NCBI RefSeq assembly: GCF_009914755.1 | Contig: NC_060930.1 | DNA: 64,000 nt | DNA from: the human T2T-CHM13v2.0 reference genome, Homo sapiens | Direction: 5' to 3' (one strand) | In this document: positions 1 through 64,000 of the stretch, in pieces | How positions within the stretch are numbered: the first letter of the stretch is position 1 | Layout: each line of letters begins with the position of its first letter | The notes under the pieces: generated by a model | What the model saw: the letters and a program-made list of their open reading frames with translations, nothing else | Told to the model about the DNA's origin: nothing | The model's database searches: none | Translations under genes and position numbers: made by a program

Positions 1-652
1 CACAGTTGAGAAATTCTATTTTATTTTATTGCTCTAGATTTAGTACTGTCAGTAAGCAGAGGCAATTCTACAATTCGGTATTTCAATAAATCTTACCTTT
101 AGGGAGGGTGGACTAGAGTGCAGATAAAGCTTAATCCGTAGAGAAGCATCAGCCACTCATACTAGCCGGGAGAGGGTTTAGACAAAATTATGAAGTACTT
201 TTGTTTCGCCTCACTTTCTCATGGGCTGAGAGTGATCCAGTGTGGTGTTGGTATTTTGTGATATAATTTATGTCCCAGAGGGACTAATATGGCCCAGTAG
301 TGAAGACCAGACCAGCTCCTGGCAACACTGATGCCCAGCTGTGCCAGACAAGTTCCCAGATATTAGGGGCTGCTTTTTCTTGATTAAATTCAATATTTAA
401 AAATATCAGCATTACGTTTGAGAAATGATTAAGAAATGTCATATAGTTATATTAGTAATAAATATGTGCAAAAAATAAGAATGTAGACTACAAAATGGGA
501 ACCAGAATTAAAATCCATCAGCTTGGCAAAGACAGAAGTAAATGATGGTAGTATTGATCAGAGTACAGGGAAAATGTACTGTTACGAAGACTGATGGCAT
601 TGAAAAGTGGTACAAAACTTCTAAAGGGCACTTTTGCAAAATGTCTCAATAA

Positions 653-955
<303 letters not shown>

Positions 956-1045
956 TAAGTGTTCTGACATTTTGACATGAAAATTTCTCTTTTAGGAATT
1001 TATCCCAAGGAAATAATTACATATCTTTCTAAAAACGCATATATA

Positions 1046-1463
<418 letters not shown>

Positions 1464-4237
1464 TCAGAAAATAATGCCATGGCTTTACATAGAGAGTCAG
1501 ATTTAATCCTCAATGCAAACCCATGGGGAACTCAATATGTGATCCTTTGTACAGACAGGGAAGGAGAGAGGTAAAGAAGGTGGTGGGGCTAGGGTTGAAC
1601 CCTGGAGATTTTCTCTCAGAGGCCTTGTTGACTTGTCTTCCATTGATTCTCTCTTCATCTGCACCTTACACAAGTGAACTGTTTTGATGTCCCAGAATGT
1701 TCTATGGACAGGAGGCCACTGGCTCAGAGCTCAGGAAGACAAGAAGGGCAATGACTTAACTGCCAAATTCACGCAGAAGTCCGTTCATCCAGGGTGTATT
1801 TCCAGTGATCAGGAGATCTGCTAAGCACTTGAGGATATAATGAAGAGCAAGAGTAAAATCTTGGAGATGGGGAGTTTTCAATATTGTAAGGAAGATAAAT
1901 ATTTAGCAAAAATTGCCCCAAGATTGTGAAATTGCTAATGAGCGTAAGGGAAAAGTTTGTGATATCATGAAAGCAGGTTACAAGGAGACCTAATGGGTCC
2001 CTACCACTATTACCAATTATGTGTGAAAGATGTAAGAAAACAGCAGTTATGAGATTTGAACAAATTTATAAACAATTTCATGCAGAGAACTAGAAAGAGC
2101 TCTGGAATTTTAAAATATGATCATTGAAATAAAGAGTTTAAAAAATGAACTGAAATGAAAGTTGTGTGCTGCAAGGTAGTACAAAATAAAAACGTGATGC
2201 CAAGCATGATAGAACTTTAAGAATATTATACTATCAATTAAGGAATTCCAGCAGTCTCATAATATAAGTTCCAATAACCATAGAAAGTAATTAAAAGTAA
2301 TTCAAGAAAATGTTTTGAAGGCTACTGACAAAAATGTATAGTGTGAATGGCTGCAACAAAGTTCTCAATACAGGAGATGGAAACAGACCCACACCAAGAC
2401 TCATGACAACAAAATTTCAGAGAGTGAAAGACAGAGCAAGACCAATGGACAAAGGAATGGCAGGAGGTCTGGTCGTGTGTGTGCATTTCCTCCTTCCCGT
2501 CTGTCATTGTCCTTCCTCACCAGGCCTGCAGATCACCTGTGATGACTTGGCCTCTTGCCATCCCTAGCTGGGCAAACTCCATCATGGTGACACACGGGAT
2601 GGCAGAAGTGCAAGGCCTCGTTTCTGCTGGATGAGCCTTCTGGAGACTGTCTCAGGGTTTTCTGAGAACTTCTTTAAAACCTGGTCTACGGGCATGCATT
2701 ACCCCAGTTATTTTTTCCCTAAGTGAAAAATCAACCAGAGGAGATGATTTATTTTAATAGCCTTATTGCAGGAGAGGAAGGTGAAAAGTGTTTCTATTCA
2801 TTGGCCCATTAGTTACAATGGGCAGAGGCCACTGAGCGAGCAGCGGGTGGTGGCAGTGATGACCACACGTTCTCACGGCAGCGCAACACTTTTGAGACAA
2901 GTTCCCACCTCTCCATTAAACATGTCTTCTCCACGTGCAGAAAATGTGGTCTCGTAGCTTCCCTTCTCAGTGCTGGATTGCTGGCATTTCATTTTCCTTA
3001 TCAGAGACATGAATATCTTTGTTCTTCTTGGATTTCTAAGACTTCAGGTTTTCTTCAGGGAGAAGCTGCTTAGGGAGGCTCCTGCGTGGACCGAGTCCTT
3101 CCTGAGGGTTTGCTTGGTGCCCTAACTGTGGCTGACTGCCTCCCGCGGGGTCCCAACTTTATACCCAGAGGTAAGGACAGATGCTTCCAGCTCCATCTTA
3201 TAACTTCCACATGAAATTTGAGGTCAGGAACTTCTCTTAACTCGTCTTAAAGGGCCTCATACTTACATTCTTGACTCGGAAAATAATTAAGTGTGCGTTT
3301 GAACATGTTTCCTCCGCAATTTACTCTCTGGAGGGGAATACATTGAAAACCCAGTTTATTTTCAGATACTGAGTGGGATTGAAAAGCTGAATTGTCTGTT
3401 TTCCTGCAGGGCACACAGAGGAACTGGCTGTCCCACACCACTCTGACATTTCCAGAGAAGCACCGTCCTCTTCCAGTAGGACATGAGTAAGACCAGTGAG
3501 GAGCCAACATGCAGCCCCTGGGCATCTCTGGGGTTGAAGGAAAGATATATATGTCCTTCTGATGTGTGGAGCCCTGAGGGCAGTGTTCAAGACCCTGCAT
3601 TTTCCGAAGTACTTGTTTACTGAGCAAGTGTTTCTGCTTGTTGCATTATGTCAGGGGATATGGAAGCCACTTTTCATCCAGCCAAACACAGATGCAAATG
3701 AGATGTTCTGGGAGAAAGCAGAAAAAGCCCTTTTCACAGAGTTCCTTATTTTACTATTCTATTACACTTGTCTGAGGTTACAATCACATCCTTTTTTAAC
3801 AATCTCTAAATGAGAAAATCATCAAAAGGGTATGTAGTGAGTGACAGACACAGGATAAATGCTGTAAGTCAGTGTTTGATGAAAGATACTGGTGTTCCAG
3901 GATGTCAGAGTCTCCTGGGTGCCAGTAGGGAGGTGGTCAGGGACTTTATCCAAGAAGCAGAAAGAAGAGCTTCAGGGACATGAGGATGTCTCATAGCCAA
4001 GGACAGGACAGTAAAGGGCCCCGTGTGAGTGCATCACAGAGGTCTGTTACTGTTCAGACCCCAAAGCTCAGCACCCAGTGTGGCATGTGGCAAGACCTCA
4101 GCAAACACATCAGTTGGCTGGATGAAGGAGGGCAGGTGTGAGCCGACAAGGAAAATCTTGTGATTTTTGTTGGGAAATGAATGTAAAAGTGTTGATGTAC
4201 CTCCCTTGTAAGGAGATAGAAAGGTAGAGAGCAGACA

Positions 4238-4293
4238 GATGCATGCATGGATGAATGCATGGATGGATGGATGGTTGGATGGACGGATGGATG
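4238..4293. repeat. Degenerate (GGAT)n microsatellite, probably the tail of an L2 remnant (~4030-4130)
   Basis: gatgcatgcatggatgaatgcatggatggatggatggttggatggacggatggatg. Confidence 0.85.
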
Positions 4294-4684
4294 TTCATTT
4301 TCTGTGTGTGTTTCTATCTCTGTTCTGCCTTTCTGTTTTGTCTCTGGCTCTGTCTGTATCTGCCATTGTCCCTTCACAACCATGCCTTCACTATTATCAG
4401 TAACATCTTTTACCTGGTCTTATAGGATCTTGCCTGTGTTGTATTAGTGGTCAAGGACAGAAAAAAGAAAGAAGTCTGTGGAAAACAAAATAAAGGAAAC
4501 AGATGCTTCTGACATGCGGCAGTGGAAGGATGTGTGGACCTGAGGCCCCCAGGGAGACAGGGGCTGCGCCTCACTGCAAAGTCGATCCTGCTGAACACAG
4601 AGGGGAAACGCGCTCAGACAGCCCTGCCCGTGCTGATCAGAAGGGAGGGTTGCGCCTCCAGATCCTTCTCCCTGTGTTTCTTCA

Positions 4685-4787
4685 GGGCCCAGCCCTGAGA
4701 GTTCCAGGGTCCCATTTTCTTAGTTAGGACCTTAAGACCCTATCAGAGTCCAGCCCCAGGAAGCCTGCAGTCATAGCACTGGGCTAG
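4685..4787 (+). repeat. 103-bp direct repeat, copy 1
   Basis: gggcccagccctg...gaagcctgcagtcatagcactgggctag. Aligns ungapped to 5938-6040 with about 10 mismatches. Confidence 0.95.
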
Positions 4788-5259
4788 ACCAAGTTGCTGC
4801 TATGAAAAGGGATTTGAAAATTCCCAGAGGAGCCTTTCAGCCTCTTTCCATGGCTCTTTATGCCCTTTCAAAGGCACAGCCAGAGACATCAGAAATGAAA
4901 TTGTATATAATTATATGGACTTTTCGACAATCATTGAAATTTTTGTAAGTGCCAGTTATATTTTGGCAACCCCATCAAAGCCAGGTGTGCCCAGGGCAGT
5001 CAGCTCAGGCCCTGGCCTCTCATTCAGGTTGGATTCTATAAGAACCGCATTCGCGGTGAGAATTCTAGAGCCAGATCTTGCTGCTCCACAATTGCCTCAC
5101 GTTGCAAGACAAGCAAATCTAGCCTGAGTCTGTGGATTCCAGGGCTGCTTAGGAGGAACCTGCATTCCCGCGTGGATGACCTCAGGCTCCGCCCCTTCTG
5201 CCCCACTCAGCCCTCACCCAGTGCCTGAGAGCGCTCAATCAGAATGCGAGAGCAGCGCG

Positions 5260-5279
5260 GCGGCGCCCCCGTGTGGCCA
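5260..5279 (-). promoter_or_regulatory. CTCF core motif, reverse orientation
   Basis: Minus strand reads TGGCCACACGGGGGCGCCGC, a close match to the CTCF consensus TGGCCACCAGGGGGCGCT. Binding is inferred, not shown. Confidence 0.7.
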
Positions 5280-5937
5280 CAGGGACGAGGACAGAGGACC
5301 GGACCCCGCTCCCCTTTCTCACCAACCAGGACCTCCGAGGCTCTCCCTCTGCTCCCAGCACCTGGACAGGGCTCTGCACTCAAGGAGCCTCCGGGTCTCA
5401 AGTCAGGCTCTGAGTCCATTCAGCTTCCCAAAATCCATGTTGACAATGACATTTCCTCTCACCACTGAGTGACTGGACTTTTGCCTCAGAGCAGAGAGAG
5501 GCCTCCAGGGCAAAACAGTGGGATCAGATGTGGGGATGACACACCCCCAAATCCTTGCTGCCACAGGACCCAGTCCCTCAGCCTCCAGATGGGGCCTTGG
5601 CCTCCCGTCCCCTCCTTTGTTCCTGCTGCTAGAGGCTGCTCATCCCAGGAATCAGCCTGTTAGCCTCCAACCCTGGGGTCCAGGGACAGCAGCTCCTAGT
5701 GCCTCGGTCCAGGAAGAAGGGAACCTCCAGAGAGCAGAAGAGAGAAGAAATGGATCATAAGAGAAGGGGGCAAGGGGGGAGAAAGAGAGTGAAAGGAGCC
5801 AGGGAGGAGAGAAAAATGGAAAACATCCTGTTAGGAATGTGTGTGTTTGTGTTGATGTGTGTGCGTGCAGGTGTGTGTAGAGTGGGAGAGAGTTTCTAGG
5901 GTTCTGAGGAGAAGAGAGCTGCTATACAGGTGCTAAG

Positions 5938-6040
5938 GGGCCCAGCCCTGGGAATTTCAGGGTCCCGCTTTCTGAGCTAGGATCTTAAGGCCCTATCAGA
6001 GTCCACCCCCAGGAAGCCTGCAGTCATAGCACTGGGCTAG
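5938..6040 (+). repeat. 103-bp direct repeat, copy 2
   Basis: About 90% identical to 4685-4787 by hand count. Confidence 0.95.
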
Positions 6041-6469
6041 CTGGACGGCTGCCTCTTCTTTGCCTTTGACAGCAGGAGCTGCCATGCCAGGCCCAGGGGC
6101 CCTGGGGTCATGGGCAGAGAGCAGGTCCCTCTGCTGGCAGCCAAGGAGATGTTGTTCTTGGAGGGTCAAAGACTTACTTAGCTGGGAGTCTGAAGGTGGT
6201 CATGGGTTACAAAGGGGTTACAAAGAGCTCAGCGGTGAGCCTGGCCCAAGCTTCTGACCCCTTTCTTTGGATCTCAAGGGCTGACCATGGATTCTCAATG
6301 GATCTCAAGAATTCGCCCATTTACCTCTTGCCCCAGACCCTCCCCACTTCGATACCCTGGGACCCAGGCATCTGCCTCTTTCCTTCTCCTCCGGCCTCCC
6401 AAGCACCTCCAGGCCCTGCTCTCTGCCAACCTGAACTCCAGGACCCTGCAGCCCCACCCCAAAATTGCT

Positions 6470-7292
6470 TGATAATACAGTGATTCTATTTTCAGTGTTT
6501 TGAAAACTCTGTATACTGTTTTTTACAGTTGCTGTACTAGTTTTACACACTGTGTGTAAGAGTGCCCTTTTCTCCACATCCTCACAAACATCTATTTGTT
6601 TGTTTGTTTTTTTTTGTCTTTTTAGTTGTACCCATTCTATCTGGGGGTAAGATGATATCTCATTGTGGTTTTGATTTGCATTTCCCTGATGATAAGTGAT
6701 GTTGAGCATTTTTCATGTACCTGCTGGCCATTTGTATGTCTTCTTTTGAGAAATGTCTATTCATGTCGTTTGTCCACTTTTTAATAGAATTTTTTGGTTT
6801 TTTTAGCTCTTGAGTTCCTTACATATTCTGGATATTAGTCCCTTGTCAGATAAATTGTTTGAAAATATTTTCTCCCATTCAACAGGTTGTCTGTCTACTC
6901 TTTTGATGGTTTTCTTTGCTGCGCAGAAGCGTTTTAGTTTATTATAGTCCCATTTGTCTATTTTGTTTGGGTTGTCTGTGCTTCTGAAGTCTTAGCCATA
7001 AAATCGTTACCCAGACCAATGTCCTAGAATGTTTCTCATATGTTTGCTTCCAGTTGTTTTATAGTTTTGGGTCTTACGTCTAAGTATTTAATCCATCTTG
7101 AGTTGATATTTATATAGGGTGAGATATAGGGATCTAATTCCATTCTTCTGCATGTGGATATCCAATTTCCCCAGCACCATTTATTGAAGAGGGTGTCCTT
7201 TCCCCAAATGTATGTTCTTGGCACCTTTGTCAAGAATCAGTTGGCTGTAAATATATGGATTTATTTCCAGATTCTCTATTATGCTGCATTGA
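6470..7292 (-). mobile_element. L1 (L1PB/L1MA-age) ORF2 3' fragment
   Basis: Minus-strand ORFs with ORF2p C-terminal motifs ([26 protein letters not shown]). Confidence 0.9.
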
Positions 7293-7302
7293 TTGACATG
7301 TG

Positions 7303-7424
7303 TTTGTAGAGACGAGGTCTCAGTATGTTTCCCAGGCTGGTCTAGAACCTCTGGGCTCAAGTGGTTCACCCTCCTTGGCCTCCCAAAGTGCTGGGATTAC
7401 AGGAGTGAGCCACAGTACCTGGCC
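7303..7424 (-). mobile_element. Alu monomer (FLAM_C or AluJ left arm)
   Basis: tttgtagagacgaggtctc...ctgggctcaagt...gggattacaggagtgagccacagtacctggcc. Confidence 0.85.
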
Positions 7425-7747
7425 TTTGTGCTGTGTTTTGATTCATCGTTATCTCCTAAGCCCTTTCCCAGCATTGATATTTTACTAAACACCCTATGAT
7501 TAAATTATATCTCTACACCTTGAGATAAACAAAAAATTATATAAGCGGTAAAGACAAATATGAAAAAATAAAACTACTACCAATGTTATTAGGAGGATAA
7601 CCTTAAAACATTTGAGCAAGAAAATTTTTCTTTTTTTCTTTTTTCTTTTTTTTTAGCTGTACCTGCTGGAATGGAAAATATTTCTTAAATGAGACAAATA
7701 TATGAAAGTGAAAATGCTTAAACTTCAAAGGACTTACATTACATATA

Positions 7748-8842
7748 TAGTCATTCTTTCTTAATGATAAGATAGGTTCTGAGAAATGTGTCCTTAGGTG
7801 ATTTGGTCTTACGTGAACATCATAAAGTGTCCATACACAAAGCTAGATGATATAGCCTACTGCACACCTACGCTATATCATAAAGCCTATTGCTCCTAGG
7901 CTACAAACTTGGATAGCACATTACTATACTGAGTACTGTAGGCAATTGTAACACAATGGTAGGTATTTGTGGATCTAAACATATGTAAACAGAAAAAGTA
8001 CAGTAAAAATATGGTAAAAAGATTTTTACAATGGCACACCTATATAGGTTACTCATCATGAATGGAGCTTACAGGACTGGAAGTTGCTCTGGGTGAGTCA
8101 GCAAGTGAGTGGTGAGTGAACTGAAGGCCTAGGCCATTACTGTGCACTACTGTAGATTTTATAAATGCTGTACACTTAGGTTACACTAAATTGATTTTAA
8201 AAATAATTTTCTTTCTTTAATAATAAATTAACCTTAGCTTAATGTAACTTTTTTAACTTTATAAACTTTAATTTTTAAAACTTTTCAGCTTTTGTAATAG
8301 CACTTAGCTTAAAAGACCAACATGTTACAAAGCTGTACAAAAATATTGTTCCTTATATTTTCATTCTAGAAACTTATTTCTATTTAATTTTTTTTTTACT
8401 TTTAAATCTTTTCTGTTAAAAAAAAAAGACATAAATTAGCCTAGGCTGACACAGGGTTAGGATCAACAATATCACTATCTTTAGCCTTTACATCTTGTCC
8501 CACTGGAAGATTTTCAGGTGTAATAACATGCATGGAGCTGCCATCTCCTATGATAACAATGCCTTCTTCTGGAATACCTCCTAAAGGACCTGGCCGAGGC
8601 TGTTTCAAGTTTTTTTAATAATTAGAAGGAGCACACTCTAAAATAACAATAAAAAGTATAGTAAATATGTAAACCAGTAACATAGTCATTTATTATCATT
8701 ATCAAGGATTATGTATTGTACATAACTGTATGTGCTAGACTTTTATAGGATTGACAGTGCAGTAGGTTTGTTTACACCAGCATCACCACAAACATATCAT
8801 TAATGCATTGTACTATGATGTACAGTGTCACCTACAATGTCA

Positions 8843-8845
<3 letters not shown>
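7748..8845 (+). mobile_element. Tigger3b-like TcMar DNA transposon, one end deleted
   Basis: Starts tagtcattctttcttaatgataagataggttctgagaaatg, then gcctattgctcctaggctacaaac. Stops abruptly at ctacaatgtcacta. Confidence 0.8.
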
Positions 8846-13150
<4,305 letters not shown>

Positions 13151-13260
13151 ACAATGATGGTGCACCCCGTCTCCATGGGGACAGAGGGTCGTGTGCTCAG
13201 AGTGCTTCCAGATGTCGCCTCCTGCACTTCATCTGCCTGCTCATTTGTATCCTTTACAAC

Positions 13261-13605
13261 TGCTATTGTTTGAATGTTTCCCCAGAAAAGCGTCTGTTGG
13301 AAACTTAATCCCCAGTGCAACAATGTTAAGAGATGGGACCTTTGAGAGGTGATTGGACCATCAGAGCTCTGCCTTCATTAATGAACTGATCAAGGCTGCC
13401 CTCATTAATGCTGATCATAAAGGACCTGAGCCTGTGAGTTCGACCTCTTACTCCCTCTAGCTCTCACCCTCTCTTGCGCTTCTCCCTTCTGCCAGATACA
13501 TTCCCTTGATTTTGGAATTCCCATCCTCGACAACCATGAGCCAATTAAATTTGTGTTCATTGTAAGTTATCCAGTCTCAGGTGTTCTGTTATAGTGGCAT
13601 AATTT
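13261..13605 (+). mobile_element. MST-family MaLR LTR nested in a MER21-like LTR fragment
   Basis: tgctattgtttgaatgtttcccc...gttggaaacttaatcccc...ccagtctcaggtgttctgttatag. Confidence 0.75.
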
Positions 13606-13609
13606 AAAC

Positions 13610-13962
13610 CAGGGGTCCCTAACTCCCCTGCAGTGGACCGGTACAGGTTTGTGGCCTGTTGGGAACCAGACCGCACAGCAGGAGGTGAAGGGTGGGCGAG
13701 AAAGCATGAGCATGACCGCCTGAGCTCCGCCTCTGGTCAGATCAGTGGTGGCATTAGATTCTCATGGGAGCACGAACCCTATTGTAAACTGTGCATGCGA
13801 GGGATTTAGGCTGCACGCTCCTTTATAAGACTCCAGTGCCTGATCATCTGAGGTGGAACAGTTTCATCCCGAAACCCATCCCCGCCTACCTGTGCCGCCT
13901 GCCCTGGTCAGTGGAAAAGTTTTATTCCATGAAACCAGTACTTGGTGCCAAATATGTTGAGG
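13610..13962 (+). mobile_element. MER1B hAT-Charlie MITE
   Basis: caggggtccctaactcccc...gtcagatcagtggtggcattagattctc...ccatgaaaccagtacttggtgccaaa. Confidence 0.85.
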
Positions 13963-14017
13963 TAAGCTATGATTACCGCTGATTTAAGCTATGACAATAA
14001 TAAACTGCAATACTGAG

Positions 14018-14515
14018 TGTGAAAGAAAGATAAAATCTTGGGACCCCAAACTCACAGTGCCAAAGGGAAAAGTTAAGTTTGGGAACTGAGTCATGGAAAA
14101 ACTGCCTTTCTTTTGTTCCTAAACAAATACCTGCAAAGATAGAGGACCACATATCTCCCCAAGTGGCCTCCCTCACAATCTGCTCACAATGTAATTCCTT
14201 GTGGGCCCCAACATCTTTACCCTAAAACAGAGTTTTGTTGACTTTTCCCCTGACAATGTAAAGTAACAGCTTATCTTCACAGGTACAGGACAAAGACAAG
14301 ACTAGAAATCATCCCTTCACCCACCCGGAGACAAACACATATTTTACTACTCTATGTTTACTTTAGCTTATGTAAAATTCAGATTTACTGAGCACAAGAT
14401 GAATGCATAGTTGACTGTTTTTCCCCTTCTGCCTGCTCTTTCCCCTGTAAGTACTGAAGTCCTCAAAACCCTTTTAGGAAAAAGCGTGGGCCACAGATGC
14501 TAGTGATTTTTGTCT
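14018..14515 (+). mobile_element. MER4-group ERV1 LTR, 3' truncated
   Basis: tgtgaaagaaagataaaatcttgggaccccaaactcacagtgccaaagggaaaagttaag. Confidence 0.7.
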
Positions 14516-14521
14516 CTTTTT

Positions 14522-15320
14522 CCAAGGTGCATCTTGGAATGGGAGACTGGAGGGACCCATGGATCCCAACCCTGGACCTGGTTCCCCCAGTACAATCCAT
14601 GAGCCAGTTGAATCTGAATGCGAAGATGGAACGACGACTGACCAGAGTCATGCTGACATCAACCCCCATAACATGGGGACTGATCAAGAAAACCACACAG
14701 GAAGCTGAGAAACTGCTGGAGTGCCAGGGTGTCACCTTTTGCTGGAACTCAGAAGTACAATCGATGTTTAACGGACCAGTGCTTTCTGACTCAGCTCCTC
14801 TCTACCCTGAATACAAGAGACCCTAATAGTTAGGCAGGAATACCATCGCCCTTATTCTGCATGAAGAAGTTGCAGAAGACAGACCTTCATCCTTCTGCAA
14901 CCCTTAGGATTAAGCATCCTCTTGTAAAAAGGGAAGGGGGAGATATGTAAGAAGCATTCAAACCACAGCAACTCTATTTTGAATAAGGGCTAAGAAAAAT
15001 GAAGCTGGATCACCAACCGGCAATTAAGAGCTGCACAGCCTGCAATTACCTTGCTCAATTAATTTTAAAACAAAAAGGAGTAGATGTTGGAGGCCGCACG
15101 AATGTTTCTTATGATTTGCCACAATTGAAGCCTGCCAGTAACAATATGAACCTGTGATCAATTAAGCAGCTGACCAATCATTACCTCCTCCTCCTTGCCC
15201 TTATTACCCAGTAAATATGAAGGGCTAAGAAGCTCGGGCGGCGGCCTTTGCTCACTAGAAGCAGGGAGCTCTTTTCTTCTCGTCTCTCTTCTTCTTCCCC
15301 ATGCTAGCCTTTCCTTAAAA
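14522..15320 (+). mobile_element. HERV-K(HML-6)/HERVK3 env-3'LTR remnant (LTR3 from 15085) with an embedded MER41-like segment
   Basis: Betaretroviral env leader MERRLTRVMLTSTPITWGLIKKTTQEAEKLLECQG. PPT plus MER41-like LTR start at 14926-15007. Second PPT then tgttggaggccg (LTR3 start) at 15085. Confidence 0.7.
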
Positions 15321-15324
15321 TGAT

Positions 15325-16907
15325 GTAGGGTATCTGGCAGATAAAATTTCTAAGCAGCAAAGCATTCAAAGAGTGACTTGGGTGCTCCTAAAAGCATTCC
15401 ATTTTCAAAGGGAAACAGAGCATAAAAGTTCAGAAAATTTACAGCCTGACAATGCAGTAGAAAAGAAAAACCCATTTTTTGAGGAGAAACTCAAGCTGGC
15501 TGCAGAAATTTGCATAAGTAACAACAAGCCAAGTGTTGATCCCCAAGACAAGGGGGAAAATGTCTCCAGGGCATGCCATAGGTCTTCATGGCAGCCCCTC
15601 TCATCACAGACCCAGAAGCATAGGAGGAAAAAATGGTTTCATGGGCAGGGCCCAGGGTCCCCATGCTATGTACAGCCTAGGGACTTGGTGCCCTGCATCC
15701 CAGATGCTCCCACTGTTGCTAAAAGGGGCCAAGGTACAGCTTGGTCTATGGCTCCAGAGGGTGCAAGCTTTAAGCCTTGACAGCTTCCATGTGGTTTTGA
15801 GCCTGCAGGTGCACAGAAGTCAAGAATGGAGGTTTGGGAACCTCCACCTAGATTTCAGAAGATGTATGGAAATGCTAGGATGCCCAGGCAAAAGTTTGCT
15901 GCAGGGGCAGGGCCCTCATGGAGAACCTCTGCTAGGGCAATGTGGAAGGGAAACGTGGGGCTGGAGCCCCCACACAGAGTCCCTACTGGGGCACTGCCTA
16001 GTGGAGCTGTAAGAAGAGGGCCACCGTGTTCCAGACCCCAAAATGGTAGATCCACCAACAGTTTGCACTGTGCATCTGGAAAAGTCACAGACACTCAGCG
16101 CCAGACTGTGAAAGCAGCCAGGAGGGAACATATACCCTGCAAAGCCACAGGGGCAGAGCTGCCCAAGATATGGGGACCTACCTCTTGCATCAGCATGACC
16201 TGGATGTGAGACATGGAGTCAAAGGAGATCATCTTGGGGCTTTAGAATTTGACTGCCCCACTGGATTTAGGACTTGCATGGGCCCTGTAACTCCTTTGTT
16301 TTGGCCAATTTCTCCCATTTGGAATGGCTGTATTTACCCAATACCTGTACCCCCATTGTATCTCGTAAGTAACTAGCTTGGTTTTGATTTTACAGGTTAA
16401 TAGGTGGGAGGGACTTGCCTTGTCTCAGATGAGACTTTGGACTGTGGATTTCTGGGTTAATGCTGAAATGAGGAAAGACTTTGGGGGATTGTTGGGAAGG
16501 CATGATTGGTTTTGAAATGTGAGGACATGAGATTTGGAGGGGCCAGGGGTGGAATGATATGGTTTGGCTCTGTGTCCCCACCCAAATCTCATCTTGAATT
16601 ATACTCCCATAATTCTTACATGTTGTAGGAGGGACCCAGTGGGAGATAATATGAATCATGGAGGCAGTTTCCCCCATACTGTTCTTGTGGTATTGAATAA
16701 GGCTCACAAGACCTGACGATTTTATCAGGGGTTTCCGCTTTTGTATCTTACTCATTTTCTCTTGCCACTGCTACGTAAAAAAAAAATTCACCTCCTGCCA
16801 TGATTCTGAGACCATCGAGCCATGTGGAATTGTAAGTCCAATTAAACTTCTTTTTCTTCCCAGTCTTGAGTATGTGTTTATCAGCAGTGTGAAAACGGAC
16901 TAATATA
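15325..16907 (+). mobile_element. THE1 MaLR internal region (5' LTR missing) plus 3' LTR (16555-16907)
   Basis: MaLR gag-like ORFs (VWEPPPRFQKMYGNARMPRQKFAAGAGPSWRTS) and LTR tgatatggtttggctctgtgtccccacccaaatctc...aaacggactaatata. Confidence 0.92.
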
Positions 16908-17519
16908 GCTGGCTTCGTAGACTGAATTGAAAAAAACTGCCTACTTTAATTTCTAAAAGGTATGTGTAAAATTGATGTAATTTCTAAATTATATGTTTGA
17001 TACAATTCATCAGTGAAGCCTTCTGGACCTAGACTTTCCTATATTAGAAGGATTTTGATTACAAATTCAATTTCTACAATCAATATATGGCTGACCACAT
17101 TTTCTATCTCTTCTCAGGTCAGTTTTCATAAGTTTTCCCTCTCAAGGAAATTGTTCATTTCATTTGCTTGTCAAACTTATTGACATGAGATTATCAATAT
17201 TTCTTTTTGAGATCTAGAGTGTGTACTGATGTTCTCTCTTTTATTGCTGACCTTGTTAATGTGTATGTTTTTGTCTTGATCAGTCTGGCTAGAAATTTAT
17301 AAGGTGTACGATTTTTCCCTATAGAACCAATATTTGGATTCATTAATTTTCTCTTTCTGCTTCAGTTTTTTATTTTATTATTATTTCCTTCCTTCTGCAT
17401 GCATTGGTTTAATTTGTTCTTCTTTGCTTCTTACAGGAGAAACTAATTTACTAATTTGAGACCTACCTTCTTTCTTAATATAGGCATTTAAGGATATCAG
17501 TTTTTTCTTCAGTACTGCT

Positions 17520-18019
17520 TGTTGGGAACAAATGCTCAGTGTTGTAAAGAAAGATCAGCACTGAGACAAAGGATCTCTCAGCAAGGCAATTGACTTCTGC
17601 AGAAAGGATGCTACTTATGATGGAACGATGGCGAGTGCACACCTGAACAAAGGAGAGCAGGGGTTTTTTATAATCTCTTAATGCAGCTTGTCCCTGTAAC
17701 TGTGTCTTGTCTCCATTGGCTGGAGCTGGACTGCACAATCTAAGCTGAACCTGGCTGGCTAACTTGAAAAGTGCAGGAATGTGGTTATACCAACAGAGAG
17801 TGCAGTCTTGGCGGGAGGAGCTGTTGCAACAGGAGGGTTAATCTATAGAGTGGGTAGCAGATGTGGGATGTGGTCTCCATAGATAAGGACTGGCGGGAAA
17901 TTTGTTTACCAGGGCAGGGGATACAGAGCGTAAGGAAGTCTGGCCTTGAAAGCAGGGAACAAAGAGCCAGGATGCTGAGCAAGTTAACCCTTAAAGAGGA
18001 ACTCTTTTTATATCTAACA
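17520..18019 (-). mobile_element. Solo ERV LTR inserted in an old minus-strand L1M
   Basis: tgttggg...ctaaca termini, with TSD-like flanks ctgct / ctact. Confidence 0.65.
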
Positions 18020-18177
18020 CTACTTCAACTGCATCCCATACATTTGATATGTTGTGCTTCAGTATTCTTCAGAAAACAGAAGACTTTCTAATTTCTCCTG
18101 TGATTTCCTCTTTGAATAAGTTGTTATTCAGAATTTTGATGTTTAATTTCCAATCCTTGGTATTTTCATGATCGTCC

Positions 18178-18535
18178 GTCTTAGTCAATCTGGGCAGTTA
18201 TAAAAGAATTCCATAGTCTATGTGGCTTGCATACAACAGAAATCTATTTCTCACAGTTCCGGAGGCTGGGAAGTCAAAGATCAAGGCCTGGGAAGAGTCA
18301 GTGTATGGTGAGGGCTGCTTCCTGATTCATGGATGTTGCCTTTTCTTGGTGTCCCCACGTGGTGGAAGGAGCAAGCAATCTGGGGTCCCTTTTATAAGGG
18401 CATTCATTTTATTAATGAGGGTTTTGCCTTCACTGCATGATCACTTTCTAATGGCACAACCTCCAAACACCATCACATTAGAGATTAGGTTTCAATTATG
18501 AGTTTAAGGATGACAAAAGCATTCAGTCCCACAAG
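18178..18535 (-). mobile_element. MLT1A-like MaLR LTR
   Basis: gtcttagtc...aacaacagaaatctatttctcacagttccggaggctgggaagtcaaagatcaagg. Confidence 0.75.
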
Positions 18536-19104
18536 ATCATCTTATTGTTACAGATTTCTAATGTATTTCCATTATGGCCAGAAAATATATTCTGTATGAT
18601 TTCAATGTTTTCAAATTTATTGTTTTATGGCCTGAAATATGGTTTCTCCTGGTAAATGTATCATTCATACTTCAGATAATTTGTGTTTTTCATTGATGTG
18701 CATATGCATATAAATAAATTAAGTCTGGGTGCTTGATAATGCTTTTCAATTTTCTATGTCTTTGCTAAATTTTTCTTAGTTTTTGTATTTATAGCTGAAA
18801 GAAAGCTTTAAAATGTCTAACCATGTTTGTAGAATTCTCTACTTCTCTCTGTAATTTTGTCAATTTTTCTTCATGAACTCTAAAGATTTGCTATTGGATC
18901 CATTTCTGGTTGCATGTCTTTCTGTTGATTTTACCCTTTTGTTATTATGAAGCGCCTCTTTTTCTCTCTGGTAATACATATTATTTGAAAATCTTTTACT
19001 GGTAGTAAAATAACCATTTCAATCCTCTGTGCTTAATGTTTGTATGGCATTGCTTTTTTCATCAATTTTTATTTATCTGTGCCTTCATATTGAAATTGCA
19101 TGTT

Positions 19105-20553
19105 TTGCATGCAGATGTATGTTCATTGCAGCACTTGTCACAATAGAAAAGACATGGAATCAACCTAAATGCCCATCAATGGTGAACTGGATAAAGAAAA
19201 TGTGGCACATATGCACCATGGAACATTATGCAGCCATAAAAAAGAACGAGATCATGTACTTTGCAGGAACATGGATGGAGCTAGAGGCCATTATCCTTTG
19301 CTAACTAATGCAGAAAAAGAAAACCAATTGCCACATGTTCTCACTTATGAGTGGGAGCTAAATGATGAGAACATATGGACATATAGAAGGGAACAACACA
19401 CACCGGGGCCTACTTGAAGGCAACGGGTGGAAGGAGGGAGAGGATCAAGAAAAATAATGAATGGGTGCTAGGCTTAATACCTGGGTGGGTACTAATAGGT
19501 ACAGAAACTATATGACTGTGGGCAGCAAGCCACCCAGGTGCCGAGGCAAGAGACTGAAGGCACAAGCTCTTCCAGTATAATAAAGAAAATACTTAAAATA
19601 AAAATAGTTGTATTAGACATAAAATATAGATATGGTTATGTATAAATATTACTAATCATTAGTTTATGACATTACTCTTTATTCCAATATTATAATAATC
19701 TTTGTTCTACAATTATAACCTAGAAAAAACCAGGCCATACAGAGATAGGAGCTGAAGGGACACGGTGAGAAGTGAACAGAAGACAAGAGTGTGAGCCCTC
19801 TGTCATGCCTGGACAGGGCCACTAGAGGGCTCCTTGGTCTGGCGGTAACGCCAGTGCCTGAGAAGGCACCCATCACTCAGCAGATCGGGAAAGGGAGTCT
19901 CCCTTTGCCCGGGGGAGTTAGAGAAGCCTCTGCTCCACCACCTCTTGTGGAAGGCCCGACATCAGTCAAGCCCGCCCACAGCCATCTGGAGGACTAAACG
20001 TCTCCCTGTGATGCTGTGCTTCAGTGGTCACGCTCCTGTTTGACTCTCATGTTCCACCCTCTACACCTGGCTCAGCCTTCTAAATAGCAGTAGCAAAAAT
20101 TAGTGAAAGTACTAAAGTCTTTGAAATACATAGAAGAAATAATGACATAAACTGTCCCCTCTCTCTCTCCGCCTCGGCTACCGAACAGGGAAGGGCCCCC
20201 TGTCTGGTGGACACGTGACTCACGTGACCTTACCTATCATTGGAGATGGCTCACACTCCTTACCCTGCCCCCTTGTCTTGTATCCAATAAATAACAGCGC
20301 AGCCTGGCATTCGAGGCCACTATCAGTCTCCGTGCCTTGGTGGTAGTGGTCCCCTGGGCCCAACTCTCTTTTCTTCTCTTTGTCTTGTGTCTTTATTTCT
20401 ACACTCTCTCATCTCCACACACAAAGAGAAAAACCCACAGGTCCTGTAGGGCTGGAGCCTACATATGACAAACTCTCATGATACAAATTTACCTATACAA
20501 AAACCTGCACATGTACCCTGAACTAAAAATAAAAGTTAAATTAAAAAAAATAA
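19105..20553 (+). mobile_element. Older L1PA 3' end, split by LTR13
   Basis: ORF2p C-terminus MFIAALVTIEKTWNQPKCPSMVNWIKKMW. The 3'UTR resumes at 20470 and ends in an A-rich tail. Confidence 0.85.
19517..20463 (+). mobile_element. LTR13-type (HERV-K13/HML-4) solo LTR
   Basis: tgtgggcagcaagccacccaggtgccgaggcaagagac...gggctggagcctaca. Perfect 6-bp TSD tatgac (19511-19516 / 20464-20469). aataaa at ~20286. Confidence 0.88.
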
Positions 20554-21264
20554 AGTTCATGTCTTGAAAAGAGCATATGGTTGGGTTATTTTTTTTAATC
20601 CAGTCACAGAATCTCTGCCCTTAATTGGAGTGCTGATTTATGTAGGTTTTTGTCATTATTGATATGATAGGTTTTAGGTTTGTCATGTTATTTGCTCAGT
20701 TTTTCTTTCTCTGTTTCTCTTTTCCTGACCAATGATTTCTCATCAGAAACCAGAGAAACAAAATAAACTAGAATAACATCTTTAAAGTTCTGGAAGAAAT
20801 AAAAGGTCAACTAAGAATTCTATATCCAGTACAGATGTCCTTCAAGATAAATGCAAAATAAGGAGATATTTCAGGTAAAAGATAATTAAGAGAATTTGTC
20901 ACCAGCAGATCTGTACGATAAAAATTGGTAAAGAAAGTGTCTCAGGCTAAAAGCAAATGATACCAGGTGGAAAATGAGATTATCAGAAAAGATGAAGAAT
21001 GTGAGAAGTGGTAAATATTAAGTGCGAAAGGCTATCTTGCTCCCCCACCCCCATTTAATCTTACTTCATATACATAGAACTGTTTAAAGGTAAAATAAGA
21101 TAGCTTTCTGATGGGGCTTATAACCTATGTAAATATATTACATATAATATCTATGGCATAAAAGATGGACGTTTTATAGAGGATAAATGGTTGCAAGATT
21201 TCTATATTTATGTGAACTAGTACATTATTAACTGAAAGTGGGCTGTGAAATGTTAAGAATGAGT

Positions 21265-22302
21265 TAAGTTCTGAAGGAAATCAAGACACAAAAAAATTCA
21301 ATAGATCAACAAATTCAGGAGATGATTTTTGAAAAAGTTAATAGGATAGATAGGCTGATAGCTAGACTAATAAGGAAGAAAAGAGAGGCGATCCCAATAA
21401 GCATAATTAGAAATGACAAAACAGATGTTACCACTGACTCTGCAGAAGTAAAAATAACCATCAAAAGCTACTATGAACACCTGTATGCACACAAACTAGA
21501 AAACCTACAAGAGATCGATAAATTCTTGGAAACATACACCCTCCCAGGAAGAAATTGATTCCTTGAAAGGACCAATAATGAGCTCCAAAATTAAATCTGT
21601 AATAAATAGCCTACTAACCAAAAAAAGCCCTGAACCTGATGGATTCACAGCTGAATTCTACCAGATGGACGAAGAAGAGCTGGTACCATTCCTACTGAAA
21701 CTATTCCAAAAAATTGTAAAGGAGGAACTCCTCCCCAACTCATTCTATGAGGCCAGCATCATCCTGATACCAAAACCTGGCAGAGACAAAACAAAAAAAG
21801 AAAACTTCAGGTCAATATGTTTGATGAACATTGATGTAATAATCCTCAACAAGGTACTTGCAAACCAAATCCAGCAGTCCATCAAAAAGCTAATCTCAAT
21901 GATCAAGTAGGCTTCATATCCAGGATGCAAGATTGGTTCAACACGTGCAAATCAATAAATGTGATTCATCACATACATAGAACTAAAGACAGAAACCACA
22001 TGATTATCTTAATAGATCCAGAAAAACCTTTTGATAAAATTCAACATTCCTTTATGTTAAAAACGCTCAATAAACTAGGTATTGCAGGAACATACCTCAA
22101 AATAATAAGAGCCATCTATGACAAACAAACAGCCAACATCATACCAAATGGGGGAAGCATTCCCCTTGAAACCCAGCACAAGACAAAGATGCCTTCTCTC
22201 ACCACTCCTATTCAACAGAGTATTGGAAGTCCTGGCCACAGCAATAAGGCAAGAGAAAGAAATAAGGGCATAGGGGAAGTCAGACTACCCCTGTTTGCAG
22301 AC
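21265..22302 (+). mobile_element. L1PA ORF2 (Z/RT region) fragment with internal deletions
   Basis: ORFs [15 protein letters not shown]...[18 protein letters not shown] and [20 protein letters not shown]. Confidence 0.9.
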
Positions 22303-22409
22303 CATTACCAGTGAATGTTCCCTTAAGGCTCACAGGCTCTTATATCAGCTTGTGGTGAGTGCTGCTAACTAGTCTTTAATGGATTAAAATGTATAATGTG
22401 TTTCACTTG

Positions 22410-22782
22410 TGTATTAGTATGTTTTCACACTGCTGGTAAAGACATACCTGAGACTGGGCAATTTACAAAAGAAAGAGGTTTAACGGACTTAATGGTTCCA
22501 CATGGCTGGGGAGGCCTCACAATCACGGTGGAAGGCAAGGAGGAGCAAGTCACATCTTGTGTGGATGGCAGCAGGCAAGAAGAGAGAGCTCGTGCAGGAA
22601 AACTCCCATTTTTTTAAAACCATTAGATCTCATGAGACTCATTCGCTATCACAAGAACAGTGCAGGAAAGACCCATCCAAAAATTCAATCACCTCCCACT
22701 AGGTTCCTCCCATGACAGGTGGGAATTGTGGGAGTTACAACTGAAGATGTGATTTGGGTGGGGACACAGCCAAACCATATCA
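22410..22782 (-). mobile_element. THE1 solo LTR
   Basis: tgtattagt...ggggacacagccaaaccatatca, with perfect 5-bp TSD acttg (22405-22409 / 22783-22787). Confidence 0.92.
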
Positions 22783-22922
22783 ACTTGTAAATTACTACAA
22801 AACTGTCAACACTTAGCCACTTCTGCTTCCTCAGGAAGGTCGGGGCAGCAGATCTGTGTGTTAAATATCTATGTGAAGTTATTTCCAGGAAGAAGTTTCA
22901 TCTGTGGTTTCTTCTTCCCCAG

Positions 22923-23177
22923 GTCCCACAGTCTTCATTACAACCTCACGGTGCTGTCCCAGGATGGATTTGTATAGTCAGGGTTTCTCGCTGAGGGACA
23001 TCTGGATGGTCAGCCGTTCCTGCTCTATGACAGACAGAAAGGCAGGGCAGGGGCCCTGTGGACAGTTGGCAGAAGCAGTCCTGGGAGCTGAGACCTGGGA
23101 CACAGAGACCGAGGACTTGACAGAGAATGGGCAGGACCTCAGGAGGACCCTGACTCATATCAAGGGCCAGAAAGGAG
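22923..23177 (+). pseudogene. MICC: MIC exon 2 (alpha1 domain)
   Basis: cccag|gtcccacagtctt acceptor. Reads [37 protein letters not shown] with TAG at 22975-22977. Extra G in the run at ~23050, then [27 protein letters not shown]. Donor gag|gtgaga. Confidence 0.92.
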
Positions 23178-23443
23178 GTGAGAGTCGGCAGGGGCAAGAG
23201 TAATGGCAGAGGCCTTCTCCAGGAGAGTTGGAGGCAGAGAGCAGGGACCTGTCTCTTCCCACTGGATCTGGCTGAGGGTGGGCTGAGAAATAGGGGTCAG
23301 TGGGGCTCAGCAGGGAGGTGAGCCGGCACTCAGCCCACACAGGGAGACATGGAGGAGGGCCAGGGAGGGGTCCCAGCTGGGCTGAGTTCCTCACTTGGGT
23401 GGGAAGATGAGGGGTTCAGGAATGAACTGCTGGGTGGGGGCAG

Positions 23444-23729
23444 GCTTGCATTCCCTCCAGGAGATTAGGGTCTGTGAGATCCATGAAGACAGCAGCACCA
23501 GAGGCTCCCGGCATTTCTACTATGATGGGGAGCTCTTCCTCTCCCAAAACCTGGAGACTCAGGAATGGACAGTGCCCCAGTCCTCCAGAGCTCAGACCTT
23601 AGCTATGAATATCAGAAATTTCTGGGATGAAGATGCCACACAGGCCAAGACACTTTCACCCTGTGATGGCAGACCGTCTGCAGAAACTACAGTAACATCT
23701 CGAATCCTAGGAGGGCATCAGGAGAACAG
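23444..23729 (+). pseudogene. MICC: MIC exon 3 (alpha2 domain)
   Basis: [56 protein letters not shown] ~2-nt deletion near 23653 is followed by TAA/TAG in the ancestral frame and loss of the second Cys. Donor acag|gtac. Confidence 0.93.
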
Positions 23730-24330
23730 GTACCGACCCTGGGCAGGGGCTTTCCTCTCCCCCATTTCACTAGAGTCACTCCCCTGCCAGCTCTGTCCTG
23801 GGAAACCCTCTCTGTGCTATGGATGCAGGCGTTTCCTGTTGGCGTATTGTGTCCTGACTTTCCTCTCTTGTTAGAGCCACTGGATAAAGACAGTGGGTTG
23901 GGGACTGAACCATCCAGTGTTGTAATCTGGGAAAGCAATGGCCCACTCCCAACAGAATCCTCACCCTGGGGTGGGTGTTAGGCAGGAGAGGAAGCCCTCA
24001 GGGCTAGGGCTGCCCCCTCTGCCTCCCAGCCTGCCCATCCCAGAGAGTTCCCTCCTGGCCTCATGACCCAGGAGTCCAATCCTGACATCCCTCCCCTTCA
24101 GCATCAATGTGGGGATCTCAGAGCCTGAGGCCATAGTCTGAGGCCCATCCTCCTGCCAGCCCAAAGGAATTGGGCCCCAGGGTAAGGACAGACTTGCAAA
24201 AGATCCGGGGTCCATGAGGGCTTCAGCCAGAGTGAGAACACTGGAGAGGAGCAGCCCTGTTCCCTGAGTCTCCCTTAGAGGGAGCGGGGCTTGGCCATGT
24301 GCCTCACTGGCTCTGCCCTTTCCTATCCAG

Positions 24331-24601
24331 TGCCTACCATGGTGAATGCCAGGCCTCAGAGAACAAAGTCACCCCCACATGCTGGGCTTCCGGCTTCTAT
24401 CCCCAGAATATCTCTCTGGCCTGGTGTCAGGTTGGGGCATTTTCTGAGCCAGGATGCCCATCGGTCTGTGGGTGTCCTGCCCAATGGGAATGGGACCTAC
24501 CAGACCTGGGTGGCCACTAAGATTCCCCAAGAAGAGGAGCAGAGGGCTACCTGCTATGTGGGACACAGCAGGAATCACAGCACTTACCCTGGTGTCCTCT
24601 G
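24331..24601 (+). pseudogene. MICC: MIC exon 4 (alpha3 Ig-C1 domain)
   Basis: [22 protein letters not shown] and [39 protein letters not shown], spread over shifting frames. ccag|tg acceptor and ctg|gtgag donor. Confidence 0.92.
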
Positions 24602-24717
24602 GTGAGCCTGGGGCGACCCTCAAGTGTTCTGACCTAGAAAGGGTCAGGCCAAGGTGGGCACAGCAGAGATAACTGGAACTCTGAGTGCCCAGTGTGCAAC
24701 AAGGCCCTTTTTTTCAG

Positions 24718-24848
24718 GGAAAGCCCTGATGCTTCAGAGTCTATGGCAACCGTTCCGTATGTTGCGGCTGCTGCTGTTTTTGTTATCATTATTATTATTC
24801 TCTGTGTCCTTTGGTGCAAGAAGAAAATATCAGCTGCAGAGGACCCAG
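24718..24848 (+). pseudogene. MICC: MIC exon 5 (transmembrane)
   Basis: GKALMLQSLWQPF, a frameshift, then YVAAAAVFVIIIIILCVLWCKKKISAAEDP. ttttcag|gg acceptor and ccag|gtgaa donor. Confidence 0.92.
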
Positions 24849-27415
24849 GTGAAAAAAGGGGGCAGTGGCTGGAGATGGGAGGGACCCTGTCTGGGCAGTA
24901 GGGTCCCCTCATAGCTCCTGCACAGACAGGCATGTAGGTGACAGGGCTTTGGAACAGGGTTTGGAAGTTGGGGTATTTGGGAGGGGAATAGGAGCTACAA
25001 TTTCATCTAGACCCCTAAGTCCTGCCCAAGCCAGGGCCAGGCCAAAGCCCTCGAATGTCCATCTGTGGCCTCCTCTTGCTGCAGGTGAGGAGTGGGCAGC
25101 AAGGAGGGCCGTGGCACCTGCTCTGTCCTCATCCCCATCCCTCTGTCTCTCAGGCTCACCAGCGTGCATCAGCGTGGGGTGAGCTGGGAATCATGTGCTG
25201 ATTGCTGAGGGCCTGGATGATGATGGCTTCAGAGGGGGCAAATAGTAAAGACGGCTGTGATCTGGGGAGGGCTAGAAACTGGAGAGGAATATGAGGAGAG
25301 GTGGTGCCTCTAGTCCCTTCCTCTCTGCATCCCCCTCCCCTGTTTCTCCAGCCATCAGGAGGACACCAAGAAAAAGACCTATGAGGCCCAGACTGGGGGG
25401 CCTGCCTGTGCAGCCCCTTGGAGACCCCCTTGTAACAGGGAGGGTTCTGAGTGCACACAGCCATCTTTGTCCACTTTGTAGCTCCCCACGCGCCTCCTCC
25501 AGGAGCTGTCTCGGGGGTGTCGTGTCTCCTGGATCACTCGAGGCCATGCTCTTTCCAGGTTCCCACCACATGGCCCTGCACCCTGAGTTCCCTTGCAGAT
25601 AATATGGATGAGAAGATACGCAGATGTCTCTGGGCCATTTGGGGAGTGGTGACCAGCCCCTTGTCAGGGCAGCTGTCATCCCTGTTTTCATCCTACTTCT
25701 AGGTGTTTCCTTGTCCAGGCCCTGAAGGACACAGTCCCTCAGGGACACAGTGCTCAGGGACCATGTTTTTTGGGCTTTGTTCTGTGCTCTGTGGCCTCAC
25801 CTTGCCCTCCCTGAGCCTTTCTCAAGGTGGTCACTTTCCTGTAAATTTGGAGTAAAGGATGGTCAGGATGATTTCCCCCACAGTCAGTTGTTTGAGGGGA
25901 AAGTAAAAGAGAAAACAGGAAGTTTTGTGTTTCTGCAAAGACAGAGGCAGTGCAGGGGACAGTGAGAGGCTGGGTGTCCAGGAAACTGGAGTCTTTCTGC
26001 CATTTCCCCACTTTTTTGCACCTGGTGGTGGGGGTGGGGGTTTTTCATCCTTGAACCTAATTGCACTGTCTGTTGGCCCCTCAGTCCTGGGCAGATGGGA
26101 AGGTTCATCCCCTGCCCTGCAGCAAGAGGGCCCCGTCCAGGAGGCACCCACAGCAGGGGCAGTGCAGGTTTGTGGTCGCTCCTGCTTTCACCTGCACTGT
26201 CTCCTATAGAGGGGTTGTCACTTCTGGGTCCCCGTGGGCAGGAAAGTTTGCCTTGTAGGTCACGGGGCATTGGCCAGGGAAAGGGTGTGAAAGTCATGTG
26301 CTAATTTCTCAAAAATTCTCCTTTAAATATTGATGTCCAATAAAGATGTTCACAATTTCCGCTGGATAATCTTAATAGGATTTCCTCTAATATTGATGTT
26401 GTAAAGCATGTACAATCAAATGAGAAGTCAAGCTTGGAGCTTCCTCTCCAGGAGGGTCCATGTTGGAGATGGTGGTTGTGGCAGTGGCAATCCTGGAGTG
26501 CAGAGGGTGGGTGGAGGCAGCCTCAGGCTGAGGGGTCTCCAGAAACCCCCTGCTCCACAGGGAGAAGAAGAAGATTCCCTGTGGGCTGTGAGGGCAGTGG
26601 CCTGGGTGGAAGCCCTGCTAGGAACAGGGCAGGAAGGTCTTGCAGCCTCAGCAAGCAGCAGCCCTGGGGTGGAGGTGCATTTCCAGGGGTGAGTGGACCA
26701 GGCAGGAGCAAGGATGGCCCAAGTGCAGGTCACGGACCCGGGTGGGTGCTGAGGGTCTGGAAAGGTTGGGTGTCCTCAAGCGTGGAGGGTCCCAGGATCC
26801 AGTCAGGTGCAGACCCGGTGGCAGCCACGTGTTTTTGTGCCGAGCCCCCAGGCTTCTTGATGGGCTCTGCAGTTAGGGGCTGGCTGCTCAGGGCTCGGAG
26901 GGTGGAACGCTGAGCTGCAGGTGGAGCGGGGAGCCCAGTGTGCAGGGTCTGCCCTGTTGTGCAAGTGCCTCTGTAGGTGAGGAGGGCCTGGGGACTGAGA
27001 GGGAGAAGGACCGCGTGCGTGACCCAGCCCAGGCCTGGTAGGACACGGAGCTAGGACCATCCTCTCTTTGGGGAGGTTTCCCACTGTGTCTAGGCTGGTG
27101 GGGCTTGGGAGGAGGGGAGGGCCCCGGGTTCCCTCCTGGATCTGATTCTTGTCCTTTAGTCATGAGGCCCTTTCATTCCCCACATGGTGGATGGTGGGCA
27201 CAGGGCAGGTATCATTGTTGAGGGAATCACAGGAGGAGACTGGTGGAGGCTGGAGAAACTAGGATGGGAGGGAGGAAAAAGTGGGGGCGTCAGTTCTTCC
27301 CTCAGAGAAAGGGTGAATCTGATTTCGGAGTTTCTGAGGAGGGAGAAATCCTCAGGGAATGAAAAGCAGCACTCTGCACCCAGTGGAGCATTTACTGTTT
27401 CTCTCTTTTCTCCAG

Positions 27416-27576
27416 AGCACATGAGCCTACGAAGCCCAGATCAACACCTGGTTGGGACAGGAGACCACCAGGGCACCATACAGCTGGAATTTCAGTCTCT
27501 GGTGCCAGCTCCTGGGTCTGCTGGCTCCACTGGATTCAACTCCCTACCCAGGTCTCACCAGCACTTTCCCTCTTGA
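27416..27576 (+). pseudogene. MICC: MIC exon 6 (cytoplasmic tail) running into 3'UTR-derived sequence
   Basis: ctcttttctccag|agcac acceptor. EHMSLRSPDQHLVGTGDHQGTIQLEFQSLVPAPGSAGST resembles the MICA/B tail ELVSLQVLDQHPVGT...GSTGST. Confidence 0.88.
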
Positions 27577-28618
27577 TGCCTCAGTTTCCTCATATATTAA
27601 ATGGGAAACTAACAGCACTTATTTCTTGTGGTCAGGGATTGACAACTGTTAGTTGCTATGAGGTGTTTGCAGCTGTGCCATAATATTCGGTATTATTATT
27701 TTTGTTGTTTTGTTATTATCTTATTAACTTTTATTATCTTTTAATGTATTGTATGTGCAGTAATTACATGCACAAAAGCACATATGTGCCTTTAAACACA
27801 TTGTATGTGCATAAAAGCTTTATGAGTGTGTGTCCTGTTGACGGTTCCTCCTGGCAAGCCTGGGACCAGCCTTTTTGGCACCTTGAGGTCCCCTCACCCT
27901 TCGCACACTGTTATAAATTACCCCATGTCTACTATGTCTGCATAATTTTATACTGTGGATTTTTACTCTTTAAATAGACATTTCTGGCCTGTGCTTTATT
28001 TCATGCATCTGGGAAGAGTAGAATACAAGGTTCAGGGGAAAAGGAGAGGTCTGTCTCAATGCCTTGACACAGCATGAAGAAATCTCTCCCTCTTCCTACC
28101 TCTCCCTGCCAGTTCCCAGTGATTGACAGATTCACAGCAAAACAGAAAAGGAAAGGTTGGGGGTGGGGGTGCACATCTGGGGCCAAAATTCAGGGGCTGA
28201 CTCTGGGGGAACATCTGCCCTGAAGAGTTGGATCCTTCATGTGATGATGTTGAGCTGAAGTGTAATATCAGAGATGGGGGCAGAGAGGGCTTTGAGTTTC
28301 CCTGGTATTGAAGAATAGGAGTCAGACTGCTTCTGGGGTGAAGCGACTGCTGGGAACATGTGAACCAAATTGATGAAGAATAAGTGAATGGGGAATGTGG
28401 GTGAGTAAAGCAAGCATCAGCAGTCAGTTTCTGCCATCAGTTCAGGCTGATCGGGGTAGGGAGGTGGGGAGATGGATATTCCCCACCCTGTTGCTCAATC
28501 CTTCCTGACTGCTGGGTGCACCAAAATCTCAGAAATCACCACTAAAGAATTAATTCAGGTAACCAAACACCACCCACCCCTAAAAACCTTGAAATAAAAA
28601 ATAATTTTTTAAAAAAGT

Positions 28619-28917
28619 GGCCGGGCACGGTGGCTCACGCCTGTAATCCCAGCACTTCGGGAGGCCAAGGCGGGCAGATCATGAGGTCAGGAGTTCAAGA
28701 CCAGCCTGATCAACATGGTGAAACCCCATCTCTACTAAAACGACAAAAATTAGCTGGGCATGGTGGCACATGTCTGTAATCCCAGCTACTCAGGAGGCTG
28801 AGGCAGGCGATTCTCCTGAACCTGGGAGGCGGAGTTTTCAGTGAGCCGAGATCGCACCACTGCAGTCCAGCCTGGGTGACAAAGCAAGTCTCCATCTCAA
28901 AAAAAAAAAAAAAAAAA
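28619..28917 (+). mobile_element. AluS inserted at the tail of a short L1PB-like 3' end (~28510-28615)
   Basis: Full Alu dimer with polyA, preceded by caccaaaatctcagaaatcaccactaaagaa. Confidence 0.93.
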
Positions 28918-30241
28918 GGAATGATATTGGATATCCTTATTTTGTCCCCAACACAGAGGAGTAGTTTTCAATATTTTTCTCATTAATTTTGACTTTAGAT
29001 AGAGGTATTTCTTTTTTATAAATAACTTTATTAGCTTAAGGAAGTTCTCTTTTATTTCTGGTTTATTGAGTTTTTATAATGAATAGTTGTTGAATTTTAT
29101 CAAATGATTCTCATGCATCTGTTGACATAACTGCACGTTTTTCTACCTTTTTCTATTCATGTGGTAAATTACTCTGATTTTTTAAAGTCACATTTCTCTT
29201 ATAAATCCCATTCAGTCCCATTGTACATTATCCTCTCCATATATTACTTGCTTCTATTTTCTAATATTTTAGATGGAATTTTGGTGGCTGTGTTCATCAG
29301 TTCATTCAGATGGTGGATATCTTTTTTGTAATGTCATTGTCATGTTTAAGTTCTTCTCTGGGCTATGTTGTCTCATAAAATTAGTTGGAAGGTGTTTACT
29401 CTTTTTTTATTATCTAAAAGAATATATGATAGTCTGCCCTCCATGTCTGTGTGTTTCACATCTGTGAATTTAACTACCTGAGGATCGAAACTGTTGTTGC
29501 TGCTGATGTATACTATGTAGTTAGGCCTACCTACAGCGGTTACATCTGTACTGAAGATATATAGACTTTTTCTTATCATTATTTCCTAAACAATATAGTA
29601 TAACAACTATTTGCGAATAATTTACATTGAATTAGGTATTAGTAATCTATAGGTGATTTAAAGTATATGGGAGGATGTGCATAGGTAATAAGCAAATACT
29701 AGACCATTTTATACATGGGACCTGAGCATTCATAGATTTTGGTATCCACAGGGGGCCCTAGATCCCATCCCAAAAGGATACCAAGAGATGACTGAATAAG
29801 ACTGACTTTTTTAAAAAAAGTTTTGGAAGAATTGACAGGGGAAAAAACGTGGGCAAAGAGTGTTTTTGGTGGGAAAGAATTTAATTAGAATCCCATTTCT
29901 TAATGGATATAGGACTACTTATATTTTCTATTCAGTTTTCTGTTGGCTTGTTCAATTGTCGTTTTCAAGAACTCATTTCATTGCACCTAAATTTTAAAAG
30001 GTATTGTCAGGAAGTTGTGTCTAATATTCTCTTATTTTCATTTTAATAAAATATACGGTTTTATGTTGTTCTTTATAGTGTTCATTTCTGTTTTCTCTCT
30101 TTTTATGATTGATCTTTCTGGGGATTTTGAAATAGTTTGCCCATCTTTCCCTCTATTTTCCTTAACATATTAATCATAAATACTTTGAGAATGTTCTTGC
30201 TTGCCTGCTTCAATATCCACATCAACTCTTAGCCTGATTTT

Positions 30242-30634
30242 TTTTATTATACTTTAAGTTTTAGCGTACATGTGCACAACATGCAAGTTAGTTACATATG
30301 TATGCATGTGCCATGTTGGTGTGCTGCACCCATTAACTCGTCATTTAACATTAGGTATATCTCCTAATGCTATCCCTCCCCACTTCCCCCACCCCACAAC
30401 AGTCCCCGGTGTGTGATGTTCCCCTTCCTGTGTCCACGTGTTCTCATTGTTCAATTCCCACCTATGAGTGAGAACACGAGGTGTTTGGTTTTTTCTCCTT
30501 GCGATAGTTTGCTGAGAATGATGGTTTCCAGTTTCATCCATGTCCCTACAAAGGACATGAACTCATCATTTTTTATGGCTGCATAGTATGATAGACTGGA
30601 TTAAGAAAATGTGGTACATATACACCATGGAATA
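30242..30634 (-). mobile_element. 5'-truncated L1PA with a 5' inversion (twin priming)
   Basis: Minus-strand 3' end to ~30588, then a ~46-nt piece in the opposite orientation. TSD cttagcctgatttt (from 30228) / cttagtctgatttt (from 30635). Confidence 0.9.
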
Positions 30635-30833
30635 CTTAGTCTGATTTTATCTCTACTTGTTGCATTTTCTCTGCTGCTTGGCATGCCACATATTCTGGAT
30701 GATGTGTTATAGAGGCTCTGGATTTTGCCATCTTCCTCCACAGACTGCTAACAATTTGATAGTTCATTAATTATAAAAGAATTACCTTTGGTAAAAATCG
30801 GACCCACTTTGATTCTGCTTAGGCTTGATTTTA

Positions 30834-32119
<1,286 letters not shown>

Positions 32120-33568
32120 AGGCTTGATTTTAGACTTTGCTACTTTGCTATTTCAGTGTGGTACTTACTCCAAGGCCACGGCCCTCACTCATAGTGCTTC
32201 ACCATCCTCATGTCTCAACCCGGGTTTGGCTGGGCTAAATTAATTCCAATATCTCCTCACACTATGAAGCCTTTGGCATTTCTACATAGCATGCAATCCC
32301 CAAGCAGCTGTTCTCTGGTGGGCTTCTTACAGTATCACCTGGAGCATATGCAGCTTTGGAGTGCAGATTTTGGGAGTTTCTTCGCTGTAGCTCCCTCCTT
32401 CAGCACCCTACCCTTAAATCCCAGTCAAAGTGCCAAGCCTGAACTCTGATCTCTGATTCCTTTGCTACTGAGATTGATTCTCTCTGCTTGGGTTCCATTT
32501 CCCTTCATTGAATTTTGAAAAAAATCCTCTTAGAAAGAAAGCTGATGAGGATGTGAGTCTCTCTTTCAGGGACTCCATTCCCTGGAGGGTGATAGTCCTG
32601 CTCTGGCTGCTGTTTTGCAGCTGCACAACTGCATCGTGTTTTGTCTGGCTTTTATACTTGTTTACAGTGGGAGGATGAGTTTTAAATGAGCTAGTCTATC
32701 ACAGTTCAAGTCAGAAGACCTCTAATCCTTCAATAGTCATTGCATTTGAAAATCTGAATAGGGTAATTTGACAATTCACAGGCAAAGTTAATATGTTATA
32801 TCTTAGTGCCCAGTTGAAACCTCAATTTCATCTTTAACAACCTTATACACACAAAATACACACACACACACACACACATCACTGTGTTATACAGTCATGC
32901 ACTGCTTAATGATGTTTCTGTCAATGATTGATCACGTATACGACTGTCATCCTATTAAACGGAGCTGAAAAATTCCTATCACCTAGTGACATTGTAGCCA
33001 TTGTAATGTCATAACACAATGCATTAATCATGTGCTTGTGGTGATGCTGATGTAAATAAACCTACTGCACTGCCAATCCTATAAAAGTCTACCCCATACA
33101 GTTAAAAACAGCATGTAATACTTGATGATAATAAATATGTTACTGGTTTATGTATTTACTATACTTTTTATGGTGATTTTAGAGTGTGCTCTAATTATTT
33201 TTTAAGTTAAATTAAAACAGCGTCAGGCAGGTCCTTTAGGAGGTATTCCAGAAGAAGGCATTGTTATCACAGGAGATGACAGTTCCATGCTTGTTATTAC
33301 CTGTGAAATAACAGTGGGACAAGATGTGAAGGCTGAAGTTGGTGATATTGTTGATCCTGACCCTGTGTCAGCCTAGGCTAATGTATGTCTTTGTTTTTAC
33401 CAAAAAAGATTAAAAGGTTAAAAAATTAAGTAGAAATAGTTTCTAGAATGAGAATATAAGGAAAAATATTTTTGTATAGCTGAATAATGTGCTGGTGTTT
33501 TAAGCTAAGTGCTATTACAAAATAGTTGAATTTTTTAAAAAATTAAGGTTTATAAATATGAAAAAGTT

Positions 33569-36500
33569 CAAGACTTGAACTCAGCTTTGGATCAAGTGGA
33601 TCTGATAGACACCTACAGAGCTTTCCACCCAAAAACAACAGAATATACATTCTTCTCATTGCTACACAGCACCTACTCTAAAATTGGTCACATAATCAAA
33701 AGTAAAACACTCCTCAGCAAATGCAAAAAGAACTGAAATCATAATAAACAGTCTCTCAGACCACAGCACAATCAAATTAGAAACCAAAAGTAAGAAATTC
33801 GCTCAAAACCATACAACTACATGGAAATTGAACAACCTGCTCCTGAATGACTGTTGGGTAAATTATTAAATTAAGGCAGAAATCAATAAGTTATTTGAAG
33901 CTAATGAGAATGAAGAGACAATGTATCAGAATCTTTGGGACACAGCTACAGCAGTGTAAAGAGGGAAATTTATAGCACTAAATGCCTATATCAAAACACC
34001 AGAAAAATCTCAAGTTAACAATCTAGTATCACAACTAAAAGAACTAGAGAAACAAAAACAAATCCCAAAGCTAGCAGAAGACAAGAAATAACCAAGATCG
34101 GAGCTGAACTGAAGGAGAGAGAGACACACAAAACCCTTCAAAACGTTAATGAATCTAGGAGCTGTTTTTTTGAAAGAATTAATAAAATAGAACACTATCT
34201 AGACTAATAGAGAAGAAGAGAGAGAAGAATCAAATAAACAAATCAGAAATAACAAGGGTGATATTACCACTGGCCCCACAGAAATACAAACAACAATCAG
34301 AGAATACTACGAACACCTCTATGCAAATAAACTAGAAAATCTAGAAGAAGTTGATAAATTCCTGCCCACATACACCCTCCCAAGACTGAACCAGGAAGAA
34401 ATTGAAACTCTTAGCAGGCCAGTAATGAGTTCTGAAGTTGAGGCAATAAATAGCCTACCAACCAAAAAAAGCCGAGGACCAGACAGATTGATAGCTGAAT
34501 TCTATCAAAAGTACAAAGGAGAGCTGGTACCATTTTCACTAAAACTATTCCAAACAATTGAAAAGGGGGGACTCTTCCCTAACTCATTTTAAAAGGCCAG
34601 CATCATCCTGATACCAAAACTTGGCAGAGATATAACAAAAAAAGAAAACTTCGGGCCATGCATGATGAACATCAATGCAACAATCCTCAATAAAATTCTG
34701 GCAAACCGAATCCAGCAGCACATCAAAAAGCTTATTCATCACAATCAAGTTGGCTTCATCCCCAGGATGCAAGGTTGGTTCAACATACACAAATCAATAA
34801 ATGCGATTCATAACATAAACAGAACTAAAGAAAAAAACCACATGATTATCTCAATAGATGCAGAAAAGGCACTTGATAAAATTCAATATACTTTCATGTT
34901 AAAAACTCTTAATAAACTAGGTGTTGAAGGAAGAGATCTCAAAATAATAAGGGCAATATATGACAAACCCACAGCCAATATCATACTGAATGGGCAAAAG
35001 CTGGAAACATTCCCCTTGAAAACCGGCACCAGACAAGCCTCTCACCACTTATATTAGTTTCACCATCATGAGAACAGCAGTTTCTTAAGCTGATAAGGAA
35101 CTTCAGCAACGTCTCAGGATACAGAATGTGCAAAAATCGCTAGCATTCCTATATACCAACAACAGGCAAGCAGAGAGCCAAATCATCAACTCCCATTCAC
35201 AATTCCTACAGAAAGAATGAAATACCTAGGAATACAGCTAACAAGGGAAGTGAAGGACCTCTTCAAGGAGAACTACAAACCACTGCTCAAAGAAAAATCA
35301 GAGAGGATACAAACAAATAGGATAACATTCCATGTTCATGGATAGGAAGAATCCATATCATGAAAATGGCCATACTGCCCAAAGTAATTTGTAGATGTGA
35401 TGCTATTCCCATTAAACTATCATAGACATTCTTCACAGAATTAGAAGAAAAAAAAACACTATTTTTTTTTTTAAGATAGAGTCTTGCTCTGTCACCCAGG
35501 CTGGAGTGCAGTGGCGTGATCTCGGCTCACTGCAACCTCCGCGTCCCCAGGTTCAAGCGATTCTCCTGCCTCAACCTCCCAAGTAGCTGGGATTGCAAAT
35601 GCGCACCACCACGCCCAGCTAATTTTTGTATTTTTAGTAGAGATGGGGTTTCACAATGTTGGCCAGGCTAGTCTTGAACTCCTGACCTCATGATCTGTCC
35701 ACCTCAGCCTCCCAAAGTGCTGGGATTATAGGCGTGGGCCACTGCGCCTAGCCTGAAAAAAAAAACAAAACTATTTTTAAATTCATATGGAACCAAAAAA
35801 AGAGCCTGAATAGCCAAGACAATTCTAAGCAAAAAGAACAAAACTGGAGGCATCACATTACCTGACTTCAAACTATACTACAAGGTTACAATACTAAAAC
35901 AGCATGGTACTGATACAAAAACAGATACATAGACCAATGGAACAGAATAAAGAACTGTGAAATAAGATCACACACCTACAACCATCTGATCTTTGACAAG
36001 TCTGACCAAAACAAGTAATGGGGAAAGAATTCCCTATTTAATAAATGGTGCTGGGAGAACTGGCTTGCCATATGCAGAAAATTGAAACTAGGCCCGTTCC
36101 TTAAACTATATACAAAAATTAATTCAAGATGGATTAAAGACTTAAATGTAAAACCCAAAACTATAAAAACGCTAGAAGAAAATCTATGCAATACTCTTCA
36201 GAACATAGGCATGGGCAAAGATTTCATGATGAAGACTCCAAAAGCAATTGCAACAAAAGCAAAAATTGACTAATGGAATTAATTAAACTAAAGAGCTTCT
36301 GCACAGCAAAGGAAACTATCAGCAGAGTGAATAGACAACCTGCAGAATAGGAGAAGATTTTTGCAATCTATACATCTGACAAAGGTCTAATATCCAGAGT
36401 TTACAAGGAGCTTCAGCAAATTTACAAGAAAAAAACAAACAACCCCATTAAAAAGTAGGCAAAGGACATGAGCAGACACCTCTCAAAAAAAGACATACAT

Positions 36501-37280
36501 GCAGCCAACAAACATATGAGAAAAGTTGAACATCACTGATAATTAGAGAAATGCAAATAAAAACCACAATGAGATACCAGAGTGGCTATTAATAAGTCAA
36601 AAAACAAGAGATGCTGGTGAAGTCACAGAGAAAAAGCAATGCTTTCACACTGTTGGTGGAAATGTAAATTCGTTCAACCATTGTGGAAGACAGTGTGGTG
36701 ATTCCTCAAAAACCTAGAGGCAGAAATTGACCTAGCAATCTCATTACTGGATACATACCCAAAGGAATATAAATCATTCTATTATAAAGATATATACACG
36801 CATATGTTCATTGCAGCACTATTCACAATAGCAAAGACATGGAATCAACATAAATGCCCATCAATGATAGACTGGATAAAGAAAATGTGGTACATATACA
36901 ACATGGAATGCGATGCAGCCACATAAAGGAATAAGACCATGTCCTTTGCAGGGACATGAATGGAGTGGGAAGCCATTATCCTCAGCAAACTGACCCAGGA
37001 ACAGAAAACAAAACACCATGTGTTCTCACTTATAAGTGGGAGCTGAATGATGACAACACATGGATACATGGGGGAGAACAACACACACTGGGGTCTGTTA
37101 GAGGGCATGGGGCTGGGGGAGGGAAGCACCAGGAAGAATAGCCAATGGATGTTGGCCTTAATACCTAGGTGATGGGACGATCTCTGCAGCAAACCACCAT
37201 GGCACACATTTACCTACGTAACAAACCTGCACATTCTGTACATGTACCCCTGAACTTAAAAAAAGGGTGGAGAAAAAAAG
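33569..37280 (+). mobile_element. Older 5'-truncated L1PA (ORF2 to 3'UTR), disrupted
   Basis: ORF2p fragments ([24 protein letters not shown] and [18 protein letters not shown]), a 3'UTR and an A-rich tail. Confidence 0.92.
35462..35754 (-). mobile_element. AluS nested in L1
   Basis: Reverse Alu flanked by gaaaaaaaaacactattttt-like duplicated sequence. Confidence 0.93.
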
Positions 37281-37528
37281 ATTAAAAAGTTACAGTAAGC
37301 TAAGATTAATTTATTATTAAAGAAAGAAAATGATTTTTAAAATTAATTTAGTGTAGCCTAAATGTACAGTGTTTATAAAGTCTAAGTAGTGTATAGTAAT
37401 GCCCTAGACTTCACATTCACTCGCCACTCACTGACACCCAGAGCAATTTCCAGTCCTGTAAGCTCCATTCATGGTAAGTGCTCTAGACAAATGTGCCAGT
37501 TTTTAAAAAATCTTTTAACCACATTTTT

Positions 37529-38230
37529 GTGGCAAAATTTTGTGGGAAAATTCAAAGTCTTTTTTCTACTGTTCTTACACCCCAACAACTATCAACACAG
37601 AAGGCTTCTGCGATGAAATGTAGGGGATTTCTCCCCAAAAACAAGCAAACAATTGGTTCTGTTATGGACGCCAGCTGGGTATCCTCTAACTCAATTCTGA
37701 CACTATCTCCCTGGAGATAATTTTAGATCCCGCAAGTTGATGGCTCAGTCCTCACGACTGTCACCCTCTCACTTCTGATGACAATCTCAAGCCCCAGATT
37801 ATTTTGCCTGTGTTGCTAACTCACTGACTATAAATCAGGGTTCCCAAAACCCACCCTCAGGTTTGATTGATTTGCTAGAATGGCTCATAGCATGCCAGGA
37901 AACACTTACATACATTAACCAGTTTATTTAAAAGGATATTTTAAAGGATAAAGAGCCACATGAAGAGATAAGAGCCACATGAAGAGATACATAGGGTGAG
38001 GTCTGAAAGGGTCTTGAGTGCAGGAGCTTCTGCCCCATGTGTTTGGGAAGTGCTACCCTCCCTGGCACATGTCTGAGTTATTGTTCACCTTCCTATAAGC
38101 CTCCCTGTGTTCAGCCATACAGAAGCTCTCTGACTCTTCCCTTTTGGGTTTTGATGGAAGCCATATTTCTTAGGCATGATTCATTACATCATGGCCATCA
38201 GCTTAACCTTCAGCCTCTCTTGCCTTCCTG
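37529..38230 (-). mobile_element. MER21-family LTR
   Basis: ggacgccagctgggtatcctctaactcaattctgacactatctccctggagata...gatttgctagaatggctcatag. Contains a 19-bp tandem duplication at 37951-37988. Confidence 0.7.
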
Positions 38231-39521
38231 CCAATGGTATAATCCTATGTCTAAAAAAATCTAAAGATGCCACCAAAAAACAATTAGATCCAATAAATAA
38301 ATTCAGTAAAGTGGCAAGATGCAAAATCAACATGCAAAAATCAATATAATGTCTACACATTAGTAATGAAGTAGCTAAGAAAGAAATTTAAAAGCAGTCC
38401 CATTTATGATAGCGACAAAAACCCCCCAGAAAAACAGGAATAAATTTAAGCAAGGAAATGAACAATCTCTTTACAAAAACCTACACAACACTGGGGAGCA
38501 GTTCCAAGATGGCCAAATAGGAACAGCTCCAGTCTATAGCTCCCAGCGTGAGCCATGCAGAAGATGGGTGATTTCTGCATATCCAACTGAGGTACCAGGG
38601 TCATCTCACTGGGGCTTGTCGGACAGTGGGTGCAGAACAGTGGGTGCAGTGCACCGAGCATAAGCTGAAGCAGGGCAAGGCATCGCCTCACCCAAGAAGC
38701 ACAAGGGGTCAGGAAATTCCTTTTCCTAGCCAAGCAAAGCTGTGACAGACGGCACCTGGAAAATCGGGTAGCTCCCACCCTAATACTGCGCTTCTCCAAT
38801 GGTCTGAGCAAATGGCACACCAGGGGATTATATCCTGCACCTGGCTCGGAGGGTCCCAAGCCCATGGAGCCTCCCTCATTGCTAGCACAGCAGTCTGAGA
38901 TCAAACTGCAAGGTGGCAGCAAGGCTGGGGGAGGGGCGCCCACCATTGCTGAGGCTTGAGTAGGTAAACAAAGCGACCGGGAAGCTTGAACTGGGTGGAA
39001 CCAACTGCAGCTCAAGGAGGCCTGCCTGCCTCTGTAGACTCCACCGCTGGAGGCAGGGCATAGCCGAACAAAAGGCAGTAGAAACCTCTGCAGACTTAAA
39101 TGTGCCTGTCTGACAGCTTTGAAGAGGGTAGTGGTTCTTCCGGCATGGAGTTTGAGATCTGAGAATGAACAGACTGCCTCCTCAAGTGGGTCCCTGACCC
39201 CTGAGAAGCCTAACTGGGAGGCATCTCCCTGTAGGGGCAGACTGACACCTCACACGGCCAGGTACCCCTCTGAGACAAAACTTCCACAGGAACGATCAGG
39301 CAGCAACATTTGCTGTTCAGCAATATTCACTGTTCTGCAGCCTCTGCTGCTGATACCCAGGCAAACAGGGTCTGGAGTGGACCTCCAGCAAACTCCAACA
39401 GACCTGCAGCTGAGGGTCCTGACTGTTAGAAGGAAAACTAACAAACAGAAAGAACATCCACACCAAAACCCCATCTGTACGTCACCATCATCAAAGACCA
39501 AAGGTAGATAAAACCACAAAG

Positions 39522-40539
39522 ATGGGGAAAAAACAGAGCAGAAAAATTGAAAATTCTAAAACTCAGAGTGCCTCTCCTCCTCCAAAGGAATGCAGCTCCT
39601 CACCAGCAACGGAACAAAGCTAGACGGAGAATGACTTTGATGAGCTGAGAGAAGAAGGCTTCAGACGATCAAACTTCTCCAAGCTAAAGGAGGAAGTTCA
39701 AACCCATTGCAAAGAAGTTAAAAACCTTGAAACAAGATTAGACGAATGGCTAACTAGAATAACCAATGCAGAGAAGTCCTTAAAGGACCTGATGGAGCTG
39801 AAAACCATGGCAGGAGAACTACGTGATGCGTGCACAAGATTCAGTAGCCGATTCAATCAACTGGAAGAAAGGGTAACAGAGATTGAAGATCAAATGAATG
39901 AAATGAAGCAAGAAGAGAAGTTTAGAGAAAAAAGAATAAAAAGAAATGAACAAAGCCTCCAAGAAATATGGGACTATGTGAAAAGACCAAATCTACGTTG
40001 GCTTGGTGTACCTGAAAGTGACAGGGAGAATGGAACCAAGTTGGAAAACACTCTGCAGGATATTATCCAGGAGAACTTCCCCAACCTAGCAAGGCAGACC
40101 AACATTCAAATTCAGGAAATGCAGAGAATGCCATAAAGATACTCCGTGAGAAGAGCAACTCCAAGACACATTAATTGTCAGATTCACCAAAGTTGAAATG
40201 AAGGAAAAAATGTTAAGGGCAGCCAGAGAGAAAGGTTGGGTTACCCACAAAGGGAAGCCCATCAGACTAACAGCGGATCTCTCAGCAGAAACTCTACAAG
40301 CCAGAAGAGACTGGGGGCCAATATTCAACATTCTTAAAGAAAAGAATTTTCAACCCAGAATTTCATATCCAGCCAAACTAAGCTTCATAAGTGAAGGAGA
40401 AATAAAATACTTTACAGACAAGCAAATGCTCAGAAATTTTGTCACCTCCAGGCCTGCCCTACGAGAGCTCCTGAAGGAAGCACTAAACATGGAAAGGAAC
40501 AACTGGTACCAGCCACTGCAAAAACATGCCAAATTGTAA
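39522..40539 (+). pseudogene. L1 ORF1 (RNA-binding protein), disrupted
   Basis: ATG GGG AAA AAA CAG at 39522. Premature TAG at 39621 and TAA at ~40134, plus a frameshift. Ends YQPLQKHAKL*. Confidence 0.92.
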
Positions 40540-40602
40540 AGACCATCGATGCTAGGAAGAAACTGCATCAACTAACAAGCAAAATAACCAGCTAACATCA
40601 TA

Positions 40603-44433
<3,831 letters not shown>

Positions 44434-44709
44434 ACAATGAGAACACTTGGACACAGGGCGGCGAACATCACACACCGGGGACAGTCATGGAGAGGGGGCT
44501 GGGAGAGGGATAGCATTAGGAGAAATACCTAATGTAAATGACGAGTTAATGGGTGCAGCAAACCAACATGTATACCTATGTAACAAACCTGCACATTGTG
44601 CACTTGTACTCTAGAACTTAAAGTATAATAAAAATAAATAAATAAAATTAAAAAGGAAAAAATATATATGTAGAATATATATAATATATGTATTTATTTA
44701 TTTATAGAA

Positions 44710-46098
44710 AGAGAAATTGAAAAAATTCTGAAAATAAATGATAATGGAAATGCAACATACCAAAACCTAAGGGATACAGTGAAAGTAATACTAAGAGGGA
44801 AGTTTATAGCTATAAGTAGCTACATCAAAAAAAAAAGAAAAACTTCAAATAAACAATACAACAATGCATCTTAAATAGCTAGAAAAGCAAGGGAAAACCA
44901 AACCCAAAATTAGTAGAAGAAAAGAAATATGAAGATCAGAACAAAAGTAAATGAGTTTGAAATGAAGAAAACAATACCAAAGATCAATGAAACAAAAAGT
45001 AAGTTTTTTGAAAAGTTAAACAAAATTGACAAATCATTAGCCAGACTAACAGAAAAAGACAGAAGACCCAAATAAATAAAATCAAACATGAAAAAAGAGA
45101 CATTACAACTGATACTGCAGAAATTCAAAGGATCATCAGTGGCTACTATGGGCAACTACATGCCAATAAATTGGAAAACCTAGAAGAAATGGGTAGATTC
45201 CTAGATACATATAACCTACCAAGATTGAATGGTGAACAAAATCCAAAACCTGAACAGACCAATAGCAAGTAATCAGATAAAAGTCATAACAAAAAGTCTC
45301 CCAGCAAAGAAAAGCCCTGATGGCTTCACTGCTGAATTCTACCAAACATTTAAAGAAAAACTAATACCAATCCTGTTCAAACTGTTCCAAAAAATTCAGG
45401 AAGGAATACTTCCAAAATCATCCTACAAGGGCAGTATTACCCTGATACCAAAACCGGACAAAGACACATCAAAAAAAGGAAGCTATAGGCCAATATTACT
45501 GACAAATATTGTTGCAAAAATCCTCAACAAAATACTAGCAAATAAAAATCGACAACACATTAAAAAGATCATTCCTCATGACCAAGTGGGATTTATCCTA
45601 GGGATGCAAGGATGGTTCAAAATATGCAAGTCAATCAATGTGATACATCATATTCAACAGAATGAAAGACAAAAACCATATAATCATTTCAATTGATGCT
45701 GTAAAAACAGTCAATAAAATTCAACATTCCTTCATGATAAAGACTGTCAAAAAACTGAGTATAGAAGGAACATACCTTAACATAATAAGCCATTATGTAC
45801 AACAAACCCACAGCTAGTATCATACTAAATGAATGGGGAAAAATTGAAGGCCTTTCCTCTAAGATCAGTAACACAACAAGGTTGCCTGCTTTCACCACCG
45901 TTATTGACCATAGTATTGGAAACCCTAGCTAGAGCAATCAGACAAGAGAAAGAAATAGAAGTCAAATTATCCTTGTTTGCAGATGATATAATCTTATATT
46001 TGGAAAAATCTACAAGACTCCACCAAAGAACTATTAGAACTGATAAACAAATTCAGTAAAGTTGCATAATACAAAATCAACATACAAAAATCAGTAGT
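44710..46098 (+). mobile_element. Older L1 (L1MA/L1PB) ORF2 fragment
   Basis: ORFs [20 protein letters not shown] and [15 protein letters not shown]. Confidence 0.88.
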
Positions 46099-46540
46099 AG
46101 CCAGGTACAGTGTCTCATGCCTATAATCTCAGCACTTTGGGAGATAGAGGAGGGTGTATCACTTGAGCCTGGAAGTTTAAGACCAGCCTAGGCAACTTAG
46201 GGAGACTGCATCTTTACCAAAAAAAAAAAAAAATTGTAATTAGCTGAGTGTGGTGACATGTGCCTGTGGTCCCAACTACTTGGCAGGCTGAGGTTGTAGG
46301 TTGAGACTGCAGTAAGTTGTAGTCATGCCACTGCACTCCAGCCTGGGAAATATGGCAGACCCTGTCTCTTAAAAAAGAAAAATTAATAAGGCGTGATAGT
46401 GCATACCTGTGGTCCCAGCTGCTCAGGAAGCTGAGGCAGGAGGACCACTTGAGCCCAAGAAGTCAAAGCAGCGGTGAGCTGTGTTCATACCACTGCACTC
46501 CAGACTGGGCGACAGAGCAAGACCCTGTCTCAGAAAAAAG
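46099..46540 (+). mobile_element. AluJ followed by an extra right-arm monomer (FRAM-like)
   Basis: Left arm, linker, internally deleted right arm, then a second right arm from ~46389. Confidence 0.8.
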
Positions 46541-47499
46541 GGAAACCCTGGACATTCCTACACCTGAGGCCTCTTCAATGGCTGCTGCCAATGACTTTGG
46601 CCACAAGGGATGATGTATGAAGGAAACATGGGCCCTGAAATAAAATTGGTCTGAATTTGAACATGGCCTTTACCATTTTTTTATTACTATGGACAAATTA
46701 CCCTCATTACTGAGCATTGGTTTCTTAATATATAAACTGGGAGTAATATCCCCAATTAATAACAATGGGACATAGCAGGATGGGGTTGCCCTTTTCACCC
46801 TTTTCATCCCTCCTCTCACTCACTGGATGAGAGTTTCTACACAATAATCAATTGGTGCTGTGCTGTGCTGTGTCACTTTGCATCTGCTCATGAGAGGATA
46901 TTTTGTCTTTAAGATGCCTACTCTAAAGATATGAAGAGCTAGGAAAATGGTAATTGCTGCCCTTAAGCAAGCACTTGGTGCAGTGGCAGAACAAAGTTGG
47001 AATTTTGGGGTTGGGGTAGACAAGGAAAGAGGGCTGCAGACTTAGGGAAGAAGAACACCTTGTTGGCCATGTGAGGAGCATCCAGCACTTGCTACAGTTA
47101 GTGGGAGCAAAACAGTACAGAGATAGGTAAATCATGCTGTGGACTGTGAGTATATTCTTGATCAGCCAGTGATTATTCCACTCTCTACTGCCTTTAATTG
47201 GAGATCTACATTAAGCTACACACACAAACACACACACAGCTTATCTGGGTAGGGATGAATAAGAAAACCGGTCCTTTTCACAAAGATCTGCAGCTGAAAT
47301 TCACATCATCTGCATGGTCCAAAATGGGAATCCACTGATGCTGTAAGTCCATCCAGCCTAGTGGAGCATAGTGTGGGCTAGATAAGGATGATATGAAATA
47401 ATGAATGCAAAACACCAGCACAGGAAGCGGAATATGGCACATGTGCAAAACACTGCCCATTCCTTGTAAAGCCAAAATAGTATGTATTTATTTAAAGGA

Positions 47500-47705
47500 C
47501 CTGGGTCTTCGAGTCAGACAGACCTGGATATCCTGGGACTGCTCTGATCAGCATGACATACAGAAAGCTATTTGAGGCTTCATAGAGCTCAGTTCTTTGT
47601 CTGTAAATACTTTCTTTTGTGTGAAAATTAAATTAAATAGCAATAGGGCTTGTAACACATTTGACACAATTGCTGGTACTGCAATTTGTGGTGCTAATGA
47701 CAACG
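47500..47705 (+). mobile_element. MIR SINE remnant
   Basis: gagtcagacagacctgg...gagctcagttctttgtctgtaaa core. Confidence 0.6.
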
Positions 47706-48175
47706 TTAGTGATGATGATTTTCTTCTGTAGGGCACCATGTTCTCTAGGGAATGGTGAATTCTAGAGGCCAAGTCTTACCCTAAAGTTCCATGTCACCCT
47801 ATGAAAAAGCATTTGGGATAAAACAGGCTTTTGAGTCCCTCTAAAAACAGAGCATGTGAGTAGTTGGTATGGGGATCCGAGTTGGGTTGGGGAAAGAGGC
47901 AATTATTTTTATTCCCTTCAGTATGTTCTATCCTCTCTGATATTTCTAAATTATCTACACTTTCTCCATCAACATTCCCTTTTTAATTTGTAAATATAAC
48001 TTTTTCTCATTATAATGTAATATATATTCACTGCAGAAAAATTACCAAATATTTCAAATGATCAATTACAAATTTAAACTATCCCATGATCCTTACAGCA
48101 GAGATATGTGGTTTCATTTCCTTCTAGTCAGTTATATATTTTCCTGCTGCTGCCCCATTACTGGATGTGTGCCAT

Positions 48176-48185
48176 TCTCTCTCTC

Positions 48186-48221
<36 letters not shown>
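48176..48221. repeat. (CT)n microsatellite with one interruption
   Basis: Seen directly in the sequence. Confidence 0.95.
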
Positions 48222-48223
<2 letters not shown>

Positions 48224-48809
48224 ACCCCCAAAGTTATGACCACAGACCTCAGTGGCCCACAGCCCTGCACTCTCCAAATGCCATCTCCCAGGTCAGTTCA
48301 CTCTTACAATTCCTCAGGGGGCTGTTTCTCACTTTGTTCTCTGCCCTCACATCCCTCCACTCCTTCCACACTCCCTATTTTTAGGTTATACATTTATTTC
48401 TCTTTCACGCAGGAAAAAAAGGAGGACCCAGGTGAGAAATGCATCACCATCCCATTACTATCCCCAAATCTGCACTTGTATCCTCAGCCTTCCCACCAGT
48501 GATGATGGATGATCCCCGCTCCTAAGACCACCCCTGCACTCAAGCATAAGATCAATCCTTCCTTCCCCTATATCATCAATTTCCACTCTCTACTGGCCCA
48601 TCATTTCTACAGGCAGACGTGCTGTAATATCTCCCCCCAAAAAAACAAACAAAACTGGACTAAACAAATCAAAACAAAATCTTCCCATCGAAATTTATCC
48701 CTTGATCTCTGATCCCATGTCTCCCTGCAACTACTGCCCTATACTATGGCAGTCTTCATAGGACAATCTCTGAGTCTATTCTTCATGTAGTCTTTTGAAA
48801 CATTGCATT

Positions 48810-48956
48810 TTTTGTTGTTTGTTTGTTTGTTTGTTTTTTTGATACGGGGTCTCCTTGTGTTGCCCTGGCTGGTCTTGAACTCCTGGGCTCAAGCAATTCT
48901 CTTTCCTTAGCCTCCAAAGCACTAGGATTATAGGCTTGAGCCACCACACTTGGCCT
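48810..48956 (-). mobile_element. FLAM_C-like Alu monomer with (TTTG)n tail
   Basis: gctggtcttgaactcctgggctcaagcaa...gagccaccacacttggcc. Confidence 0.82.
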
Positions 48957-49959
48957 GATAGTATAATGTTCTTACACTTTTTCTTTCTTTTTTGCAAACA
49001 TTTTTCCATTTTATTATGACTTTTGTCTTCCAAATTATCTAATGAATTGTTCATTTCTATGATTCTGTAATCACATTTTTAATTTCCAGAGCTCGTTCTT
49101 GTGTATAATTTTACATAAATGAGTTCCTATTTCATAAATGCCACTTATTTTCTTACATCCTTTATATATTATTGATAATAGTAGCAGGGGACTTGTTGGG
49201 TCTCCTTGTTATCTTCTTTCACGATATTATGAAATTTTCTCTCAGAATTCATAAATGTAGTGGTTTCACATTTATCTTGGTAATTTTTGCTAAATGTCCG
49301 TCTCTCTCATGACAGTGCAAGCTCCATATCATCAAGATCTTACTTTAGCTCTTCTTCTATCTTCAATGTCTAGCTAATATCTTGATTCACCTTGAAATAT
49401 ACACCGGATGATGGACTTTAGTGTGGTGTGGGCAGTGAAGTCACACATGCCCTTTTGTCCTCCCGAGCTCTAAGCCTAGCAGCTGCCTGTCATAGAATGT
49501 TCACGGACATTGAAATGGTTCACTTGCATGGGGTGCAGAGTCACACTCACCTACCTTATGGGCAGAGCATCAACAAAAGATGAGTCAATTAGGTGTCTGA
49601 GAGAAGATCTCCTGGCTTCAATCCAGCTTCACCACCTCCTCAACCTCTCTGAGTCACATAGTAGATTCCTGATGGGTTTTCTCTGATGATTAAATTATAT
49701 ATTGTCTATGTATTATACACATTATTACTGACTGAGACATATTAAGTGTCCACAATTCATAGCTAACATCATATTGATTATACTATTTTGGTTGTTTTCA
49801 TTCTTTTGTTTTATAAACGATAATTCAAGGAATATTCTTGTTATATATTTTTAAAAACGTGTGATTTTCTTCTTAGGCTACATTTTTAGAAGATAAGTTT
49901 TTTGCATCAACATGATCTTCTTGAGACATTTTCCAAAAATGCTCTTTAGACACTGGGGT

Positions 49960-50229
49960 GTTTTTTCTTTGAGATGGGGTCTCACTCTGTTCCTCAGGCT
50001 GGAGTGCAGTGGTGTGATCACAGCTCACCGTAGCCTTGACCTCCCCGGCTCAGGCGATCCTCCTGGGACTACAGGAGGGTGCCACCATGCCTAATTTTTT
50101 TTGTATTTTTTGTAGAGATGGGGTTTCGCCATGTTGCCCTGGCTGGTCTGGAACTCCTGGACTCAAGCAATCTGCCCACCTCAGCTTCCCAAAGTGCTGG
50201 GATTACAGGCATTAAGCCAACATGCCTGA
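49960..50229 (-). mobile_element. AluJ with an internal deletion
   Basis: tttgagatggggtctcactctg...gatcacagctcaccgtagcc...gggattacaggc. Confidence 0.85.
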
Positions 50230-50509
50230 CTCTTTAGAAATTGTATGCCAGTATTTAATCCCATCAACTTTTATGACAGTAAATTTCCCCTATTCTCCAC
50301 TCAATATTATTATCTTTGACTTTCATCTTTGCCAAGCTAAGATATATTAAACTTCCATCCCATTTCCTAATCCACATTTTAATTTTGTTGACATTTACTT
50401 ATTACTATTATATTTGACACTTGCATTTTCTATGCCAAATTATGCTCTAATATTCATTAATCCTTTTCCAAATGGGACGTAGATATTTTTAAATGTTGAA
50501 TTTAAGAAA

Positions 50510-51060
50510 GAAAACAAGAAGCCTCTGATATCTAGGAACTGATCTGACACTTATGGCTGGGACTCCTTGTTATATGAAGCTGGCCCAATGTTCATTGTTA
50601 AGCCATGTTATTCTCCTATTGGACCACAATCACCACAAAACACCAACATTAGAAAGTTCACTCTGAGATGATGATAAAGTGAGGAAATACAAGAACACTT
50701 CATAATTTTGTCTAAGCACTCTCTCCACTAATACCAGGGGCTGATGCTTGTCTACCAATTACAGCTTTATTCTGCTCTAGTCCACCCTCACTAGAGCTAA
50801 GATTTGTTGAGACATTCAATTACAGAATTGCCCCTGCTTCCTGACGAGTACCCAATCTAGAGTGAAGCCCACTTCCTCACCCTCCCCAGGATCACCCAAC
50901 CAAAGCCCAAATCCTTTAAGAATTTCTTTCTAACACCCTCTTACCAAAACACCACATGGCTCACAGCACCTATTCTTGCACTCAGGAACCAGTAATAAAC
51001 CCAACTTCTTCACCCACTAGGATATGTTCCTAGTGGACTTTGGAAGAAAGCTTCGGACGC
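50510..51060 (+). mobile_element. ERV1-type LTR remnant (MER34/MER39-like)
   Basis: LTR-like motifs ttgcccctgcttcctgacgagtacccaatc and agtaataaacccaac. Confidence 0.5.
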
Positions 51061-51984
51061 ATTATTATTTTGTCTATAAATTTTTTATGTGTCTTTGAGG
51101 TTGATTATGAGAAACTGTCTGTATATATCTATGTTTGTGGTTACCAAAGAGAAGTTTTTTAATTTATAAGTACTTAAAACTACCCTCATACTTCTTTATG
51201 GTGTTTATTTTTAGGTCATGCTTAGAGAATCCTTCTTCACTGCCCAATTGTAGACACTTCATGTATTGTTCCAGCTAGGTTGTGACAATGAGGAAAGAGG
51301 AGTCCAAGGGTGAAGAAAACAAAATTGTTGGAATACAAGGGGAGGAGGGGCAGCAGGTAAAGAATTCTAAGGTTTAAGTCTCTTGTTTTATAATTTAAAA
51401 AATATGTCTACAGAGCCTTCAGCATACTTGACATATGTCATATCCAATAGTTTGTCTTGAGAAAAATGGATACTTATCTTCTCCTTGTATTCACCTGGTT
51501 AAAGCAAACAATAACAACAGAATTCCAGTGCAATATAGACAATGATTAGCCCTGGCAATGGGCATTTTTGAACACTTAAAATGTTGAGGTGATAAATCAT
51601 GTTTCGGTTAATGTCTGTACCCTCCACTTATACATATACATATTAATTAGACTTTCGTGGGCTTGCTGTGTTTTAAGGACGTGTCTAAGGCCCATGTGGA
51701 CAAATCCGTGACTTCTCGATGAAGATAATTTAATATATATTCAATCTGAGAGTCCCACCATATATTTTGGGGGAGATTGAAAACTATGAGCACTCTAGAT
51801 ATGCACTGTTAAATATGGTAACTACTGGGCATACATAGTGTAGGGTTTGTTTTTGTTTGTTTGTTTTCATTATTAGTACAAATCCATTCAATGGGCAAGA
51901 TAGACCAATCTATTTTAACATAACAGAATACAAATAGTCAATGATAGGGTTTCAGGTTGTATCTAACCTTTAAGAAATTATCAC

Positions 51985-52220
51985 TTGCTAGGACTTCCAG
52001 TACTATGTTGAAAGAAGTGGTGAAAGTGGGCGTCCTCGTCTTGTTCCAGTTCTCAGGGGGAATGCTTTCATCTTTTCTCTGTGCAGTATAAGGTTGGCTG
52101 TGGGTGTGTCATAAAGGGCTTTTATTACTTTAAGGTATGTCCCTTCTATGCTGATTTTGCTGAGGCTTTTAATCATAAAGGGATGCTGGATTTTATCGAA
52201 TACTTTTTCTGCATTTTATT
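51985..52220 (-). mobile_element. L1PB-like ORF2 fragment
   Basis: gctaggacttccagtactatgttgaa...cttgttccagttctcagggggaatgctttc. Confidence 0.8.
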
Positions 52221-52234
52221 GAAACGATTATTTC

Positions 52235-52285
52235 AGAGAGAGAGAGAGAGAGGGAGGGAGGGAGGGAGAGAGAGAGAGAGAGAGA
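52235..52285. repeat. Polypurine (GA)n-(GGGA)4-(GA)n mirror repeat
   Basis: Seen directly in the sequence. Confidence 0.92.
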
Positions 52286-53006
52286 TGGGGTGAAGGAACA
52301 GGCTGGGAACCTGGGAGGAGACCCGGCCGCAGGCGCGCAGCCTGGAGGCGATGGTGAGCCCTGCCACGCGTGAGTCACGGACCACCCCCGCCGCGCTCTG
52401 CTCCCCGCCTGGCTCTCTTCTTCCCAGCCCCTCCCTTCCTCCTCCTGCTCCACTGATCCCTACTCAGGCTTCTTTCGCTGAAGAATTCCAGAAGGGACAG
52501 AACTAAGGATGAAGTGTGGCATTTGAACAGGGTTTACGGCTAGATCCTAGGAGGTCATTCTAAGGGTTTACATTGCATCACCGTCTGTGGTTACAAAGAG
52601 CTTTCCGGGAGAACTTTCCATTTGTAGGTTTGGTCAGGGAGACCCTGTGATCACCCCAGTGCCCAGAGAAGGAAACTGAAGCCCAGGGTTCTGCAGAGGC
52701 TTGCCCAGGCTACACAGATCTTCAGCTAGATTCGAATAGTTAAAAATCCAGGTGATCAAAGGCGGAGCAGCGTCTTCCAAGAGCCCGGAGAGAGAGGACA
52801 CCCCACTCCTGGACGTTATATTCTGCAGCCCGCTGCTGGGAAATCCCAAGGGGTATGCGACCAGGTTGGAGTATCCTGGGCCCAGGGCCCACGAAAATGG
52901 CTTTCACTGTTGGAGGGGATCTTGAATCCAGAATCTGTTCCCAAAAAAGAGAAAGAAAAGCAGATTTGGGTGACCTCAAAAGTTTCAAACTACCTTCCCA
53001 CGTATC

Positions 53007-53008
<2 letters not shown>

Positions 53009-53055
<47 letters not shown>
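53009..53055. repeat. Pure A47 homopolymer
   Basis: Direct count. Confidence 0.95.
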
Positions 53056-53059
<4 letters not shown>

Positions 53060-53200
53060 CATTTTTAATATATAAAGACACTGAAAATTCAACAGTTTAA
53101 AAAAATCAATAAAATAGGAAAGTGGACAAAACACATGACAAATATTTCTTTTAAAATGATATGTAGATGGGAAGTGAGGACACAAAAATGTGGTCCATAT

Positions 53201-53289
53201 GCGGAGCTTGCAGTGAGCCGAGATCGCGCCACTGCACTCCAGCCGGGGCCACAGAGCGAGACTCCATCTCAAAAAAAAAAAGAAAAAAA
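53201..53289 (+). mobile_element. Severely 5'-truncated AluY inside an old L1M 3' region
   Basis: Y-diagnostic gcggagcttgcagtgagccgagatcgcgcc. Perfect 17-bp TSD aaaaatgtggtccatat (53184-53200 / 53290-53306). Confidence 0.92.
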
Positions 53290-54802
53290 AAAAATGTGGT
53301 CCATATGATTCATCATTGGGGAAATGTAATTAAAACCATTATGAGATATTACTACACCCCTATCAGAATGAATAAAATAAGAAATAGAAATAACACCACA
53401 TGCTGGATGTGGAGAAAATGGCTGAATCACTCATTGCTGGTGGGAATGTAAAATGGTACAGCCACTCTAGAAACTAGAGTATGGCGAAAAAAAAAAAAAA
53501 CTAAACATGCCATTGCACTCTAGGGCATTTATCCCAGAGAAATGAACACTTAAGTTCACACCGAAATCAGCATACAGCATATAAAGGTTCGTAGCAGAGC
53601 AGAGACCTGAGCAGGAAAAAAAAAAAAAAAAAAAAAACCCACTGTCACAGCCAGACAGAATCAGTTCTGGAAACTCCCAAAAGAACTAGAAGCCACCAAG
53701 ACCGGCAGCCCACCTTGGGCAGTGACAGTTTCTGCTCAAGGGAGACACAACCTGAAGAAGGAAAACAAGACCAAAATTGAGAAGCAATCTTTTAATCACA
53801 GTGTTTGCAAACACATAGCCAGGAAAGAATGTTAGCACAGAGGTCAGAAAGGCAGTCACTCATGGAGCTAGGAAAGGGAAGAGGTGTGATGGGAGGGGGC
53901 AAGCAAGGCATTTGTGGGACACTGGACAACTGTGCTTCTTGACCTAGGTGGTGCTTGTGTGGTCATAGTCGCTAGTTAAATATTGTGTACATTTGTAAGT
54001 AACTTTTCTGCATATATTTTATATCTCACAAAAAAAGAAAAGAGATCAGACTCCTCCCAGAAAAACAATGAAAGAAGGAGGTGTCACACCAAGATCAGTC
54101 AAACCTCCTTCCTACATTTGTAAATCCATCCAAGCACTAGCTCTGTGACCCTCAGATTCCTCATCTCTATTGAGACTCAGCATCTGCAAGAGTTTAAGAA
54201 CAAGACCATGGGTAGATCATACTGTCATAAAATAGAATCTGTTTCTTGTGATACAACATGAGGGACCCCACCTCACCCCCCAAAATAGGTACTGAACAAA
54301 GGTTCCTATTCCCAGAAACCCCCTCTTCCATCTTTGGATTCATCCCTGAGATTGCAGAATGCTTCTGGCTGAAGGCAAAGCCCCATCTTTATGATTCCCC
54401 TCCTCCTTCGTCCACCTCTCCAAGATGTAGGCTTCTCCCTCATGCCTCAGACTCCAGGGCCTGTTCCAGGGTCAGGATCATAGTTCCCTTCTTCAGAGAG
54501 GAACTCTTAATGAAGCTGACCCAATTTGCTCTGGAGAGCACTGGAGGCACCTGCTAAGCCTCTCCCTTCAGTGGAGAGAAATTCCAGTGGAATCCCAGAG
54601 ACCCTTGGCAAACCCACTGCAGACCACCCTGCTGAACCCATCTCCACACTCACCACTGCAAGGAAACTTCAAACTGAGTTCTACTAAAAAGCAATTTCGG
54701 CTCTTACACTTCCTCTTTAGTGTTCTTCTAGCTTACTAGGCAAGTAACCACAGTGTGCCTCCATTAATTAATAAATCCCCAAAACACTGGTCTTATGAAC
54801 AG

Positions 54803-55033
54803 TGTATTGATCAGGGCTCTCCACAGAAGCAGAATGAATAGGCGACATATATCTCCAGTTGATCTGATGAGGCCCACTCACATTATGGAGGGCAATGTAC
54901 ATTAGTCAATTCCACTGATTTAAATGTAAATCATTTTTCGAACACACTCATGGGAATACCTAGAATAATGTTTGGCCAAATATCTGGGCTCCTTCGTGAC
55001 CCAGTCATGTTGAGAAATCAAATTAATCCTCAC
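54803..55033 (-). mobile_element. MLT2/MLT1E-type LTR with an internal deletion
   Basis: tgtattgatcagggctctcc...gatgaggcccactcacattatggagggc...aattaatcctcaca. Confidence 0.7.
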
Positions 55034-55884
55034 AAGGAACAAATCAGATAATATTCACTTGGATATTAGACTAGAGCCTTGGACATACCAAGTGCTCTGT
55101 AAATGTTAGCCTTACAAATGTAAGGTGGTGTTTTAGATTTACAGAACACAGTATATCCTAAGGTATCACAGGCTTGTTGATGAACTCTGTTGGGAAAAAT
55201 AATACATGGGAAATTTAGTTGTGGAAATTGAATTTTGTTATTTTATTTTTGTCTTTGCTTTTCTGTGTGAGTGAAGGAGTATAAGGCAAATTTCTGAGCA
55301 CACGGGGCATGCACTAAAGGGGTTTCATTTGGCATTTGGAGCCAGTTTTGTCACACTATAGGAAAACTAAACCGTTATTTAAGAACTTCCCTGCCAGCTC
55401 TCACGTTGGGGACTGGCTGGTCCATCTAGCCTGGTTGGTTGATTCCAAAAATATGTGTAGGGAGGTAGAGTGACTAAACGTGAAGAATGGGGAACTCTGG
55501 AAGTGCAGAATTGAAGCCCAGAAGGGAACAGAAGCCTCCCTCTACTTCACAGAAGATGACTAGGACATGCTCATCCCTGGGATAGAAAATCCATTGGACT
55601 TGGAGACTCAGTGAGTTGTATTCCCGATCTCACCACTGGAGGGAGGTGGGAGAGGCATATGAGTGAGTGTGGAGGGGCTCAGAAGCCCAGCCAGCTAGTG
55701 TGCAGGTTGCCCTGCAGATTCTCACCAGGGCTGCTCTGAAGCCCAGAGGGCACCCCAGAGGAGGAAGGGAATGACAAAGCCTGCCTGGGGTCACAGGAAA
55801 AGAGGAGAGAGGCAGACTGAAGGAAGCCCAAGACTACAAAGTGAAAGAAAATGCCTTTTAGTCACTCAAGACATTGTCAGACAC

Positions 55885-56010
55885 AGACTGGGAGCAGTGG
55901 CTCACACCTATAATATTAGCACTATGGTAGGCTGAGGTGAGGCCGGGAGTTCAAGACCAGCCTGGACAACAATGCAAGACCCTATCTCTACAAGAAATAA
56001 ATTAATAAAA
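55885..56010 (+). mobile_element. FLAM Alu monomer
   Basis: gcagtggctcacacctataat...ggagttcaagaccagcctgg...A-rich tail. Confidence 0.75.
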
Positions 56011-59000
56011 GACTTCTTCGGACATGACTAGAACCCAAGAGGTGGGTACCTGGTAGAGTTATATGGGAAGAATGGAGCAATGGGTTTGGCAGTTGGGGTG
56101 GGGAAACAGGGAGGAAGGGAATGAAAAAAACTCTTGAGGGTAGATGATGGTGCCAGTCTGAGAATCAAGCACCAGTTCCATTCTACTGTGCATCTAGTCA
56201 CGTTGGCATAGACTTCCAGGCAGGAGGAGGAGCAAGCGGTGGGATCAGCTACATGTGGGCTTCCAAAGGTAATCCCAGGTGCCACCTCTCCTCCATACTT
56301 ACTAGGAATCCCAGGCCCTTCCCTGAAGTGACACCATCCTGCATTCTTTGTACCTCTCTTTCCACTTCTTCTCACAGCTTTTCCCTCCCTCCTCCATTCT
56401 CCTGGCCAGGACCCACACTCACCCCACCTAACCTCTCTCTTTTGATCAGTCCCATAGTTCAGAAAGGAACAGAAATGCCAGCTGAATAAAAATTTATTTC
56501 GTGCTCTCTGGGCATGTATTTGAGAACAATAACATTGTTTCCGGTCTCAATGCACTTTCACCACATCTGATTTTCAGCTATGTGGGGAAGGCCATCTATC
56601 TGATCAACCCATCACCCAGTGAAGGAAACTGAGGCCCAGAGCCCTGAGGATGCTTGCCCAAATCACCCTGCCCTTCAGCTAAATCACCCAGAACAGGATC
56701 TTGCAAGGGCCCTAAGAGTCAGAGAAGACAGCAGCCCCTCGTGTTGGATTCTCCTGCCTGCCCAGGAAACTGGGTGGGAACCATTCAGATTCTTCCTGCA
56801 TGAAAAGGGTGACCTGTGTCCTTGGGGATCCTCCAGTGGCCCTAGTTGCTCCTGCTGGGGATGACCTCAACTCCTGAATCCAACCCTGTAAAATAAGAAG
56901 AAATTCAGACATTGCAAGGCATGAAAAATTTTCTCCCAATAGCAAAGGTGAAGGATGTACTCGGAGAGGAGGGAACATACCAAGAAGAGAAGGAAGGAAT
57001 ATATATTGAAAAGAATACAAAACAAAAATAAACAGACCAAGACGTGGGATGTATAGAATCAGGCATCAACCCATGAAAAGGTGAAAAGGTGAAAAGGCAA
57101 CAGGACCAGAAAGGAAGAGGGTCGCCTGGGTGGGTGGACAGCACAGCAGAGGGGACGCCATCTCCAAGAAGATGACCTTGACAAGAGCCACCATAAGTTT
57201 AAAGGTATGGAGAAGACATTTACTCAACTAAGGGACAGTTGGTGAATTCATTTGTTAAGGTTCATGGAAAGTAAGAAAATGAAAACGCCGGGCAATTATC
57301 AATTCTCTGAAAACATCAACATGTATGGAAAGAAAAACTAAGAGAGTTTACCATGTGGCTCAGGTCTGAGTAGCATTCACGTAAGTCAGTAATTTTAACT
57401 CTGGCTCTCAATGCACTCAAAATCTCCACCTGCCTACATGAGGAGGATGAAAATGTGTGTGCTGTGGAAGGTACTATGGACTGAAGGGATTTTGAAAAGT
57501 CAATACTTAATATCTAAAATGGAAATGTTTGAAGTGGCATAAATGTATATTATCAAGAGACATAAAGATAAAGAACAACATATGAAGTAAAAGGCTTCTA
57601 TGTGGTTGTTTGCCAGGAAGCTGGTGGCTAGGAAGGATTGAGAGGGAGTAGAGGGGAGACCATGTTTTGTAACAGGGGAAATGAAAGGGAAGCAGGTAGC
57701 ACCTGGAGCCTGCCTCATGTAGAGAACAGGGTTCCACGCAGTGGTCCAGGATCTCAGGGACTTACTGTGGCTGAGGCCACCTGCCCCCAGGACAAGCCCT
57801 TGGCACTGAGTCTACTGAAATGTGGGCAGGGAGAAGAGGAGGCCTTCGGACCTTTTACCTGAGCAGCCTGGTTTACTCTAGGCTCTGTCTTGTTTCCTGT
57901 CCAGAGATTAATGCAACAAACTGTCTCCAAATTCATCCAAGGGAGTGGAGTTCCTTCCCCTACTCCCGATCCCCCTCAACACCATCCTTTCTGGAAGTGT
58001 TATTCTGAACATGTTCTCGGATTTGTTTTTATCAGTGGAGAAAGAGAGGATAGAAGAGCACTCACCCAGCAGAGCCAGAGGGAGGCAGCTCCAAGGACTC
58101 CAGTGGCCACCAGAGCCCACCAGGACCCAGGGCTGGAGGTGCACAGTGAGATCCTCAGCGCAGAGGGAGAAATCTCCTAAGGGTAGGAAGGAATAACAGA
58201 ATTGGGGAGCATTTCCTTACTTCACAGCAAGTGCAAACATGATGGGAAGGCATAGAGAAAAAGGAAGAAATTATAGGGAAATGTGCTTATTTAGGGGGAG
58301 GCAATACTGCGGGAGGGGTACAACAGACCCAGCACTGGTGGGGGCTAGGAGAAACAGGTATAATCCTTGACTAGAGAATGGATACTTGAGGTCAGAATAG
58401 TTACTAAATGAAGAGGATTACATACATTTTAAGGACGTTGATTTACGTTATACTTTGTCATTGGAATTTAAGGGAAAAGAAAGGAAATTAATAAATAAAA
58501 ACAGGCTGCATGTGGTAAAATCAATAGTCAGCCCTGGGACTTGTGTTTGCAAAATGCTTTATCCAGGTGCGACACCGCTGACGTCCTGGATTCCCCACCC
58601 TCTAGCACCCAGTTCCCTCTCCTGTAATGAGACCGGGGTCAGGAGGAGAGATGGACAGATGAGCCCATGCTGAAGGCAGTCAGTCATCTGTGCCTGCAGA
58701 TGAGAAACTGCAGTTTGCACCACTAGCCTCCAGCACAGAGATTCCATCCCAGCTCAGTATTTAGTATTTAGAGATGTAGTATTTAGTATTTAGAGATTCC
58801 TAAACACTGAGGGGCTCTGCCCAGTCTCCTTCCTCACACTGTGGGGCCTTGGCTTTCCCTCCCAACTCCACACCCCCAAATGCTGGTACAATGCTCAGGT
58901 TCATCCTGGACACCGCTCCATCCGACAGGGGAACACTTTTGATCCAGACGCTTTGACAACCTCGTTCAGTCTCCTCTGGAGAGAGCCGCCAAACCCTTTG

Positions 59001-59279
59001 CTGATGAGCTGAGACTGACCGGGGAACTGTGATCTCGGATGTGGTTGAGGATCAAAATCAAAATTATAGTCGACTCTTAAAGACCAAGTAGGCTCTAACC
59101 ACGGAATTCCTCTCTACCCACTGATTCCCCCAAAAGAGGAAGAAGCCTCTTCTCTAAGTACACTAAGCTGAAAAACTAAGCTGAAGTACTAAGTACATTC
59201 AGCTTTCACTAAGCTGAAACAGCAAAGCGCTGAAACAGCAAACCGCAGGCATAACAGAAAAACCTCAACTTAAATAGTG

Positions 59280-60150
59280 CTGAGCTGCAACTTGTTTTCC
59301 GCGGCTTGTAGTCGAGGAGGAGCCCACGAGGCTTTAGCTGCTGCAAGATCCAAGCGCGCTCCCGCCCAGCGGTGGCCCCGGGCTCAGGGAACCAGCGCTG
59401 CTTCTCTCCGAGGCTCGCGGCCTGAGAAACCTTCCGCTCCGAATGCGGGCTGGCCTCTCCGGGAAGCCTTGAAACTCAACTCCTGGGTGGGCCAGGAAGG
59501 TTGTCCGAGTTGGGCAGCGCCGGCCGGGGCCCCCCTCAGAGCCGAGCTGCTCGCCTCCCTCGAGACCCAGCGCAGCCTGGAGGAGAGACCGGGTCCTCTC
59601 AGGTGGGGCACTTGGTGACTAGAGACCCCATGAGCCCCCACCCTCCAGCCTGGGGCGGGATAGCCCAATCGGATGCTGGGGGGTCCGTTTGGAAACCACT
59701 CTCTGCTTTGAGGACACGCGCGGAGCTTCCCTGGGAGCAGGAGGCTCTGAAGGAAGAGGGGCAGACGCGAAGCCTCTGGCCAGCCGCGCCTCCGGTCCAG
59801 GCCTCCCTGTGTCCACATCAGGTCTCCCGGCTTTTCACAACAGTGACCTTGACAGCGCCCAGAGTCCGCGGCTTCCATCCAGTCCCCTCTTCCCCTGCGA
59901 GGCCGAGAGGGTGCAGAGCTGGTGGCTTCAGGAGGTGGCTGTGAGCGCGGGTCTGGGGCCAAGAGCAGAGGACAGGAGAAGACTGCCAAGCCACCACCGG
60001 TCCTGCGACATATTCACCAGCTGCCGGCGGCGAGGTCAGACCCCAGATTCGGGTTTGCCCAGCAGGCGCTCGGCTTCCATGCTCGCTCTCCACCTCCCTG
60101 CCTCTCTTAAGGAGGACCTGGCCCATTAGGAAGCCCGGGGCGTTCTGTGG
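59280..60150. promoter_or_regulatory. CpG-island-like region with no recognisable gene
   Basis: High GC, many intact CpG/CGCG/CCGG sites, and a GC box ggggcggg (~59652) next to ccaat (~59665). Confidence 0.7.
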
Positions 60151-61049
60151 ACTGGGTGGTCAAAAATGGTGTGTGGAGGAGGGAGTCAATTGAGATTAGA
60201 CGTGAAAAACGGGGAACCTGGGGACCGCAGGTTGGGGCCCAGGAGAGGACCGAAGCTTCCATCCAAGACTAAGTGAGGAACACTGCGGCAAGAGGAAGGA
60301 AGATTGAGTCGCAGTTGACTTGTGGATTTTATCGGTTTTAGTCCCTGTGTGACCGCCAGAAGTCTGCAGCTTTATCCTTGATGAGTTCTGAAGGCCCCTG
60401 AGGAGAGCTGAGCCCAAGAGACTTTTTAATTCCACGGAGGTACTTCGCCTGAGGCAGGTCTCTTCTGTGCCCAGGGAAGGAAGGCTGGGAGTGAGGGTAT
60501 CTGAAAATATTCACATGAGAAAAGGTCAAGTCCATTTTTGCTATCCTGTACTGAACACAGATCAATTAACTGGTCCCAGGATTGATAGCAACAGGCCTAT
60601 AACTGGTCTCCTGGTTCCTATCCAGCCCTTCCCCCATAAAGTCAGAATCCTGTCTTCTTGGAACAGTGAATCCCCAGCAGAGGACCTCAGCCTGGGCTGC
60701 CTGGAACCTGCTACCCTGCCCAGGAGCTGTCAACACCTGGAGCGCAGTGCAGGAAGAATGCAGGGGCGCTTGGTGGGGAGGTGAGTGAGTGCAGAGGGTC
60801 TCCGGGAACTCCTTGGGCCTTTGGGGTAGCTCCCTCTCAGACTGTCCTGCAGGTCCTTACAAGGCCCACTACTGAGCAGGAAGAATGTCCCCAGGAGAGG
60901 CAAAGGGTGGGGCAAAGGCGGGTATGGGGTCGCTTGCACTTTGCAGCAAACTGGAGAGTGAGATGACAGGCAAGGAGTACTGGCCCTCACATGGAAACCT
61001 ATATCACACTGCCCAAAGGGAATAGGAAAGGAACCACAGCGAGGTCCAC

Positions 61050-62310
61050 AGGGGAGGGCTGGGGGAAGCCTTACCCAGGGCGGCGAGTGCAGCCTCAGTG
61101 GCAGAAATCCCAGCGGGCCCCCTCCTGCTGCAGACCCCGCTCCTCCTGCGAGGCCCCAGACGAAGCCCGACCCCCAGCTGCCTGCGCAGCCTCCAGGCAG
61201 GGGTCGCGGGGTGCTTCGACGAGAGAGTCTGGACCAAAGCGCCAAAATCCGCCGCTGTCGCTCAGCCGCAGCCTGTTTGGGGCTGGGGAGCCTCTCCTGG
61301 TCGGTGATCGTCGCGGACAATAGACGAGACCAGAAATTAGATTTGGTTCCGGGATCAAGAACCTTTAATCAGGGAATGGAGATGGCAGGGGACGAGGCCT
61401 AAGAGATGTAGACAGCAGGTCCTGTCTGCTTAGGTCGCAAAGGGGAAGAAGGGGCGGGACTCGGGGTCCTGGACTGGGGCTGGGAAGGGTCCGCTCCAGG
61501 AGGGTGTGGGTTCCGATGCCTGGGTCCTGGAGGTCCGGGGAGTCGCGGAGGGACCTCCCTCCGGTAACCGACGGATTGGGGACAAATGCTCTGCCCAGTC
61601 TGATCCCAGACATCCTTGTAACCCAATATAGTTACAGCTCCGACGCCATGTTCTTCCTGGGTCCAGCTCCAACGCCATGTCCTTCCTGGGTCCCTCCAAA
61701 GTAGGGTTGGAGGATCAACTAGTGGATTCCGGCGAGGAGGTATCTTCCTCCCTGGAAGCAGCAGAACAAATTTCAGGGACTCGGGAGTCCAAGGCCTCAT
61801 TCCAAAAACACTGAGAGATTGGGTACTGGGCGCACAGTATGTCTGTGGGGTCACGCAGACCTGGGAACCAGATCTTAGGGCCTGCAGACCTCCCTCTGCC
61901 TTGAGATCAGACTCCACCGCCAGTAACTGGGAGGAAACATCTGTACTCCAGGATTTAGAGACACCGACACGGGAGCAGGGCGCCCCCGTGTGCACAGAGC
62001 CCTGTTCTGCAGCTGGAAACCGAACGGGACCCTGTGGAAGTCGCGGGTGGGGAAGCGAAAGGGGAGCTGAGCGTCTGTCCTCAGTCCTTGGGCCACACGG
62101 GGGCGCTGCCGCTCTGCGCTCGGATTCTGATGAGCCGCTCTGGAGAGGATGGGGCGGTGGTCTGAGTAAGACACAGATTGTTGATCCAGAAAGGATGTAT
62201 CAATGAGGTGGGGCTGGGGTTGTCCAGGGAGTGGAAAGGCCTTCTGAGAAGCCCTGGACTGCGCGGGGTTCCGGCTCTGCGGAACAGAGGAGGGCTCTGG
62301 AGCGGCCTGT
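61050..62310. promoter_or_regulatory. Second CpG-rich region, containing two CTCF-like motifs
   Basis: Dense CpG. Motifs at 61977-61995 (-, GTGCACACGGGGGCGCCCT) and 62091-62109 (+, GGCCACACGGGGGCGCTGC). Confidence 0.7.
62091..62109 (+). promoter_or_regulatory. CTCF core motif, forward orientation
   Basis: GGCCACACGGGGGCGCTGC, the paralog of the 5260-5279 motif. Confidence 0.72.
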
Positions 62311-62431
62311 CTCTGAGGTTTCCAACTCCTCCTTGCAAACCCTCCCTCCAGCCTTTTCATGGCAACACTCCAGGAAAATGGAAAGTTGATCATTTTTTTC
62401 TTCCACTCCTTAATCCTTTCCTGACTGCTAC

Positions 62432-62953
62432 TTTTAAATAATTTTATTTTAGAAGAGTTTTAAATTTACATAAAAGTTGCAATGGTAGTACAGAGTTGCC
62501 ATCCGCTCCACAGTCAGTTTCCCCTGATGTTAACATCTCTCATTACTATGGTCCATTTGTCACAGCTAATGAAGCCATTTTCATACCTTATTATTACTAA
62601 ACTGCAGACTTTATTTGGAGTTCATTAGCGTTCCCCTAATGTCCTTTCTGTGTTTCAGGATTCCATGGAGAATATCACACTACATTTAGTCTCCGTCGTG
62701 CCTCCGCGGCATCCTCTGGTCTGTGACAGTTCCTGAGATTTTCCTAATTTTTGATGCCCTTCACAATATTGGGAAGTACTGACCAGATATATTGTAAAAT
62801 GTCCCTCAAACTGAATTTAGTTGGGGTGTAGATCATGGTTAGACTATGGTTATGGGTGTTTAGATGAGGTGAAGTGCTATTCTCCAAACACCTTATCAAG
62901 GTTATAGAATATCAATTTCATGTACCACTGTTGATGTTGAAGTTGATCACCTG
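62432..62953 (-). mobile_element. Old L1MC/MD 3' end
   Basis: ttttaaatttacataaaagttgcaa...agtttcccctgatgttaacatc. Confidence 0.65.
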
Positions 62954-63425
62954 GTATATTAGCTTCCTGTAGCTGCCACAACAAATGCCCTCAAAGTTGG
63001 CAACTTACAACAACAGAAAATTATTCTTTCACAGTTCTGGAGGCCCAAACTGCAAAATCAATATGCAGGGCCTCACTCCCTCTGAAAGCTCTAAGAGCAA
63101 ATCCATTCCTTGAGTCCTCCAGCTCTGGCAGCTGCAGGGCATTGGTCAGCGTTCTTTGGCTTGTAGCCCCATTGCTCTAGTCTCTGCCTCATTCTTCACA
63201 TCACCTTCTCCTCTTCTGACTCTCTCTTCTGTGTACCTGTTAGAAAGACACTTGTCATTGGATCTAGAGCCCACCTGGGTCATCTAGGAGGATCTCCTCA
63301 TTTCAGTATCCTCCGCTTAATTACATCTGCAAAGACCCTTTTTTTCCAAACAACTTGACATTCACAGCTGCTGGGCACTAAGACAGAAACATATCTTTAT
63401 GGGGTCCACCATTCAACCCACTACA
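62954..63425 (-). mobile_element. MLT1C-like MaLR LTR
   Basis: tatattagcttcctgtagctgccacaacaaa...attacatctgcaaagaccc...ccattcaacccactaca. Confidence 0.8.
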
Positions 63426-63454
63426 TCTGGCTAAGCTAATATTTCCAGAATGGC

Positions 63455-64000
63455 AATCCATCAGTGCACCCTAGGTTACAATCCTCATTCTCATTCCCAA
63501 ATAAACTCAACATATTTGGACATTTCTAATGTCATGTTTTTTAGGTTGAATAATCTAGTGTCAGAAATGATCCTGAAGAAAGATTATCTTTGGAAGAGAC
63601 TTATACTGAGTTTGTTGCTTGATTTTTCCTCTGCTTCTGAATATCTTTTGAGAGCAAAATTTACTTTCTAAAATGGTAAGGATGAGTCAACTCCTTAAAA
63701 GCTGTTTGGGCTGTTGTCACCATTCTATGTGAGCCTTCAGTCTCCCCAAAGAGAAATTTTTTGTTGTCAGGATAAAGTGGTACATGAATAAACAAGATTT
63801 CCATTAGGCAGCGTGCCAGTCTCAAGAAAATTCTGGAGAAAATGGTGACAGGATAGACAATTAGATCACAGGCTGCCTGCACATCAAGTAAAAACAAAAA
63901 TCCTATGCTAGGCACACACTATTAAAAAACAAATCGCTCCAACCCCTACCATTTCCTCACAGAGATTATAGAATTTTTCTTTTGCTGTTGAGAAATTAAT
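63455..64000 (+). mobile_element. Possible old ERV LTR 3' end, Leu-tRNA-like PBS and internal sequence
   Basis: aaataaactc...ttttaggttgaa followed by aatctagtgtcagaaatga, resembling tggtgtcagaagtgg. Confidence 0.4.

What the first reader, a model, noticed from the sequence alone, without database searches (positions are those of the whole stretch)
5225..62150. Paralogous CTCF sites point outward at both ends of the window: candidate insulated domain
Seen: agagcgctcaatcagaatgcgagagcagcgcggcggcgcccccgtgtggccacagggacgaggacaga (from 5228) matches the reverse complement of ~62074-62143. The CTCF core is the best-conserved stretch of an otherwise decayed paralogy and keeps its CpGs. Established: loops form mainly between convergent CTCF sites. 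Inference: the inversion produced a divergent pair (reverse at 5.27 kb, forward at 62.1 kb). That pair could anchor loops outward and isolate the TE-rich MIC relic from neighbouring genes.
Basis: partly seen in the sequence, partly recalled or inferred. Interest (0 to 1): 0.72.

Follow-up and report, generated by a model that had tools for sequence, protein, structure and literature searches.

The report
Duplicated CTCF module across MHC blocks
The two outward-pointing CTCF-type motifs are real, but they are two of seven old copies of one short DNA module scattered through the human HLA class I region; each likely anchors chromatin loops outward on its own, and the stretch between them is probably a by-product, not a purpose-built insulated domain.

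Summary
Observation confirmed. Window 5228-5687 is an inverted paralogue of 61690-62141 (65% identity). It carries the window's two best CTCF-matrix hits, reverse at 5261-5279 and forward at 62090-62108. Their core (17 of 19 identical) stands out from the flanks (62%).

The interpretation needs correcting. The module has seven copies in the HLA class I region. The left copy groups with copies near HLA-F and between MICA and MICB; the right copy groups with one 7 kb upstream of HLA-E. A sister relationship between the two is rejected, so no local inverted duplication made this pair. The left site came with a beta-block-like segment that includes MICC.

One published 25-kb Hi-C set puts the common boundary about 15 kb outside the left site and the whole window inside the next domain. 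CTCF or cohesin occupancy could not be checked. The upstream insulator-type motif is absent, and every copy misses one strong consensus base.

Most likely these are independent, probably bound CTCF sites spread by block duplication. A bolder reading, not excluded: the copies mark the edges of the HLA duplication blocks; common MICA deletions and duplications offer a natural test.

The parts
5130..5715 (+). Left copy (K1) of the roughly 0.6-kb module, subfamily A
   Evidence: Profile match 5130-5715 (this copy helped build the profile); BLAST core 5228-5687
5261..5279 (-). CTCF-consensus motif, reverse (points left, out of the window); best hit in the window
   Evidence: 20.8 bits, p 6e-8
6122..6140 (-). 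Second reverse CTCF-like motif 0.86 kb from K1, outside the module
   Evidence: 16.5 bits; inside a 37-base run identical in the MICA-MICB paralogue, where the 534 aligned columns average 83%
2716..14161 (+). Beta-block-like segment that carries K1, collinear with chr6:31,295,154-31,315,747
   Evidence: Nine collinear same-strand blocks, 75-92% identity
22823..24848 (+). MICC pseudogene, same strand as MICB and closest to it
   Evidence: 85% to the MICB region, 83% MICA, 81% MICD over 2 kb (gene names assigned from position, recalled); continues the collinear chain
19816..19834 (+). Forward CTCF-like motif inside the interval, carried by an interspersed repeat of about 940 bases
   Evidence: 16.7 bits; 720 candidate copies genome-wide, best ones 81-89% identical
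61662..62246 (-). Right copy (K2) of the module, subfamily B
   Evidence: Profile match (this copy helped build the profile); 85% over 1.3 kb to chr6:30,345,646-30,346,939
62090..62108 (+). CTCF-consensus motif, forward (points right, out of the window); second-best hit
   Evidence: 18.5 bits, p 3e-7
61978..61996 (-). Weaker reverse CTCF-like motif 93 bases left of the K2 core; points into the window
   Evidence: 12.7 bits; the aligned position in copy A1 scores 13.9

Best explanation
The two motifs are copies of one ancient module of about 0.6 kb that occurs seven times in the HLA class I region; each likely binds CTCF and would act on its own as a one-way stop for cohesin loop extrusion, the left one anchoring loops leftward and the right one rightward. 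Their back-to-back arrangement likely arose when a beta-block-like segment (module copy through MICC) came to lie next to the HLA-E block, whose copies face the other way. The 57 kb between them is probably a passive gap, not an element kept to isolate MICC. Shown: seven copies, their orientation, tree, collinearity and core conservation. Inferred: binding, loop anchoring and the order of events.
For: Seven copies in CHM13 chr6: 29,560.8, 29,562.0, 29,577.4, 30,261.3, 30,318.1, 30,346.4 and 31,297.9 kb. Six keep a CTCF hit of 13.8-20.8 bits at the core; the seventh has a decayed core. The core exceeds the flanks across the deep A/B split. The tree groups K1 with the HLA-F-side and MICA-MICB copies, and K2 with the copy upstream of HLA-E, both with 100% bootstrap. 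Window 2.7-14.2 kb and MICC are collinear with the MICA-MICB interval on the same strand. Loops are mostly convergent: 72% in PMC7410831 (passage). K1 lies about 15 kb from a common Hi-C boundary, less than one 25-kb bin.
Against: No occupancy data were seen for any copy. All seven copies lack the consensus A at matrix position 9, which has information content 1.54. The upstream motif is absent: best 3-5 of 10 matches, chance level. Within subfamily A the core is barely better kept than the flanks (p 0.03, 0.29, 0.16), and K2 versus K3 shows no excess (p 0.66). K3 has a substitution at a strong position. The MICA-MICB copy lies in the interval removed by viable MICA deletions (PMC10684724), so at least that copy looks dispensable.
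Confidence: 0.5

Rival explanations
1. One reading: the divergent pair forms a two-sided boundary that is kept to insulate the repeat-rich MICC interval from the TRIM39/RPP21 side and the HLA-E side.
For: Divergent orientation and the two top scores. A second reverse motif beside K1 and a second forward copy 28 kb beyond K2 reinforce the polarity. No annotated protein-coding gene lies between them (annotation supplied with the finding). K1 is within one bin of a common boundary.
Against: The common boundaries are hg19 chr6:30.25-30.325 and 30.275-30.35 Mb; the window (about 30.360-30.424 Mb) lies inside domain 30.35-31.025 Mb, and K2 is about 72 kb inside it. The two copies arrived by separate events. 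Internal forward motifs at 19816 and 55630 and the reverse motif at 61978 break the clean polarity. The insulator-associated upstream motif is absent.
Confidence: 0.2
2. The conserved stretch is kept for another factor, or as a promoter- or enhancer-like unmethylated element, and the CTCF match is secondary.
For: The best-conserved 40 columns start 25 columns outside the core and include an adjacent conserved 8-9-base word. Changes among six copies do not clearly spare the high-information positions: 3 changes over 8 such positions against 7 over 11 low ones. The position-9 mismatch is shared by all copies. K2 sits in a CpG-rich stretch, 61.1-62.3 kb.
Against: Copy A2 has changed several bases yet still scores 18.0 bits with a different variant of the CTCF consensus, as expected if CTCF recognition is what is kept.
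Confidence: 0.15
3. Neutral relic: a once-functional site copied by duplication, now mostly unbound or methylated, with the conservation peak a mixture of old constraint and of how the match was found.
For: The match was noticed because of this stretch, so there is ascertainment. No excess conservation in the younger pairs; A1 has lost the core. CpG support is marginal in single pairs.
Against: K1 and the MICA-MICB copy are identical at 19 of 19 core positions, including its CpGs, at 0.20 substitutions per site; CpG density stays high around four cores.
Confidence: 0.15

Closest known systems
Constitutive CTCF loop anchors and the convergent rule (PMC7410831, passages)
   Same: Strong core motif; orientation predicts the direction of looping.
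   Different: Binding and loop partners are not shown here; one strong consensus base is missing in all copies.
CTCF insulators with the upstream ZF9-11 motif, such as the IL3 insulator (PMC12885311, passages)
   Same: Core motif preceded by the TGG-like triplet.
   Different: The upstream 10-base motif is not present at spacers 2-7.
MHC class II CTCF insulators such as XL9 (PMC2292219 search listing; PMC3384298 passage)
   Same: Intergenic CTCF sites between duplicated MHC genes.
   Different: XL9 has shown binding and loops to promoters; this module is in class I and has no functional data that I found.
MHC class I alpha, kappa and beta duplication blocks (PMC9772353, PMC7848197, passages)
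   Same: The module copies lie at or in these three blocks and travelled with their segmental duplications.
   Different: The word CTCF does not occur in the main text of either paper; no copy was found among the inner alpha-block HLA duplicons at the sensitivity of my searches.
Repeat-borne expansion of CTCF sites (recalled: Schmidt et al. 2012; not read)
   Same: One motif multiplied by copying of its carrier sequence.
   Different: The carrier here is segmental duplication inside one locus; only the separate motif at 19816 is in an interspersed repeat.

Membership tests
CTCF binding site | Match to the core motif (zinc fingers 3-7) | tested here: met
   20.8 and 18.5 bits, p 6e-8 and 3e-7, top two in the window (matrix recalled). 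One strong position is mismatched.
CTCF binding site | CTCF or cohesin occupancy in cells | tested here: inconclusive
   RAD21 peak table of PMC7410831 is cut before chr6; no chr6 hit in the supplements of PMC7493976, where the only rows returned came from a cancer-specific sheet; the supplement of PMC3384298 has no site coordinates.
CTCF binding site | Motif better conserved than its flanks | tested here: met
   Between paralogous subfamilies: 17 of 19 against 62%. Not met in the younger pairs. Cross-species conservation could not be run.
CTCF enhancer-blocking insulator with upstream motif | 10-base upstream motif 2-7 bases from the core | tested here: not met
   Best 3-5 of 10 in all seven copies; random DNA gives 4-6.
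TAD boundary formed by divergent CTCF sites | Divergent orientation | tested here: met
   Reverse at 5261, forward at 62090.
TAD boundary formed by divergent CTCF sites | Hi-C insulation minimum at or between the sites | tested here: not met
   In one data set (PMC7058537, five cell lines, 25-kb bins) the boundary ends about 15 kb left of K1 and the window is inside domain 30.35-31.025 Mb hg19. The resolution leaves K1 ambiguous.
Insulated neighbourhood (CTCF-CTCF loop enclosing a gene) | Convergent anchors on both sides of the enclosed gene | tested here: not met
   The two sites face away from MICC. Definition recalled.
Loop anchor | Called loop with an end at the site | tested here: inconclusive
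   The loop table of PMC6401380 has irregular anchor coordinates; my number searches returned no chr6 row near these places and I could not read that part. The loop table of PMC7410831 was too large to read.
Clustered 2xCTS (CTCF/BORIS) site | Two motifs 30-40 bases apart | tested here: not met
   The two motifs at K2 are 93 bases apart (the 30-40 figure is from one figure legend).
Repeat-borne CTCF site | Motif lies in a genome-wide interspersed repeat | tested here: not met
   DNA search with K1 gave 5 of 5 matches in the MHC. Six off-MHC pattern hits show no extended homology; the best matches 28 bases only. The search skips common words, so a very old repeat is not excluded.

The most novel reading that the evidence does not exclude
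One pre-primate CTCF module was carried along by the duplications that built the HLA class I alpha, kappa and beta blocks, and its copies now help fix the domain edges of the region: forward copies at the start of the alpha-block domain, the reverse-then-forward set beside the 30.3-Mb boundary, and a reverse copy at the end of the HLA-C/B/MICA domain. Common MICA deletions and duplications would then remove or double one domain-edge site in people.
Probability: 0.25. Interest if true: 0.6.

Novelty: new member of a known kind. Interest (0 to 1): 0.33.

Why it matters
Two CTCF motifs in an intergenic stretch are ordinary. What lifts this slightly is the family: if the copies are bound, the folding of the HLA class I region was partly inherited through its block duplications. 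One copy falls inside the interval that MICA copy-number variants delete (0.4%) or duplicate (1%) in people (PMC10684724), which gives a ready test of how losing one anchor changes HLA-B, MICA and MICB contacts.

Tried and rejected
Local inverted duplication as the origin of the pair: rejected by the tree and AU test and by collinearity.

Two giant paralogue-to-paralogue domains (alpha-edge copies to K1, about 0.7 Mb; K2 to the MICA-MICB copy, about 1 Mb): the geometry is convergent, but each span crosses a common boundary (30.05-30.125 and 31.025-31.1 Mb hg19), so I rejected them as simple domains; long loops are not excluded.

Upstream insulator motif and 2xCTS: not met. Interspersed-repeat origin of the module: no support.

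A first pattern search returned nothing because my gap range was too short; it carries no information.

Occupancy and loop look-ups led nowhere. One search fetched an unrelated paper and was not used. PMC8927851, PMC7733486 and PMC4957750 (passages) say nothing on these sites; the CTCF site in the last is downstream of HLA-F, a different place. PMC6562477 (passages) describes CTCF sites at HCP5, not this module.

Of ten literature searches, three returned no paper and one returned only an irrelevant meeting report; the listings of the other six showed no paper on this module. Subscription papers, most supplements and the ENCODE tracks were not searchable, so it may well be catalogued as ordinary CTCF peaks.
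Full report
OBSERVATION. The quoted stretch is at window 5228-5295 and its inverted paralogue at about 62074-62143. Self-BLAST of the window finds the match 5228-5687 against 62141-61690 at 64.7% identity, E 7e-32. Scanning both strands with the CTCF matrix MA0139.1 (counts recalled from memory; column sums 908-913 as a consistency check) makes the two cores the best hits in 64 kb: reverse at 5261-5279 (20.8 bits) and forward at 62090-62108 (18.5 bits). Two hits that strong arose in 1 of 60 windows simulated from local composition.

CONSERVATION. Between the two copies the core is identical at 17 of 19 positions against 62% of 562 ungapped columns (binomial p 0.0075); the best 40-column window overlaps the core but starts 25 columns outside it (permutation p 0.005, optimistic). 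Across 13 pairs tested, the core excess had p below 0.05 in 6 (K1-K2, B-K2, A3-K2, K1-K3, K1-A2, K1-B) and not in 7, including K2-K3 and all pairs with A1; the pairs are not independent. Shared CpG columns are 4 of 12 near the core against 1 of 21 in the flanks for K1-K2 (p 0.047), with p 0.08 and 0.16 for two other pairs. All seven copies lack the consensus A at position 9, and none has the upstream motif that PMC12885311 links to enhancer blocking (passages; test).

WHAT IT IS. The pair is not unique. Genome searches and alignment give seven copies on CHM13 chr6, all in the HLA class I region: A1 29,560.8 kb (core decayed), A2 29,562.0 (forward, 18.0 bits), A3 29,577.4 (forward, 16.6), K1 30,261.3 (reverse, 20.8), K2 30,318.1 (forward, 18.5), K3 30,346.4 (forward, 13.8) and B 31,297.9 (reverse, 20.8). 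Searches with HLA-E and MICC place A1-A3 18-35 kb upstream of the first class I gene of the alpha block (HLA-F), K3 7 kb upstream of HLA-E, and B between MICA and MICB (names other than HLA-E and MICC assigned from recalled gene order). The search scores only the best candidates, so seven is a lower bound. Six pattern hits outside the MHC show no extended homology to a profile of the module.

HOW THE PAIR AROSE. Maximum-likelihood trees group K1 with A3 and B (distances 0.15-0.20) and K2 with K3 (0.13), each with 100% bootstrap; K1-K2 is 0.74. Forcing K1 next to K2 and K3 is rejected (AU p 3.5e-7) (A2 was left out of the long alignment because its homology is short). Window 2.7-14.2 kb is collinear, on the same strand, with 31,295-31,316 kb, and MICC continues the chain onto MICB (I fetched 50 kb of the 72 kb from 31,288 to 31,360 kb, leaving out 31,318-31,340 kb). 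MICC is closest to MICB. So K1 and MICC form a beta-block-like unit in beta orientation, set beside an HLA-E block whose copies face the way the alpha-edge copies do. The divergent geometry is the junction of two blocks of opposite polarity (inference). The distance of 0.74 suggests that the A/B split is far older than the primate duplications (inference; not dated with other species).

THREE-DIMENSIONAL EVIDENCE. I converted coordinates with the SVA between MICC and HLA-E (hg38 30,474,489 in PMC7848197; CHM13 30,338,665; offset 135,824) and a recalled hg38-to-hg19 shift of 32,223. K1, K2 and K3 fall at about hg19 30,364.9, 30,421.7 and 30,450.0 kb. Positions for the A and B copies rest on recalled gene coordinates and may be off by several kb. 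Supplementary file 3 of PMC7058537 (rows seen; five cell lines, 25-kb bins) lists common boundaries at chr6 29.55-29.625, 30.25-30.325, 30.275-30.35, 31.025-31.1 and 31.4-31.475 Mb; a further one at 30.05-30.125 follows from the gap in the domain table. The window lies inside domain 30.35-31.025. K1 is 15 kb from the boundary, K2 72 kb, K3 100 kb, A2 33 kb, A3 48 kb, and B falls inside one. This counts against an insulation minimum between K1 and K2, though K1 is within one bin. It mildly favours the family reading: each of the three clusters has a copy within 33 kb of a boundary and facing into the adjacent domain. But 36% of the 2-Mb region is that close to a boundary, so three of three has a chance near 0.05, noticed after the fact.

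OCCUPANCY. Not obtained. The RAD21 peak table of PMC7410831 is cut before chr6 and its loop table is too large. The supplements of PMC7493976 gave no chr6 hit. The loop table of PMC6401380 could not be located at chr6 with the look-ups left. PMC3384298 reports CTCF ChIP-chip across the MHC, with 29% of sites in class I, but gives no coordinates in the part I read or in its supplement. These unseen tables bear directly on the main claim.

MECHANISM. By the loop-extrusion rule (72% of loops convergent in PMC7410831) a bound reverse site at K1 would hold loops to its left and a bound forward site at K2 loops to its right; they would not loop with each other. The interval between would be outside both loops as a by-product. 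It is not clean: forward motifs at 19816 (16.7 bits, in an interspersed repeat) and 55630 (15.7), a reverse motif at 61978 (12.7), and CpG-rich stretches at 59.2-60.3 and 61.1-62.3 kb lie inside it.

NATURAL TEST AND CAVEAT. MICA deletions and duplications recombine between hg38 31.389-31.392 and 31.486-31.489 Mb (PMC10684724, abstract and passages). Copy B lies between MICA and MICB, about 30 kb past the MICA match and 61 kb before the MICB match, so by position it is removed or doubled (inference). PMC6562477 states that the HCP5 region between the two genes is deleted in chimpanzee and gorilla (passage). That argues that copy B is dispensable, and it offers the cleanest test of the family idea.

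NOVELTY AND VERDICT. None of ten full-text searches listed a paper on this module or on paralogous CTCF sites in the class I blocks; the library lacks most subscription papers and all browser tracks. The sites are best filed as new members of a known kind: CTCF motifs multiplied by duplication. Observation confirmed, interpretation partly supported, interest 0.33.

Noticed in passing
window 4685-4787 and 5938-6040: Direct repeat of 103 bases, 90% identical, flanking the K1 module 1253 bases apart. Copies A1 and A2 are 1188 bases apart, which may reflect an old tandem unit of about 1.2 kb.
   Followed up: no
window 22923-24848: MICC is on the same strand as HLA-E and HLA-N (supplied annotation), whereas a figure legend in PMC9772353 says all MIC genes run opposite to all class I genes. 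It fits a beta-oriented segment set into the kappa block.
   Followed up: partly
window 11150-13150: Matches at 82-83% to chr6:31,118 kb and 31,200 kb (3' of the HLA-C and HLA-B positions) and in pieces to 31,313-31,314 kb; part of it is an interspersed repeat.
   Followed up: partly
window 58500-64000: Tandem-duplicated just downstream: 58.5-61.0 kb matches chr6:30,327.1-30,329.8 kb and 61.0-64.0 kb matches 30,345.4-30,348.2 kb (79-90%). The second copy is split by 15.6 kb holding TMPOP1, SUCLA2P1, L1 pieces and an SVA.
   Followed up: partly
window 19510-20450: Interspersed repeat of about 940 bases, LTR-like by size and copy number (family not identified), carrying the forward CTCF-like motif at 19816; 2 of 5 other copies scanned reach the same 16.7 bits.
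   Followed up: partly
window 4063-4259: The RefSeq silencer lies 1 kb from K1, inside the segment shared with the A3 and B paralogues.
   Followed up: no
L050:1453-1471 (chr6:29,571,453): Strong reverse CTCF-like motif (20.3 bits) between copies A2 and A3; convergent with A2 over 9.5 kb.
   Followed up: no
window 669-1344: Two Alu-like elements in inverted orientation about 90 bases apart (self-inverted match 670-1330, 78%).
   Followed up: no

What the first reader, a model, noticed from the sequence alone, without database searches (positions are those of the whole stretch)
5135..62260. The window is a hidden collinear inverted duplication with the MIC pseudogene between the arms
Seen: three blocks on the left recur as reverse complements on the right, in mirror order. 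They are the GC-rich block 5135-6460 vs 61450-62260, Tigger3b 7748-8845 vs 32984-37525, and old-L1/MER2 8843-10125 vs 29398-32390. Established: the MHC class I region grew by duplication of MIC/HLA-containing units. Inference: two MIC-flank duplicons face each other here. The right arm was later inflated by L1 and other insertions, while the left arm is compact. The blocks differ in divergence (roughly 80-90% vs roughly 65-70% by eye), so two events or CpG decay are also possible.
Basis: partly seen in the sequence, partly recalled or inferred. Interest (0 to 1): 0.8.

Follow-up and report, generated by a model that had tools for sequence, protein, structure and literature searches.

The report
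Old inverted MIC-flank copies around MICC
Two short stretches on either side of the MICC pseudogene are real, old, mirror-image copies of a piece of DNA that also lies between MICA and MICB, but the wider "whole-window" mirror duplication is a patchwork of events of different ages and is an ordinary relic of how the MHC class I region grew.

Summary
All three block pairs exist at almost exactly the stated coordinates, inverted and in mirror order.

- **Blocks 2 and 3.** Left 8005-10121 matches right 37528-29406 at about 86% identity over 2081 three-way sites. They are true paralogues, not independent repeat insertions. They share low-copy DNA and 25 derived substitutions. A third copy lies between the two beta-block MIC genes on chr6 at 31.30 Mb.
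- **Three-way split.** The three copies form an unresolved trichotomy, with K2P about 0.10-0.21 per block. This is close to the 83-85% identity between MICC and MICA/MICB.
- **Right arm.** It spans 28910-38493, abuts the MICC 3' flank and is inflated by L1 and Alu insertions. The left arm is compacted by deletions.
- **GC-rich pair.** It is homologous (nhmmer E 5e-34) but only 64-65% identical (K about 0.5). In a five-copy tree the two blocks fall in different clades. The right block's nearest relative is a direct copy 28.4 kb downstream, near HLA-E.
- **A further ancient pair.** 32-2121 against 50862-49070 is also inverted but breaks mirror order.

The evidence points to at least two layers rather than one hidden palindrome. 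About 3 kb of the left side is alignable to the right. This is an ordinary relic of MHC duplicons and of low interest.

The parts
2716..13149 (+). Left MIC-flank duplicon segment ('S_L'), collinear in direct orientation with chr6:31295155-31314278 between the two beta-block MIC copies
   Evidence: ten collinear plus-strand HSPs at 77-87% identity, running from c3 154<->2716 to c3 19278<->13149.
8005..10121 (+). Left arm: the part of S_L that aligns to the right arm. 8005-8845 is a Tigger-like dispersed repeat. 8846-10121 is mostly low-copy DNA plus a roughly 260-bp dispersed repeat at 9729-9991.
22823..28494 (+). MICC pseudogene unit and its 3' flank, homologous in direct or consistent orientation to five or more other MIC loci on chr6
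   Evidence: 81-85% to 31358619, 31266332, 29834262 and 29615644; flank homology reaches query 3695, which is window 28494.
28617..28918 (+). Alu sitting on the junction between the MICC 3' flank and the inverted right arm. It obscures the breakpoint.
   Evidence: Alu-type hits at query 3793-4125. (sequence with poly-A end).
28910..38493 (-). Right arm ('S_R'): an inverted partial copy equivalent to c3 5353-12783. Homologous pieces are 28910-29433, 29406-30250, 30644-30833, 32120-32390, 32391-32983, 32984-33568, 37277-37528 and 37562-38493.
   Evidence: (six collinear minus-strand HSPs to c3, 74.5-84.7%)..
33569..37276 (.). 3.7-kb compound L1 and Alu insertion inside the Tigger-like part of the right arm only, with a probable 15-bp target-site duplication (12 of 15 bases identical)
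   Evidence: the flanking HSPs overlap at left 8246-8260. (junction sequences).
30251..30643 (.). Young L1 3'-end fragment inserted in the right arm only
   Evidence: 86% to 44637-44295. (92.9% to the L1 in c3).
30834..32119 (.). Young L1 3'-end fragment inserted in the right arm only
   Evidence: 89.8% to 44664-43385. (95.0% to the L1 in c3 at 8352-9421).
5132..6460 (+). Left GC-rich block ('type 1'). Close paralogues lie at 31.297 Mb (c3) and 29.577 Mb.
61373..62264 (-). Right GC-rich block ('type 2'). It is an ancient inverted homologue of the left block (64-65%). It is part of a direct duplication, 61041-64000+, with a copy 28.4 kb downstream.

Best explanation
The window holds relics of the MHC class I duplicon burst, in at least two age layers.

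Layer 1 (per-block K2P about 0.10-0.21; about 14-15% raw difference over all blocks). A MIC-flanking segment S carried, in order: a GC-rich block, an old L1 fragment, a Tigger-like element, low-copy DNA and more. It was copied three times at about the same time as the MICC/MICA/MICB units split. The copies are:
- S_L, upstream of MICC, direct.
- S_C, between the two beta-block MIC genes, direct.
- S_R, a partial copy (about 7.4 kb-equivalent) joined in inverted orientation directly to the end of the MICC 3' flank.

Afterwards S_R took up two young L1 3' ends and a 3.7-kb L1 and Alu insertion. S_L lost several pieces: a 593-bp low-copy piece at 8843/8845, about 2 kb at 7301/7303 and about 5 kb after 10121.

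Layer 2 (K about 0.5). The GC-rich block at 61.4-62.3 kb is a much older homologue of the left GC block. It belongs to another lineage that was later duplicated in tandem towards HLA-E.

The arms are now too diverged and too broken up to act as recombination substrates, so the structure is a fossil and not a working element.

Shown: homology, shared descent, relative ages and insertion/deletion differences. Inferred: the mechanism (unequal crossing-over or an inverted duplication in an early primate) and absolute dates.
For: 1. Not independent repeat insertions.
- Left 8846-9728 and 9992-10121 matched only the right arm and the 31.30 Mb copy among the 40 scored of 3278 candidates. The other 37 of 42 rows fell within query 874-1226.
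- The 593-bp piece 32391-32983 matched over its full length only the 31.30 Mb copy (82%). The other 38 of 40 rows fell within query 443-593.

2. Shared descent in the Tigger-like part.
- L, R and C3 share 25 identical derived sites against the majority of 25 dispersed copies, over 669 usable sites. Random triplets of dispersed copies share 0.76 on average.
- An IQ-TREE clade (L, R, C3) has UFBoot 100 and stem length 0.061.
- Arm-to-arm identity is about 86%, against 77-79% to dispersed copies.

3. Trichotomy.
- Over 2081 three-way sites, the odd-one-out counts are C 156, R 134 and L 133 (chi-square p 0.30).
- Polarised pair-sharing counts are RC 9, LC 8 and LR 5.

4. MIC-flank context.

5. Two layers.
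- The five-copy GC-block tree gives a between-clade K of 0.47-0.51 against 0.105-0.17 within clades, with bootstrap 100.
- L to C3 is the same in the GC block (0.164) as in the arms (0.15-0.21).

6. The longest exact L/R match is 48 bp.
Against: - Mirror order of the GC block and the inner arms does hold. So does a chain through c3 (c3 2754-12783 <-> 62276-28910). One large old inverted unit with later homogenisation of the inner part is therefore not excluded.
- Blocks B3 and B4 (8843-9275) show L and R closer to each other (K 0.10-0.11) than either is to C3 (0.16-0.20). This hints at local gene conversion or an L-R sister relation.
- The tree weakly prefers (R, C3) instead (UFBoot 81).
- R and C3 also share three pieces that L lacks, and both have an L1 poly-A junction within about 3 bp of the same site.
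- Genome searches scored only 40 of thousands of candidates, so 'only three copies' is a lower bound.
- No outgroup species could be examined.
- Repeat family names could not be tested.
Confidence: 0.8

Rival explanations
1. One reading: one large collinear inverted duplication spans about 5.1-62.3 kb, with MICC in the spacer. The GC-rich ends simply decayed faster (CpG decay) and the right arm was stretched by insertions.
For: All three block pairs are inverted and in mirror order. The chain through the 31.30 Mb copy is also monotonic. GC-rich DNA does evolve somewhat faster.
Against: - In the same GC-rich block, L-C3 and L-29.58 Mb have K 0.135-0.17, the same as the inner arms. L-R has K 0.47-0.58.
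- The right GC block has a closer direct-oriented relative 28.4 kb downstream (82-90%).
- About 17 kb (44.8-61.4 kb) has no counterpart.
- The L1 match 6464-7294 <-> 44126-43296 is repeat against repeat. The left L1 piece is equally like 36579-35935 (73.5% against 72.7%). It also overlaps by 268 bp what R already holds at 38226-38493.
- Block 32-2121 <-> 50862-49070 breaks mirror order.
Confidence: 0.07
2. An ancient inverted duplication (K about 0.5) created both arms including the GC blocks. Later the inner part of the right arm was overwritten by gene conversion from a MIC-flank copy at the time of the MIC duplicon burst.
For: Mirror order of old and young blocks. A local excess of L=R sites in 8843-9275 shows that exchange between arms is conceivable.
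Against: - It needs a conversion tract of 7 kb or more that ends inside repeat insertions.
- R carries pieces that L lacks but C3 has (593 bp, 932 bp and 524 bp), so the donor could not be today's L.
- It has no support beyond order and orientation, and two blocks agree in these by chance about one time in four (my estimate).
Confidence: 0.1
3. No duplication at all: the arms are independent insertions of the same transposons (Tigger-like, L1/MER) that happen to face each other.
For: - 8005-8845 and 9729-9991 are dispersed repeats.
- Arm-to-arm identity (about 86%) is not higher than each arm's identity to the family majority (L 89.4%, R 87.0%, derived from the counts).
Against: - Independent copies would be about 78% alike, as the arms are to the other dispersed copies scored (39 of 46 rows, 77-80%).
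- 25 shared derived sites against 0.76 expected, and a clade with UFBoot 100.
- Low-copy DNA and the same order of five blocks are shared in three MHC loci.
Confidence: 0.01

Closest known systems
MIC-HERV16-HLA class I duplicons of the MHC alpha and beta blocks. Kulski, Gaudieri, Martin and Dawkins 1999, as summarised in PMC6562477 section 2.1, which I read; the 1999 paper itself is not held.
   Same: These are paralogous multi-kb units that carry a MIC gene or pseudogene and shared old retroelements. They were copied within the class I region in an early primate. Identities between copies are about 80-87%. They were later remodelled by L1 and Alu insertions and by deletions.
   Different: Here the copy on the far side of MICC is partial and inverted, and it lies in the kappa block, which those analyses (as summarised) did not cover. 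I did not test for HERV16 or for an HLA class I fragment inside the arms.
Duplicated-and-inverted class I units in Old World monkeys (MHC-A/AG with W-like genes; Kulski et al. 2004, as cited in a passage of PMC12674619 that I read)
   Same: An MHC class I duplicon copied in inverted orientation next to its source.
   Different: That case involves functional class I genes and a different block, lineage and age. Here only non-coding flank DNA is mirrored.
Inverted segmental duplications that drive recurrent inversions by non-allelic homologous recombination. Porubsky et al. 2022 is only cited in PMC9772353; I did not read it.
   Same: Two inverted homologous arms flank a roughly 19-kb spacer that holds a gene-like unit.
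   Different: Those arms are long and at least 90-95% identical (recalled definition). Here identity is about 86%, the arms are broken by insertions, and the longest exact match is 48 bp. The left-arm homology to the 31.30 Mb copy continues into the spacer in the same orientation (10379-13149), so the spacer has not been flipped since the copies split.

Membership tests
MHC class I MIC-containing duplicon | Paralogy of the flank with the flank of other MIC loci in the class I region | tested here: met
   Window 2716-13149 (+) and 28910-38493 (-) both align to chr6:31295001-31315000, which lies between the MIC hits at 31266332 and 31358619.
MHC class I MIC-containing duplicon | A MIC gene or pseudogene in the unit | tested here: met
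   MICC unit 22823-28494 is 81-85% identical to four other MIC loci. Only one MIC copy is present: no inverted MIC remnant was found beside the right arm.
MHC class I MIC-containing duplicon | HERV16 and an HLA class I segment in the unit (the tripartite duplicon of PMC6562477 section 2.1) | not tested
   No repeat library was available.
Segmental duplication in the usual genome-annotation sense (at least 1 kb and at least 90% identity; recalled definition) | At least 90% identity over at least 1 kb | tested here: not met
   The arms are 83-88% by BLAST and 86.1% over 2081 sites. This may be why the pair is 'hidden' from standard tracks (inference).
Inverted repeat competent for NAHR-mediated inversion | Long, uninterrupted, near-identical arms | tested here: not met
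   The longest exact match is 48 bp. The right arm is split into at least six pieces by insertions.
Independent insertions of one transposon family (null model) | Homology confined to the element, and copies no more alike than random family members | tested here: not met
   as set out under Best explanation.
Single-event inverted duplication (palindrome with spacer) | All blocks of the two arms have the same divergence and are each other's closest relatives | tested here: not met
   Inner arms have K 0.10-0.18. GC blocks have K 0.47-0.58 and fall in different clades.

The most novel reading that the evidence does not exclude
The kappa block began as a tail-to-tail inverted duplication of an S-MIC unit (S_L-MICC> <MIC'-S_R). 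The second MIC copy and the inner flank were then deleted, leaving S_R fused to the MICC 3' flank.

This would explain why MICC lies on the same strand as HLA-E (hub annotation). A review states that all MIC loci are opposite to the class I genes (passage in PMC9772353).

A side possibility concerns the roughly 145-bp core of the GC blocks. Its between-clade identity is 0.77-0.79, against 0.49-0.72 in the rest of the shared alignment. It carries a CTCF-like motif at 5262-5276 (-) and 62093-62107 (+). It may be a conserved regulatory element kept in five MHC paralogues.
Probability: 0.15. Interest if true: 0.4.

Novelty: new member of a known kind. Interest (0 to 1): 0.25.

Why it matters
The result adds a small piece to the duplication history of the least-studied class I block (kappa: HLA-E, MICC).

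- It shows a third, inverted copy of the segment between MICA and MICB, joined to the MICC 3' flank.
- It shows that at least two age layers of duplicon remnants lie side by side.
- It is a worked example of a flawed test. 'Arm-to-arm identity against identity to the repeat consensus' can wrongly reject a real old duplication. Shared derived sites and shared low-copy DNA are the valid test.

It has no evident functional consequence.

Tried and rejected
- **Single Tigger element.** I first suspected that 8005-10121 was one long Tigger element present twice by chance. I rejected this. Only 8005-8845 and 9729-9991 are dispersed, and no terminal inverted repeats frame the stretch.
- **Wasted search.** A genome search with 10336-22900 was swamped by a THE1/MaLR-like element (15320-16908, LTR copies at 16555-16908 and 22410-22782). 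It gave no paralogue information.
- **Shared L1 insertion.** I asked whether the L1 at the same site in R and in the 31.30 Mb copy is a shared insertion that would make them sisters. I rejected this.
  - The c3 L1 is 95% identical to another young L1.
  - The HSP that spans R's L1 and the adjoining Tigger piece is only 74.5% identical to c3.
  - The lengths differ, and only R has a 15-bp target-site duplication.
- **Flipped spacer.** NAHR-mediated flipping of the MICC spacer is rejected. Left homology to c3 runs on into the spacer in the same orientation.
- **CTCF loop.** The two motif matches have 2 mismatches each. Such matches number 17 in the window against 6.1 expected from shuffles. The pair is divergent, not convergent. 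This is weak.
- **Region fetch.** Only 31 kb was fetched.
- **Literature.**
  - Two full-text searches returned 11 and 43 papers. None of the listed titles or abstract starts concerns an inverted repeat around MICC.
  - I read only passages of three of these papers and one section.
  - Shiina et al. 1999 PNAS is not held. Kulski 1999 and 2002 have no PMC id in the reference list I saw, and I did not try them. Any of these may describe the structure.
Full report
**Observation**

A BLAST of the window against itself gives 105 minus-strand HSPs. The strongest non-L1, non-Alu ones form one anti-diagonal:

| Left | Right | Identity |
|---|---|---|
| 8005-8260 | 37528-37277 | 83.5% |
| 8246-8845 | 33568-32984 | 83.1% |
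| 8843-9113 | 32390-32120 | 87.6% |
| 9101-9275 | 30833-30644 | 83.7% |
| 9274-10121 | 30250-29406 | 84.7% |

For the GC-rich pair, BLAST finds only 5228-5376 against 62141-61995 (74.8%). nhmmer gives 5132-5718 against 62264-61651 (E 5e-34) and 6212-6460 against 61627-61373 (E 1.7e-4). Other GC-rich DNA in the target (59-61 kb, GC 0.55-0.60) gave nothing better than E 0.028.

**Are the inner arms a duplication or two insertions of the same repeats?**

The window's genome could be searched.

- With 8005-10121 as query (40 of 7355 candidates scored, 46 rows), 39 rows are dispersed copies confined to query 1-841 at 77-80%. This first part is a repeat family.
- The second part matched only the right arm and a third locus, chr6:31304419-31306876 (+, 85-87%).
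- With 8846-10121 alone (40 of 3278 scored, 42 rows), 37 rows fall within query 874-1226, a roughly 260-bp repeat. The rest matched only the right arm and the third locus.
- The 593 bp that lie between the two blocks in the right arm (32391-32983) matched over their full length only the third locus (82%). The other 38 of 40 rows lie within query 443-593. The left arm therefore has a deletion at 8843/8845.

In an alignment of the Tigger-like part with 25 dispersed copies (669 usable sites):

- The three MHC copies share 28 sites that depart from the family majority, 25 of them with the same base.
- Random triplets of dispersed copies share 0.76 on average. The maximum of 64 was not traced; it probably comes from the near-identical chr1 copies L010, L011 and L014, which sit on near-zero branches in the tree.
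- IQ-TREE puts the three copies in one clade with UFBoot 100 on a stem of 0.061. Tips are 0.078-0.112.

From the same counts, each arm is 87-89% identical to the family majority but only about 86% identical to the other arm. The proper null for independent copies is about 78%, which is what the arms show to random copies.

**The third copy and the MIC context**

MICC-like sequence occurs at chr6:31358619 and 31266332 (+, 85% and 83%) and at 29834262 and 29615644 (-, 81%). By their order and spacing the first two are the MICB and MICA loci. That naming is my inference from recalled positions.

I fetched chr6:31295001-31315000 ('c3').

- Ten plus-strand HSPs make window 2716-13149 collinear with c3 154-19278 at 77-87%.
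- Six minus-strand HSPs make window 38493-28910 collinear with c3 5353-12783 at 74.5-84.7%.
- The MICC 3' flank is homologous to the flanks of at least five other MIC loci up to window 28494.
- An Alu (28617-28918) covers the junction with the right arm.

The layout is therefore S_L(+), about 10 kb, MICC(+), then S_R(-). S_C(+) lies between the two beta-block MIC genes.

**Relative ages**

- Over 2081 sites present in all three copies, the odd-one-out counts are C3 156, R 134 and L 133 (p 0.30).
- Pairwise identities are 86.1% (L-R), 85.1% (L-C3) and 85.0% (R-C3).
- Polarised pair-sharing counts are RC 9, LC 8 and LR 5.

This is an unresolved three-way split, at a divergence like that of MICC from MICA and MICB (83-85%). 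A review gives 33-44 Myr for MICA and MICB (passage in PMC6562477). Any absolute date for the arms is my inference.

Locally (8843-9275) L and R are closer to each other (K 0.10-0.11) than to C3 (0.16-0.20). This may reflect a short conversion tract.

**Remodelling**

The right arm carries:
- A 3.7-kb L1 and Alu insertion (33569-37276) with a probable 15-bp target-site duplication.
- Two young L1 3' ends, at 30251-30643 and 30834-32119. They are 86-95% identical to other young L1 copies.

The left arm lacks three pieces that R and C3 share:
- The 593-bp piece.
- c3 5353-6278 = 38493-37562, 79%, partly an old dispersed repeat.
- c3 12248-12783 = 29433-28910.

R lacks c3 6278-8040. 'Right inflated, left compact' is correct.

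**The GC-rich pair is a different layer**

The left block has close relatives in c3 (78%) and at chr6:29576811-29577936 (80%). The right block has one close relative, at chr6:30345847-30346599. It is direct, 82%, and 28.4 kb downstream (5 of 5 candidates scored). The direct homology runs from window 61041 to the window's end at 86-90%.

In a five-copy alignment (514 columns shared by all):

| Comparison | K2P |
|---|---|
| Within {L, C3, 29.58 Mb} | 0.135-0.171 |
| Within {R, downstream copy} | 0.105 |
| Between the two groups | 0.47-0.51 (63-65% identity) |

The split has bootstrap 100. L to C3 is thus the same in the GC block as in the arms, while L to R is about three times larger. Composition is the same in both comparisons, so CpG decay does not explain the gap.

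Other observations bear on the wider chain:
- The 17 kb between 44.8 and 61.4 kb has no left counterpart.
- The L1 match 6464-7294 against 44126-43296 is repeat against repeat.
- A further low-copy inverted pair, 32-626 and 1349-2121 against 50862-50232 and 49848-49070 (68-69%), has only 3 of 3 candidates genome-wide. It lies in the wrong order for a mirror.

**Mechanism and function**

The structure is best read as a fossil of the class I duplicon burst, laid next to older duplicon remnants.

- At about 86% identity, with the right arm in at least six pieces and a longest exact match of 48 bp, the arms are poor recombination substrates today.
- The left homology to c3 continues into the spacer (10379-13149) in the same orientation. 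The spacer has therefore not been flipped since the copies split.
- How S_R became inverted cannot be decided here. It could be an inverted duplication with loss of a second MIC, or an inversion of one of two tandem copies. The junction is under an Alu.

**Literature**

The general model of MIC-HERV16-HLA class I duplicons, with duplications, deletions and inversions, is established (PMC6562477 section 2.1, read; passages of PMC9772353).

Two full-text searches returned 11 and 43 papers. None of the listed titles or abstract starts concerns an inverted pair around MICC. I opened only three of these papers by term search. Shiina et al. 1999 is not held. The Kulski 1999 and 2002 papers have no PMC id in the reference list I saw, and I did not try them. 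Any of them may show the structure.

**Verdict**

- This is a new member of a known kind, of low interest.

Noticed in passing
window 61041-64000 (runs off the window end) against L034 4407-7244 (chr6:30345407-30348244): A direct duplication with a 28.4-kb offset, 86-90% identical (K about 0.105 in the GC part). It lies upstream of HLA-E, is younger than the inverted arms, and its full extent is unknown.
   Followed up: partly
window 32-626 and 1349-2121 against 50862-50232 and 49848-49070; third member at chr6:29900280-29900697: A low-copy, MHC-only ancient inverted pair (68-71%; only 3 of 3 candidates genome-wide). Both window copies are interrupted by Alu elements at nearby but not identical points. 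It breaks mirror order with the GC pair.
   Followed up: partly
window 5228-5376 and 61995-62141; also c3 2868-3006, L033, L034: A roughly 145-bp core of the GC blocks is better conserved between the two ancient clades (0.77-0.79 against 0.49-0.72 in the rest of the shared alignment). It holds a CTCF-like motif (2 mismatches to a recalled consensus) at 5262-5276 (-) and 62093-62107 (+). The RefSeq silencer at 4063-4259 lies about 1 kb away.
   Followed up: partly
window 37260-37291 / 33554-33568 and L031 8256-8342 / 9421: Two different L1 3' ends have their poly-A junctions within about 3 bp of the same TTTT/A site of the Tigger-like element. One is an old, longer L1 in the right arm. The other is a young 1.07-kb L1 in the 31.30 Mb copy. 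They look like independent hits on one endonuclease hot spot.
   Followed up: yes
window 22923-24848 and hub annotation of HLA-E (97696-102381): MICC and HLA-E are both on the + strand. A review passage (PMC9772353) says all MIC loci are coded opposite to all HLA class I genes. The kappa block looks like an exception.
   Followed up: no
window 15320-16908 and 22410-22782: A roughly 1.6-kb element with 350-bp LTR-like ends (many genomic copies at 80-86%; THE1/MaLR-like by recall), and an inverted solo LTR just upstream of MICC. The two LTR copies are 68.7% identical.
   Followed up: no
window 4685-4787 and 5938-6040: A 103-bp internal direct repeat (90%) within and just upstream of the left GC-rich block.
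   Followed up: no
loci L010, L011, L014 (chr1:205.4, 121.1 and 143.0 Mb): Three copies of the Tigger-like repeat are nearly identical to each other (branch lengths about 0-0.007). They presumably lie in recent chr1 segmental duplications.
   Followed up: no
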